Of a DNA stretch of 64,000 bases, positions 1-64,000 are shown piece by piece. Under the pieces are notes generated by a model, which was not told the DNA's origin, made no database searches, and worked only from the letters and a program-made list of their open reading frames with translations. The translations under genes and the position numbers were made by a program. The first letter of the stretch is position 1, and every line of letters starts with the position of its first letter. Origin of the DNA: Proteromonas lacertae (lineage: Eukaryota); contig NGBS01000599.1 of assembly GCA_002245135.1 (NCBI GenBank), forward strand, positions 62,001-126,000, read 5' to 3'.

Positions 1-2997
1 TGATTTCGATTGCATTTCAATACTATCTTGTATTAATGTCATCGCTGTTTGAAGATTGTGTTTAATACTCTTTTCAAACTTTATTTGTTCTGATTCAAAA
101 ATCATATTTACATTTTCATTAACAATAATTTCCAACCCAATAAAATCCTCAAATTCAACATCTATATCACCATTATTTACCATAGATAGCTGTATATTTT
201 CTTTTACTGTTGAAATTCTCATATCATCAGAAGAATAAATATAATTAATTGGATGGTAAAGAATTATACAAAATTCATAATTGTGATATATTGTTGGAGA
301 TAATGATGGAGATGTAATAGCTATATTCCTAAAAGACTTTGGAGTTGAGATGAATGATACTTTTTCTTCTTGTTCTGGTTTATAATATTCTGAAATGATA
401 GGGTAATACTGTAAAGAAATAACTTCTTCATTTAGTGTTGAGTTGTATAAATCTATTGTATTATACTCAACTAGTACAAGTTTATCATCACCATCAATGA
501 ATTGGCATTTCATTAAATTCTTAATACTAGAAATTTCACTATACGAATCTATATCATTATCAACAATATTCTCATGATTCTCTACTATAAAATCAGACCT
601 TTGATTATTAATCAACGATAATTCATCTTCTATTATAATAGTTTCTGTACCACTTGTTGTTAATCGTTTCATATCACATTCTCTATTCTCATTAATACTA
701 TCAACACTACTATTAAATGATAAAATCTGCAGTTTGATTGGTTCTTGTATAATGTCAGTTACTGGGTAAATAATTCGACTATATTCTACTGCAGGGTAAT
801 AATATATATCAATTTCTTCTGCAGAAATTGAAAAATCATCATTATCTTTATTTATTATTTCAATTAAATCATTCTCTTTAGTTACAAATGGAGATATTTC
901 TTCAATTGAATTAGTAAGTTCAAACTGGCAAGTTGATGATTGTTGTTGATAGGTGATTGAATGTAAAGGAGATTTAATCTCTTCTAATATACTATCATCT
1001 TTTATATAATTCTCTATTAAATAGTTATTAACATTTAATCTTTCTTTTCTAACATAAGATACAATAGGATTGGATATTTTAACAAGTTGTAAAGGATTGT
1101 ATAAAAGGTTATTTATTTCATATGATTTACACTCATTATTATCCAAATCTACAATAATATCAATCAATTCTTGAGTTAGATGAATCTGTGGATTTGTAGA
1201 AATGTAATTCACTTGTTCATTATCATTATTAAACTCCAATAAAGAAAGTGGCTTATTCTTTAATTCTTCAATATAATTACAATATCCATTTATCTCTTCT
1301 TTAAGGCTTAGACATGTAGTTTGCAATTCTAATTGGTGATTATTCATAAAAGACATTGATTCTTCAAAACTAGTCATTTTCTCTATTAATTCGTTATTAT
1401 TATCTTCATATTGTTGATTTTGTAATAGCAATTGGTTGTTTTGTTCTTTAAACTCGTGATTCTGTTGAAGTAAAACGGAATTCTGTTTTTGAAACTGTTT
1501 ATTTTGTTTAAAAAATCCATATTTTGGTTGTTTATTTCTTCATTTTCATTGTTTAAATTCTGTATTACTTCAACATATTTCTTATTACTTTGCTTAAATT
1601 TATCAATTTCATCATTCAAACTAATTAGTTCATTCTTAAAACATTCATTCTCTTCTTTTGTATTTTCACATTCTAATTTCAGTTTTTCTAATTGTTTTTG
1701 AAGTTCATTCTTTTCATATTTTAATGTACTGATTTGATTCTGTAGATGTGTAGTATTCTCTTTACCAATAGATAGATTCTGTCTTAATTTCAGCAATTTT
1801 GATTGATTGTTTTTCTCATTTTCTTTCATGTCTTTATTATCTGACTGTAATTTTACATATTTTTCTTGTAAATTCTTTAATTTTGTCTGTTCTTTACTTA
1901 TTTTCTGTTGAAAATCATTAATTCTCTTTTCATATATCTCATTATCATTCTGATGTAATTCTATTACTTTTTTCAAATTCTCAAAACTATTATCACTTTT
2001 CATATATACAGTGTTGTATTTTATCAATTTATATACATCTCTTTTTGTTGAATTGAATATATTATTTACTGATTCAACTGTCAAAGTATGTTTCATTTTC
2101 AATTTGTGAAGAACTTCTCTAAAATCTGTAAATAGATTGTTATATTTCTTAGATAAAGAATGATATTGATCTTTCAATTCACTATTCTCTTTAATTAGTA
2201 TTTCATATTCATCTTTCATTGGTTCTAATAACTGATCGTTTGAGAATTGATGTATTTCGCTTGCTAATTTACTGTTTTCTAATTTCATATCACTTATAGA
2301 TGAGGTTAATTCATGATTTTGCCTCTCTAAATTCTTTATTTTTAATTGTAATTGTAATAAATTTGAATCATATTGTTTTTGAATCTGATTAATTGGTGTT
2401 TCATGACTACCATTTAGTTTTGATGGACTTGTTTTACTTAGGTTTGGACTTTTATTAGTTGATGATAATGAGGAAGAAGGTGGAGATTTTTGATTTGAAT
2501 AACTATTTATTCTTGAAGGAGTTGGAGTATTCACTATTTCAATAGAATTACTATTAGCTGATGTAGGAGACTTGGCATTTACTAATTTATATGTATTTTT
2601 CATTAATTTTGTATGAATATTGTGTAAATCTTGTATTTCTGTAGTTAAATTATCAACAGATGTGTTCAATTTGTAATTAATCGATTTAGGAGTAGTAACT
2701 ACCGAAATACTATGAGACTATAAGCAATAAAAATATAAGCAAATATAATTATACCGTATTCGGTGAGTTAGATTCATTTCTATGTGTAGTAGGTGTCTTT
2801 GGATTCTAGGCATATAATATTAGTTATGATAATACATTTACAGATTCTGAAAATTTATTTTCATGATAAGGTAAATGATTAGAACTTTTTGCTAAATCTT
2901 GTAATAATGGTATATCTTTTTGTGATATTGGTAAAGGCGAAGTAGTAGCTATAGTTGTAATATAAATAATTGTGTTTGGACTTCTTGATTTTGACAT
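1..2997 (-). CDS. Large coiled-coil protein, unknown function; 3' end runs off the window
   Basis: ATG at 2997 (MSKSRSPN). GT-AG introns 2841-2806 and 2754-2718 join the upstream exons in frame to ORF 1386-2669. A 1-nt frameshift near 1505-1515 (homopolymers) continues into a frame that appears open to position 1. Confidence 0.7.
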
Positions 2998-3152
2998 AAT
3001 CTTCAAAAACAGAATCTAACAGTTTTCGAAACGAATTTATTTTTGAATTTATTTTATTCTTTTTTTGATTTTGAATGCCAATAGATAAATTTCGCTTAGA
3101 TACAATAATAACTGCATATTGCAAGGAAGATGAATGTCCAAGAAAGGAGAGG

Positions 3153-4726
3153 ATGCTTTCAATCACTTCAGAAGAAGTATATGTTTCTATTTACATTTAT
3201 GAATAGTTTGAAGAGATTAAAAAGAAATTCAATGAAGAACAAAAGCATTTAAGCATATTCACAAAACCAGTAAAATCAATATACATATTTACTAAAATCT
3301 GCTTATCCTATTGTAACCAATTTATAAAATATTGTATTAACAACAAGAAAAAAACATATAGTATACTTTCAATTAATCATAATATGTAGTTGGAGTCTTA
3401 ATACTCTTTTTCCTATTTCTATTTTGGAATGTGCCAGATGCTCTACTAGGACCTTTTTCAGATTTAAGAGGATGGATTGTTTATAATATTAACTACATAT
3501 TTGGTTGGGTAATTTTAGGAATTATGTCTTCAGTCGGTCTTGGGACTGGATTACACACTTTTCTACTATTTTTAGGTCCACATATCATACGAGTGGCAAT
3601 AACAGCAGGAGAATGTGATAGTACAGATTTTGATACTTCAATCGAATGGTTTCATGGCTATAATCTATTAAAGATAATAAATTATTCAGAAAATTCATTT
3701 CAATGTAAAATTAATCCGTTAACACATGGTGCAAGTTTTTGGCAAATATTACAGAAAGTAGAATGGAGTTGTTTATTATGGGGTGCAGGAACAGCTATAG
3801 GAGAATTACCCCCATATTTTGTAGCTCGACAGGCTCGACTCAGTGGTGAAAAAATAAATGAATTGAATGAAATAAGCGATACAGATTCAAAGAATAATAA
3901 GAATAGTAAAAGTTCTTTAATGAATAGAATAAAGAAGAAGATATATGATTATGTTCAAAACTTTGGATTTTTTGCAATTTTAATCTTCGCCTCAATACCT
4001 AATCCTTTATTTGATTTAGCTGGTTTAACATGTGGCCATTTTCTTATTCCTTTTTGGACATTTTTTGGAGCAACGCTAATAGGAAAATCTTTAATCAAGT
4101 CAAATATTCAAGGAATGTTTTATATAGCATTATTTAATAGAGTTACTTTAGAATATATTTCATCATTTATTGATAATTATATTCCAATATTCAAAGGTAC
4201 ATTACAAGATATATTGAATTCAAGCAGTGATTTTGCAATGAAAAGTTGTTTAAATAAAGATTTATATTCAACAATCGAGAAATGTTCAACTTGTTGTGAT
4301 AATATGTTGAAAGATAAATCACATCAACAAAGATGTTATGATAAATGTAAAATAAGTGTGAATGGTGATATAAACTCTGCAGCTTCTTCATCTTCATGGT
4401 TAGGTTCACTTTGGGAGTTGTTTATTACATTAATGATATTGTATTTTCTAGTTTCAATAATTAATTCAATGGTGAAAGAAAGTGAAGCTAATAAATATCA
4501 AAGAATCTTATCCAAAATGAGTGAAAATGTAAAAGATGCTAATTCAATTAGTCCATTATTAACTACTAGTCCAAAACAATCGAATTATAATAACAATGAT
4601 AATATGAATAATAATGGAAGTGTTAGTATAGTTATTAACGATTCTGCTTATAGAAGAGTTAAAACTCCTGGTACTAATCCTATTATAAATAATAATACAA
4701 TATCACCAGTTGATATAATTATTTAG
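3153..4726 (+). CDS. VMP1: Vacuole membrane protein 1 (VMP1/KMS1, DedA/VTT superfamily)
   Basis: Motifs SSVGLGTGLHTFLLFLGPHI, WGAGTAIGELPPYFVAR and ASIPNPLFDLAGLTCGHF. Introns 3177-3206 (30 nt) and 3361-3389 (29 nt) give an in-frame start at 3153. Confidence 0.93.
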
Positions 4727-4739
4727 ATAAATATAATCA

Positions 4740-5495
4740 TTAGTATTGTGATATATTGCATATACCACTTCTAGTTGTTTTAACTCCAATATGTTTAAAA
4801 GGATATTCAATACCTTTATTATCATTTTTATACTCCCAGAAAATATATCCAATGTGATAATTCATTTTCATACATCTTCTAGCAGTTTGAAACTCAGAAC
4901 CTGCATAATCCATTTTCTTTAAATAAATTGATTTATAAATTGATGCACCATTTGTGTAACAAAATCCTTTCCAAGGTTGAATTACTTCATAATAAGTTAT
5001 ATTCAGCTTTTTATACTTTCTTTTTGTAGAGTTGCCTTTGGGATGATGTCTTAAATACAAACCATATATATAATCTGAATTTGATAGAATCATAATACTT
5101 GTATATAAAAAATTACTAAATTTAATTCTCTTTTCTATGTTCTTCATTATTACCCAATCTTCTTCTACAATAAGAATATATTTTTTGTATAAATAAGAAA
5201 ATAACAAACGAAAAGAATTAGCATATCCTGCTGGGTTTAAATAAAAGATATTTTTAAGATTATAATATGAAAATAAAAATTCTCTGTTAGGAGTACCTTG
5301 ATCAATATTTATTATAGTATATTTCATTCTTTTATCATAATCATTGAAATGATTATATATACTTATAATACTTAAATTTAGATAAAATAATCTGTTGCAC
5401 GATATGAAGGCTATGACTAATTCATAATGATATAACTTATTTGTATATACATAATATAATATAAATAAAAGAATAAAATAAGGAATAATAATTGT
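4740..5495 (-). CDS. GT2-like (GT-A fold) glycosyltransferase; start codon unclear
   Basis: Frame is open upstream of ATG 5327 (ELVIAFISCNRLFYL); motifs IDQGT and ILIVEEDW; hydrophobic N-terminus. Confidence 0.55.
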   Translation of the reverse strand, partial: TIIIPYFILLFILYYVYTNKLYHYELVIAFISCNRLFYLNLSIISIYNHFNDYDKRMKYTIINIDQGTPNREFLFSYYNLKNIFYLNPAGYANSFRLLFSYLYKKYILIVEEDWVIMKNIEKRIKFSNFLYTSIMILSNSDYIYGLYLRHHPKGNSTKRKYKKLNITYYEVIQPWKGFCYTNGASIYKSIYLKKMDYAGSEFQTARRCMKMNYHIGYIFWEYKNDNKGIEYPFKHIGVKTTRSGICNISQY

Positions 5496-5515
5496 CTATT
5501 TTAATTATCTATGTC

Positions 5516-7329
5516 ATGAATTATAGAAATGATATACAAGAATTAAGATCTGTTGCTTTTTTTTAGTTTTTATTTATCATTATAACAGTAATTATATTCC
5601 CGGTGGTTTTATAGGTGTAGATATTTTTTTTGTAATATCTGGCTATATAATAACACTTAGTTTATTTAAATTCACTAAATCATACAATGGAATTTTTGAA
5701 TTCTATTCAAGAAGAATAAAAAGACTATTTCCTTCCAGTATTTGTTGTTTGATATGCTATTATTATTATCATCCTACAATTGATAAAAATAGCTACAATG
5801 AAATAAGACATTATTATGATATTATTTCTTGTTTGTTATGTATTTCAAATATTAGATACTACAAAGTAACATTCAGCTATTTTCAAAGTGAAAATCTTCC
5901 AATTATTCTAAACTATTGGTCATTATCACTTGAAGAACAATTTTATTTTATATATCCTTATTTCTATTTTCATTTTAATAATGTGATTGAGATAATCATT
6001 CTATTATTTGGAATAAGCTTTATAAAATGTATAATATCAACATATTTAAATAATCCATCATCATATTATTTGCTTAGTAACAGAGCATGGGAAATACTAT
6101 TAGGATGTATAGTAAGCAAAGCGAATTTAAATTGCTATTTAGAATCAAAAGTCATAGTTTGTTCTTTAATTATTTCTTCATATATAATTGGAATATTCAA
6201 TAGAATGAAATTTCCTGGTTTTATAGCACTATTACCTACAATATTAACTTCACAACTATTAATACGAAAGAATGATGAGTTATTTAGAAGCAGAATATTA
6301 GATAAAATTGGAAGTATGTCTTATATTCTATATTTATTTCATTATCCAATTATTCGCAACAATAATAGTCTTTCTATTATAATAATTAAGCTTCTTTTGA
6401 TTTCATACATTTTATACACATATTTAGAGTTACCATTGAGATATATTTATTATTACAGATATATAAACTCTTTGTGCGTTGTAATTACTTTTATTGTTTT
6501 AGTATCTTTATTAAAATCAATAAAAGTTATTGAAAGAAATCAAATGAATATTTTAAACAACAATAACAAATTTTGTACAACACCTAAAAAGTGTAATTAT
6601 AATATAAATAATGTAGTATTTAATGATAAAACACTGATTTTAATAGGTGATTCTCATCTAGATCAGTATTTATCTGTTATAATTAATTTATTGAGTAATT
6701 ATAAAATAGATAAAATATTATATATACAAACTTGGATTATTAATTTAGAAAAGAATTTCAAACAATTAACTAATTACCTTCATAATATAAAGAGAATAAA
6801 TTTGTGTTTAATATCATTGTATGTAGACTATCAATTTCTTTTTACAAATAAATATAAATTTGAAGAAGGTTTTAAATTCTTTATACAAAACATTATTAAC
6901 AAAACAGATGGAATAATTATATTTCAAGATAATCCTCATAGATTTAGATTAAATGACACAATATGCAGGCAAGATTTATTACCAATAATAAATGATAAAA
7001 GAATTATTTATATAAATATATTTCTAAGCTATTGTAATGGTAATAAATCTTGTTTAAATAGAATCTTCACAAAAGTGATTTTTAAGGATATGAATCATTT
7101 AAATAAATTATATGTGTGCAAATCAATATTAATACATAGACTAATTAATCAAGCATTATCAAAAATATTAAAAAAAGGATATAATAAGGAAATATTATGT
7201 TTTGCACTAAACATTATATACATTTCAAAAGATAATAATGATATTATAAAGTATTACAAATTCATCACAATGAAAATGGGCAGAAACAATATGTTTGGAT
7301 TTGTAGAATTACCCAAGTTTAACTATTAA
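5516..7329 (+). CDS. OafA/YrhL-type O-acyltransferase (Acyl_transf_3 + SGNH), frameshifted at a T8 run
   Basis: MNYRNDIQELR, GGFIGVDIFFVISGY, FYSRRIKRLFP, YWSLSLEEQFY, GDSH, DMNHL. One extra T at 5557-5564 would restore the frame. Confidence 0.85.
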
Positions 7330-7476
7330 TTTATATTTTGTATTAATTCATATAATTGAATAAAACAAATCTTAAAATTAATATTACAATATACTTTTAT
7401 AAAATTAGAAAGCAAGCGAAAATTGAATGAAAATAATAATATTTACTAAAAATAATGTATAAGAGTAAATTATTAA

Positions 7477-8277
7477 TTACTTGGAAAAGTAAAGTATATT
7501 ATTCTTTAACCACCATATTTTAGTAGCATTTTTAAGTGTATATGTTATAGTATAATTATATTTTAAGCCCCTTTTCTCAAATATGTTTATTACATCCTCT
7601 CTATTTCTATTATTTACATGAAAATGTCCTGGTTGACCTATTTTACTCCATGTTATTAATAATCCTTTTCTACAACATTTTATTAAGTTAGTAATATATA
7701 TATCTTCATATTCTTTTGGAATATGTTCAGCAACTTCTATTGACATTACTATATCATAATTGCATTGAAATTGTATTGGTTCAGCCAAATTTAAGTATTT
7801 CACTTTTCCATTTGTAATATCTTCAATATTCACTGAACCATCATACTCATCACATTTCTTTGCTTTCTTTGATATTATAGGGCAATACCAACCCAAACCA
7901 GATCCAAGATCTATTACTGTCTTATCTTTAAACAAATCTTGTAATTTAATAGACAAGCTACTATCATGAACGTTGTTACCACCTACATATATTTTATCTT
8001 TTTTTAAACAAAATCCACCCCAGTATCCTATTCCTTTACATTCACATGATAAATAGTTCATATAATTAACATATTCTTTTTTATTGGTTATATTATATCG
8101 CATAATGTTAGTTATATTACAATTTGATAATAAGACAGACATATCATTTAATAATGTATAGTTTGTAATATTTTTATTAATATTATTCAAATTGATGCTA
8201 TTGTAAAATATAGATCTAATAATTATTACTAATATTATCAACAGAACAATAAAAGTAATATATTTAAATAAAATCAT
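7477..8277 (-). CDS. Membrane-anchored class I SAM-dependent methyltransferase
   Basis: N-terminal TM segment; VIDLGSGLG motif I; SIEVAEHI; GQPGHFHVN. Confidence 0.85.
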   Translation of the reverse strand: MILFKYITFIVLLIILVIIIRSIFYNSINLNNINKNITNYTLLNDMSVLLSNCNITNIMRYNITNKKEYVNYMNYLSCECKGIGYWGGFCLKKDKIYVGGNNVHDSSLSIKLQDLFKDKTVIDLGSGLGWYCPIISKKAKKCDEYDGSVNIEDITNGKVKYLNLAEPIQFQCNYDIVMSIEVAEHIPKEYEDIYITNLIKCCRKGLLITWSKIGQPGHFHVNNRNREDVINIFEKRGLKYNYTITYTLKNATKIWWLKNNILYFSK

Positions 8278-8329
8278 TGTGATTAAATCTTCATTCAACC
8301 ATTTTATGTTATTAGTTGATAATAAGATA

Positions 8330-9770
8330 TGATATATATTTTTTAAGATGAATTTCTATGATTTAATCATATTATATCATTATAATATAGATATTTTCCA
8401 AGGTGGATATTTAGGTGTAGATATATTACTGATAGTTACAAGTTTTCTTAATATAATTACATATTACCTAATCTGAAGAGACACAATTTTTATAATGTTG
8501 AATATATAGTTAGAAATAGCAAAAGGCTATTTTTTTAATCTCTTTTTATAGTTCTCTTTTGTAGAAAATATATAGTTCATTATTTTGATATGAGTTCTAT
8601 ACTATTTTTTAAATTAAATGATTATTACTACATAAAACACACAGACTATTTTCATAATTATGATAATCCTTCACCTTTTCTATATTAATAATACTATTAG
8701 AGCTTATCATTGGAATATCAATTCTATATTATAATACTATTAACATTAGTGTTTAGATTTTTAAAAAATATTATTGTATTTCTAATTATATTATCTTCTA
8801 CACTAAATTATTACAATATTGATAATGATAATATATATTGTTATTACTGCTTATTACCAAGGTTGTATCAATTCTTGATTTCATATTTTATTCATTTCAA
8901 GAAAGAAATTAATATTTCTGGCTATAGTTCAATTTTATTTACTTAATTTCATAATGCAGCGATATTTTTGTGTAATAATACATATTATTATTCACACTTT
9001 GTATATACATTTTAATTAGTATTATAATTAATTATAGTCTTCTTAATTAGTAATTAATTTGGAGAAGAAAGATTTTAAACCTAGGTTCAAAATTTGAACC
9101 TTAGGTCTAAATCAAAAATTTCATTAATTTGTATATACAATTTTCAAAAATATCTTATTCAATATCCATGTAAAATTGTAGTTAATCAAAGTAATTGCTC
9201 CAAAATACTGTTAATAGGAGACTCTCATAAAGATCAATGAATATGCGGTATATATAATATCATATATTTTAATGCAGAAAAGGATATATCATTATTTAGA
9301 ATAGATCATATATTATCAGCAATAGAAAAAAATAAAAATATTAAGCTAATAATAATGTGTAGCTTTAAATATAGTTATGAGTTTAAAAATAGTGAGAGAT
9401 TTATTAACAACTTCAATAAGTATTATATTCATCTCCAAAAACATTTACTGAAATTTAGCAATAACATAGTAGCTATAAATGATAATCCGCATTTGCTATA
9501 TTAGGAGTAAATTGTGCTATATCTGATTTATCTTCTTTTAATCATAAAAATATAAGAAAATGTGATATGAATAAACATTTGTGTATTAACAAAAAATGTA
9601 CATACATAATAAATAATGATATTGTTTATGTTGATAAACATTATTTAACTCCTAATATTGTTAAATATATCAAAAAATAAATTGATTGCATAACTATACC
9701 TCAACACAAAAATATTCATTTTTTGCAATATTGATAAGGGTTGCAAATATTACATTCAAGAATAATACTC
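8330..9770 (+). pseudogene. Degraded OafA-type acyltransferase
   Basis: Remnant motifs FQGGYLGVDI (~8395-8425), SLSLEYQFY, LLIGDSHKDQ* (~9208-9240) and VYVDKHYL, with many stops and frameshifts. Confidence 0.75.
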
Positions 9771-9943
9771 ATTATAATTACTAACACTTATTTCAACACT
9801 ATTTTATAATTTGAGCTATTTAGCTTATTCTTTATTTTGTCTACTGATCCTAAATAAATATAACTATAATTGTATTTTTTAATTACATTGCAGTTATAAT
9901 AATAATCTCTCTTCTTTTGTCTCTAGTTTATATATTAGATAAT

Positions 9944-10727
9944 CTATACAATAACTAATTTGGTTTTTTCTCTACTCAATATACTTAAGTGAACTGCCAT
10001 TATAAAATCAGTACCATCAAAAACATATCTATTATTTCTTTTTAATGCTAGTGATACGATAATATTATCATATCTGACACGTCCTACAACAATTTCATTG
10101 AGAATAAATTTATCGGCAGAAGAAAATGTTGATTGCGTAAAAATAAAATAGTCAATTCCTTTGCCTGAATGAATCTTGCAAGTTTTCCATAAATCTGTAT
10201 GCCTTTTTGCTAGATATACATTTTTCCAATATATATCACCCCTTTTACCAACAATTAGTATTCTTTTATTATGAAGATAATTATTCCTCAATATGTTTAT
10301 TATTATCATAATATTTTTTGAAAATAAAATATCTGAGTTAAAATAAATCAAAATTTTACTGTGAAAGATTGATATAGATTTATCAATCATTGGGTAAAAA
10401 AATGGAGTTCCATAACTATTATTGCTATTAATAATTATTTCATACTATATACCTAGTAATTTTGATTATTCTACATTCTCTACATTTCAAATTATAAAAT
10501 TGAATATTAGTTTGAATGTATATAATTATTAACCCCCTGTTTCCTATAAAAGACCTAATATTTGATAATACTATTTTAAAAATATAATCATTATAGTATA
10601 ATATTGGTGGTAATGATGTAATGAATGAATAAAAGTATATATTGTTCACATATATATTATAGAATATTCGTAGAATAATAGAAATATTTAAAAAGAAAAG
10701 AAATGAAAATACATATTTTCTATTCAT
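9944..10727 (-). CDS. Type II membrane protein, putative GT-A glycosyltransferase (2 exons)
   Basis: A 28-nt intron (10452-10425) joins the two ORFs in frame (…ITSNNSYGTPFFYPM…); motifs YFNSDIL, GIDYFIF and VGRVRYDN. Confidence 0.6.
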
Positions 10728-10937
10728 TATAATATTCTAAATACATTATTTAATAAAATTACATATGAAGAAAATAAATATGGGAGTAGAGCATATTCAT
10801 ATAATAAACAAAATTCTTTCAGTTTAATATGAACAATTAGTATTAAATATTATTAATTCAATGAATAATATACTTTATTCTCCTATGCTTATATGATATG
10901 TAATAAATATGAAATTAGATTTTTAAGAAGAGTTTAA

Positions 10938-12248
10938 TCACCAATATTCAGGTATTTCTAAGTATTTATTTGTTTCATTAATATAGTTAATTCTTCCCAT
11001 TTCAAAATATGGTATGTTGCTATTATTTTTACTTGTAGATCTCAATTCATCAATTAATCGATTTATATTGCTGTTTCTAGTACCAATAAATAAAATGCAT
11101 TTCAAGGATATTTCAATATCACTAATTATATTAAATATATGATTATCTTTCCAATTACTTATATTATCATTATATCGTGAGTAATTTAAATAACATATAG
11201 GATAGTCTAATTGAATGAATGTATTTATTACATCCCTATCATCTGTTGATAAATATATCACAAATTTCTTACCAATAATCCTTGTTATCAGCTTAATAGC
11301 AGAAAAATATTTCTCTGTTTCAATTAATTTCATTTCTTTATACTTATCTCCATGTCTTACCCACACATTAATGCATGGATTAGATAGTAAACTATTCAGA
11401 TTATTATTACATATATAATATTTATGAAATTGTTTATTCACAATTAATTTTGTTTTATCTTTTAATTTATATATATATTTCGAAGATTGTGTTCTCCAAT
11501 AATGAAGATAGTAAGAAGGATGAATTGGTGATTTTATTAAGAAATTATAAACATAGTCAGGAATTACATATCTTGGATATTTATTTATGTAATTAGATGT
11601 TTTTTGATAAACATATTTATTATTACTGAAAGCATCATATGATTTATTTAATTCATTATTTTTAGGAATTATATTACAGTTTGTTAATGGATATATATAT
11701 TTATTTAGCATTGTATTGTGTATTAATGCAATTCTATTACTATTTAGCGCTAATGCTAAAAATGACCCCATAACATGTATTTGTGAGCCAAAACCAGATC
11801 CCCAATATGGTATTATTAAATATTTCTTATTATAACAATTAATAGGATTTTGCTTCTTAAATATCCAATTCTGAATAACCTCTGATCCATATAATTCTTC
11901 TGATTCGTTTATGCATCTATAAAAATCTGAAATATAGGATCTATGGGTTTTTATTATTCCATTATTGCATTTAATAGATTGAGTTGTGTTTAATATTGTA
12001 TTACACACTTCACAATTAGAAGAATGATATAATCTATCATAGAATTGAAATCCATATGTATAATTGTTTAATATAATTTTACTTGTGTTGCATTTATTTA
12101 TTTCTATAGTATTTATACATTTTGTATATAAATAATTGTAATTATAATCATTATTATTACTGCTTGCATAATATGAGAAAAATTTACCCAATAAATTATA
12201 TAACTGCAAAAACAATAACAATAATAAGAATTTTATATATATAAACAT
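10938..12248 (-). CDS. Alpha-1,6-fucosyltransferase-like protein (GT23/FUT8-NodZ group)
   Basis: GFGSQIH, VWVRHGDK (motif I), YLSTDD (motif II), FIGTRNSNINR (motif III); N-terminal anchor. Confidence 0.82.
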   Translation of the reverse strand: MFIYIKFLLLLLFLQLYNLLGKFFSYYASSNNNDYNYNYLYTKCINTIEINKCNTSKIILNNYTYGFQFYDRLYHSSNCEVCNTILNTTQSIKCNNGIIKTHRSYISDFYRCINESEELYGSEVIQNWIFKKQNPINCYNKKYLIIPYWGSGFGSQIHVMGSFLALALNSNRIALIHNTMLNKYIYPLTNCNIIPKNNELNKSYDAFSNNKYVYQKTSNYINKYPRYVIPDYVYNFLIKSPIHPSYYLHYWRTQSSKYIYKLKDKTKLIVNKQFHKYYICNNNLNSLLSNPCINVWVRHGDKYKEMKLIETEKYFSAIKLITRIIGKKFVIYLSTDDRDVINTFIQLDYPICYLNYSRYNDNISNWKDNHIFNIISDIEISLKCILFIGTRNSNINRLIDELRSTSKNNSNIPYFEMGRINYINETNKYLEIPEYW

Positions 12249-12290
12249 AAATAGTCTAAATCATGATAGAATTTTTTATGTAATAAAAAG

Positions 12291-12862
12291 CAGGGTTGTA
12301 TAAATATGGTTTTAGGTGAAACCTATAATCTAGCTTTGACTATCGGCAGGTCAAACCTCGAGTATTATTTTGTTAAAATCTATTTTAATTACTTACTGAG
12401 TAACAATATAAAATATTTATCCTCATTCCTGTTTTACTTTAATTACCATAATTATGACAAAGATTAGTAGAAATTGTAAAAATATCTATTCTGATGCATT
12501 AAAATTCATCTGCAAACTACTCAATAGTTATATTTAACATATTTATAAACAAATTGTTTTTTTGTTGATTTATTTATATTGATTGCTATCTCTAAAAAAC
12601 AAACTTAAATGTAATTATAACAATAAATCTCTATTTCTGGATATTAATAATTTCTCTTTAATAAGTCTCTTGCTTTCTAAGTTTCTGAAAATAAATAATC
12701 ATTATAAACCTATCTTCAAGGTAAAGTTTATCTTAGTTTGAAGCAAAACCTTCTAAATTCTAGTGAGCCTAATATTGTATAAGTAAGGTAAAGGTCAAGC
12801 TAAAGATATAGGTTTTGACGTATAGGCAAAACTATATTTTTTGACAGATAAATACAACACTG
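12291..12862. mobile_element. Degenerate MITE-like element with CAG(G/T)GTTGTAT ends
   Basis: Imperfect inverted ends CAGGGTTGTAT…ATACAACACTG with inverted subterminal AAACCTATA…TAGCTTGAC blocks. A related sequence lies at ~29590-29660. No clean TSD. Confidence 0.45.
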
Positions 12863-13039
12863 ATAAATAGTATTATAATAATGATTTCAATAAAATACTA
12901 CATTCTTTCTTACCAAAAAATATACATCAATCATGCATCAATAAATTGTATTAATTTCTTTGTAATAAGGTTTTATACCAAAAAAAATACAAGGAAAATT
13001 CAATAGACAAATAGCAATACAAGGTTTAATTTTATAATT

Positions 13040-13560
13040 TTATACTATGTGATATTTACTTTTTATATAATTAATATAAGAAATGTTAATTTTCTTTATA
13101 TAGTTTGTGTAATCACTCCATAACTTTGATGATACTAAATGTTTGGATAATGATAGTTTATCATTTTTGCAACTTAAATTATTCATTGCAATATGAATAC
13201 ACTCAATATTACAAAATAATAGTAATGTAAATGATAAATGCGCATCTTCAGCTGCATTTTTACAATAAATTTTGTTAAACCACATTAAATAGAGCCACTT
13301 TCTATAAACAATTAATGGTGTTGCACACCATCTTAAACCATTTTTATAACCTATACGAGGTGATATTAATTTAATTTGTTTGTATTTTATTTGTTCAATC
13401 CAATCAAGATGAGAATTATGACTTAATATATTAAAAGAATTACATTTCTATCAAATATAATGACAGAGTTGAAATATATCAATTCTTTACTGTATGAATA
13501 AAAAACCATAAACTTGATAAAACAAATTTAAAGATATTATAAATGAGTATAAGTAAATGG
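13040..13560 (-). pseudogene. Remnant of a probable glycosyltransferase-like gene
   Basis: Short ORF (…AAEDAHLSFTL…) with broken upstream frames, located inside the glycan cluster. Confidence 0.3.
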
Positions 13561-13725
13561 AATTTCTATAATAATATTAAAGAAAAATCCATATATTAAT
13601 ATTTTTGAAAATTATATACATATACAGCTTTTCGAATAATTTAAATGAAAATAGGGCTGTATAAATCGGTCTGCGTATGGAGGTCTGGCTGAAACTATTA
13701 ATATAATCTTGGAAAATATTTATTT

Positions 13726-14748
13726 ATGAAAAAGTTCTCAATTTATATATATAATATTTATATAATATTGATGTATTTTATATTCATGATTATATATTCT
13801 CTAGGAAGCTATAAATATAAAAGATATGAATATTATATTTGCACTGTTATAAACTCATCTTTAACAAATTTCTATTACATACCACTATGCTTCTATGATA
13901 ATGTAAAAAAGAAAATATACCTTTACGCATACTTTAAATTTAATATTAGAAAGAATATTTATGCATATGAAAGAAAAGGTATTGCATATAATAAATCTAA
14001 CAAAAATATATATAAATCACTATCTATATCATTAAAGAAAAACATAATTACTAGAATAAAACTCAGTTTATGTGTAGTTAGTATATTTAAATATATTAAT
14101 TGTAAGAACATTATACGAACATGTTTATTATACAAAAGACTAGGAGTTGAACATATTACTATTTATATAAGTTACTATAATAGTACATACAGAAAACAAT
14201 ATAAGTGGTTGAAAGAAAAAAACTGGATAGACATTATATATTATAAAGTACCTAACATTTCGTTTTATTACTATGGTCAAGATTCAAAATTAAATCATTG
14301 TATTAATCATTATAAATATATAAGTGATTATGTAATTGTTACTGATATTGACGAAATAATAATTCCAACTAGAAGAAATACTATAATGGATGTTATAAAC
14401 TACTATGGTAATAATAATTACGTTTTTATTTTCCATTCAATACTATTTTATGTAAATAATACCCTAGAAAATATATTTGAAACAGATAAAAAAGGATGCA
14501 AAATCATAAAAGGATATGAAAAAATGATATTAAAACCGAATAAGATAAAAAGTATTGGTGCTCACTTCCCTAAAGAATGGGAGGAAGAGAAAAAAAATAT
14601 AATAAATATTGATATAAAAGATGCATATGTAAGGCATTCAAGATCTAAGATTCCATTAAATAAATGCTTCTATTTTTACGAAAGTAGCAAATTCTTTTAT
14701 TTAAAAGATTATATAGATAAAATAATTGAAACAATTGATAATGCTTAA
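13726..14748 (+). CDS. GT92/DUF23 family glycosyltransferase
   Basis: LSLCV, LGVEHITIY, GQDSKLNHCI, VTDIDEII. Confidence 0.75.
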   Translation: MKKFSIYIYNIYIILMYFIFMIIYSLGSYKYKRYEYYICTVINSSLTNFYYIPLCFYDNVKKKIYLYAYFKFNIRKNIYAYERKGIAYNKSNKNIYKSLSISLKKNIITRIKLSLCVVSIFKYINCKNIIRTCLLYKRLGVEHITIYISYYNSTYRKQYKWLKEKNWIDIIYYKVPNISFYYYGQDSKLNHCINHYKYISDYVIVTDIDEIIIPTRRNTIMDVINYYGNNNYVFIFHSILFYVNNTLENIFETDKKGCKIIKGYEKMILKPNKIKSIGAHFPKEWEEEKKNIINIDIKDAYVRHSRSKIPLNKCFYFYESSKFFYLKDYIDKIIETIDNA

Positions 14749-14753
14749 TAAAT

Positions 14754-16265
14754 ATGAAATGCTCTATAATTATTATTCTAATCATTTGTATCTATATTAT
14801 TTATGTGATTAATCTAATACATTCTTTTAAATATAATGGCTTATTCAAACTAATATCAATTAAAAATACGTTATGCTTCAGTTGGATTCCAAATAATAAA
14901 TATGTTATTCATTCAAATTTATGTAATTTAAATTGTTCATATAAAAGAATAAATCAATTTCCTCAAAATAAACCTTTTACATGTAGATATAAACATAATA
15001 ACTACTCACAAATTAAATTTAATAACATATTCAAAATATATTTCTTTAATACTTCAACATATAATATATTTAACAATCAATATAGATATTTATATGATTA
15101 CAAAATTGTATATACATTATTTTATGTTAGTATAATAAAAATATAAGTAACTACGAAATTAATTATTATGAAAATGATAAAGGTAGTTTTTTATTTTTAA
15201 AATTTATACCTCATACAAATATTGCAAGAATTTCACATAAAATTTCAGTTAATTTAATTCTTTTTGATGGTTTATCTAGAATAGCATTTAATCAGCAGTT
15301 TCAATCTACACAGAAATATCTTCTATTACTGTCTAAACATTTCTATATATTTGATATGCTTAGGTATCATACTGTAGGTATTAATTCAAGACCAAATTAT
15401 TTATCATTATTTTATGGTACAAAATTCAGAAACAAAACATTAAGAGTATAATTTTAATTAATTTTTAGAAAAAGTCATTATTTAATTGCTTTCATGATAA
15501 TGGTTATATAACAATTTCATTAGCTGGATTTTGTGATAATAATATCAATAATTATGGAAAACCTGAAGTACATGGAGCAGATCACAATATTAATATTGCT
15601 TGTCATCCATCCATAAATAAGTATTAAATATAATTCTTATACATTGTAGTTACAATAAATCTGGAGCTTATGGAACTGGGCCAAGATGTATTTACGGGAA
15701 AAGAATATCGTATATGTTTCTTGATTACTTAGCAAAATCTCAAATATACTATTCACATCATAATATACCTGTATTTTCATTTACTTCATTTTCTGATACT
15801 CACGATGTATTATTTAAATTTAATTCATTAGGCAAATCAATTATCTGTTGCAGGTTTAGATGAGAGATTAAGAAAATACTTTCAATCATTAAACAGTATA
15901 GTAGTAATGTAATATATAGATACTAATTCACTTAATAATACAATAACTATTATAGTAGGTGATCATGGTATACATTACGGTAAATACTATAACGAAAATG
16001 AAAATGCATTTCCACCATTGATTTTTGTATAATTATATACTACAAATGTATATAGATTGTACATAGAAGTATTCTTTCTAAAAATCAACTAAAGGCGTTA
16101 AATATAAATCAAAATAGATTAGTAACACCATACAATTTATTTTTAACACTAAAATATATATCAAAAGATTTTAAAGTAAATGATATTAACACACTTTTTT
16201 CAGAAATCACTATTGATAGAAATTGTAATAATGCAAAAATACAAACTAACTGTAAATGTATATAA
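14754..16265 (+). CDS. DUF229-like alkaline-phosphatase/sulfatase-superfamily protein, multi-exon
   Basis: VNLILFDGLSR, YHTVGINSRPN, TIIVGDHG, LNINQNRLVTPYNLFLTL, RNCNNAKI. A 23-nt intron at 15108-15130 is in frame; further short introns are likely. Confidence 0.7.
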
Positions 16266-16469
16266 CATTATTATTTCTAGTGTATCTATTTATTATATAA
16301 TTTTATTATAGAATCCTATAATTCCTTTGTATATATTAGTATTTATGTTTTTGTTCTTTATATTATACTCATTATTAATGTTCGATTTTTAAGAAATAAG
16401 GATTTTTACATATATAATCACAGTTCTTTTTTAAATAAATCATTCTATTTTTTATCATTAAAGAAAAAA

Positions 16470-17483
16470 ATGAAATGTAATTATTACCAAAATTATAAAT
16501 GTATAGAATATAAAACTAATAATATTAGTAATATATTTTATTTTCACTCCAAAAGGATAATATTTACATACAAGAAGAGTAATTACTTAATAAACATATC
16601 AGTTAATGCTAAAATGAGAAAAAAGAAAATAGAATATACACATCTAAACTTCCATTTAAAACTATTAGGATTCAAAGATGTAATATTATCTAATGAGGGA
16701 AGTATTCACTCACATTGTTGGAACATTACAACTAAAGGAGGATGTAAGTGCTCTAATATGCCTAAAATTTATTATAAAATAGAGTTATATAAAAAGTATA
16801 AAAAAGTCATATCAATAAGTCATCATTGGGGAAATGCAGTATTTCACTCAATTGTTGAGTGTTTAGCAAAAATAGGATATTATATACCTGAACTATTGCG
16901 CGATAAATCGATAAAAATACATACAATTAGATCAATTAACGTAAAATATCTACATTTTCTAGGATTTAATAATTCAAGAATAATTTATGGAAATGTTTTT
17001 GTTGAAAAATTATTAATACTAGAAAAAGGAAGTTGTGGATCATCTCCACCATTATTACATTTACTATATTTAAGATATTATTTGAGATATAGAATAAAAT
17101 CTAAAGCAAAATATGATATAATATTAATAAAGAGATTTGGTAAAAGAGATATACAAAACTTTGATGAAGTGTATAATACTATGCAAAACATATACACAAA
17201 AACTAAAATAGTAATATTTTATCCTAATACAACATTCAATAATACTTTAAATTATTTTAAGTATGCAAAACTCATAGTTGCTCCTCACGGAGCAGGATTA
17301 TCAAACATCATTCTATCAAAAAGTAGCAAAATAGTGGAGTTTTTAAGTAAAAATTTGTGTTATTTTTCTTTATCAAAAAAACTTGGATTAGAATATTATG
17401 GATATTATGAAAGAATTATAAAATCAAAATTCGTTGTTAATATTACTATATTTCAATATATCTTGAATATGATAGTTTTATAA
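16470..17483 (+). CDS. GT61 (DUF563) glycosyltransferase
   Basis: WGNAVFHSIVE, IKRFGKRDIQNFDEV, IVAPHGAGLSNII. Confidence 0.82.
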   Translation: MKCNYYQNYKCIEYKTNNISNIFYFHSKRIIFTYKKSNYLINISVNAKMRKKKIEYTHLNFHLKLLGFKDVILSNEGSIHSHCWNITTKGGCKCSNMPKIYYKIELYKKYKKVISISHHWGNAVFHSIVECLAKIGYYIPELLRDKSIKIHTIRSINVKYLHFLGFNNSRIIYGNVFVEKLLILEKGSCGSSPPLLHLLYLRYYLRYRIKSKAKYDIILIKRFGKRDIQNFDEVYNTMQNIYTKTKIVIFYPNTTFNNTLNYFKYAKLIVAPHGAGLSNIILSKSSKIVEFLSKNLCYFSLSKKLGLEYYGYYERIIKSKFVVNITIFQYILNMIVL

Positions 17484-17822
17484 TTTTTATTCTGAAGAAA
17501 TAGTATGTATTATTTCGCTGATTAATATTCTTACTAATGATAAGATAAGCTCATAAATTAAAAAATGTAATAAGCTACTATTTTCAAAATATTTATTTGA
17601 GTTTTAATTATGCCGTTTGAGTTGAGTTGCTCTTGTAAGTACTTATTTACGAAATGTCTTTCATTTTATTGTTTTATTTTATTTAATTTTCTACTTTCTT
17701 TTACTGCTTTTTTAAAGTTTTCTTTCGCTTTATAATGATAATATGAAGTAATATTTGTTTATGTCCATTATCTAAATATTAACAAATCCATACGATTATT
17801 ATAACTCTTTATTGTATTATAG

Positions 17823-18911
17823 TTATTTATAATAATGATGCGGTTTTATTATAGATATTGCATTATTGGTTAATCGAAATAATTTATTCTTCTGACTAGT
17901 AAATGATGATATAAAGCTCCAATTTCTACATACTTTGGAATGCCTAGAAGGTAAATTTCTTGCGTGAATTACATACCCATTGTCAATACGTACTACTACT
18001 TTAAAGCATTCTTTTCTCTTTTTAGTGATAATATCATGAACTACAACCTGTAATACACAATTAGGGTTATTTATAATGAATTTCCATTGTGATAAAGGGC
18101 ATACTGAATAAAAGTTATTTGTGAAGAATCCTTTTCCATATGTAATAGTTAATTTAGGATAAAAATGATATGATGTAGCTTTATCATTCAAATGAGAAAA
18201 GAAATCTGTACTATTTGTAAATTTAGGTGAATATATTATTTCATCATGATCTGTATAAATCATTTTCTTTGCATAATTTTTATATCTAAAGAAACAATCA
18301 TTCTGTTTCCAAACATGAAATTTTTTCCTTTCATATAAATTGTGAGTAAAATTATCATAAATTACAGCAATTAATCCAATATTCATGTAATGAATGATAA
18401 TCTTTTCAATCTGCTTTGAACAATTAGTATTGTATATTATAAATCTATCGACTCCAAAATATCTATAGTATTCTATGAATTCAATAAATCTAATACTATT
18501 ATTATAGTTAAATAGAGTAGTTAAGCAGAATAAAAGTTTGTATAACTTTCTATTATTATTGGTATTTACTATTTTTATTACTTTATTATTTAACATTACT
18601 CTATCTGTAGTTATAAAATCATGAGGAATTTTGCATATTAAGTTATAATAACAATTGTGTACAGGTTTGTAATTATATGATATTAATCTAGTTTTATATT
18701 TCTTGTTTTCTATGAATATACAACTAAAATTATTAGTCAAATAATCTCTTGTGTTTATATGATATGTAATTAATCTTATTATACTATCATCTTGGAAAGC
18801 AGAGAACAAATACACTCCATAAAATATTTCAATTGGGTTTAATAAAGTGGTATAATGTATTTTATTGATTTTTTGCTTGTATTTTTTTGTGTAATGAAAA
18901 GAATAAAACAA
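17823..18911 (-). CDS. GT92/DUF23 family glycosyltransferase
   Basis: LFSAFQD, IEFIEYYRYFGVDRFIIY, QNDCFFRY, YTDHDEII. Confidence 0.8.
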   Translation of the reverse strand: MFYSFHYTKKYKQKINKIHYTTLLNPIEIFYGVYLFSAFQDDSIIRLITYHINTRDYLTNNFSCIFIENKKYKTRLISYNYKPVHNCYYNLICKIPHDFITTDRVMLNNKVIKIVNTNNNRKLYKLLFCLTTLFNYNNSIRFIEFIEYYRYFGVDRFIIYNTNCSKQIEKIIIHYMNIGLIAVIYDNFTHNLYERKKFHVWKQNDCFFRYKNYAKKMIYTDHDEIIYSPKFTNSTDFFSHLNDKATSYHFYPKLTITYGKGFFTNNFYSVCPLSQWKFIINNPNCVLQVVVHDIITKKRKECFKVVVRIDNGYVIHARNLPSRHSKVCRNWSFISSFTSQKNKLFRLTNNAISIIKPHHYYK

Positions 18912-19011
18912 ATATAATAATATAAGAAAAAGATAGATATTATAATGAAAATAAAGTTTTATATTTACACTTGATTTTCTTTTTTTATTCCATTGAAATT
19001 ATTAATTTATT

Positions 19012-20036
19012 ATGAGAAATACTTTTATATATTTAATTATTGTATTAGTATTTTTAAATAATAATTATTATTATGTTGAATTAATTAACATTGTAAATCG
19101 TATTTATAAGAATAGTATCTTCACAATCAGTACTTATACTATTGCTGGATTAGGAAATAGACTAATGTCTTTTGCTGGAATAATATTAATGTCTATTTAT
19201 TTTGACAAAAAACCTAAAAGTATTAAATTAATATATATATTTAGCTAGTTGAAAATTGGAATGAATTTGATCTATTCTACTATATTAATAAATATAATAT
19301 ATCATTGAAAAAGTATGAAAAAGTAGAAAGGATTTCAATATGTCCTTTTTATATAAAGAAGTTAAATAATATAAATAGAAAGAATAACATTCATTTTCAA
19401 TATATTTGGTGTGATACTCTAGTTGAATTAATAAAAGACAAATATTTCTTTAAAAATGTTATAATATATGTTCCATTATATGAATCTAAAAAGTTATGTA
19501 ATATAATTTTCTATATTTATCATCAAATTTTTACAAAATTATTGAGGGTAAAACATTTCATTAATAAAAGAGTAGATAAATATATCCAAACTTTTAATAA
19601 AGAAGTATTTTTAGGAATACAAATTAGACTTGGAAATGAAGATTTAAATGAAAAACAATTTGCTGATCTAAATGATGTAAAAATAATGCTTGATTTAGCA
19701 TCAAAACACAAAGAATATAGAAATTGGTTTTTTACAGCTGATTCTTATAAACTAAAAATAAATTTACAAAGTAAATACAAAGAAATATCAGTTTATTCGA
19801 CTAACATAACTAATCACTATAAAAATCATAGAAAAGATTCAACAATAATTATTGAACATGAAATTCTTTCAAAATCTCATCTATTAATAATTTCTAAAAG
19901 TACATTTGGTTTAACAGCATTATTAAAATCTGGTATACTACTTGATAGAATAAATGGTTTAGGCTATGAAATAAAGAATGGTTTGATAAATAACTTGAAG
20001 TTAAGTTTTAATAATTGCAGTTTAACTCCAATATAG
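19012..20036 (+). CDS. Fucosyltransferase-like GT-B protein (GT11/GT23/GT37 group), 2 exons
   Basis: AGLGNRL, GIQIRLG, FFTADS, SKSTFG; a 29-nt intron at 19220-19248 joins the ORFs in frame. Confidence 0.75.
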
Positions 20037-20109
20037 TTTTTTATTAATGACAAATACCTATATTTCTATTGAATATAGTGTTTTTCTTCTTTTATATGTC
20101 AGCATTATT

Positions 20110-21069
20110 TTAATTGTATAAATTAGAATGAATACTACAGTTACCATAATATTTGTGCATTTTATGGTTTTTATGTCCTATTTTATTCGCAAATAAACTA
20201 ACCAAACTAAAAGAACTACATTTTGTCAAAATTAAAAATTTACATCTACTTAATATGTAATAATCTGTTATAGCTTCTATTGCGCATTTATTATTAATAT
20301 ACATTAATCCATATCCTGAATTACATGTTGATGTGTTTGTGAAGTATATACTTTTGTTCAGGGAATTGTTTTTACTCTTTAGAAAAATAGAATCAGAACT
20401 GATATATATTCTATAATTATTGTTTATACTATTAATATAACGGAATATGTTACATACATCAGAATATTTTAAATAATGAAGTAAATATTCTTTTCCATCT
20501 GCTTTACCTGTTCTTATATGAACACCTACATCTATCTTGTAAATATTTTTTAATTGTATATTAGATTTAATTAAATCACTTACTTTTAAAAAAATTGATG
20601 ATATTTTATATGCTAATTCATTTATCATTATATTTATGTTATTATTATATTCAATTGCTCTACGCTCTAATAAATAGTTAAGTGTTTTTTTATTTTTTAT
20701 TACATTCTCTATACCATAAAAATGACCAATATATGTATAATTGAAATAATACTCATTTCTATCATATAACAAAGGATATTTGAAGTACCACCATAAACTA
20801 TCCCATTCTATTACCTTTAACGAAAATGAATAAGATATTCCAACAGCTATAGAACTTATTAATCCTAATAATTTATTTCCCAAACCGCATGATTTACAAG
20901 GAAAGTATCTTATCTTACCATTAAATTTATTATTATTGCATGATAAAATATAACGATTCAACAGATTAAAGTTGCTAATTTTATTCATTATACTTATATT
21001 ATTTTGAAAAATTATATTAATTATTATTATAACAACAATTATAAAATAAAAGAGTTTAGTCGTTTTCAT
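20110..21069 (-). CDS. Fucosyltransferase-like GT-B protein
   Basis: CGLGNKL, GVHIRTG, IYISSDS, DYYILSRC…SSFS; N-terminal TM. Confidence 0.75.
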   Translation of the reverse strand: MKTTKLFYFIIVVIIIINIIFQNNISIMNKISNFNLLNRYILSCNNNKFNGKIRYFPCKSCGLGNKLLGLISSIAVGISYSFSLKVIEWDSLWWYFKYPLLYDRNEYYFNYTYIGHFYGIENVIKNKKTLNYLLERRAIEYNNNINIMINELAYKISSIFLKVSDLIKSNIQLKNIYKIDVGVHIRTGKADGKEYLLHYLKYSDVCNIFRYINSINNNYRIYISSDSIFLKSKNNSLNKSIYFTNTSTCNSGYGLMYINNKCAIEAITDYYILSRCKFLILTKCSSFSLVSLFANKIGHKNHKMHKYYGNCSIHSNLYN

Positions 21070-21129
21070 AATATTCAACTTAATTATACTTCATCATTAG
21101 CAACTATTTATGGTTAATACTATGAAATT

Positions 21130-21572
21130 TTAATATTTCTTTAACAACAATGCAACATATTTTGTATTGTTTAAATCTTTGTGCGTTTTAATTAAGTAAA
21201 TATTCGAAGGGCAGTTTTCAAATACTCTATATTTATATATAAGAATGGATAATGCGCTTTGATCCTGTCTATGGTTAGTTCTATTTGATCCTTCAGGTGA
21301 TATACAATTCTTATTATATGCACATTTTGTCCATTCGTTTAAAATCGTATCTGCAACAAATGATTTCCATTTAAAACCAACTAATCCTCCTGCACATGTT
21401 TTCTTCTTTGTTATATTCTGTGAGACATTAAAAAAGGAAATCATTCCTTTATGTGTCCATTTTTCTATAGTACCACTAGAATATATTGACCAGCATTAAT
21501 ATTTCTTTCATTTAATAAACGCAACAAAATATATACTACCAAAATGAAAAGAATATTATATATTCTATGCAT
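21130..21572 (-). pseudogene. DUF1647-like protein with an apparent internal deletion
   Basis: WTKCAYNKNCISPEGS and NHRQDQSALSIL. A signal-anchor-like start (MHRIYNILFILVV) at 21572 is out of frame and too close to the C-terminal part. Confidence 0.55.
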
Positions 21573-21844
21573 TAATCTATCTTGTTGTGCGCCATTTGTC
21601 ATAGTTGGCCATTTGTCTACCAGACACCTATAAAACAAACTAAATTCATATTCTTACTTTTCTTGATGAAAAATTGTTACTTTTATACTTACTTTGTCAT
21701 ATAACCTACATCTATGAGTAACTATTAATTGTCATAATATTGAATAAAAACTATCAAAATATATTCTAGAAATTATGTATATTCCAAATTTTATGTTTTT
21801 ATTGACATATAATGTCTAAATGAGAAGTGTCAGTTACACAGGAA

Positions 21845-21871
21845 TTAAGAATTATACCCCTTCTGACGTCA
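21845..21871 (+). promoter_or_regulatory. Conserved subterminal motif containing TGACGTCA
   Basis: 27-bp identity TTAAGAATTATACCCCTTCTGACGTCA with 59184-59210. Confidence 0.45.
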
Positions 21872-22169
21872 TTTTTAATTTAAAATTTCATTTTTTTCAA
21901 CTTTTTTGTTTGTATGTTTTTTTTGATTCAGTCAAAGAGAAAAAATGAATTTCAGCAGAAACTTTGAAGAATGTTATAAAATTTTATCAAGATAAGAAGA
22001 TATTTCAAAAAAGAAAAATCAAGCTTGTCAAACTTGACAGTTTTTTTTTTAATTTCAAGAATCAAAATGTATGTACTATATATATATATATATATATATT
22101 ATTATTATTATTATTATCAAAATACTTACTTTATATTATTTATAAACTGTATAATACTATCATGTACAG

Positions 22170-25100
22170 CGAAAGGTATAGAAGCATCATTATTTTATGA
22201 ACATAAAGTAGATGTAATTGATTTTGGTGATAAATTTATTAACAGATAAGCTGAAAGCGCATTTTAATAGAAAATCGAGGTTTAAGAAGTCAAAGATTAA
22301 CTAGGCCCAATTATAGAGTAGAAAAAATAATATATCAAATATACAGCAGAATAGTGTTGATTTAGACTTTAGGAGAAAAAATGTATTAATTAGAAGAAAA
22401 AAAGCTCAAGCTCAAGATTTAGATATTGGTTGAAGTACTCAAATAATATCAATGGATCCTGCTTATTTATCATTAGATATTGGTTGAAGTATCACTTACC
22501 AATGAAGGATCAATTAAACCAAATGTAATATTTACTCCACCAAGGTGAATTAGATATAGAAGAAAGTGTAACAATCGAAGTATCTTATACAAGTTCAACT
22601 CTTGGTGAATTTAGTGATCATTTTGAATTTGCATTAAAAGGAGCAACTAATAATGTGGTATTAACAATAAAAGGACATGTAGTTGGTCCAACATTCTTCT
22701 TTAATAAGAATAAACTAGATTTTGGTATTGTAAGTTATGCGTTTTTAAACTCAACTGATTTGATATTAAGAAATACTTCCTCTGTTCCATTTATATTCAA
22801 TTTACGAGTTCCTCAAGATGGTAATTACTTAAACAAAGAATTCGAAATAATTCAAGCAGTAGCAACAGTATTACCAGAAGGAGAAGAGAAAATCAAAATC
22901 AATTTCATATCTCAAACAATAAAAGTATATGATTATTGTTTAGCAATTGATATTGAAAGTGTAGATGAAGCTTTATTAACAATTCCAATAAGTGCTGAAT
23001 GTCGATTAGCTGAAGTAGAATTATTAGAAGAATCATTGAAATATGGAGATTGTTATTTAAGATATACTTATTATCGAACTTTAACATTAAAGAATAAATC
23101 CAATTTAAGTGTTCAATTTGAAAACAGAACAAGATGAAAGAAGTAAATCGATTGGTAGTTATTTCCCTGATCCAGTTAAAGGCGTAATTTGTCCAATGGC
23201 AACTCAAATGATTAAAGTTTAATTAAATTCTGAGAAATTAGGTGATATGAGAATTCCATTATATATTCAAATAATTGGCAGTCAATATCCTCCATTGGTA
23301 TTAGTATTAGAAGCAAATGGACTTGGACCAGTGATAAAGTCAAATTTAAATCATATAAAATTTGGTGATATAACTTGTTTAGATACTCATACAAAAGAAT
23401 TTACAATAACTAATCCAACTCCAATTCCAGCTTTTTATAAATTAGATTTTGAATGAGGATTTTATTTTAATACTGATATAGTTGATGGTATATTACAAAG
23501 TAAAGAATCTCAAAAGATAGTAGTTAGTTGCATGTTGGAAGATGTATTAGCTTATAAAGATACAATATACATAGCAGCAACTGAAGGAGATAGTGCAATT
23601 CTTCCAGTTACAGCTAAATGTATAATAACAACAATATTTTGAGAAGATCCAGTAGATGTAATTGATTTTGGTGATCAATTCACAAACAGAACAATCGAAA
23701 GAGTATTTTTATTAGAAAATCGAGGTTTAAGAAGTCAAAGATTAACTTGGATAAATCAAACTGCAGTAGAAAAAGAAAAATCTTTTAAAGCCAATAAATC
23801 AAAGATGGAAAGTGAAATGAATTCAAACCTTATGAAGCTATATTTACAATAACTCCCAATGCAATCGAATTAAAACCCAATACTGCTTGAAATTTTGTAA
23901 CATCTGGAAGTTGTGAAAAACCCTGTGAAGTGATGGAAATGTTTCTTGTTTGAGGAAATTTGATGGAGAAATAAGAAATAATGAAGCAAAAGAAACCGAA
24001 GTAAAAGTGAACTTTATGAATCCATTAATTCAATGTTCTGAAGAGAAAATCGAAGTTCAAAGTAAGACAGTTGTATTTAAGAATATATCAACATTGAGTT
24101 TAGATGCGATAATAAGTATAGCAGCTCCATTATTATTGAGTATGAATGAATTCCATTTAGAACCAAATGAATTAATGAATGTGACAGTGGAATTTGATCC
24201 AATATATAAAGATGATAAAATCTCATGTAAAATAAATGGAATATTGAATATAAGATATGAAGATCATCCTCAGAAAGATTCAATTCCATGTGTAGCTGAT
24301 GTTGCCTTTCCCAATTTATGGTTATCTCAAAATGATTTTGATTTTGGTTGTATATTGAATAATTCTCAAAGAACATTATTATTTTCAATTGAAAATCGTC
24401 GAACAATTCCTTGTCCTTATCATTGGGAATTAGAAATAGATGAAAACTGAAAATCAAACATCTCCAATCAATGAAGTATTTGAAATCACTCCAATTCAAG
24501 GTATTTTACAACTAGGTGAATGTGAAGAAATGGAATTGAGATATTCTGGAATACCACATGTATTATCAAGAGCATTGGGTAAATGTTATGTAGATGGAGG
24601 ATCAGTTTATAATATCAAAATGAAAGGTGAAAGTTCAGTCTTATCTTATAGATTGGATAAACAGAAAATTGATTTTAGTAGAATTCCTTATATGAAAGTA
24701 AAAGAAAGAGATTTTCATATATTTAATACAGGTTCAGTAGATTTTCCATTTAAAATCTCAACTGATAGTGTATCTCGACCTGGTTTAGTTGGTGTTTCAC
24801 CATGTAATGGATTAATTCCATCTCATGATCAACAAAGAATCCCTGTTAAAATGAGAGTAGGAATTCCAGATTCAGTAATAGAGAAATTAGTAATAGAAAT
24901 AGCTCATTATGTTCCAATAGATTTTCTACTTTATATAACAGGTATTTATGCAAATATCAAAGTGAATGATGCTGAATTGGTAATACCAGATAATTGGGAA
25001 CATTACTTGGAAGAAGCTGATAGATTGATTGAATTATCCAATACAGTACATCCATTATCATTCCCAGCTTTACCATCACCAATAAAACAACAACCATCTT

Positions 25101-27060
25101 TACCTAAAGTAGTAGAATCTTCAATAGATGAAAGTAATAATAACACTATTATAAATACTGAAGGAGAAGAAGCAAGACAACAACAACAGCCAGAACAACC
25201 ATCAACAGAAGAAGAAAAAGAAAAACCAGTTGAAGCTGAAAAGCCAATAATTGTAGATGGAGTTCCAGTTAATTCACCAACACATGGTTAAAAGAATTAC
25301 CACCAGAACCAAAAATTGAAGGAGAATTAGCACCACATAGTGAAGAACCAACAATAGCAAATACAAATGCAGAAGAAGAAAAATCTAAAGAAAAAGAAAA
25401 AGATGAAAACAAGAAACAGTAATCTGCAAGAGTAAATAGTCAAAAATCAGTTTCTGTCAGAAGTAAGAATTCACAACAGAATGATAATAAAATACCATCT
25501 CCACTTAAAATGATGACAAATACGAACAAATTACCTTCAGGAAAGAATACAACAGTATTACAAATCACAGTTGATAGAGAATTTGAAGCATTAAGATTAT
25601 AGTATATTGATTTATTATTAGATGAAATAAACAATCAAAATCCTGCTAATTTATGTTTAGCTCGAAAAGAGAAAGAATTAAATGTAACATCAATAAATGG
25701 TTCAAAAAGTGAAGGAGTAGTTGATAAAACCACAAAAACACCTGAAACTGGTTTAACAAATATCAGTAATAAAACAGGCAAAACAACAAAAATGGCGAAT
25801 AAGAAAATATATAATTTACATTTAGGTGAGTTTCCATTAGCTGATTATGTAGTAGATTTTGGTAATGTAGTTCAAATTGATTGCAAGACGAAGACATTTA
25901 CAATAACTAACATAGGTAATTTACCAGTGAATTTCGGAATAGAAAGAAGAACTTTAAAAGAGAGTGGATATACATTAACTCCAGATGAAGTGAAAAGATT
26001 ACCAGAAAGTTCAACAGTGACATTTACAGCTAGTATTACAGCGAAATCTGATTTACCTTATGGAAGATATGATTTAGCAATTCCAATCAAAGTACAAGGT
26101 GTACCAACTTATTGTATAATATAAAGATTATAATGTTATTCAAACTGAAGTAAGAAATGTAGGTGATAAATTGGCAGTGAAATTACCACCACCTGAAGAA
26201 CCAGAACCAGTAGTAGAAGAAAGATCAGCTTTACCTGATCCAAAGAAAGGAGGAAAAAGAAGTAAATTAATTGATAAGAAAGGAGATAAAAACTCATAGA
26301 AAGGTAAAAAAGAAAAACCACCACCACCTCCTCCTCCACCATTTGGAGTTGGTTTATTATGTGATATAATCAATAACAATGGTGAAAGTGATATTGATAT
26401 AATAATTCAAGAAATCAAAGAAACAGTTCCATTGTTTAATACATATGGAGATTGGAAAGTTCCACCTCCAGTAGTATTCCAATTAGTTAAGAAGCAAATT
26501 CCAAGAAAACCCTTAATATCAACAAGTAATTATAAATTAATAGATGAAAATAATGCCACAAGATGGAAATTAGAACCTGATGAAGAATTGCCATTGAAAG
26601 TGACATTTGAATAATTAGAAACTGGTAAATTTAACTATTGTTTCCACTTTGAGATAGTTAATAAAGATAAAACGTATGAAGTTCCAATCAGTGGTATTTG
26701 TGATTATCCAAAGATTAATCAAAATCCGAAAGATATACTTATGAAATCAACAAAACAAAAGAATGAACAACAAATAATAAGTAAGAGATAAATAAAGAAC
26801 AAAGGATATTATGAATTTGGTCAATTATTAATAGGCAAAAACATAAATATGAGAGAAAACAATCCATCTTTAAAAGCTAGTAATTGTGAAACAATTTAAT
26901 TCAGTAATAATGGAATGTTTTCTGCAACAGTTGATTTGTCAATGAAAAATGATGATGGAATATTCACAATAGAACCAACCCAAATCGATATTGAAGCAGG
27001 TGAAACTCAAACAGTAGATACTGGGGCATTTCCAGTAGAAAATATTCAATAAACAAAAGT
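22170..27060 (+). pseudogene. HYDIN: Internal fragment of HYDIN (axonemal central-pair protein), multiply disrupted
   Basis: Tandem ASH/Ig-like repeats (IKGHVVGPTFFF…LDFGIVSYAF, FPNLWLSQNDFDFGCILN, LADYVVDFGNVV); many in-frame stops and frameshifts; no 5' or 3' end. Confidence 0.85.
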
Positions 27061-27844
27061 TGAATGAAAAGATAGAAGAATTATTAAATACTGAGATGTT
27101 ATTCAAACTACCCATTACTCCATATCCCATATTTATACAATTTATAAACGTATAAGAGACTTTGTTTATGAAAATTCTAGTATATTATGAAGTGATTGAT
27201 AATTTCAAAGAGAGTTTAATATTAATTCAAAACTTTAAAGATAATTGCAATAACCAAGACATTTACATTAGATAATATCTTTATAAAGAATTTAGCAAGA
27301 TTTGAAGATCAATATGATGAGATAGTAGTTGGTGCCCAAGATGAAGCAAAGATTGAAAATATGATATGAGAAAGAAAAGAAATTAAATGAAAAATACAAA
27401 TAAAAAAATGAAAGTGGAATAGTGTTGATAATGGTTTTAGAAGAATTATAGTAGAATAAGATGATAATTATTCTTTCTTCTTCTAGAAATATTATTACCA
27501 AATTGATGAAAAATACATTTTCAATAATCAGAATTCATATAAATAAAAAGAATTATTGGTAAATTGTATTGAATGATTACTATAATAATACAACACATAT
27601 AACAATTGTAATGAATGATTAGTAAATTATTACATTGGTATAATTTAAAATAGTCAAAAGAAAAGAAAAAAGAAGATATATTTTTATAAATATTGTTACA
27701 CTTACGTCTTAAATAATGAATCATTATTTTTTTGGGGGGGTAAGAGTATTATAAAATAACACAGTAAAAAATCTATAAAAGCTATTCTATTACTATAATT
27801 TCTATAAATATATATCATTCTATCTATTCCTATTATATGAAATA

Positions 27845-27930
27845 TGAGAAATCAAAAGTGTCTCCTAGACAAACGGCGTGAGAAGATTTAGAAATACGCC
27901 GTTTGTCTAGGAGACATTTTTCACTTCTCA
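27845..27930. repeat. Short hairpin built from a TIR-like motif
   Basis: GTGTCTCCTAGACAAACGGCGT, 16-nt loop, ACGCCGTTTGTCTAGGAGACAT. Confidence 0.8.
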
Positions 27931-28599
27931 ATTTTCTTCTGTGACTTATGTGTATCATTTCATAATCATTGATACTATTATATAAAACTAAAAACAACAC
28001 ATAAATTATAATTCTGTAAATTATACAAAAGAAGCTAAGTGTTAAAAATATATTGTAATTAGCTACACACTGAAATGAATGATTTTTATAGAAGGCACTG
28101 AAATATGAAATACATTAATTTGTTGTAGCTTTGAGATTCATGTCGATTAAAGATTGTATTTCTGTTTATATTGTAGATATTAACTTTGTAACTAAAATTA
28201 TAGATTTTGATGAAAAACATGTGCATATAAAACAAGTGTTTATATCAAAATATTGATTTTCGTACAAATAAGGGGTAAGAAAATTCAAGTTTTTAGTTAC
28301 ATTTTTTTATTTATATCAACAACAGAAGCGAGTTGTAAGATAATATTTTATGTTATTCATGTACTTAATATGTATTAATAGATTATGTAAAAATATTTGT
28401 TACATAGACTAATTAAGTCATATCGTGACATGTCTATCATATACAAAATGTTAAAATAAAAGTAACAATTTTTCATTTAAAGAAGTGTAATTGTGTATTT
28501 AGTTTGTTTTGAAAGTGTCTGGTAGACAAACTACCAACTGTGACAAACGGCGCACAACATATCTTATTATTTGCTTTTTAAAATCTAATTAAATAACAG

Positions 28600-29493
28600 T
28601 TATAGTAATTTATCTATATATTCTATTCCATACAAAACTCTATTAAACATATATATTTGTAATGGAATTATTTGACTCTTTTGAATTTGTGTAATGTTAT
28701 AAGGCCAATTAGATCTATCAATTCTTGTTTGAGTATAATTTCTAGGATGAAAGAATGTATTAGAATTAAATCTATGCCATTCTTTAATTTTATCTCTTAA
28801 ATATACTTCATCAATATATAAAAAGCTTTCAAAATACTTCTTTCCTCTTTTTAGTTGCTTACTTAAAGTATTTATTACACTAAGTTTTAAGTTATTATTA
28901 ATTACATCGTTTCCTAAAATATCATTCCATATTTTTTTCTGAGCTACAATGTAACACATAGCCCATCTTCCTTTATTATTGCCATATCCATATCCGTCTC
29001 TACCAAATGACTTTATTATTAACTTTTTATTACAAAAATCTTGGAAAAATACTTTTGAAACAGGGATCATATCAGCATCAGATAAATAAAAATAGTCATT
29101 GTTTTTAGTCTTTTGTAAAGCAGTATATCCAAATATTCTAGATAGTTTAGACGAAAAATGAAGTGATATTGTTTTATTATACTTAGTAAGTATAACTTCT
29201 GCTTCTAAATTAGTCAAAATATTCTGTAAATATAACATTTTCTTGCTTTCATTATGATAGACTATTATTACAATTATTTTAAATCCTAATAATTTCCAAG
29301 AACTAACAACTAATGGCAAATAAATAAAATATGATAATGAAGCAGCAGAAAGTTGAATATATACATTTATTTTTAAATTTCTAAAATTATATATATTTAG
29401 CATAATAAATATATATATAAAATGAAATGAATATACATAAAAATCGAATATTATTAGAATAATAGTAGGAACAATAAAAAATGTAAAAACCAA
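28600..29493 (-). CDS. Type II membrane protein with a DxD motif, putative glycosyltransferase
   Basis: N-terminal TM; SKLSRIFGY, YLSDADMIP, YIDEVYL. Confidence 0.55.
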   Translation of the reverse strand: MVFTFFIVPTIILIIFDFYVYSFHFIYIFIMLNIYNFRNLKINVYIQLSAASLSYFIYLPLVVSSWKLLGFKIIVIIVYHNESKKMLYLQNILTNLEAEVILTKYNKTISLHFSSKLSRIFGYTALQKTKNNDYFYLSDADMIPVSKVFFQDFCNKKLIIKSFGRDGYGYGNNKGRWAMCYIVAQKKIWNDILGNDVINNNLKLSVINTLSKQLKRGKKYFESFLYIDEVYLRDKIKEWHRFNSNTFFHPRNYTQTRIDRSNWPYNITQIQKSQIIPLQIYMFNRVLYGIEYIDKLL

Positions 29494-30348
29494 ATCAAGC
29501 TTTTTTGGGGTCGAGCTTTTCGTTTTTTAACAACAACTATTATACTTGAGGTCTATACAAATAGCTCATTTTATAGAGAAATATGTATATAAATTTATAG
29601 GTTTATCTATACGTCAAAACCTGTATCTTTAGTTTGACCTTTAACTTCTTTATACTAACTAATAGTTGAACTCCTATTGAACATGAGTTAACAAGCATAT
29701 TATCTAACCATAAATACAAATTTAAAGCTTTATGCATCATCTTTCAAATATCAAATTTGACTGTCGGTCGATACACTTTTTATATTACTATTATTTTGAT
29801 CAATTTCTCAATGATGACTCACAATAACATATTATTAACATAATATTAATTAATTATAGAATAAAAAAAATAAAAGAAAAAAACATCATGCTTGATGGTT
29901 TGAATAAGTAAATCTTTATTTTTTAAGATTTAGATCATTTAAATGTATAATTACTCAATATTTATAAGACTTTATAATATATGAAACTATAGGGATATCA
30001 CATTACCCCCTATCGCATCAAAAGAGTTGTGCATTTGTTCAATTGCTGCATGTTAAAGAAGTAAAATTTTAACTATTTAAAGTGTTTAATCAAATAATAG
30101 AGGAAGTAAAAAGAAAATTTCTACTTTACTATTTTCTTATTTATTTATTATTTCTCTATTATTTAAACTACAAATAAACTTTTGTTTATGATTATGAATG
30201 TTTATAAAGTCGTTAATTATTGTTAATTATTGTAATTCAATATATTAATTAGATATTATATTTTATCATTTCATTTTTAAATTGTAATAACGATATTGTA
30301 AAATAAAAGTGATTATGAATGAGGTAATTATTATATCGTTACTGAGAT

Positions 30349-31550
30349 TTAAAAACGATGTAAGGTATTCTTTTGGTAATTCTTGTAAAACTTAGCTTTT
30401 TCTTCCACAGTCAGTTTACTCATAGCAGAGAATAAATCTTCTATAAAATAATTAATATTAAAACTCTCTATATTCTGTATTTCATCTGTCCTTATGTTTT
30501 TCATTCTACATTCCAAATAAAAGAGGGTGTAATACCCACAATTCACTTTATCACGATTACTTTGTTTCACATTAGTTTCCATAATTTGGTAACTTAATTT
30601 TACTTTACTCTCAAAAAATCTGTATATTCTATAGATAATGTTATCTCTTGCATCATTATGATCCTCTCTATAAATGTTTAAGCTGTCATAGATATAATAT
30701 TTAATATATTTATTACTGTTATATTTAACTTCAAATAACGACCAATGTTGATAATCTTTGTCGCATACTGGAAAATATATATACAATCGTTCTTTATTTT
30801 ACTTAATAAACGTAACTGTTCATCACTTTTATATATATTATCTGGATCTATTACATTATCATTACACTGATTAATGAAGTGTATATAAAACACTAGATCT
30901 TCCGATTTTAATCACTCTTTTAATAATAGATGATTAACTATAATATTAAATTGTCTTTAGAAACAGTTCTTTTGTTTACCTTTTAGTGATATTGTATTAT
31001 AATTGTATGGATTTATAATTAATCTGACAAAATTTAATGTATTTTCTTCATTGCGTGAATAGAATAGAGAATCACCATCATCATCATCATGTATATTGAA
31101 GTAAAAACAGGACAACTTCAGTCTGTATGATTTATATTCTAATAGTTTAGAGATATATTCTCTTAGCAAATCGCTCATGAGAATAACATCTAACTCCAAT
31201 ACTTCAATATTGTTGTAATCAGAATTCATAATCATAAATTTCACAGTAGCAGCAATATCTGTCTTCTGGAAAATTGTTGCTAACATTAATTTTAATAATT
31301 ACATATTTACTTAGATTTGGAAGAGATATATATGAGGATAAGTATTTAAGATCTGTATTATAGTCATATATATTCATTGAATCATATATTTTAATCATCC
31401 CATTATCCTTTTCTATCATAATTAAATAGCATCGATGTGATTTAATTAATATACTCATACTTTTATTATTATATAATAACATATTGTTACTTAATAGATT
31501 AATGTCATTAAAATCATATAATTGAAGTATATACCATATCTGATAGGTAT
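30349..31550 (-). pseudogene. Ulp1/C48-like cysteine protease with two protease-like domains, frameshifted
   Basis: QHWSL…YIYDSL…KQSNRDKVNCGYY catalytic pattern in 30349-30786; a degenerate second copy (SHRCYL…IYDSMN) in 31219-31482. Confidence 0.65.
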
Positions 31551-31768
31551 TTGGAAAAGAAACAAAAGAAATAAATGAGTAGATTTTTTTATAATATATT
31601 TATAATAATCTAATATAAAAATAGTAGCTAAGAATAGATTATTTTTGTAAACTGTTAAAAATTGAATTATGTTGTGACGAAATTTGATGGCTTGATTGAC
31701 ACTATTTTTTATTTTTTAAAATTAACATTATTTTAGAAACATATGCATTTTGGCTAATACTATTATAA

Positions 31769-33574
31769 TCAACAATATCTATCAGTCGTATTTAAATAAT
31801 GAAGAAGAAACATGTTATTTTTATTAGATTTTTGTATTTTATTAATTTTAAATAAATATTTGTATTTTCCCAATATAATATCAATTTTTGATATAACAAA
31901 TTCAAAAGATAAGTGACAAGCATCTACATACATTAATATATTAGAGTTTAGCAATTTACATATATTTTTCTTGCAAATTATATCAATGAATGATAAATAT
32001 TTCTCCTTTATAACTTGTTTTATCAGGATATTCTCTTTGTATCTGCATTTATTTGAATAAACATTAAAGTAACAGTTATCAATTCTATTGTTAACATAAT
32101 AATGAGGATTAAATTTTAAAAAAGGAACATCTTCAATAAAGTATATTATGTTAGATATTCTTTTTATAATATATAACCCTTCAATAACATAATTTTGAAG
32201 AACTGTTATGTTGTTAAACATATTAAAATAATTTGAAATAAATATAAAAGAGATATTATATAGATTACTTTTGTTTAAAGTATAATAAATATTAGAATAT
32301 TCATTTCTAATGTGATTATTCAATTTTACCCAAATAAAGAGTAAATATGTGTGTTTAATTATTGATAATTTATATATTAAAGGAGACCAGATAAGTAAAT
32401 GTGAATCTCCAATTAACAAAAACCATTCTTTATTGCTAATATATTCTATATTTGAATGAATTTTGATGTGTTTCATACATTCATTGTAAATTGTATTATA
32501 ATTTGATATAAATAGTGGTGGAATAGTAATCACATTGAATTTAGGCTTCATATAACTGATTTTAAATATATATAATCCAAAAAGAAAAGATAATATTACA
32601 ATAAATGATATATTCTCTCTCATGCTCTTAAAAGGAGATTCTACTAGATAATAGGATAATAGAGAATATAATGTAACAAGAAGAGAATAACAAACAAATG
32701 TCTGTTCTTTATATAATATTAATAGTATATAATGCCATAAATACAATGAATATGATATTTTTCCTATATATGCTAAAAGATATGACTTAAGTATCCAATT
32801 AGCAGAGAATAAGTCGGTATTGGAGTTATAAAAAATGGGAATAATACTAATAGACGGATATAAAGGATAATAACTAGGATAAATGTTATTATTATTAAAT
32901 GTGCAAGAAAATAATAATACAAATATTAATCCAATAACTGATAATATATTTATATTATAAAATTCATACTTATGTAAATGTGCTATAATTTTACCGAACA
33001 AAAATTCCCATAGTCTTACTTTAAATATAAAGTAAGCAAGATTATAATATTTAATTGATATTATAATAGAATATACAAATGACATAATGAATGTAACATA
33101 TACAGTTCTATTATGCAAATATATATAAATAGGATATAATAAGTAAAATTGTTCTTCAATTGATAATGACCAAAAATGTAATACTACTGAAGGAGGCTGA
33201 GATTCATATGCATAATTGATATTTCTATAATAGAAATGTATATTAGAAATACCAAATATAGCATATCTAATATCAATTTGTATATCATTAGGATTAAATT
33301 CAATCAATTCATTTATTTTATATAAAGTGAAATACAATACTAAATAACTAGCAGGAATAATTCTTTTAATTCTATTACAATAGAATTTAATAATCATTAT
33401 TGTTTTTTTATTTTTTTCTATGCCATATACTATTTCTATAATATATCCTGATATTAAAAAAAATATATCTACACCAATATATCCGGCTTTAATTACATTA
33501 TTATTATAATGATAAATAATTACTAATAAAACAGATAAACCTCTTAAACCTTCAATGTCTTTCCTATAATTCAT
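31769..33574 (-). CDS. Intact OafA/YrhL-type O-acyltransferase (Acyl_transf_3 + SGNH)
   Basis: YRKDIEGLRGLSVLLVIIYH, GYIGVDIFFLISGY, HFWSLSIEEQFY, SYSLYLWH, GDSH, YVDACHL. Confidence 0.9.
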   Translation of the reverse strand: MNYRKDIEGLRGLSVLLVIIYHYNNNVIKAGYIGVDIFFLISGYIIEIVYGIEKNKKTIMIIKFYCNRIKRIIPASYLVLYFTLYKINELIEFNPNDIQIDIRYAIFGISNIHFYYRNINYAYESQPPSVVLHFWSLSIEEQFYLLYPIYIYLHNRTVYVTFIMSFVYSIIISIKYYNLAYFIFKVRLWEFLFGKIIAHLHKYEFYNINILSVIGLIFVLLFSCTFNNNNIYPSYYPLYPSISIIPIFYNSNTDLFSANWILKSYLLAYIGKISYSLYLWHYILLILYKEQTFVCYSLLVTLYSLLSYYLVESPFKSMRENISFIVILSFLFGLYIFKISYMKPKFNVITIPPLFISNYNTIYNECMKHIKIHSNIEYISNKEWFLLIGDSHLLIWSPLIYKLSIIKHTYLLFIWVKLNNHIRNEYSNIYYTLNKSNLYNISFIFISNYFNMFNNITVLQNYVIEGLYIIKRISNIIYFIEDVPFLKFNPHYYVNNRIDNCYFNVYSNKCRYKENILIKQVIKEKYLSFIDIICKKNICKLLNSNILMYVDACHLSFEFVISKIDIILGKYKYLFKINKIQKSNKNNMFLLHYLNTTDRYC

Positions 33575-33677
33575 TGTAAATATTAATTCCTTGACGAATT
33601 ACTAAACATTTGAATGTTATGACAGCTTTTCCATTATCCTTCATCATTGTGGCTAAATGAATATGATTAGTACAAGT

Positions 33678-34314
33678 TGTTGTGCGCCGTTTGTCATAGT
33701 TGGCCGTTTGTCTACCAGACACTTTTAAAACAAACTAAATGTATATTCTTGCTTGTCTTGATGAAAAATCGTTACTTTTATACTAACTTTGTTATATGAC
33801 CTACCTCTGCAGTATACTTTTTTGTTAATATAAATAGTTTGAATATTTGCGCCGTTTGTTTTGTAGAAATTTTTGAAGCAAACTAAATGCATATTTAGCT
33901 AATATAAACTAAAATACATTAGCTAAAATGATTAGAATATAATAATTATTAAATCTTTCTATATAAAAAAGAAATGTAAAAAATAGGCTTGAGTGAGGCT
34001 TGATTCTATATTTTCTATTTTCATTTTAAATGTCTTATGATCAACATTAAGCGGTTCTAATCATTTCAGCTAATGTATTTTAGTCTATATTAGCTAAATA
34101 TGCATTTAGTTTGCTTCAAAAATTTCTACAAAACAAACGGCGCAAATATTCAAACTATTTATATTAACAAAAAAGTATACTGCAGAGGTAGGTCATATAA
34201 CAAAGTTAGTATAAAAGTAACGATTTTTCATCAAGACAAGCAAGAATATACATTTAGTTTGTTTTAAAAGTGTCTGGTAGACAAACGGCCAACTATGACA
34301 AACGGCGCACAACA
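33678..34314. mobile_element. Foldback MITE (subfamily A), 637 bp, TSD CAAGT
   Basis: Near-perfect 260-bp inverted arms (33678-33937 and 34055-34314); CAAGT at 33673-33677 and 34315-34319. Confidence 0.95.
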
Positions 34315-34461
34315 CAAGTGATTACTGTTTTACCTGTTTTCGAGTGTAATTAGATCTTGAATTATATTCAGATTACACTGCAATTTACCTGTTTTAAAAG
34401 TCATTTCTACAATTCATTGATAAAACTATAGATATATTTTTGTTTTAGAGTTATTTCTATA

Positions 34462-34738
34462 TTTTCTAAAGAGTAAAAACAATTCCCTGAACAAAAGTAT
34501 ATACTTCACAAACACATCAACATGTAATTCAGGATATGGATTAATGTATATTAATAATAAATGCGCAATAGAAGCTATAACAGATTATTACATATTAAGT
34601 AGATGTAAATTTTTAATTTTGACAAAATGTAGTTCTTTTAGTTTGGTTAGTTTATTTGCGAATAAAATAGGACATAAAAACCATAAAATGCACAAATATT
34701 ATGGTAACTGTAGTATTCATTCTAATTTATACAATTAA
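34462..34738 (+). pseudogene. 5'-truncated copy of the 20110-21069 fucosyltransferase-like gene
   Basis: Identical C-terminal peptide; the breakpoint is at 34462. Confidence 0.85.
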
Positions 34739-34811
34739 AATAATGCTGACATATAAAAGAAGAAAAACACTATATTCAATAGAAATATAGGTATTTGTCA
34801 TTAATAAAAAA

Positions 34812-35836
34812 CTATATTGGAGTTAAACTGCAATTATTAAAACTTAACTTCAAGTTATTTATCAAACCATTCTTTATTTCATAGCCTAAACCATTTATTC
34901 TATCAAGTAGTATACCAGATTTTAATAATGCTGTTAAACCAAATGTACTTTTAGAAATTATTAATAGATGAGATTTTGAAAGAATTTCATGTTCAATAAT
35001 TATTGTTGAATCTTTTCTATGATTTTTATAGTGATTAGTTATGTTAGTCGAATAAACTGATATTTCTTTGTATTTACTTTGTAAATTTATTTTTAGTTTA
35101 TAAGAATCAGCTGTAAAAAACCAATTTCTATATTCTTTGTGTTTTGATGCTAAATCAAGCATTATTTTTACATCATTTAGATCAGCAAATTGTTTTTCAT
35201 TTAAATCTTCATTTCCAAGTCTAATTTGTATTCCTAAAAATACTTCTTTATTAAAAGTTTGGATATATTTATCTACTCTTTTATTAATGAAATGTTTTAC
35301 CCTCAATAATTTTGTAAAAATTTGATGATAAATATAGAAAATTATATTACATAACTTTTTAGATTCATATAATGGAACATATATTATAACATTTTTAAAG
35401 AAATATTTGTCTTTTATTAATTCAACTAGAGTATCACACCAAATATATTGAAAATGAATGTTATTCTTTCTATTTATATTATTTAACTTCTTTATATAAA
35501 AAGGACATATTGAAATCCTTTCTACTTTTTCATACTTTTTCAATGATATATTATATTTATTAATATAGTAGAATAGATCAAATTCATTCCAATTTTCAAC
35601 TAGCTAAATATATATATTAATTTAATACTTTTAGGTTTTTTGTCAAAATAAATAGACATTAATATTATTCCAGCAAAAGACATTAGTCTATTTCCTAATC
35701 CAGCAATAGTATAAGTACTGATTGTGAAGATACTATTCTTATAAATACGATTTACAATGTTAATTAATTCAACATAATAATAATTATTATTTAAAAATAC
35801 TAATACAATAATTAAATATATAAAAGTATTTCTCAT
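34812..35836 (-). CDS. Fucosyltransferase-like protein, duplicate of 19012-20036
   Basis: Identical translation. Confidence 0.75.
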
Positions 35837-35936
35837 AATAAATTAATAATTTCAATGGAATAAAAAAAGAAAATCAAGTGTAAATATAAAACTTTATTTT
35901 CATTATAATATCTATCTTTTTCTTATATTATTATAT

Positions 35937-37025
35937 TTGTTTTATTCTTTTCATTACACAAAAAAATACAAGCAAAAAATCAATAAAATACATTATACCA
36001 CTTTATTAAACCCAATTGAAATATTTTATGGAGTGTATTTGTTCTCTGCTTTCCAAGATGATAGTATAATAAGATTAATTACATATCATATAAACACAAG
36101 AGATTATTTGACTAATAATTTTAGTTGTATATTCATAGAAAACAAGAAATATAAAACTAGATTAATATCATATAATTACAAACCTGTACACAATTGTTAT
36201 TATAACTTAATATGCAAAATTCCTCATGATTTTATAACTACAGATAGAGTAATGTTAAATAATAAAGTAATAAAAATAGTAAATACCAATAATAATAGAA
36301 AGTTATACAAACTTTTATTCTGCTTAACTACTCTATTTAACTATAATAATAGTATTAGATTTATTGAATTCATAGAATACTATAGATATTTTGGAGTCGA
36401 TAGATTTATAATATACAATACTAATTGTTCAAAGCAGATTGAAAAGATTATCATTCATTACATGAATATTGGATTAATTGCTGTAATTTATGATAATTTT
36501 ACTCACAATTTATATGAAAGGAAAAAATTTCATGTTTGGAAACAGAATGATTGTTTCTTTAGATATAAAAATTATGCAAAGAAAATGATTTATACAGATC
36601 ATGATGAAATAATATATTCACCTAAATTTACAAATAGTACAGATTTCTTTTCTCATTTGAATGATAAAGCTACATCATATCATTTTTATCCTAAATTAAC
36701 TATTACATATGGAAAAGGATTCTTCACAAATAACTTTTATTCAGTATGCCCTTTATCACAATGGAAATTCATTATAAATAACCCTAATTGTGTATTACAG
36801 GTTGTAGTTCATGATATTATCACTAAAAAGAGAAAAGAATGCTTTAAAGTAGTAGTACGTATTGACAATGGGTATGTAATTCACGCAAGAAATTTACCTT
36901 CTAGGCATTCCAAAGTATGTAGAAATTGGAGCTTTATATCATCATTTACTAGTCAGAAGAATAAATTATTTCGATTAACCAATAATGCAATATCTATAAT
37001 AAAACCGCATCATTATTATAAATAA
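35937..37025 (+). CDS. GT92 glycosyltransferase, duplicate of 17823-18911
   Basis: Identical translation. Confidence 0.8.
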   Translation: MFYSFHYTKKYKQKINKIHYTTLLNPIEIFYGVYLFSAFQDDSIIRLITYHINTRDYLTNNFSCIFIENKKYKTRLISYNYKPVHNCYYNLICKIPHDFITTDRVMLNNKVIKIVNTNNNRKLYKLLFCLTTLFNYNNSIRFIEFIEYYRYFGVDRFIIYNTNCSKQIEKIIIHYMNIGLIAVIYDNFTHNLYERKKFHVWKQNDCFFRYKNYAKKMIYTDHDEIIYSPKFTNSTDFFSHLNDKATSYHFYPKLTITYGKGFFTNNFYSVCPLSQWKFIINNPNCVLQVVVHDIITKKRKECFKVVVRIDNGYVIHARNLPSRHSKVCRNWSFISSFTSQKNKLFRLTNNAISIIKPHHYYK

Positions 37026-37364
37026 CTATAATACAATAAAGAGTTATAATAATCGTATGGATTTGTTAATATTTAGATAATGGACATAAACAAATATTAC
37101 TTCATATTATCATTATAAAGCGAAAGAAAACTTTAAAAAAGCAGTAAAAGAAAGTAGAAAATTAAATAAAATAAAACAATAAAATGAAAGACATTTCGTA
37201 AATAAGTACTTACAAGAGCAACTCAACTCAAACGGCATAATTAAAACTCAAATAAATATTTTGAAAATAGTAGCTTATTACATTTTTTAATTTATGAGCT
37301 TATCTTATCATTAGTAAGAATATTAATCAGCGAAATAATACATACTATTTCTTCAGAATAAAAA

Positions 37365-38378
37365 TTATAAAACTATCATATTCAAGATATATTGAAATAT
37401 AGTAATATTAACAACGAATTTTGATTTTATAATTCTTTCATAATATCCATAATATTCTAATCCAAGTTTTTTTGATAAAGAAAAATAACACAAATTTTTA
37501 CTTAAAAACTCCACTATTTTGCTACTTTTTGATAGAATGATGTTTGATAATCCTGCTCCGTGAGGAGCAACTATGAGTTTTGCATACTTAAAATAATTTA
37601 AAGTATTATTGAATGTTGTATTAGGATAAAATATTACTATTTTAGTTTTTGTGTATATGTTTTGCATAGTATTATACACTTCATCAAAGTTTTGTATATC
37701 TCTTTTACCAAATCTCTTTATTAATATTATATCATATTTTGCTTTAGATTTTATTCTATATCTCAAATAATATCTTAAATATAGTAAATGTAATAATGGT
37801 GGAGATGATCCACAACTTCCTTTTTCTAGTATTAATAATTTTTCAACAAAAACATTTCCATAAATTATTCTTGAATTATTAAATCCTAGAAAATGTAGAT
37901 ATTTTACGTTAATTGATCTAATTGTATGTATTTTTATCGATTTATCGCGCAATAGTTCAGGTATATAATATCCTATTTTTGCTAAACACTCAACAATTGA
38001 GTGAAATACTGCATTTCCCCAATGATGACTTATTGATATGACTTTTTTATACTTTTTATATAACTCTATTTTATAATAAATTTTAGGCATATTAGAGCAC
38101 TTACATCCTCCTTTAGTTGTAATGTTCCAACAATGTGAGTGAATACTTCCCTCATTAGATAATATTACATCTTTGAATCCTAATAGTTTTAAATGGAAGT
38201 TTAGATGTGTATATTCTATTTTCTTTTTTCTCATTTTAGCATTAACTGATATGTTTATTAAGTAATTACTCTTCTTGTATGTAAATATTATCCTTTTGGA
38301 GTGAAAATAAAATATATTACTAATATTATTAGTTTTATATTCTATACATTTATAATTTTGGTAATAATTACATTTCAT
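37365..38378 (-). CDS. GT61 glycosyltransferase, duplicate of 16470-17483
   Basis: Identical translation. Confidence 0.82.
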   Translation of the reverse strand: MKCNYYQNYKCIEYKTNNISNIFYFHSKRIIFTYKKSNYLINISVNAKMRKKKIEYTHLNFHLKLLGFKDVILSNEGSIHSHCWNITTKGGCKCSNMPKIYYKIELYKKYKKVISISHHWGNAVFHSIVECLAKIGYYIPELLRDKSIKIHTIRSINVKYLHFLGFNNSRIIYGNVFVEKLLILEKGSCGSSPPLLHLLYLRYYLRYRIKSKAKYDIILIKRFGKRDIQNFDEVYNTMQNIYTKTKIVIFYPNTTFNNTLNYFKYAKLIVAPHGAGLSNIILSKSSKIVEFLSKNLCYFSLSKKLGLEYYGYYERIIKSKFVVNITIFQYILNMIVL

Positions 38379-38582
38379 TTTTTTCTTTAATGATAAAAAA
38401 TAGAATGATTTATTTAAAAAAGAACTGTGATTATATATGTAAAAATCCTTATTTCTTAAAAATCGAACATTAATAATGAGTATAATATAAAGAACAAAAA
38501 CATAAATACTAATATATACAAAGGAATTATAGGATTCTATAATAAAATTATATAATAAATAGATACACTAGAAATAATAATG

Positions 38583-39838
38583 TTATATACATTTACAGTT
38601 AGTTTGTATTTTTGCATTATTACAATTTCTATCAATAGTGATTTCTGAAAAAAGTGTGTTAATATCATTTACTTTAAAATCTTTTGATATATATTTTAGT
38701 GTTAAAAATAAATTGTATGGTGTTACTAATCTATTTTGATTTATATTTAACGCCTTTAGTTGATTTTTAGAAAGAATACTTCTATGTACAATCTATATAC
38801 ATTTGTAGTATATAATTATACAAAAATCAATGGTGGAAATGCATTTTCATTTTCGTTATAGTATTTACCGTAATGTATACCATGATCACCTACTATAATA
38901 GTTATTGTATTATTAAGTGAATTAGTATCTATATATTACATTACTACTATACTGTTTAATGATTGAAAGTATTTTCTTAATCTCTCATCTAAACCTGCAA
39001 CAGATAATTGATTTGCCTAATGAATTAAATTTAAATAATACATCGTGAGTATCAGAAAATGAAGTAAATGAAAATACAGGTATATTATGATGTGAATAGT
39101 ATATTTGAGATTTTGCTAAGTAATCAAGAAACATATACGATATTCTTTTCCCGTAAATACATCTTGGCCCAGTTCCATAAGCTCCAGATTTATTGTAACT
39201 ACAATGTATAAGAATTATATTTAATACTTATTTATGGATGGATGACAAGCAATATTAATATTGTGATCTGCTCCATGTACTTCAGGTTTTCCATAATTAT
39301 TGATATTATTATCACAAAATCCAGCTAATGAAATTGTTATATAACCATTATCATGAAAGCAATTAAATAATGACTTTTTCTAAAAATTAATTAAAATTAT
39401 ACTCTTAATGTTTTGTTTCTGAATTTTGTACCATAAAATAATGATAAATAATTTGGTCTTGAATTAATACCTACAGTATGATACCTAAGCATATCAAATA
39501 TATAGAAATGTTTAGACAGTAATAGAAGATATTTCTGTGTAGATTGAAACTGCTGATTAAATGCTATTCTAGATAAACCATCAAAAAGAATTAAATTAAC
39601 TGAAATTTTATGTGAAATTCTTGCAATATTTGTATGAGGTATAAATTTTAAAAATAAAAAACTACCTTTATCATTTTCATAATAATTAATTTCGTAGTTA
39701 CTTATATTTTTATTATACTAACGTATTTTTAATTGATATTAGTTTGAATAAGCCATTATATTTAAAAGAATGTATTAGATTAATCACATAAATAATATAG
39801 ATACAAATGATTAGAATAATAATTATAGAGCATTTCAT
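38583..39838 (-). pseudogene. DUF229-like gene copy disrupted by a 256-bp deletion
   Basis: The junction near 39720 reads …AAT ACG TTA GTA TAA, giving an immediate stop. Confidence 0.75.
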
Positions 39839-39843
39839 ATTTA

Positions 39844-40866
39844 TTAAGCATTATCAATTGTTTCAATTATTTTATCTATATAATCTTTTAAATAAAAGAA
39901 TTTGCTACTTTCGTAAAAATAGAAGCATTTATTTAATGGAATCTTAGATCTTGAATGCCTTACATATGCATCTTTTATATCAATATTTATTATATTTTTT
40001 TTCTCTTCCTCCCATTCTTTAGGGAAGTGAGCACCAATACTTTTTATCTTATTCGGTTTTAATATCATTTTTTCATATCCTTTTATGATTTTGCATCCTT
40101 TTTTATCTGTTTCAAATATATTTTCTAGGGTATTATTTACATAAAATAGTATTGAATGGAAAATAAAAACGTAATTATTATTACCATAGTAGTTTATAAC
40201 ATCCATTATAGTATTTCTTCTAGTTGGAATTATTATTTCGTCAATATCAGTAACAATTACATAATCACTTATATATTTATAATGATTAATACAATGATTT
40301 AATTTTGAATCTTGACCATAGTAATAAAACGAAATGTTAGGTACTTTATAATATATAATGTCTATCCAGTTTTTTTCTTTCAACCACTTATATTGTTTTC
40401 TGTATGTACTATTATAGTAACTTATATAAATAGTAATATGTTCAACTCCTAGTCTTTTGTATAATAAACATGTTCGTATAATGTTCTTACAATTAATATA
40501 TTTAAATATACTAACTACACATAAACTGAGTTTTATTCTAGTAATTATGTTTTTCTTTAATGATATAGATAGTGATTTATATATATTTTTGTTAGATTTA
40601 TTATATGCAATACCTTTTCTTTCATATGCATAAATATTCTTTCTAATATTAAATTTAAAGTATGCGTAAAGGTATATTTTCTTTTTTACATTATCATAGA
40701 AGCATAGTGGTATGTAATAGAAATTTGTTAAAGATGAGTTTATAACAGTGCAAATATAATATTCATATCTTTTATATTTATAGCTTCCTAGAGAATATAT
40801 AATCATGAATATAAAATACATCAATATTATATAAATATTATATATATAAATTGAGAACTTTTTCAT
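39844..40866 (-). CDS. GT92 glycosyltransferase, duplicate of 13726-14748
   Basis: Identical translation. Confidence 0.75.
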   Translation of the reverse strand: MKKFSIYIYNIYIILMYFIFMIIYSLGSYKYKRYEYYICTVINSSLTNFYYIPLCFYDNVKKKIYLYAYFKFNIRKNIYAYERKGIAYNKSNKNIYKSLSISLKKNIITRIKLSLCVVSIFKYINCKNIIRTCLLYKRLGVEHITIYISYYNSTYRKQYKWLKEKNWIDIIYYKVPNISFYYYGQDSKLNHCINHYKYISDYVIVTDIDEIIIPTRRNTIMDVINYYGNNNYVFIFHSILFYVNNTLENIFETDKKGCKIIKGYEKMILKPNKIKSIGAHFPKEWEEEKKNIINIDIKDAYVRHSRSKIPLNKCFYFYESSKFFYLKDYIDKIIETIDNA

Positions 40867-42343
40867 AAATAAATATTTTCCAAGATTATATTAATAGTTT
40901 CAGCCAGACCTCCATACGCAGACCGATTTATACAGCCCTATTTTCATTTAAATTATTCGAAAAGCTGTATATGTATATAATTTTCAAAAATATTAATATA
41001 TGGATTTTTCTTTAATATTATTATAGAAATTCCATTTACTTATACTCATTTATAATATCTTTAAATTTGTTTTATCAAGTTTATGGTTTTTTATTCATAC
41101 AGTAAAGAATTGATATATTTCAACTCTGTCATTATATTTGATAGAAATGTAATTCTTTTAATATATTAAGTCATAATTCTCATCTTGATTGGATTGAACA
41201 AATAAAATACAAACAAATTAAATTAATATCACCTCGTATAGGTTATAAAAATGGTTTAAGATGGTGTGCAACACCATTAATTGTTTATAGAAAGTGGCTC
41301 TATTTAATGTGGTTTAACAAAATTTATTGTAAAAATGCAGCTGAAGATGCGCATTTATCATTTACATTACTATTATTTTGTAATATTGAGTGTATTCATA
41401 TTGCAATGAATAATTTAAGTTGCAAAAATGATAAACTATCATTATCCAAACATTTAGTATCATCAAAGTTATGGAGTGATTACACAAACTATATAAAGAA
41501 AATTAACATTTCTTATATTAATTATATAAAAAGTAAATATCACATAGTATAAAATTATAAAATTAAACCTTGTATTGCTATTTGTCTATTGAATTTTCCT
41601 TGTATTTTTTTTGGTATAAAACCTTATTACAAAGAAATTAATACAATTTATTGATGCATGATTGATGTATATTTTTTGGTAAGAAAGAATGTAGTATTTT
41701 ATTGAAATCATTATTATAATACTATTTATCAGTGTTGTATTTATCTGTCAAAAAATATAGTTTTGCCTATACGTCAAAACCTATATCTTTAGCTTGACCT
41801 TTACCTTACTTATACAATATTAGGCTCACTAGAATTTAGAAGGTTTTGCTTCAAACTAAGATAAACTTTACCTTGAAGATAGGTTTATAATGATTATTTA
41901 TTTTCAGAAACTTAGAAAGCAAGAGACTTATTAAAGAGAAATTATTAATATCCAGAAATAGAGATTTATTGTTATAATTACATTTAAGTTTGTTTTTTAG
42001 AGATAGCAATCAATATAAATAAATCAACAAAAAAACAATTTGTTTATAAATATGTTAAATATAACTATTGAGTAGTTTGCAGATGAATTTTAATGCATCA
42101 GAATAGATATTTTTACAATTTCTACTAATCTTTGTCATAATTATGGTAATTAAAGTAAAACAGGAATGAGGATAAATATTTTATATTGTTACTCAGTAAG
42201 TAATTAAAATAGATTTTAACAAAATAATACTCGAGGTTTGACCTGCCGATAGTCAAAGCTAGATTATAGGTTTCACCTAAAACCATATTTATACAACCCT
42301 GCTTTTTATTACATAAAAAATTCTATCATGATTTAGACTATTT

Positions 42344-43654
42344 ATGTTTATATATATAAAATTCTTATTATTGTTATTGTTTTTGCAGTTATATAATTTA
42401 TTGGGTAAATTTTTCTCATATTATGCAAGCAGTAATAATAATGATTATAATTACAATTATTTATATACAAAATGTATAAATACTATAGAAATAAATAAAT
42501 GCAACACAAGTAAAATTATATTAAACAATTATACATATGGATTTCAATTCTATGATAGATTATATCATTCTTCTAATTGTGAAGTGTGTAATACAATATT
42601 AAACACAACTCAATCTATTAAATGCAATAATGGAATAATAAAAACCCATAGATCCTATATTTCAGATTTTTATAGATGCATAAACGAATCAGAAGAATTA
42701 TATGGATCAGAGGTTATTCAGAATTGGATATTTAAGAAGCAAAATCCTATTAATTGTTATAATAAGAAATATTTAATAATACCATATTGGGGATCTGGTT
42801 TTGGCTCACAAATACATGTTATGGGGTCATTTTTAGCATTAGCGCTAAATAGTAATAGAATTGCATTAATACACAATACAATGCTAAATAAATATATATA
42901 TCCATTAACAAACTGTAATATAATTCCTAAAAATAATGAATTAAATAAATCATATGATGCTTTCAGTAATAATAAATATGTTTATCAAAAAACATCTAAT
43001 TACATAAATAAATATCCAAGATATGTAATTCCTGACTATGTTTATAATTTCTTAATAAAATCACCAATTCATCCTTCTTACTATCTTCATTATTGGAGAA
43101 CACAATCTTCGAAATATATATATAAATTAAAAGATAAAACAAAATTAATTGTGAATAAACAATTTCATAAATATTATATATGTAATAATAATCTGAATAG
43201 TTTACTATCTAATCCATGCATTAATGTGTGGGTAAGACATGGAGATAAGTATAAAGAAATGAAATTAATTGAAACAGAGAAATATTTTTCTGCTATTAAG
43301 CTGATAACAAGGATTATTGGTAAGAAATTTGTGATATATTTATCAACAGATGATAGGGATGTAATAAATACATTCATTCAATTAGACTATCCTATATGTT
43401 ATTTAAATTACTCACGATATAATGATAATATAAGTAATTGGAAAGATAATCATATATTTAATATAATTAGTGATATTGAAATATCCTTGAAATGCATTTT
43501 ATTTATTGGTACTAGAAACAGCAATATAAATCGATTAATTGATGAATTGAGATCTACAAGTAAAAATAATAGCAACATACCATATTTTGAAATGGGAAGA
43601 ATTAACTATATTAATGAAACAAATAAATACTTAGAAATACCTGAATATTGGTGA
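42344..43654 (+). CDS. GT23-like fucosyltransferase, duplicate of 10938-12248
   Basis: Identical translation. Confidence 0.82.
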   Translation: MFIYIKFLLLLLFLQLYNLLGKFFSYYASSNNNDYNYNYLYTKCINTIEINKCNTSKIILNNYTYGFQFYDRLYHSSNCEVCNTILNTTQSIKCNNGIIKTHRSYISDFYRCINESEELYGSEVIQNWIFKKQNPINCYNKKYLIIPYWGSGFGSQIHVMGSFLALALNSNRIALIHNTMLNKYIYPLTNCNIIPKNNELNKSYDAFSNNKYVYQKTSNYINKYPRYVIPDYVYNFLIKSPIHPSYYLHYWRTQSSKYIYKLKDKTKLIVNKQFHKYYICNNNLNSLLSNPCINVWVRHGDKYKEMKLIETEKYFSAIKLITRIIGKKFVIYLSTDDRDVINTFIQLDYPICYLNYSRYNDNISNWKDNHIFNIISDIEISLKCILFIGTRNSNINRLIDELRSTSKNNSNIPYFEMGRINYINETNKYLEIPEYW

Positions 43655-43864
43655 TTAAACTCTTCTTAAAAATCTAATTTCATATTTATTACATATCATA
43701 TAAGCATAGGAGAATAAAGTATATTATTCATTGAATTAATAATATTTAATACTAATTGTTCATATTAAACTGAAAGAATTTTGTTTATTATATGAATATG
43801 CTCTACTCCCATATTTATTTTCTTCATATGTAATTTTATTAAATAATGTATTTAGAATATTATA

Positions 43865-44648
43865 ATGAATAGAAAATATGTATTTTCATTTCTTTTCTTT
43901 TTAAATATTTCTATTATTCTACGAATATTCTATAATATATATGTGAACAATATATACTTTTATTCATTCATTACATCATTACCACCAATATTATACTATA
44001 ATGATTATATTTTTAAAATAGTATTATCAAATATTAGGTCTTTTATAGGAAACAGGGGGTTAATAATTATATACATTCAAACTAATATTCAATTTTATAA
44101 TTTGAAATGTAGAGAATGTAGAATAATCAAAATTACTAGGTATATAGTATGAAATAATTATTAATAGCAATAATAGTTATGGAACTCCATTTTTTTACCC
44201 AATGATTGATAAATCTATATCAATCTTTCACAGTAAAATTTTGATTTATTTTAACTCAGATATTTTATTTTCAAAAAATATTATGATAATAATAAACATA
44301 TTGAGGAATAATTATCTTCATAATAAAAGAATACTAATTGTTGGTAAAAGGGGTGATATATATTGGAAAAATGTATATCTAGCAAAAAGGCATACAGATT
44401 TATGGAAAACTTGCAAGATTCATTCAGGCAAAGGAATTGACTATTTTATTTTTACGCAATCAACATTTTCTTCTGCCGATAAATTTATTCTCAATGAAAT
44501 TGTTGTAGGACGTGTCAGATATGATAATATTATCGTATCACTAGCATTAAAAAGAAATAATAGATATGTTTTTGATGGTACTGATTTTATAATGGCAGTT
44601 CACTTAAGTATATTGAGTAGAGAAAAAACCAAATTAGTTATTGTATAG
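43865..44648 (+). CDS. Putative GT-A protein, duplicate of 9944-10727
   Basis: Identical translation; intron at 44140-44167. Confidence 0.6.
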
Positions 44649-44821
44649 ATTATCTAATATATAAACTAGAGACAAAAGAAGAGAGATTATTATTATAACT
44701 GCAATGTAATTAAAAAATACAATTATAGTTATATTTATTTAGGATCAGTAGACAAAATAAAGAATAAGCTAAATAGCTCAAATTATAAAATAGTGTTGAA
44801 ATAAGTGTTAGTAATTATAAT

Positions 44822-46261
44822 GAGTATTATTCTTGAATGTAATATTTGCAACCCTTATCAATATTGCAAAAAATGAATATTTTTGTGTTGAGGTATAGTT
44901 ATGCAATCAATTTATTTTTTGATATATTTAACAATATTAGGAGTTAAATAATGTTTATCAACATAAACAATATCATTATTTATTATGTATGTACATTTTT
45001 TGTTAATACACAAATGTTTATTCATATCACATTTTCTTATATTTTTATGATTAAAGAAGATAAATCAGATATAGCACAATTTACTCCTAATATAGCAAAT
45101 GCGGATTATCATTTATAGCTACTATGTTATTGCTAAATTTCAGTAAATGTTTTTGGAGATGAATATAATACTTATTGAAGTTGTTAATAAATCTCTCACT
45201 ATTTTTAAACTCATAACTATATTTAAAGCTACACATTATTATTAGCTTAATATTTTTATTTTTTTCTATTGCTGATAATATATGATCTATTCTAAATAAT
45301 GATATATCCTTTTCTGCATTAAAATATATGATATTATATATACCGCATATTCATTGATCTTTATGAGAGTCTCCTATTAACAGTATTTTGGAGCAATTAC
45401 TTTGATTAACTACAATTTTACATGGATATTGAATAAGATATTTTTGAAAATTGTATATACAAATTAATGAAATTTTTGATTTAGACCTAAGGTTCAAATT
45501 TTGAACCTAGGTTTAAAATCTTTCTTCTCCAAATTAATTACTAATTAAGAAGACTATAATTAATTATAATACTAATTAAAATGTATATACAAAGTGTGAA
45601 TAATAATATGTATTATTACACAAAAATATCGCTGCATTATGAAATTAAGTAAATAAAATTGAACTATAGCCAGAAATATTAATTTCTTTCTTGAAATGAA
45701 TAAAATATGAAATCAAGAATTGATACAACCTTGGTAATAAGCAGTAATAACAATATATATTATCATTATCAATATTGTAATAATTTAGTGTAGAAGATAA
45801 TATAATTAGAAATACAATAATATTTTTTAAAAATCTAAACACTAATGTTAATAGTATTATAATATAGAATTGATATTCCAATGATAAGCTCTAATAGTAT
45901 TATTAATATAGAAAAGGTGAAGGATTATCATAATTATGAAAATAGTCTGTGTGTTTTATGTAGTAATAATCATTTAATTTAAAAAATAGTATAGAACTCA
46001 TATCAAAATAATGAACTATATATTTTCTACAAAAGAGAACTATAAAAAGAGATTAAAAAAATAGCCTTTTGCTATTTCTAACTATATATTCAACATTATA
46101 AAAATTGTGTCTCTTCAGATTAGGTAATATGTAATTATATTAAGAAAACTTGTAACTATCAGTAATATATCTACACCTAAATATCCACCTTGGAAAATAT
46201 CTATATTATAATGATATAATATGATTAAATCATAGAAATTCATCTTAAAAAATATATATCA
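44822..46261 (-). pseudogene. Degraded OafA-type acyltransferase, duplicate of 8330-9770
   Basis: Mirror of 8330-9770. Confidence 0.7.
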
Positions 46262-46313
46262 TATCTTATTATCAACTAATAACATAAAATGGTTGAATGA
46301 AGATTTAATCACA

Positions 46314-47114
46314 ATGATTTTATTTAAATATATTACTTTTATTGTTCTGTTGATAATATTAGTAATAATTATTAGATCTATATTTTACAATAGCATCAAT
46401 TTGAATAATATTAATAAAAATATTACAAACTATACATTATTAAATGATATGTCTGTCTTATTATCAAATTGTAATATAACTAACATTATGCGATATAATA
46501 TAACCAATAAAAAAGAATATGTTAATTATATGAACTATTTATCATGTGAATGTAAAGGAATAGGATACTGGGGTGGATTTTGTTTAAAAAAAGATAAAAT
46601 ATATGTAGGTGGTAACAACGTTCATGATAGTAGCTTGTCTATTAAATTACAAGATTTGTTTAAAGATAAGACAGTAATAGATCTTGGATCTGGTTTGGGT
46701 TGGTATTGCCCTATAATATCAAAGAAAGCAAAGAAATGTGATGAGTATGATGGTTCAGTGAATATTGAAGATATTACAAATGGAAAAGTGAAATACTTAA
46801 ATTTGGCTGAACCAATACAATTTCAATGCAATTATGATATAGTAATGTCAATAGAAGTTGCTGAACATATTCCAAAAGAATATGAAGATATATATATTAC
46901 TAACTTAATAAAATGTTGTAGAAAAGGATTATTAATAACATGGAGTAAAATAGGTCAACCAGGACATTTTCATGTAAATAATAGAAATAGAGAGGATGTA
47001 ATAAACATATTTGAGAAAAGGGGCTTAAAATATAATTATACTATAACATATACACTTAAAAATGCTACTAAAATATGGTGGTTAAAGAATAATATACTTT
47101 ACTTTTCCAAGTAA
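46314..47114 (+). CDS. SAM methyltransferase, duplicate of 7477-8277
   Basis: Identical translation. Confidence 0.85.
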   Translation: MILFKYITFIVLLIILVIIIRSIFYNSINLNNINKNITNYTLLNDMSVLLSNCNITNIMRYNITNKKEYVNYMNYLSCECKGIGYWGGFCLKKDKIYVGGNNVHDSSLSIKLQDLFKDKTVIDLGSGLGWYCPIISKKAKKCDEYDGSVNIEDITNGKVKYLNLAEPIQFQCNYDIVMSIEVAEHIPKEYEDIYITNLIKCCRKGLLITWSKIGQPGHFHVNNRNREDVINIFEKRGLKYNYTITYTLKNATKIWWLKNNILYFSK

Positions 47115-47261
47115 TTAATAATTTACTCTTATACATTATTTTTAGTAAATATTATTATTTTCATTCAATTTTCGCTTGCTTTCTAATTTTATAAAAGTAT
47201 ATTGTAATATTAATTTTAAGATTTGTTTTATTCAATTATATGAATTAATACAAAATATAAA

Positions 47262-49075
47262 TTAATAGTTAAACTTGGGTAATTCTACAAATCCAAACAT
47301 ATTGTTTCTGCCCATTTTCATTGTGATGAATTTGTAATACTTTATAATATCATTATTATCTTTTGAAATGTATATAATGTTTAGTGCAAAACATAATATT
47401 TCCTTATTATATCCTTTTTTTAATATTTTTGATAATGCTTGATTAATTAGTCTATGTATTAATATTGATTTGCACACATATAATTTATTTAAATGATTCA
47501 TATCCTTAAAAATCACTTTTGTGAAGATTCTATTTAAACAAGATTTATTACCATTACAATAGCTTAGAAATATATTTATATAAATAATTCTTTTATCATT
47601 TATTATTGGTAATAAATCTTGCCTGCATATTGTGTCATTTAATCTAAATCTATGAGGATTATCTTGAAATATAATTATTCCATCTGTTTTGTTAATAATG
47701 TTTTGTATAAAGAATTTAAAACCTTCTTCAAATTTATATTTATTTGTAAAAAGAAATTGATAGTCTACATACAATGATATTAAACACAAATTTATTCTCT
47801 TTATATTATGAAGGTAATTAGTTAATTGTTTGAAATTCTTTTCTAAATTAATAATCCAAGTTTGTATATATAATATTTTATCTATTTTATAATTACTCAA
47901 TAAATTAATTATAACAGATAAATACTGATCTAGATGAGAATCACCTATTAAAATCAGTGTTTTATCATTAAATACTACATTATTTATATTATAATTACAC
48001 TTTTTAGGTGTTGTACAAAATTTGTTATTGTTGTTTAAAATATTCATTTGATTTCTTTCAATAACTTTTATTGATTTTAATAAAGATACTAAAACAATAA
48101 AAGTAATTACAACGCACAAAGAGTTTATATATCTGTAATAATAAATATATCTCAATGGTAACTCTAAATATGTGTATAAAATGTATGAAATCAAAAGAAG
48201 CTTAATTATTATAATAGAAAGACTATTATTGTTGCGAATAATTGGATAATGAAATAAATATAGAATATAAGACATACTTCCAATTTTATCTAATATTCTG
48301 CTTCTAAATAACTCATCATTCTTTCGTATTAATAGTTGTGAAGTTAATATTGTAGGTAATAGTGCTATAAAACCAGGAAATTTCATTCTATTGAATATTC
48401 CAATTATATATGAAGAAATAATTAAAGAACAAACTATGACTTTTGATTCTAAATAGCAATTTAAATTCGCTTTGCTTACTATACATCCTAATAGTATTTC
48501 CCATGCTCTGTTACTAAGCAAATAATATGATGATGGATTATTTAAATATGTTGATATTATACATTTTATAAAGCTTATTCCAAATAATAGAATGATTATC
48601 TCAATCACATTATTAAAATGAAAATAGAAATAAGGATATATAAAATAAAATTGTTCTTCAAGTGATAATGACCAATAGTTTAGAATAATTGGAAGATTTT
48701 CACTTTGAAAATAGCTGAATGTTACTTTGTAGTATCTAATATTTGAAATACATAACAAACAAGAAATAATATCATAATAATGTCTTATTTCATTGTAGCT
48801 ATTTTTATCAATTGTAGGATGATAATAATAATAGCATATCAAACAACAAATACTGGAAGGAAATAGTCTTTTTATTCTTCTTGAATAGAATTCAAAAATT
48901 CCATTGTATGATTTAGTGAATTTAAATAAACTAAGTGTTATTATATAGCCAGATATTACAAAAAAAATATCTACACCTATAAAACCACCGGGAATATAAT
49001 TACTGTTATAATGATAAATAAAAACTAAAAAAAAGCAACAGATCTTAATTCTTGTATATCATTTCTATAATTCAT
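47262..49075 (-). CDS. OafA-type O-acyltransferase, duplicate of 5516-7329 (same homopolymer frameshift)
   Basis: Identical translation; A8 run at 49027-49034. Confidence 0.85.
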
Positions 49076-49095
49076 GACATAGATAATTAAAATAG

Positions 49096-49713
49096 ACAAT
49101 TATTATTCCTTATTTTATTCTTTTATTTATATTATATTATGTATATACAAATAAGTTATATCATTATGAATTAGTCATAGCCTTCATATCGTGCAACAGA
49201 TTATTTTATCTAAATTTAAGTATTATAAGTATATATAATCATTTCAATGATTATGATAAAAGAATGAAATATACTATAATAAATATTGATCAAGGTACTC
49301 CTAACAGAGAATTTTTATTTTCATATTATAATCTTAAAAATATCTTTTATTTAAACCCAGCAGGATATGCTAATTCTTTTCGTTTGTTATTTTCTTATTT
49401 ATACAAAAAATATATTCTTATTGTAGAAGAAGATTGGGTAATAATGAAGAACATAGAAAAGAGAATTAAATTTAGTAATTTTTTATATACAAGTATTATG
49501 ATTCTATCAAATTCAGATTATATATATGGTTTGTATTTAAGACATCATCCCAAAGGCAACTCTACAAAAAGAAAGTATAAAAAGCTGAATATAACTTATT
49601 ATGAAGTAATTCAACCTTGGAAAGGATTTTGTTACACAAATGGTGCATCAATTTATAAATCAATTTATTTAAAGAAAATGGATTATGCAGGTTCTGAGTT
49701 TCAAACTATTTGA
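49096..49713 (+). pseudogene. 3'-truncated copy of the GT2-like gene
   Basis: Reads …GSEFQTI* instead of …GSEFQTARRC…; the breakpoint is at 49707. Confidence 0.75.
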
Positions 49714-49747
49714 TCTTATTTTTTGTATTTGAGTATAACTTGTGATG

Positions 49748-50013
49748 GAGTGTTAAATTCACAATAATATTCATATATTTTGTTTATGTTCATTTGCTCT
49801 TATGTTCTACACAAAAAGATCATGAAAATAATATAATATATTTAAGATAAATGACTTTAAATATTAGAATATGAGATTTATACAAAGTAGTTTATATCAC
49901 TAAATAAGGGTATATTCATATAGTTTAGATCATTGCAAAAACTATGGTGGTATTAGTTTTTGATGAAAATCATTAATCTCATATAGGCTCATTTTTCATA
50001 TTGGCGCACAATA
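49748..50013 (-). mobile_element. Right end (TIR) of a subfamily D element
   Basis: Reverse complement reads TATTGTGCGCCAATATGAAAAATGAGCCTATAT…AAACTAA; imperfect inverted match to 51335-51578. Confidence 0.7.
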
Positions 50014-50345
50014 AACGTTGCACAGAAATTTTCCAACTCAATCTAGATGGTGTTTCAAAATCATATATTAAGATAATATTCATAATGAAATGATTTTCAT
50101 TACTATTTTTGTTTTTTGTTTTTGGACCATATGTTTAGCACTAACAGTTGCTATCCACATTTGTACAGCTCATATAGCAACCAAAACCCTTATCCTGTCA
50201 AACCGTTACATACAAATGGTAAGCTATCACATGCAATATATTAATCATGGAGAACCGAATATTGCACATTCAGCAAGCTTCGTATGAAGACCAAATGTCA
50301 AACCAAGCTGCCCAATATCAATCTAGCTTATGACTAATAAATATA

Positions 50346-51103
50346 ATGTATTTAAATAATCCAAACAATAGAATTAATCACAAAATTTACTCAATTAAAC
50401 ATATAAATCAAATAAAAATAGAAAGTAATTTATATCCTAGATTATGGAGTTGTTTATATAGAATAGAAGATGAAATTCATAAATCTTCATATCATAGTCA
50501 ATCTGGTGAAGATAAATTATTCTATGATACTAATTTTAAAAATAAATTAAATGGTAAATATGTAGAATTAGGTGCATTAGATGGAATTATGTTTAGTAAT
50601 ACATATTTTTATGAACATTACCTTGGATGGTCAGGTATTTTGATTAAAGGAGGATATGATAATTATCTTAAGCTTATTATCAATCAAAATCAAAGGCCTA
50701 GATCTCAAATTATATACAGAATTTAAAGCTTCAGGAGCAGTAGGTGGAATAACAAAAGAATTACCACCTAATTGGTTTGAATTGGACAAACAACAATCAA
50801 TCATAAAATCTGTATTAGCAACCTTTTAAACATTCACAAAATCAGTCATATAGATTTCTTTTCGTTAGATGTTGAAGGTTCAGAATTAAATGTATTAGAA
50901 ACATTTTATTTTACATATATGTACATTTTTGGACAATTGAATTTAATAGCGATAAAGAATATAAAAATAAAAAGGTAAGACAAATATTATCTAAAAATGG
51001 ACTTACTCAATGTTTATTAAAATTGAGAAATAACAATGAGTGTTGGGAGGATAAAAAGTATGAAAATAAAGTACAAGAGGTAATTGAAAAAGAAAATATT
51101 TAA
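50346..51103 (+). pseudogene. FkbM-family methyltransferase, broken
   Basis: SQSGEDK, YVELGALDGIMFSNTYFYE…LGWSGILI; HIDFFSLDVEGSELNVL lies downstream of a stop or frameshift. Confidence 0.8.
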
Positions 51104-51334
51104 AGATCAAATTTTAGTGTTAAGTGTTAAAATTATTTATTATAACCTATGTTTCTTTACATATTTCTTTAAATGTTGCTAAATTTCATATTACTTGTAC
51201 CAGCCATCAAGTTTTGCATTTCTGTAACGACTCTTTCCTAAAACCATATTTTTTGTTGCAAAAACTTATTCGAACATCAAGCTCTTATTTTTTGATTTAT
51301 AATTCCTCATAAAATTTCATCTCATAAACACACA

Positions 51335-51578
51335 TATTGAGCGCCAATATGAAAAATGAGCCTATATTAGATTAATGACTTTCTTCAAAAACTAATACAA
51401 CCATAGTTCTTTCAATGACCTAAAATATATTAATATAATATTGTATAAATCTTATATTCTGATATTTAAAGTCATTTATCTTAAATATTTTTTACTATTT
51501 TCATTATCTTTTTGTGTAGAACATAAGAAAAAATGAACATAAACAAAATATTAGATTATTATTGTGATTTTAACACTC
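51335..51578 (+). mobile_element. Left end (TIR) of a subfamily D element
   Basis: TATTGAGCGCCAATATGAAAAATGAGCCTATAT…AAACTAA. The adjacent 51575-51668 resembles 29953-30040. Confidence 0.7.
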
Positions 51579-51855
51579 AATATTTATAAGATTTTATAAT
51601 AAATGAAACTTTAGGGATATTACATTACCTCCTTTCGCATCGAAAGAAGTTGTGGATTTATTCAATTATAAAATGTTTCATTAAAATATTAACTACTTCG
51701 AAATGTTTTGGAAAAACGTTATTAAAATAAAATATTCAGATTTTTACATATGGTCGATGAACTATTTCTTTTCTTAGATATAAACTTCATAATACAAAGG
51801 ACTGTTATAAAGAAATTCTTGAAAAGGCATAAGAATTGTATATCTATTATACAAC

Positions 51856-51916
51856 TGTTGTACGCCGTTGGGAGATTTGCGCCGTTGGGAGATAAAAGAC
51901 TTTTATTTAAAACTAA
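51856..51916 (+). mobile_element. Left end of a subfamily C element (partner end not in window)
   Basis: TGTTGTACGCCGTTGGGAGATTTGCGCCGTTGGGAGAT…AAACTAA, with the same spacing as the other ends; preceded by ACAAC. Confidence 0.7.
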
Positions 51917-52029
51917 TATTATATTTATGATATTGGCGTGAAGTTATGTACAAATATATATTTAGTTTTATAATGTATGAGAGACATGTTGATATCAACT
52001 ATTAGAGTATCATATTTTATTTTAAAATG

Positions 52030-53263
52030 CAGTTATTAGATGACTTACCAATCTTAGAATTTGTAAGACAATTGCCTTAGAAGGTTTATGATTTTTAGAT
52101 AAAGATAAGAGAGGTGATTTCAAGGTATGCGAAGATTTGTTCTATTTTGCAGATATGACATATTCAAATGTTCAAGAGGTGGTAGACACAATATTCCAAA
52201 CAGATTAAAGAGATGATTCTTTATATTCAACTTGATTTTACCCACTATTACCATTTTGAAGATGCTATGTAGCATTTAATGAGAGTTACTAGAGTATTAA
52301 ATACACTAAGAGGTAAATCATTATTACTTCAATTATTAGCAGGATTAGATGCTCATATGTTAAGACTTATTCGAATATTTGAAGTTATTGTACAGAATGG
52401 CTGGTCCAGAAAGAAAGAATGTTACATTTATATTCCCTGATAGCGAAATTAAGAAAGAGTGTTTATTCGCAACAAAAGAGATATTTGATCAAGTTCAGTG
52501 AAACAACTACCAAGTTCCCAGCTGTTATTAGTGGTATAATATTGAATAGATGGGAAGCATGCGATGAATACTGAAAAGATGAATGAATTAAATACATCTG
52601 ATACTAAGGTAAACTTAGGTTAAGAAAAAGCAACAGAAGACACTAGTAAATGTATTTCAGTCGCTTAAATGGCATCTCAATGTGAAGCTGATACTGAACG
52701 TATTTCAAAAGAAAAAGCTGCTTGACAATCTAATTTAGATAAAGCCCAATCATTCATAGATAAAGCTATTGATGCTATTAACTCTATTTTACCAGCACAT
52801 ATTACCAAAATTATCAGATTGGTGTTTGATGGTTGTTGTTTATCCACATTGTTCATCTTTAACATTGATGAATAATGCAAACTTCTACAATCATTTGGTG
52901 CTGGAGATGATAGTCCAAAAGATAAAATGAATGAAGAAAGTATAGAATTATTAGAATCATATTTAGAGTTAGATAATTTACATCTGCTACTACTAAGACT
53001 GCTTCAGTAGCATCAAAGATTGTTAAACCAAAATTAAGATATTAGATAAACCATGTGAGTTTGATTTAGATCATTTCAGATTATATTTCATTACATTATT
53101 ACCAAATCCACACCAGAATTTCAAGGTACTAACAACTGCTGATGTTACTAAGAAATCTATTAATGAGAAGAGAGGAAAATATCGTCCAGTTGATACAAGA
53201 GTTTCATGTTTATATTTCAGTATTGTAGATATGAGTAATTGCAATGTCATATATCAACTATAA
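52030..53263 (+). pseudogene. Collapsed fragments of an axonemal-type dynein heavy chain
   Basis: In order: LKLLYRMAGPERKNVTFIFPDSEIK (AAA4), KFPAVISG, LDKAQSFIDKAIDAINSILPAHI…IRLVFD (stalk), INEKRGKYRPVDTRVSCLYFSIVDMS. Confidence 0.75.
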
Positions 53264-53499
53264 GATGAATTATACACCCCAAATTCAACATTTAGATGTT
53301 TATACTTAGGGTTATAATAATTAATATAAGGAGGAAAGAGAAAAAATTGTAGTATATATTTGATGTACTAATGTATGAAATGAAAGAGAGAGTAATGTAA
53401 TTACATACATTTATACTAATCTATTTAAATTCAATACAGTTAGTGAATGCATTCAATTATTAACTCTTGCTAATATATTTTCATATAAAATAGGAATTA

Positions 53500-55141
53500 C
53501 AGTGTTTTGCAACTTACTTATACAATATTTCATAATACTTATACGTAACGACATTTGTTGCAAAATAGATATACAAATCTCAAGCCTTTTCAATAATTTC
53601 TATTCTTTTATTTTACAATGAGCTTATATTATGTTGATACAACACAAACAATACAATTATTAAATATTCATAATATAAATTCTTTTATAATAGGCAAGAA
53701 GTATGGATAGAGCGTTATATATCTATCCTCTTCATAACAGTCCTTTGTATTTTGATATTTATATCTTCAATAGTACTAAAGCATTCAGCTGGGCTGATTG
53801 TAGAAAATGCATTGGTTATACTTTCAAGTGTTTGATTTCTGTTCTGGTAAATAGATGTTTCAGCCCTTTTTTTCCATATACCAAAGATATTTTCTATTGG
53901 GTTAAGAGGACTGGAGTATTTAGCATTGAATAAGAGTTTATTACCAGATCCTTCAATCAGCATTTTAACCTGATCTGAATGATGGATATTTACAATGTCC
54001 ATAAAAAAGCAGAATTTACCCTTTGATTTTAGATCATCTAATAAGTATTTCAAGTATGTTGTAAATACCTCAATACTATTTGGTCCGTAAATGACATCAC
54101 ACCTATGAAAACCTAAATCACTCATAGTAGCTATAATTGTAATATCAGTAGCACCTCTAGCCATATGAACGATTGGTGTTGTTCCTTCGTCAGACCTTGC
54201 ACGTCCATTTACAAGTCCCATACTTCAATGGGTTTCATCTAAGTAAATTGGACGAAAACCATGTCTAGTATAGTATATTAATAATATAATAACTTCTATT
54301 CTTTCCTCTAGTAATGTTGGAATCATTTCTGGTGGAGCTGCTCTGGAATTGTAACGCTTTAAGGTAATGTTCTTACAGTTGTATTCTGTCATTCTTTTGT
54401 TGAGATGTGAAGATTTTTTCTTTTAAACCATTTAAATTGATAGTGTTGTTTTCTTTTACAGTATTTGAAAGCAATAATGACTCATGTTCTGTTAACTTAC
54501 TGCAACGTCCTCGTTTAACGAACTTTTATCAATACACTGCCCTTTATTAAGGAGTCTAATCAATGCTTCTAACCTTTTTGGTTTAATTCCTGTAATTGAT
54601 TGATATGACTGTAAGAGATATTCTCTTCCTTCTTTAGCATATACACGCTTCAGAATATCTATTTGTGTCTGCGATACACTAACATATACTTTTTTTTCCC
54701 TAACTGGCTGATCTCTTTGCTCATGTGTTGGCTCAGCAACATTTGTTATTTCTAATAACTCTTCGTTAGTTAAAAACTCTTCTGGATTTGGCGCCAAAGC
54801 TTTATCACCTTTAGGAACAAACTCTACTGGTGGAGCTGATTGTATATAGTCATTGCGACAATATGAATTGGTTGTATCAACATAATATAAGCTCATTGTA
54901 AAATAAAAGAATAGAAATTTGTGAAAAGGCTTGAGATTTGTATATATATTTTATTTTGCTATTATATATATGTAATATGAAATGGCTTGATAAAAAGTAT
55001 AAGTAATATGCAAAATGGTATAATAGTTATGCAATGGCGTGAATGATTTTTTTTGTTATGCAACGTGGTATATCTATTTTGCAACAAATGTCGTTACTAT
55101 AAGTATTATGAAATATTGTATAAGTAAGTTGCAAAACACTG
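53500..55141. mobile_element. Tc1/IS630-superfamily transposon, 1642 bp, TA TSD
   Basis: Termini CAGTGTTTTGCAAC…GTTGCAAAACACTG flanked by TA (53498-53499 and 55142-55143); transposase inside. Confidence 0.92.
53715..54896 (-). pseudogene. DD34E transposase with stops and frameshifts
   Basis: YLDETH*SMG, FFMDIVNIHH, YSSPLNPIENIFG (34 residues between D and E); broken between 54221 and 54492. Confidence 0.85.
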
Positions 55142-55259
55142 TATTTAAAGAAATAGATGCATTTTATTACGAATTGTGTAAAAGAAATGGAGATGATTAT
55201 GAATATACACATTATACACATATTAACCATATTCGGTGATAAGAACTGCAACAACCACG

Positions 55260-55960
55260 TAATTCCTTATTATTTCTACATAATATAGGGTACAATAGAT
55301 ATAATAACAGTTGTTTACCTTTAGCTGCATCTACTTGAAGATAAATCAGACAGTAAAGATGGTAAAATAATGAAAGAAAGTAAAAATGAGGAGAGTAACA
55401 ACTAGATGTAACAACTCCAGAGATAAAATTACAAGGAGCCGAAATATTTATAAAAGATAACGCTGATAGCTCAGATAAGGTTATTGTTGTAGCATTAAAA
55501 GAAAATGACTAAAAATTCTAAAATAAAGAAATTATTGTGGAACGATATAAGACCAATTTACTTGTTAAAGTGATAATTGAGACTTGTTTATTGAATAGAA
55601 AAGAAATAAAAATAGTATTGAGATTATGTGGTGATGTAGAAGTTTACTCTGCTTTAAACATACAAAGGTTTGTATATCTTTTACTTTATTGAATGACCTA
55701 TTTTAGAAAGTTATAGAAGTAGCTGTACAATATATGAAAAGATTAGTAGAAGGTTATGGAGGTAACTTTACTATAGATGTAAGAAATGCTTTAGAAAGCA
55801 AATTATTAAAGCATGATTCCAAAACATGAAGTAAATCATTCCAAATTCTTAGCTTGTCTCAATGACTGGTAGTTTTATAGATGTATTAGTAAAAGAAGGT
55901 AAAGTAGTAGAAGAAGGTGCAAATTTAGCTATAGTAGAAGCTATGCAAACTGAGAAAAAA
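55260..55960 (+). pseudogene. PCCA: 3' fragment of a propionyl-CoA carboxylase alpha-like biotin carboxylase
   Basis: …SKFLAC/MTGSFIDVLVKEGKVVEEGANLAIVEAMQTE (biotinyl domain, AMK changed to AMQ); putative intron at 55668-55706. Confidence 0.6.
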
Positions 55961-56073
55961 AGACACATTGATGTTATTATGGATTTCTGATTTGTTTTTT
56001 AATAGGACGGCCAAACATAAAATATAGCAAAATAAACAAAGAAATTATATTAGTGACAATATGGGGATTATTA

Positions 56074-56931
56074 TTATTCCGAATCGCTGGGATAACTTGA
56101 TGAATCAGTGGACTCATCATCGCTGCTATAGGAAATGAGGTGATCATATTTATTATTGTGATTATAGCTATTATTACTATTATCTCTAATTCTACTATCA
56201 AAATTCACTCTAAATTCATGATTATATAAATCGATATATAAAAATGAGTGATTACTCTGTTTAGTTGCATAATCATAATATGATTTGAAAACATCAAAAT
56301 CGATCCATATATCTAAACTTGCATACAAATTTCTTAAATTAGCCATACTCAGGTTTTTGAATACTAAACAATAATCAAGCTGTAAACGAACTGAGGGAGT
56401 AATGTCAGTGACATATTGACTTGATATAATTACTTTTGACTTGTAATGACGGTTTGACTTAAGTAATTTTGAAACGGATTTATTTCTTAAATCGAATGAT
56501 ATATCATCGAATATAAATATATTCTCTGGGTAATCATAATTATCTTTGTCTATATCTTTGATATTATCTAATGCTGCATCCAATATATTGACTCTATCTT
56601 CATTCACTACTGAATCATAGCAATGGTACTTAATTTGGTTATACTTGAGCATATCAGTGATTTTCTCATATATGATATCCTTAAATATGGTTGCAACGAA
56701 AAAATACACTACTTGGTCATATCCGTTTTTTAGCAAGTGTTGGATCATATTAAATATAAGTGTAGTCTTACCACTGTTTTTCTTAGCTAAAATAAATATG
56801 TTGCAGAAAGGCTCCTGAAAATAGTCATATCCAAGGACACTATCTTTGGAGCGTTTTCCACATCCTTTGACTACTGTCTCAACAGGATTTATGACTATGT
56901 TGTTTATTTTTTCTAAATTAACTTTACTCAT
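56074..56931 (-). CDS. A32/FtsK-HerA-like genome-packaging ATPase (Polinton/PLV/virophage type)
   Basis: Walker A AKKNSGKTT, Walker B FIFDD, arginine-finger motif NRHY, ISSQY. Confidence 0.88.
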   Translation of the reverse strand: MSKVNLEKINNIVINPVETVVKGCGKRSKDSVLGYDYFQEPFCNIFILAKKNSGKTTLIFNMIQHLLKNGYDQVVYFFVATIFKDIIYEKITDMLKYNQIKYHCYDSVVNEDRVNILDAALDNIKDIDKDNYDYPENIFIFDDISFDLRNKSVSKLLKSNRHYKSKVIISSQYVTDITPSVRLQLDYCLVFKNLSMANLRNLYASLDIWIDFDVFKSYYDYATKQSNHSFLYIDLYNHEFRVNFDSRIRDNSNNSYNHNNKYDHLISYSSDDESTDSSSYPSDSE

Positions 56932-56989
56932 AACAAAAATAACAAAAACATAATTATAAGAAATATAGCCGTTATCGATATTATTATGA

Positions 56990-58920
56990 TTATTTAAAAA
57001 CTACACTTACAATACCACTTCCATTAATAGTGACCCTACGTCCAGTGATGATATAGAAACGATGAGATATATCATTATTAGTAAAGTCATTTTTACCAGG
57101 TGTTGAAAATTCAAAGGTTATTTTCAAATCAGTAGCCAAAGGTCTACCTGCCTGGTTCTTAATGTTGTCCAAATCCTTAGAGCCAAAATTCAATATCTCA
57201 AAGAACTTGTCATTGAATTTTTCATCTTTTCTGAATATATCATACCATGAGTCTTGGAAATATTCACGGACAGTCATGAAGCTATCATAATATTGCATAA
57301 GTGTATAATCTGGCTGATATACAAAATCATTGATCATCCATCTGAACTGTGCATTTTCAGGTATATGTGCATATCTTTCTAGAGCTTCTATCCATGGCCT
57401 ATAGATAATGTAACGAACAAATGGCCCATTGGAACTATTCAATGTGAATGAATAATTGAATATGCCAGAACCATGTGATGGTATTTTAATTTGATGACAT
57501 CTGAAATCATTGAATTGAATAGGTTTTGATAAGCAGTATTGTTTGGTATTATTGTTGCATTGAGTATCCTTGTTGATATAGGCATAGAATTTGAAATTCT
57601 TGAATATTGCTTCATTTATATCAACTTTTGCATGTGACACTGTATAGTTTACAATATCTTTTGTTTGATCATTTTTCATTCTTGCATATTCACCTGGTGT
57701 ATATGATTTTAATAAACCATAATTACTTGTGGTTTGAAAACGAATGCATATATACATTCTCTCTCCAAAGAATACATCACTCTTTAATGCAGCAAATGTA
57801 TTGTAAAATTTACCTAATTGTAATTTGAAATGTAATATAACTGAATCTTTATACTGAACTGCATATGCTGTTGCTGAAGATGCACTAGTATTAGTTTTTA
57901 ATTCAACATATTGTGTATTTGGTTCTACTTTCCACTTATTGATATCTTGGACTTTATAATTATGATTATCATCATCTCAATCTAATTGTATTCCATCATA
58001 GTAATTTTCTTGATAAAAAATATCAGATCTCTTTCTAACTAATTCATCCATAAATACACGATATGGTTCATATGAATCATCAAGCTTGACCAGATCTGTT
58101 CCAGTCTGATTACAAATTCTAAAAGAGGCCAAGCCAAACCCTTCTTTAATTCCTTTTATCATACTCGGATATAAACCTTTACCGACTAAATTACCAGTAC
58201 TACCATCGGTTGCATAGGTACCATCAGGATAAGGATTTAATTTTACTTCGATATCGAATTGGATATACGACTTAGCTAAATTGATAATATTATCTCCACT
58301 TATCTCCCATCTAATCTCTTCTGAATAAGTATTTGTATCCAACTTGTATTCTGATGTTGATCCCATCGGAGACATGTTGTTCCCCGTTGAGTACAACTCC
58401 CCGTTGAGCGATTAGAGACTTTAGAAACAAACTAAATGCATATTCTTACTTATTATGATGAAAAATTGTTACTTTTATACTTACTTTGTCATATAACCTA
58501 TGTCTGCAATATACTTTTTTGATAATTTTAGTATTGTATATATGAAACGCATTTATTTTTATTTTTCGTTTTAGTGTTTCATTCACTACTACAGACTAAA
58601 ATACATTAACTAGTTATGCAACGTGGATGAATTATCTAAGTTAATGTATTTTAGTCTGTAGTAGTGAATGAAACACTAAAACGAAAAATAAAAATAAATG
58701 CGTTTCATATATACAATACTAAAATTATCAAAAAAGTATATTGCAGACATAGGTTATATGACAAAGTAAGTATAAAAGTAACAATTTTTCATCATAATAA
58801 GTAAGAATATGCATTTAGTTTGTTTCTAAAGTCTCTAATCGCTCAACGGGGAGTTGTACTCAACGGGGAACAACAAGACAATCTCACATAATTATAGAAG
58901 GGTAGCATCACAAGGACATC
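56990..58920 (-). pseudogene. Putative double-jelly-roll major capsid protein, interrupted by a MITE, one TGA and a 5' insertion
   Basis: Removing the MITE plus one TSD and reading through the TGA at 57977-57979 gives one ~474-codon frame (YVRLSPMG…IRWEISGDNIINLAKSYIQFDIEV…); adjacent to the packaging ATPase. Confidence 0.65.
58375..58875. mobile_element. Foldback MITE (subfamily B), 501 bp, TSD AGACA
   Basis: 237-bp inverted arms (58375-58611 and 58639-58875), 27-nt loop; AGACA at 58370-58374 and 58876-58880. Confidence 0.95.
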
Positions 58921-59567
58921 TGTTGTTCCCCGTTGAGTACAACTCCCTGTTGAGCGATTAGAAACTTTAGAAACAAACTAATTACATAATGTTATTACTC
59001 ATAATGAGTTATGAAGGGATATAATGTTACCTTGTCATATAAGCTACTTTTGTGAGTAAAAAAATAGTGTCATAATATTGAGAAAAAAACTACATAAATG
59101 AGTGTTAGAATTAATTTATATTTCATATTTTATGTTTTTATTTTAATATGATGTCTAAATAAAAAGTGACAAAATTTAAGGATTTAAGAATTATACCCCT
59201 TCTGACGTCAGTGTTTTCACACAAACTTTCTCAAACTACATTCATTTCATTTTTTTGATTTTAAAACTATTAAAATAGTTTATATTATTGTAATTTAAAT
59301 AATATATATGTATAACCGTAAGAATATCACTGTAGGTGGGTAAACCGTACCAGACTATTCTTAGGTGCCTTCTACAGGTAAGAATAAGCGATTTGAGTGT
59401 AAATTAGTTTTTGGTACGGGTTATACTGGAGGAAGCGGTGAATTTAAATTTCTTTATATATTTTAGTGTATGAGTAATTTTATGGGTTAAAATTTTTTCT
59501 TTTGTTTTTTGTATATAATTTCATTAACTTTTTCTTATTGTTATTTATCAATCATAATTTCAAAAGA

Positions 59568-59921
59568 ATGTCAAGAATTTGGATCGAGAATGTTAATATA
59601 GAAGATAGAAATAAGCGTGAAGATGAAGAATTTGAAAGAATCTATGCAATCATTGAAAGTGAAGTAGCTAGAATAGTAGCTCAACCACCACCACCATCAC
59701 CTCCAGTAGTAATGTGGTATACTTCTGATACAGCTGATGAGGATGATAGAAAGTATGAAGAATGGCGTGCAATTCATAAACCAACCAGAGTAGCACAAGC
59801 AACCATACGTCCTAGAAAATGGGTTGATCCTGAAGAAGAGAGTAGAAAAACAAAGATGTTAAAGCGTTATGGTATTGATGAAAAAAACATCATTGAAGAA
59901 AGACTAAGATTTCATAACTAA
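59568..59921 (+). CDS. Hypothetical protein (element-encoded)
   Basis: ATG-initiated charged, Pro-rich ORF MSRIWIEN…. Confidence 0.6.
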   Translation: MSRIWIENVNIEDRNKREDEEFERIYAIIESEVARIVAQPPPPSPPVVMWYTSDTADEDDRKYEEWRAIHKPTRVAQATIRPRKWVDPEEESRKTKMLKRYGIDEKNIIEERLRFHN

Positions 59922-60049
59922 TTCTTAAATCATTGGTTTTAATTGAATTTTTGTTATTTGATTGGCTGAATTGAAATAAACATAATATTACATAATTCTT
60001 TTCATTCATAAATTTCTTGCGATTTTTGAAATAATTTACATAAATTAAA

Positions 60050-60634
60050 ATGAGTGATATACAAAACGAATTGGATGTTAATATTGAAAAACACTTACAA
60101 GAAGGTGAAATGTATGAGAATGATATGTCTGAAGTAAAATCATTAATTATTAAAGTATTTAAGGATATGTTGGATGGTATGTATTCTGTAGTTGAAGAGT
60201 ATGAAGATGATCCAGAATGGAGTGAACAACCAGGTGATGATATTGATATAACAATGGAAGAAGAAGAAGTGAAGGAAGAAAAACAAAGTGAATCTAAATC
60301 TAAAAAAAGAAAGGATATAACAAAGTCAGATCCAAATTCACAGATATGTAGTACTTGTGGTAAGAAGAAAGCTAATGATGAATTTGGTTATAAGAGTGAA
60401 GGTGTATTCTATAAATCTTGTACAGAGTGTAGAAATAAGAAGAAGAGAAGATATGCAGAAGTAAAGAAAGGAAGTGATAATAGTGGAGAAGATAAGAAGC
60501 GTAAAGTAGAGAGTAGTTCTACCGCCGAGGGTCGACTAAAGGTAGATATTGCTAAAGTAGAAACACCTACAAGTTCTATCCCGGGGGTAGCTACAGTAGA
60601 TCTAACTACATCACCTACTTGTATAATTAATTAA
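60050..60634 (+). CDS. Acidic protein with a CxxC…CxxC zinc ribbon
   Basis: QICSTCGKKK…EF…YKSCTECRNKKKRR. Confidence 0.7.
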   Translation: MSDIQNELDVNIEKHLQEGEMYENDMSEVKSLIIKVFKDMLDGMYSVVEEYEDDPEWSEQPGDDIDITMEEEEVKEEKQSESKSKKRKDITKSDPNSQICSTCGKKKANDEFGYKSEGVFYKSCTECRNKKKRRYAEVKKGSDNSGEDKKRKVESSSTAEGRLKVDIAKVETPTSSIPGVATVDLTTSPTCIIN

Positions 60635-60698
60635 CTTTTGGTTTAAAATTCATTTTTATATTTCTATGCGTTTTTATATATAAATAATTTCACATAAT

Positions 60699-61082
60699 AT
60701 GCCATATAATACATCTTTAGTTATGTTAGGTGATATGAATGATACATTAACAAGTCTAAAGCAAGAAGGTCTTATATTTTTTGTATGTATGTTATTATGG
60801 ATTCTTTATAAAGTTAAAAAGATTGTAGTATGGTTATATCATAGATATTGTCCAGCAGAAATCACTGAGATATTAAATGAACCAGAACCTGTAATAAATA
60901 GAGCTTTAGGTAAATCTACTATTGTTTCTGCTATTCCATTTACTTTAACACCTGAAAATAGTAGAATAAATTCTAGAAATGTTAGTGATAATGAAGATGA
61001 AGAACCATTAGAAACAGAAATAGAAATTATTCCTATTAATAAACCTGAGATTGAAATTCAAAAACCAATCATAAATATTTAA
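60699..61082 (+). CDS. Small single-TM hypothetical protein
   Basis: Hydrophobic segment GLIFFVCMLLWILY followed by an acidic tail. Confidence 0.6.
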   Translation: MPYNTSLVMLGDMNDTLTSLKQEGLIFFVCMLLWILYKVKKIVVWLYHRYCPAEITEILNEPEPVINRALGKSTIVSAIPFTLTPENSRINSRNVSDNEDEEPLETEIEIIPINKPEIEIQKPIINI

Positions 61083-61261
61083 TTTTATATAGTCTTTTTT
61101 CGTATTTGATTTTTGAAAGTTATTTTTTGTACCCCCTTAAAAAAATTACATAAAGAAAAACCGTTTTTTTCATTCACACTTTTCTTACTCATTTTCAGTA
61201 TTTTATTTTTTTCATTTTTTTACTTTAATAGAAAATTAATTATTCAATCATTCAATCAAAA

Positions 61262-62431
61262 ATGCCAGCAGACAGAGTCAAACAACCAACCAATTCAGAA
61301 TTATGCTCTCAGCTCCCTTTAAAGGGACAGGCTTATGAGTTCTATCAGAAAGTGAGTCGTAACATCCAGCATTTAAAGACATTTTGCGATGAAATGTATA
61401 TTCAAAGTTTGGCTTATGATGACAGCAAAAAATCAAAGAAGAAACAAAATCCACCACAATTCAACTATATCGAATTAGAGAAGTCAGCTACAGCAGTTTA
61501 TTATTGCTTTTCATGTAAGTTTGATAATAAGAAGTTAATTCCCATTAAACATCTAGAGACATTAGATCAAAATGAGTATATGAATTTATACTTTAGTGAC
61601 GATGAGATGAAGAGTATAGTAAAACCAAATGTAAAACCGATTAAACCTTTTATTCAACCTCAGTTAAAACAACAACCACAACAAGAACCACCACCACCAA
61701 CTGTACCTCAAAAACCTAAAAGAGTTTATAAAAGAAGAACTGATATTGTAAAGAAACCTAAAACAAAAGCAGTTATTGATAGTGATGATGAATTAATTCA
61801 TTTAAAGAAAAGAAAGATTGTTAAGGATTCTGATTTTGTTGATGAAGAACCAATGGGTATAATTGTGAAAGATAATGAATCAAGAACATCTGCTGATGAT
61901 TTATTAAGTAGTCAAAGTCCTACCTTTACACCTCCAATGTCACCAAGGTCTGATACTACACTTCTTGATGTTACTGATATTGATATACTGGATGCTGAAT
62001 TGAAGTATTTTAATGCTGAATTAACTAAAAAAGATGAAGAAAAACAAAAAGAGATAGAAGAGAAAATTAAACATCAAGATGATGAGAGAAAGAAACAAGA
62101 AGATGAAGAAAAAAAGAAAAAACAACAAGAAGAAGAAAGAGTTAGAAAAGTACAAGAAGAAGCAGAGAGAAAAAGAAAACAAGAAGAAGCAGAAAAGAAA
62201 AGAAAAGAAGAATTAGTTGTTATTAGAATGCTTCAAGAAGAAGAGAATATGAGACAACAAGAAGAGTTAAGAAAGAAATGGGTATTAGAACAAAAGAGAC
62301 AAATGGAAGAAAAGATGAAAAAAGAAAACGATGAATTAGAAAAGAAAATGGAAGAAGAGTTTAAGAAGAGAATTGAAGAAGAGAAAAGAAAGAAAGCTGA
62401 AGAGTTTGAGAAGATGATGAAGAACTTATAA
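61262..62431 (+). CDS. Hypothetical protein with a C-terminal E/K/R-rich helix
   Basis: 389-aa intact ORF. Confidence 0.7.
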   Translation: MPADRVKQPTNSELCSQLPLKGQAYEFYQKVSRNIQHLKTFCDEMYIQSLAYDDSKKSKKKQNPPQFNYIELEKSATAVYYCFSCKFDNKKLIPIKHLETLDQNEYMNLYFSDDEMKSIVKPNVKPIKPFIQPQLKQQPQQEPPPPTVPQKPKRVYKRRTDIVKKPKTKAVIDSDDELIHLKKRKIVKDSDFVDEEPMGIIVKDNESRTSADDLLSSQSPTFTPPMSPRSDTTLLDVTDIDILDAELKYFNAELTKKDEEKQKEIEEKIKHQDDERKKQEDEEKKKKQQEEERVRKVQEEAERKRKQEEAEKKRKEELVVIRMLQEEENMRQQEELRKKWVLEQKRQMEEKMKKENDELEKKMEEEFKKRIEEEKRKKAEEFEKMMKNL

Positions 62432-62568
62432 GTATTAATATATACTTTAAATTTGTCTGGTTTATGCTTTAATCCATATACTTGAAAAAGCACTTTGAAT
62501 TCATTACTTTGATAAAAATTGGTGTTTGTTTAATATGTAAAAAATAACATAAATAAAAGCATAAAAAA

Positions 62569-63729
62569 TTATACGAAATCATTAAATAGCGAATTTTTCT
62601 TATATACTCTACCATATCTACTTTTTCTACCTTCTGGTACTGGTTGAATATCTGGTTCTATAGGTTGTGCTTCATTATTTATACTATGAATTTGTCTTAA
62701 TCTAAACTTACCATTTGTTGTAATACTATTAACTGGTACTCTTTTAATTTCATGAGATTTGAATCTATATGAGCCTATATCTCTAGGATTGAATTCTTTA
62801 GGTATTGTTCCATCCAAGTTCTTAACAGAATATGAAAACGGTCCAACTTTGTGTATTTGGTATACTTTATCAGTATAATAAGTAGTTTTTTGAAGTTTGT
62901 TATCTCTACGTTCTTTTATTCTGACAAAATCATTTGGTTTAAAATGAGTATCACTTTTACGCTTCTTTAAGTTTCTAGCATGGGATTCTTTATACAATCT
63001 ATCTTGGACTTCAAAATTATTGAATACTTCATTTGGAGTTAGATTATTGAGTGCAGAATGTGGTTTTGCATTGTAATCATCTACAACAGTATATACTATA
63101 TTACACAATGATTCAATATTGTTAATTTTATCAAATTCTTCATCAGAAAATGTATTAATTTTTCTATAAAACATATCTTTAATAGTTCTCACACATTGAT
63201 CCAATATTTTCATTATATTATGTTCATTACGTTCTTTAAGTATAAATCGTATATGATTTTTATTAAACAAATCTAAAAATTTCTTACCATAGATAATACC
63301 AGACTCTTCATCTGACAATATACTTCCTACAAAACGAGCGTTTTCATCCTTAGGTTGCATACCCTGATAAAACCATTTTTCAAACACTGGATATACATCA
63401 TTTTCTGATTTAGATTTAACATAATATATCCAACACTTACGACTAACAACTTCTATAATTAACAAAAATGGAACTTTTGTATTGTTGAAAAACACCAAAT
63501 CTATTTGATATGACCCAGGTAACTTTTCAATTTCATATTTAATTCTATTCCTTTTAGTTGCAGTGATTTGATAATCTGGTTTAGACTCTACAAGTTCACT
63601 ACTAGCTTTTTTAATGTCAGATTTTTTAAAGTTATTCTCAAGTTCATTTACAGAGAAATTAATAAAGTCTCGTTTGTTTAAATAACCATATGTTTTGTAT
63701 AACTCATTTATTTTATCTTGTAGTGACAT
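62569..63729 (-). CDS. Retroviral-type (rve) integrase, Polinton/Maverick-like
   Basis: YQIDLVF, LLIIEVVSRK, ILSDEESG, ILDQCVRTIK, YNAKPHSAL.NLTPNEV, FKPNDFVRI. Confidence 0.88.
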   Translation of the reverse strand: MSLQDKINELYKTYGYLNKRDFINFSVNELENNFKKSDIKKASSELVESKPDYQITATKRNRIKYEIEKLPGSYQIDLVFFNNTKVPFLLIIEVVSRKCWIYYVKSKSENDVYPVFEKWFYQGMQPKDENARFVGSILSDEESGIIYGKKFLDLFNKNHIRFILKERNEHNIMKILDQCVRTIKDMFYRKINTFSDEEFDKINNIESLCNIVYTVVDDYNAKPHSALNNLTPNEVFNNFEVQDRLYKESHARNLKKRKSDTHFKPNDFVRIKERRDNKLQKTTYYTDKVYQIHKVGPFSYSVKNLDGTIPKEFNPRDIGSYRFKSHEIKRVPVNSITTNGKFRLRQIHSINNEAQPIEPDIQPVPEGRKSRYGRVYKKNSLFNDFV

Positions 63730-63795
63730 TCAAAACAATATATAAAAAATATGAATGATATATATTTAAAGAATTAATGAATTAAAATAATTAAA

Positions 63796-64000
63796 TCATT
63801 CTTCTACCTCTCCCAAATCCTTATCACTTAAAGTGTTACCAAAGTTAATAGACTTAGCAGCACTAATAAAACCATTACTAATTACTTTCTTAGCAGGGAA
63901 TGGTCTACGAGTACTAATTAAATCACTATCTTCTATCTTAGTTCTCTTAATTCTTGGAGGTGAAACAAATTTGTTTTGATTAGCTTGTTCTTTCTTAATT
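63796..64000 (-). CDS. 3' end of a hypothetical ORF entering from outside the window
   Basis: Open frame …KKEQANQNKFVSPP…LGEVEE ending in TGA at 63796-63798. Confidence 0.55.
   Translation of the reverse strand, partial: IKKEQANQNKFVSPPRIKRTKIEDSDLISTRRPFPAKKVISNGFISAAKSINFGNTLSDKDLGEVEE

Follow-up and report, generated by a model that had tools for sequence, protein, structure and literature searches.

Ten element ends with twin, subfamily-specific cores beside a candidate integrase-bearing element of Polinton-like type

Ten short segments in the 64 kb stretch of DNA analysed here (the window) look like the termini of mobile elements, which raises the question of what kind of element they bound and which enzyme recognizes them. 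The original prediction gave all ten a single layout, and the alignment, the positions and the profile ranks agree with it. The ends (at 21583, 28559, 33678, 34314, 50013, 51335, 51856, 58375, 58875 and 58921) align without gaps and represent eight distinct sequences, because the two ends of each MITE are identical. Each consists of an 8 bp terminus, two 17 bp units and, as had been claimed, AAACTAA at nt 55–61. The pattern T[AG]TTG-N3-[GC]CC-N43-AAACTAA, which was derived from the very ends that it counts, occurs ten times in the window and not once in 60 sequences of 64 kb simulated with a first-order Markov model. Using a profile from which a whole subfamily had been omitted, each omitted end still ranked in the top ten of 127,878 positions. 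A lag of 17 gave the best repeat match in all eight distinct ends (8–10 of ten positions, against five or fewer at other lags of 12–23); the predicted 17 bp spacing therefore stands, although the second motif (nt 26–28), thought to be degenerate at 28559 only, is also broken at 58921 (CCT). Three elements are complete and have perfect 5 bp TSDs, as anticipated: TATCT (21583–28559; chance 2.4e-3), CAAGT (33678–34314; 8e-4) and AGACA (58375–58875; 8e-4). A TG start in eight of the ten ends and the 5 bp TSD bear out the proposed rve/DDE type; both D ends begin with TATTG, so the name 'TGT…ACA' given to the group suits only the other eight. Similarly, the 61 bp architecture holds in all ten ends but the TIRs extend past it: 113 bp at 81% identity in the 7 kb A element, 260 bp at 99% in the A MITE, 237 bp at 100% in the B MITE and ∼269 bp at 83% between the two D ends. 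Four end types within one window do not justify the word 'superfamily'. No partners for the ends at 51856 and 58921 were found within the window. The ends fold no better than shuffled sequences (z-scores of −0.37 and +1.04), and a hairpin role was therefore rejected.

Table 1. Features of the window and the basis on which they were assigned.
Feature	Position	Strand	Details or basis
A Pack-type element	21583..28559	.	Complete, 6,977 bp, TSD TATCT, 113-bp TIR
A Pack left subterminal region	21689..21871	+	78% over 187 bp to 59027-59210 of B element
Inverted pair of A-type cores, internal to A Pack	27839..27936	.	Fold z-score -11.3
A-type MITE	33678..34314	.	Complete, 637 bp, TSD CAAGT, 260-bp TIRs
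D-type end, starts TATTG	49745..50013	-	Interior leftward; no TSD-sharing partner found
D-type end (TATTG) and subterminal DNA	51335..51708	+	Alignment
C-type end, unpaired	51856..51916	+	Profile/alignment
A32-type packaging ATPase, Polinton-like virus copy	56074..57000	-	Open frame
Broken double-jelly-roll major capsid gene	56990..58920	-	Homolog mapping; predicted fold of homolog P0277
B-type MITE in capsid gene	58375..58875	.	Complete, 501 bp, TSD AGACA, identical 237-bp TIRs
B-type element	58921..64000	+	Left end 58921, left flank ACATC; continues past window
rve-type integrase	62569..63729	-	Intact, 386 aa, predicted triad D77/D140/D177

The MITE and Pack parasites that had been foreseen are present as an A MITE, a B MITE and a HYDIN-bearing A element (Table 1). 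The cargo of the last is a set of broken HYDIN/CFAP65-like gene pieces (Ig-like domains of HYDIN, with E-values as low as 1e-15). Its left end is a mosaic, resembling the B MITE at nt 62–110 (45/49) and the B element at nt 111–170 (45/60), and recombination is therefore active. In both arms of the A MITE the A core recurs for a third time at nt 174 (33851 and 34141), followed 29 nt on by AAACTAA, which matches the arrangement of the ends. Downstream of the C end there are decayed dynein-like (weak, E 0.03) and biotin-carrier-like (Biotin_lipoyl, E 5.5e-5) pieces and a Tc1-like insertion. Rfam gave no credible match in 49700–64000 (three matches, E 0.5–0.7) and no tRNA was found.

The candidate for an autonomous member is the B element that starts at 58921, which may be either a whole virus or a derivative lacking the capsid. 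It contains four ORFs of no assigned function and an integrase, and is ∼88% coding between 59568 and 63729. The triad of the integrase is predicted to be D-D-D, and the protein lacks the HHCC pattern, which is found in one of 126 members of its family. An rve domain is present in 28 of the 40 aligned homologs, and the IS481 model is weakly matched by 26 of the same 40. The best 60 of 131 PDB matches are all retroviral or Ty3 integrases, and the Atlas neighbours are rve clusters, both viral and eukaryotic; no domain for sequence-specific DNA binding was recognized in the protein. One of the ten ends (58921) is linked to the integrase, with its far end outside the window; the DNA from 59210 to the integrase may have been rearranged. 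A scan of 34 ORFs showed no second rve gene, and the window contained no integrase for types A, C and D (0 of 138 homolog matches outside the single ORF). This integrase family was found in three viral contigs, all of which contain PLV/virophage genes; they come from a virus-only collection, their integrases are only 24–27% identical and no such ends were found in them. L030 starts with TG, and a 25-nt probe near its start matched once in its contig, with no TIR demonstrable.

The packaging ATPase has 150 homologs, at up to 88% identity and many with PF04665 (Pox_A32). The adjoining capsid gene, codons 1–13 of which lie outside the window, has an internal stop at 57977–57979, the B MITE near codon 27 and the B element near codon 13. 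As the B element interrupts the capsid gene at about codon 13, the capsid/ATPase module appears to belong to another, broken virus copy rather than to the integrase element. Both genes sit outside the B element and 4.2 kb inward from the unpaired C end, separated from the latter by host fragments and the Tc1-like insertion. The PLV lineage put forward in the original prediction is partly supported by the intact rve integrase behind 58921 and by its distant relatives in PLV/virophage contigs, but not by the capsid and ATPase genes. Folding the capsid fragment from its sequence alone gave no usable model (pLDDT 31), and a capsid alignment found no relatives in viral contigs (0/124). Five ATPase loci that came up in the search for relatives are only 31–35% identical and showed neither an integrase-profile match in the stretches searched nor such ends.

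We lean towards reading the ten ends as the TIRs of one integrase-mobilized family of DNA elements that has four types of end and probably descends from PLVs, in which the twin 10 bp cores are likely to be bound by subfamily-specific rve integrases. PLVs, virophages and Polintons with an rve integrase (mavirus/EMALE, cryptophyte and Halocafeteria PLVs, Tlr1 and MELD viruses) are alike in having this enzyme without HHCC, TIRs of 100–300 bp, nesting of elements and an adjoining A32 ATPase and double-jelly-roll capsid, and the 5 bp TSD falls inside their reported range of 3–6 bp. The rve integrase that defines a Polinton/Maverick is present in the B element only. TIRs of at least 100 bp with TSDs of 4–6 bp, the ranges given for PLVs in an excerpt of PMC12220804, are found here. 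Tandem subfamily-specific cores, 0.5 kb MITEs, a Pack element carrying pieces of host genes and a D-D-D triad set this locus apart from them; in addition, no polymerase was seen in the windowed B element and the capsid has no relatives in the viral contigs searched. A strict Polinton/Maverick would encode a protein-primed DNA polymerase B in the same element, and a PLV would be 14–40 kb long with a replication gene; the B element is visible here only from 58921 to 64000. Vertebrate Mavericks differ, with AGT/AG-repeat ends and 6 bp TSDs (PMC8097293) against TGTTG/TATTG and 5 bp here.

TG termini and 5 bp TSDs are reported for rve-type elements (PMC2836005, PMC10045372 and PMC12220804, excerpts), which fits the reading preferred above. 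It is possible, although unlikely, that these are instead the ends of a stand-alone transposon that moves by cut and paste, akin to Ginger2/TDD or IS481EU/IS3EU, with its transposase elsewhere and with the B element as a Pack copy that has captured viral genes including the integrase. Ends of this type do carry captured DNA here, and the weak IS481 matches of the integrase homologs point the same way. TDD-4 and TDD-5 of Dictyostelium (Ginger2/TDD) have TGTNR termini, 5 bp TSDs, TIRs of ∼260–300 bp (260–297 bp for TDD-4/5), non-autonomous copies and an integrase-type enzyme (PMC2836005, excerpt); TGTTG fits TGTNR; this terminus is seen in eight of the ten ends, and a TSD in the 4–5 bp range in all three complete copies. 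Ginger2 transposases have an H2C2 zinc finger, which the integrase here lacks, and the B element has several further ORFs. The mixture of TG and TA starts resembles the TA..TA or TG..CA termini of IS3EU/GingerRoot and the TNT..AYA termini of IS481EU, elements that also lack HHCC and occur in protists (PMC10045372, excerpt). According to the same excerpt, TSDs are ∼4, 15 or 25 bp in IS481EU and 6 bp in IS3EU and TIRs are mostly <50 bp, against 5 bp and 113–269 bp here, which places the ends outside IS481EU on both TSD and TIR length; these elements also have a single ORF with the first D at 100–300 residues, against D77 here. The stand-alone transposon would further have to account for cargo that is broken when it is HYDIN, dynein-like or biotin-carrier DNA and largely coding, with an intact integrase, in the B region, and for the lack of any other rve gene among the ORFs scanned. 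The motif TACCCC+TT, which occurs four times in 64 kb, close to three of the ends and also upstream of an ORF in the B element, would likewise tie the ends to the B element (a weak, post hoc observation).

The PLV-derived family preferred above makes most of the cores, which had been predicted to differ by subfamily and to change in both repeats together. This is what we observe: 20 of 27 differences between subfamilies in the repeat-1 core recur identically in repeat 2, against none of 28 in the spacer, although the border between core and spacer was drawn post hoc and the six pairs of subfamilies are not independent. Comparing the A and B MITEs, nt 9–42 are 53% identical (18/34), nt 62–110 are 86% identical (42/49) and nt 111–170 match at 46/60; the cores thus change faster than the adjoining TIR. 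Off-tandem A cores (33851, 34141, 27877 and 27898) occur in A elements only, and slippage of the 17 bp unit is therefore no explanation. Concerted core change, fast core divergence and subfamily-matched cores off the tandem pair are new observations, and from their sequences the cores appear to behave as selected, subfamily-specific sites.

The cores of PLV-derived elements might instead serve a terminal protein–polymerase, a helicase or another viral protein as origin or promoter sites in replication or transcription, with the integrase reading the last few bases only. Retroviral integrases read short ends only, and the adenovirus core origin lies at nt 9–18, the same place as the first core here. 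Adenovirus ITRs contain this core origin, bound by terminal protein–polymerase, together with host-factor sites (PMC2685984, excerpt). Internal cores, including the inverted pair at 27839–27936, need not serve integration. We nevertheless think such a role distinctly unlikely: MITEs of ∼0.5 kb keep the cores perfectly, which is expected of transposition sites, and no polymerase or helicase gene was found in the windowed part of the B element (58921–64000). It is highly improbable that the cores have no matched protein partner and are old end variants homogenized by local conversion or slippage, with terminal 42 bp modules recombined onto shared TIR backbones; the mosaic TIRs and a G-to-A change in both repeats at 21583 (within subfamily A) could arise in this way, but only the first 9–13 bases of each 17 bp unit are homogenized and not the spacer (0–3/7 identical), the unit spacing is fixed in all ten ends and distant internal cores match their own subfamily. 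As non-autonomous TIR elements with host gene pieces, the copies are also like Pack-MULEs and MITEs, and an Ulp1 protease gene lies nearby; MULEs typically have TSDs of 9–11 bp and G…C ends, and a MULE identity, raised by the Ulp1 gene and the Pack cargo, was dropped on the 5 bp TSD and the TG/TA termini.

Our best reading is that an integrase family of PLV/Polinton type, so far undescribed, has given rise to MITE and Pack derivatives and that its ends may work like those of Tn7 and CASTs. To our knowledge, end recognition by Polinton and PLV integrases is essentially unknown. In the proposed mechanism, integrase subunits would bind the two cores behind the 8 bp terminus, cleave the DNA just past the terminal CA and transfer the ends to target positions separated by 5 bp; AAACTAA, which is common to all subfamilies, may attract a shared factor or introduce a bend. 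The MITE and Pack copies, having retained the ends, would use the integrase in trans. If the specificity of the integrase shifted, selection would favour one and the same change in all cores, and compatibility groups like those of Tn7-like CASTs would result. CAST ends have an 8 bp TGT terminus, TnsB sites of ∼18 bp, 5 bp TSDs and site-defined compatibility groups (PMC9723613, excerpt), and Tn7-like elements and type I-F3 CASTs resemble the present ends in their TGT start, 8 bp terminus, repeated sites of ∼17–18 bp, 5 bp TSD and site-defined groups (same excerpt). The likeness is one of analogy only: the host is eukaryotic, there are two terminal sites against 3–4, no TnsA/C/D was seen, and a TnsB/MuA-type transposase with an accessory ATPase was not found, with no TnsB or MuA among the best 60 of 131 PDB matches.

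A bolder and more doubtful extension is that a Polinton/PLV integrase lineage has Tn7/TnsB-like end recognition, with at least four orthogonal integrase–end pairs in one genome, each with its own MITE/Pack parasites, inserting into and disabling one another's capsid genes and copying clusters of host genes as long as 15 kb. The locus offers a test bed: its integrase is intact, the ends come in four natural variants whose twin cores match, and the smallest substrates measure 0.5 kb. Were the specificity true, a retroviral-type integrase would have converged on the Tn7/CAST end code, the integrases would become candidate orthogonal enzymes for large cargo, and virus-derived MITE and Pack elements would be documented as gene-capture agents in a protist genome.

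Beyond the window, a degenerate end pattern picked up two stretches in viral contigs and 22 in metagenome contigs; all 24 were set aside as chance (profile scores ≤21.8 and repeat identity ≤7/12, against 8–12 in the window ends). A stricter pattern gave none in prokaryote genomes, and the plasmid and phage collections searched gave no match. With the integrase alone, none of 12 stretches in viral contigs were relatives; a close integrase alignment gave 0/131 in viral contigs, and relatives in genome contigs numbered 0/78.

The two D ends (50013 and 51335) point away from each other and have no common TSD. Part of the second (51575–51708) is also similar to 29953–30087, at 81%, and the first lies 38 bp from a duplicated host segment of 15.3 kb. 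The host itself is an AT-rich flagellated eukaryote.

The ten ends (21583, 28559, 33678, 34314, 50013, 51335, 51856, 58375, 58875 and 58921; core types A–D) align without gaps on one layout: an 8-bp terminus beginning T(G/A)TTG, two 17-bp repeat units that start at nt 9 and 26, and AAACTAA at nt 55–61. This pattern was found ten times in the window and never in 60 simulated windows, which bears out the common layout of the original prediction. A profile built without one subfamily still placed the ends of that subfamily in the top ten of 127,878 positions; with the full profile the ends score 57–84, and the next-best score (16.3) comes from a pair of modules inside the A MITE. The end feature is real and well supported. 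Perfect 5-bp target-site duplications (TSDs) on three complete elements were confirmed, and the MITE and Pack copies are indeed non-autonomous copies with these ends and TSDs. Two claims stood in part: TGT…ACA termini do not extend to the D ends, which begin with TA, face outwards and have no partner, and the repeat at nt 26–28 is degenerate at 28559 but not there alone, as it is also broken at 58921. The C end and the 58921 end have no partner in the window. At 29953–31599 a remnant of D-type subterminal DNA that lacks its terminal inverted repeat (TIR) precedes an ORF for a Ulp1 protease (30349–30798, E = 3.3e-7); this could be the degraded left portion of a ∼20-kb D element ending at 50013.

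Features of the window with their coordinates
Feature	Position	Remarks
A Pack element	21583-28559	TSD TATCT
A MITE	33678-34314	TSD CAAGT
Broken FkbM-type methyltransferase gene	50014-51334	Between two outward-facing D ends
Tc1/IS630-like element	53500-55141	TA duplication; TIRs ~80 bp; broken DDE_3 transposase (E 1.5e-14)
A32-type ATPase ORF	56074-57000	By homology
B MITE	58375-58875	TSD AGACA
196-aa ORF	60044-60634	Two CxxC motifs; PHROG matches weak only
Integrase ORF, intact, 386 aa	62569-63729	Inside the region opened by the 58921 end

The cores, the 10-bp starts of the two repeat units, change together in both repeats, as had been proposed: over six non-independent pairs of four subfamily representatives, and with the core/spacer border fixed after inspection, of the 27 differences at unit positions 1–10 in repeat 1, 20 are found in identical form in repeat 2, versus none of 28 at positions 11–17. 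The two cores of one end agree at 8–10 of ten bases and those of different subfamilies at 3–7. Homology between the A MITE and the B MITE extends along their arms, yet identity is 18/34 at nt 9–42 versus 42/49 at nt 62–110: no part of the TIR changes faster than the putative sites.

The DNA inward of the 58921 end is ∼88% coding, and this end is linked to an integrase. Among 40 aligned members of the integrase family, 28 match Pfam rve and 26 the IS481 model, with the window protein far under the cut-off of the latter. All 60 PDB matches listed, out of 131, are integrases of retroviruses or Ty3, with whose catalytic E the family's D aligns. Among 126 members (proteins of at least 300 aa; 24 shorter matches were left out), D77 is present in 124 and D140 in 125. 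This rve family (homologs P0001 and P0128–P0276) is large, and its third catalytic position, 177, is mostly D (95 of 126), with E in 20 and sometimes N (11). In a midpoint-rooted FastTree tree the window integrase belongs to a clade of 12 (support 1.0). Core identities there are 26–71%, so several divergent integrases exist; ten of the 11 other members were looked up and come from Logan assemblies. Of 25 candidate stretches that a search with more distant members drew from a viruses-only collection, three hold relatives, which share 24–27% identity with the window protein. Their contigs carry an SF1 helicase, an A32 ATPase and an adenain-like protease (L030), a protein-primed polymerase (L031) and Sputnik-type capsids (L032); no ends of this layout were seen in these three contigs. 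The A Pack element and the left end of the B element, which runs from 58921, have 187 bp in common at 78%, and the A type is therefore tied to the integrase-bearing element. The motif TACCCC+TT, possibly a promoter motif, has only four copies in the window (21855, 28277, 59194 and 61130): three lie ∼275–285 bp in from an element end, and the fourth lies upstream of a B-element ORF. At 21864 and 59203 it is followed by TGACGTCA. Near the left end of the B element, a stretch chosen by eye (59325–59445) is GC-richer and forms a long hairpin (z = −2.25), with no Rfam match.

In rve chemistry, a 5-bp TSD results when the ends are cut at the terminal CA and joined to the target with a stagger, and the same steps would account for the TSDs here. 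We think it slightly more likely than not that the cores are bound by the integrase, which would serve the non-autonomous copies in trans and differ in specificity between subfamilies. These ends would work like Tn7/CAST ends, on an rve-type element; CAST ends and compatibility groups have been described (PMC9723613). Tn7 and IS481EU membership were both rejected for these elements. A separate Ginger2- or IS481EU-like transposase moving the elements is unlikely. Ginger termini are TGTNR, TDD TSDs are 5 bp and an H2C2 finger is present (PMC2836005); IS481EU, IS3EU and the absence of HHCC from Polintons are also on record (PMC10045372). Ginger2 membership was rejected by the integrase (HHCC pattern in one of the 126 members). 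The integrase element may belong to the Polinton-like viruses. Less likely still is that the cores are replication or promoter sites. An A-type core also occurs at nt 174 of each A MITE arm, with AAACTAA 29 nt on as in the end, and the A Pack element holds an inverted pair of A-type cores (27839–27936); selection for a putative protein site fits these recurring cores better than unit slippage. The left end of the A Pack element is a mosaic TIR, B-MITE-like at nt 62–110 (45/49) and B-element-like at nt 111–170 (45/60), and such mosaics count against reading the cores as selected protein sites. We give little credence to neutral homogenisation as the origin of the subfamily cores.

The gene upstream of the A32-type ATPase has eight homologs (416–484 aa). 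The model of one, P0277 (63% identical; pLDDT 63), has the mavirus capsid as its best PDB match (E = 1.2e-11) and in BFVD matches a 'MELD virus sp.' protein (E = 6.8e-13, 10% identity). The homolog part that begins at residue 27 corresponds to 58375 down to 56999 with one stop on the way, residues 14–28 map to 58920–58876 (score 50.5; next 28.0) and residues 1–13 are absent from the window. By this mapping the capsid gene is interrupted by both the B MITE and the B element, which are separated by 45 bp, a spacing that may reflect local hopping or target preference. The paired B-type insertions (58375–58921) lie at the 5′ end of the gene. Since they interrupt it, the capsid and ATPase genes are those of a different, broken virus copy, and the viral module is a target. 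This copy perhaps starts at the C end; 4.2 kb of host-like fragments and the Tc1-like element intervene. It may already be listed in a catalogue of endogenous Polinton-like virus (PLV) capsid genes in many protists (PMC10120064), because five rows of its Table S1 give counts, of a quantity not labelled, for gut flagellates.

Excerpts of other reports describe vertebrate Maverick ends (PMC8097293), TSD lengths of PLVs and EMALEs (PMC12220804, PMC8547959), nested PLVs and fragments with TIRs (bioRxiv 10.64898/2026.07.28.741278), integrase-bearing MELD viruses in a gut stramenopile (PMC8502044) and turnover of PLV end modules (PMC11296320); the excerpts of four more do not concern the layout of the ends (PMC11161782, PMC5499653, bioRxiv 10.64898/2026.06.19.733378, 10.1101/2025.02.07.637071). 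Neither this layout nor PLV-derived MITEs with subfamily-specific cores were described in the portions of the literature searched; Repbase, Dfam and supplements may hold such ends. Repbase contains non-autonomous Polintons.

The window has a GC content of 24% and no N, and its gene content is intron-poor, including glycosyltransferases, acyltransferases and HYDIN pieces. The HYDIN pieces suggest that the DNA is from a eukaryote with flagella or cilia, probably a protist. A 15.3-kb glycosyltransferase/acyltransferase cluster is present twice in inverted orientation (4884–20392 and 34455–49707; 99.96–99.99% identity). The second copy has both borders inside ORFs, lacks ∼250 bp and ends 38 bp from a D-type TIR; the duplication is a recent large capture, a transposon-driven rearrangement or an assembly artefact. 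Immediately ahead of the C end, 51811–51855 is a fragment of a relative of the Tc1/IS630-like element.
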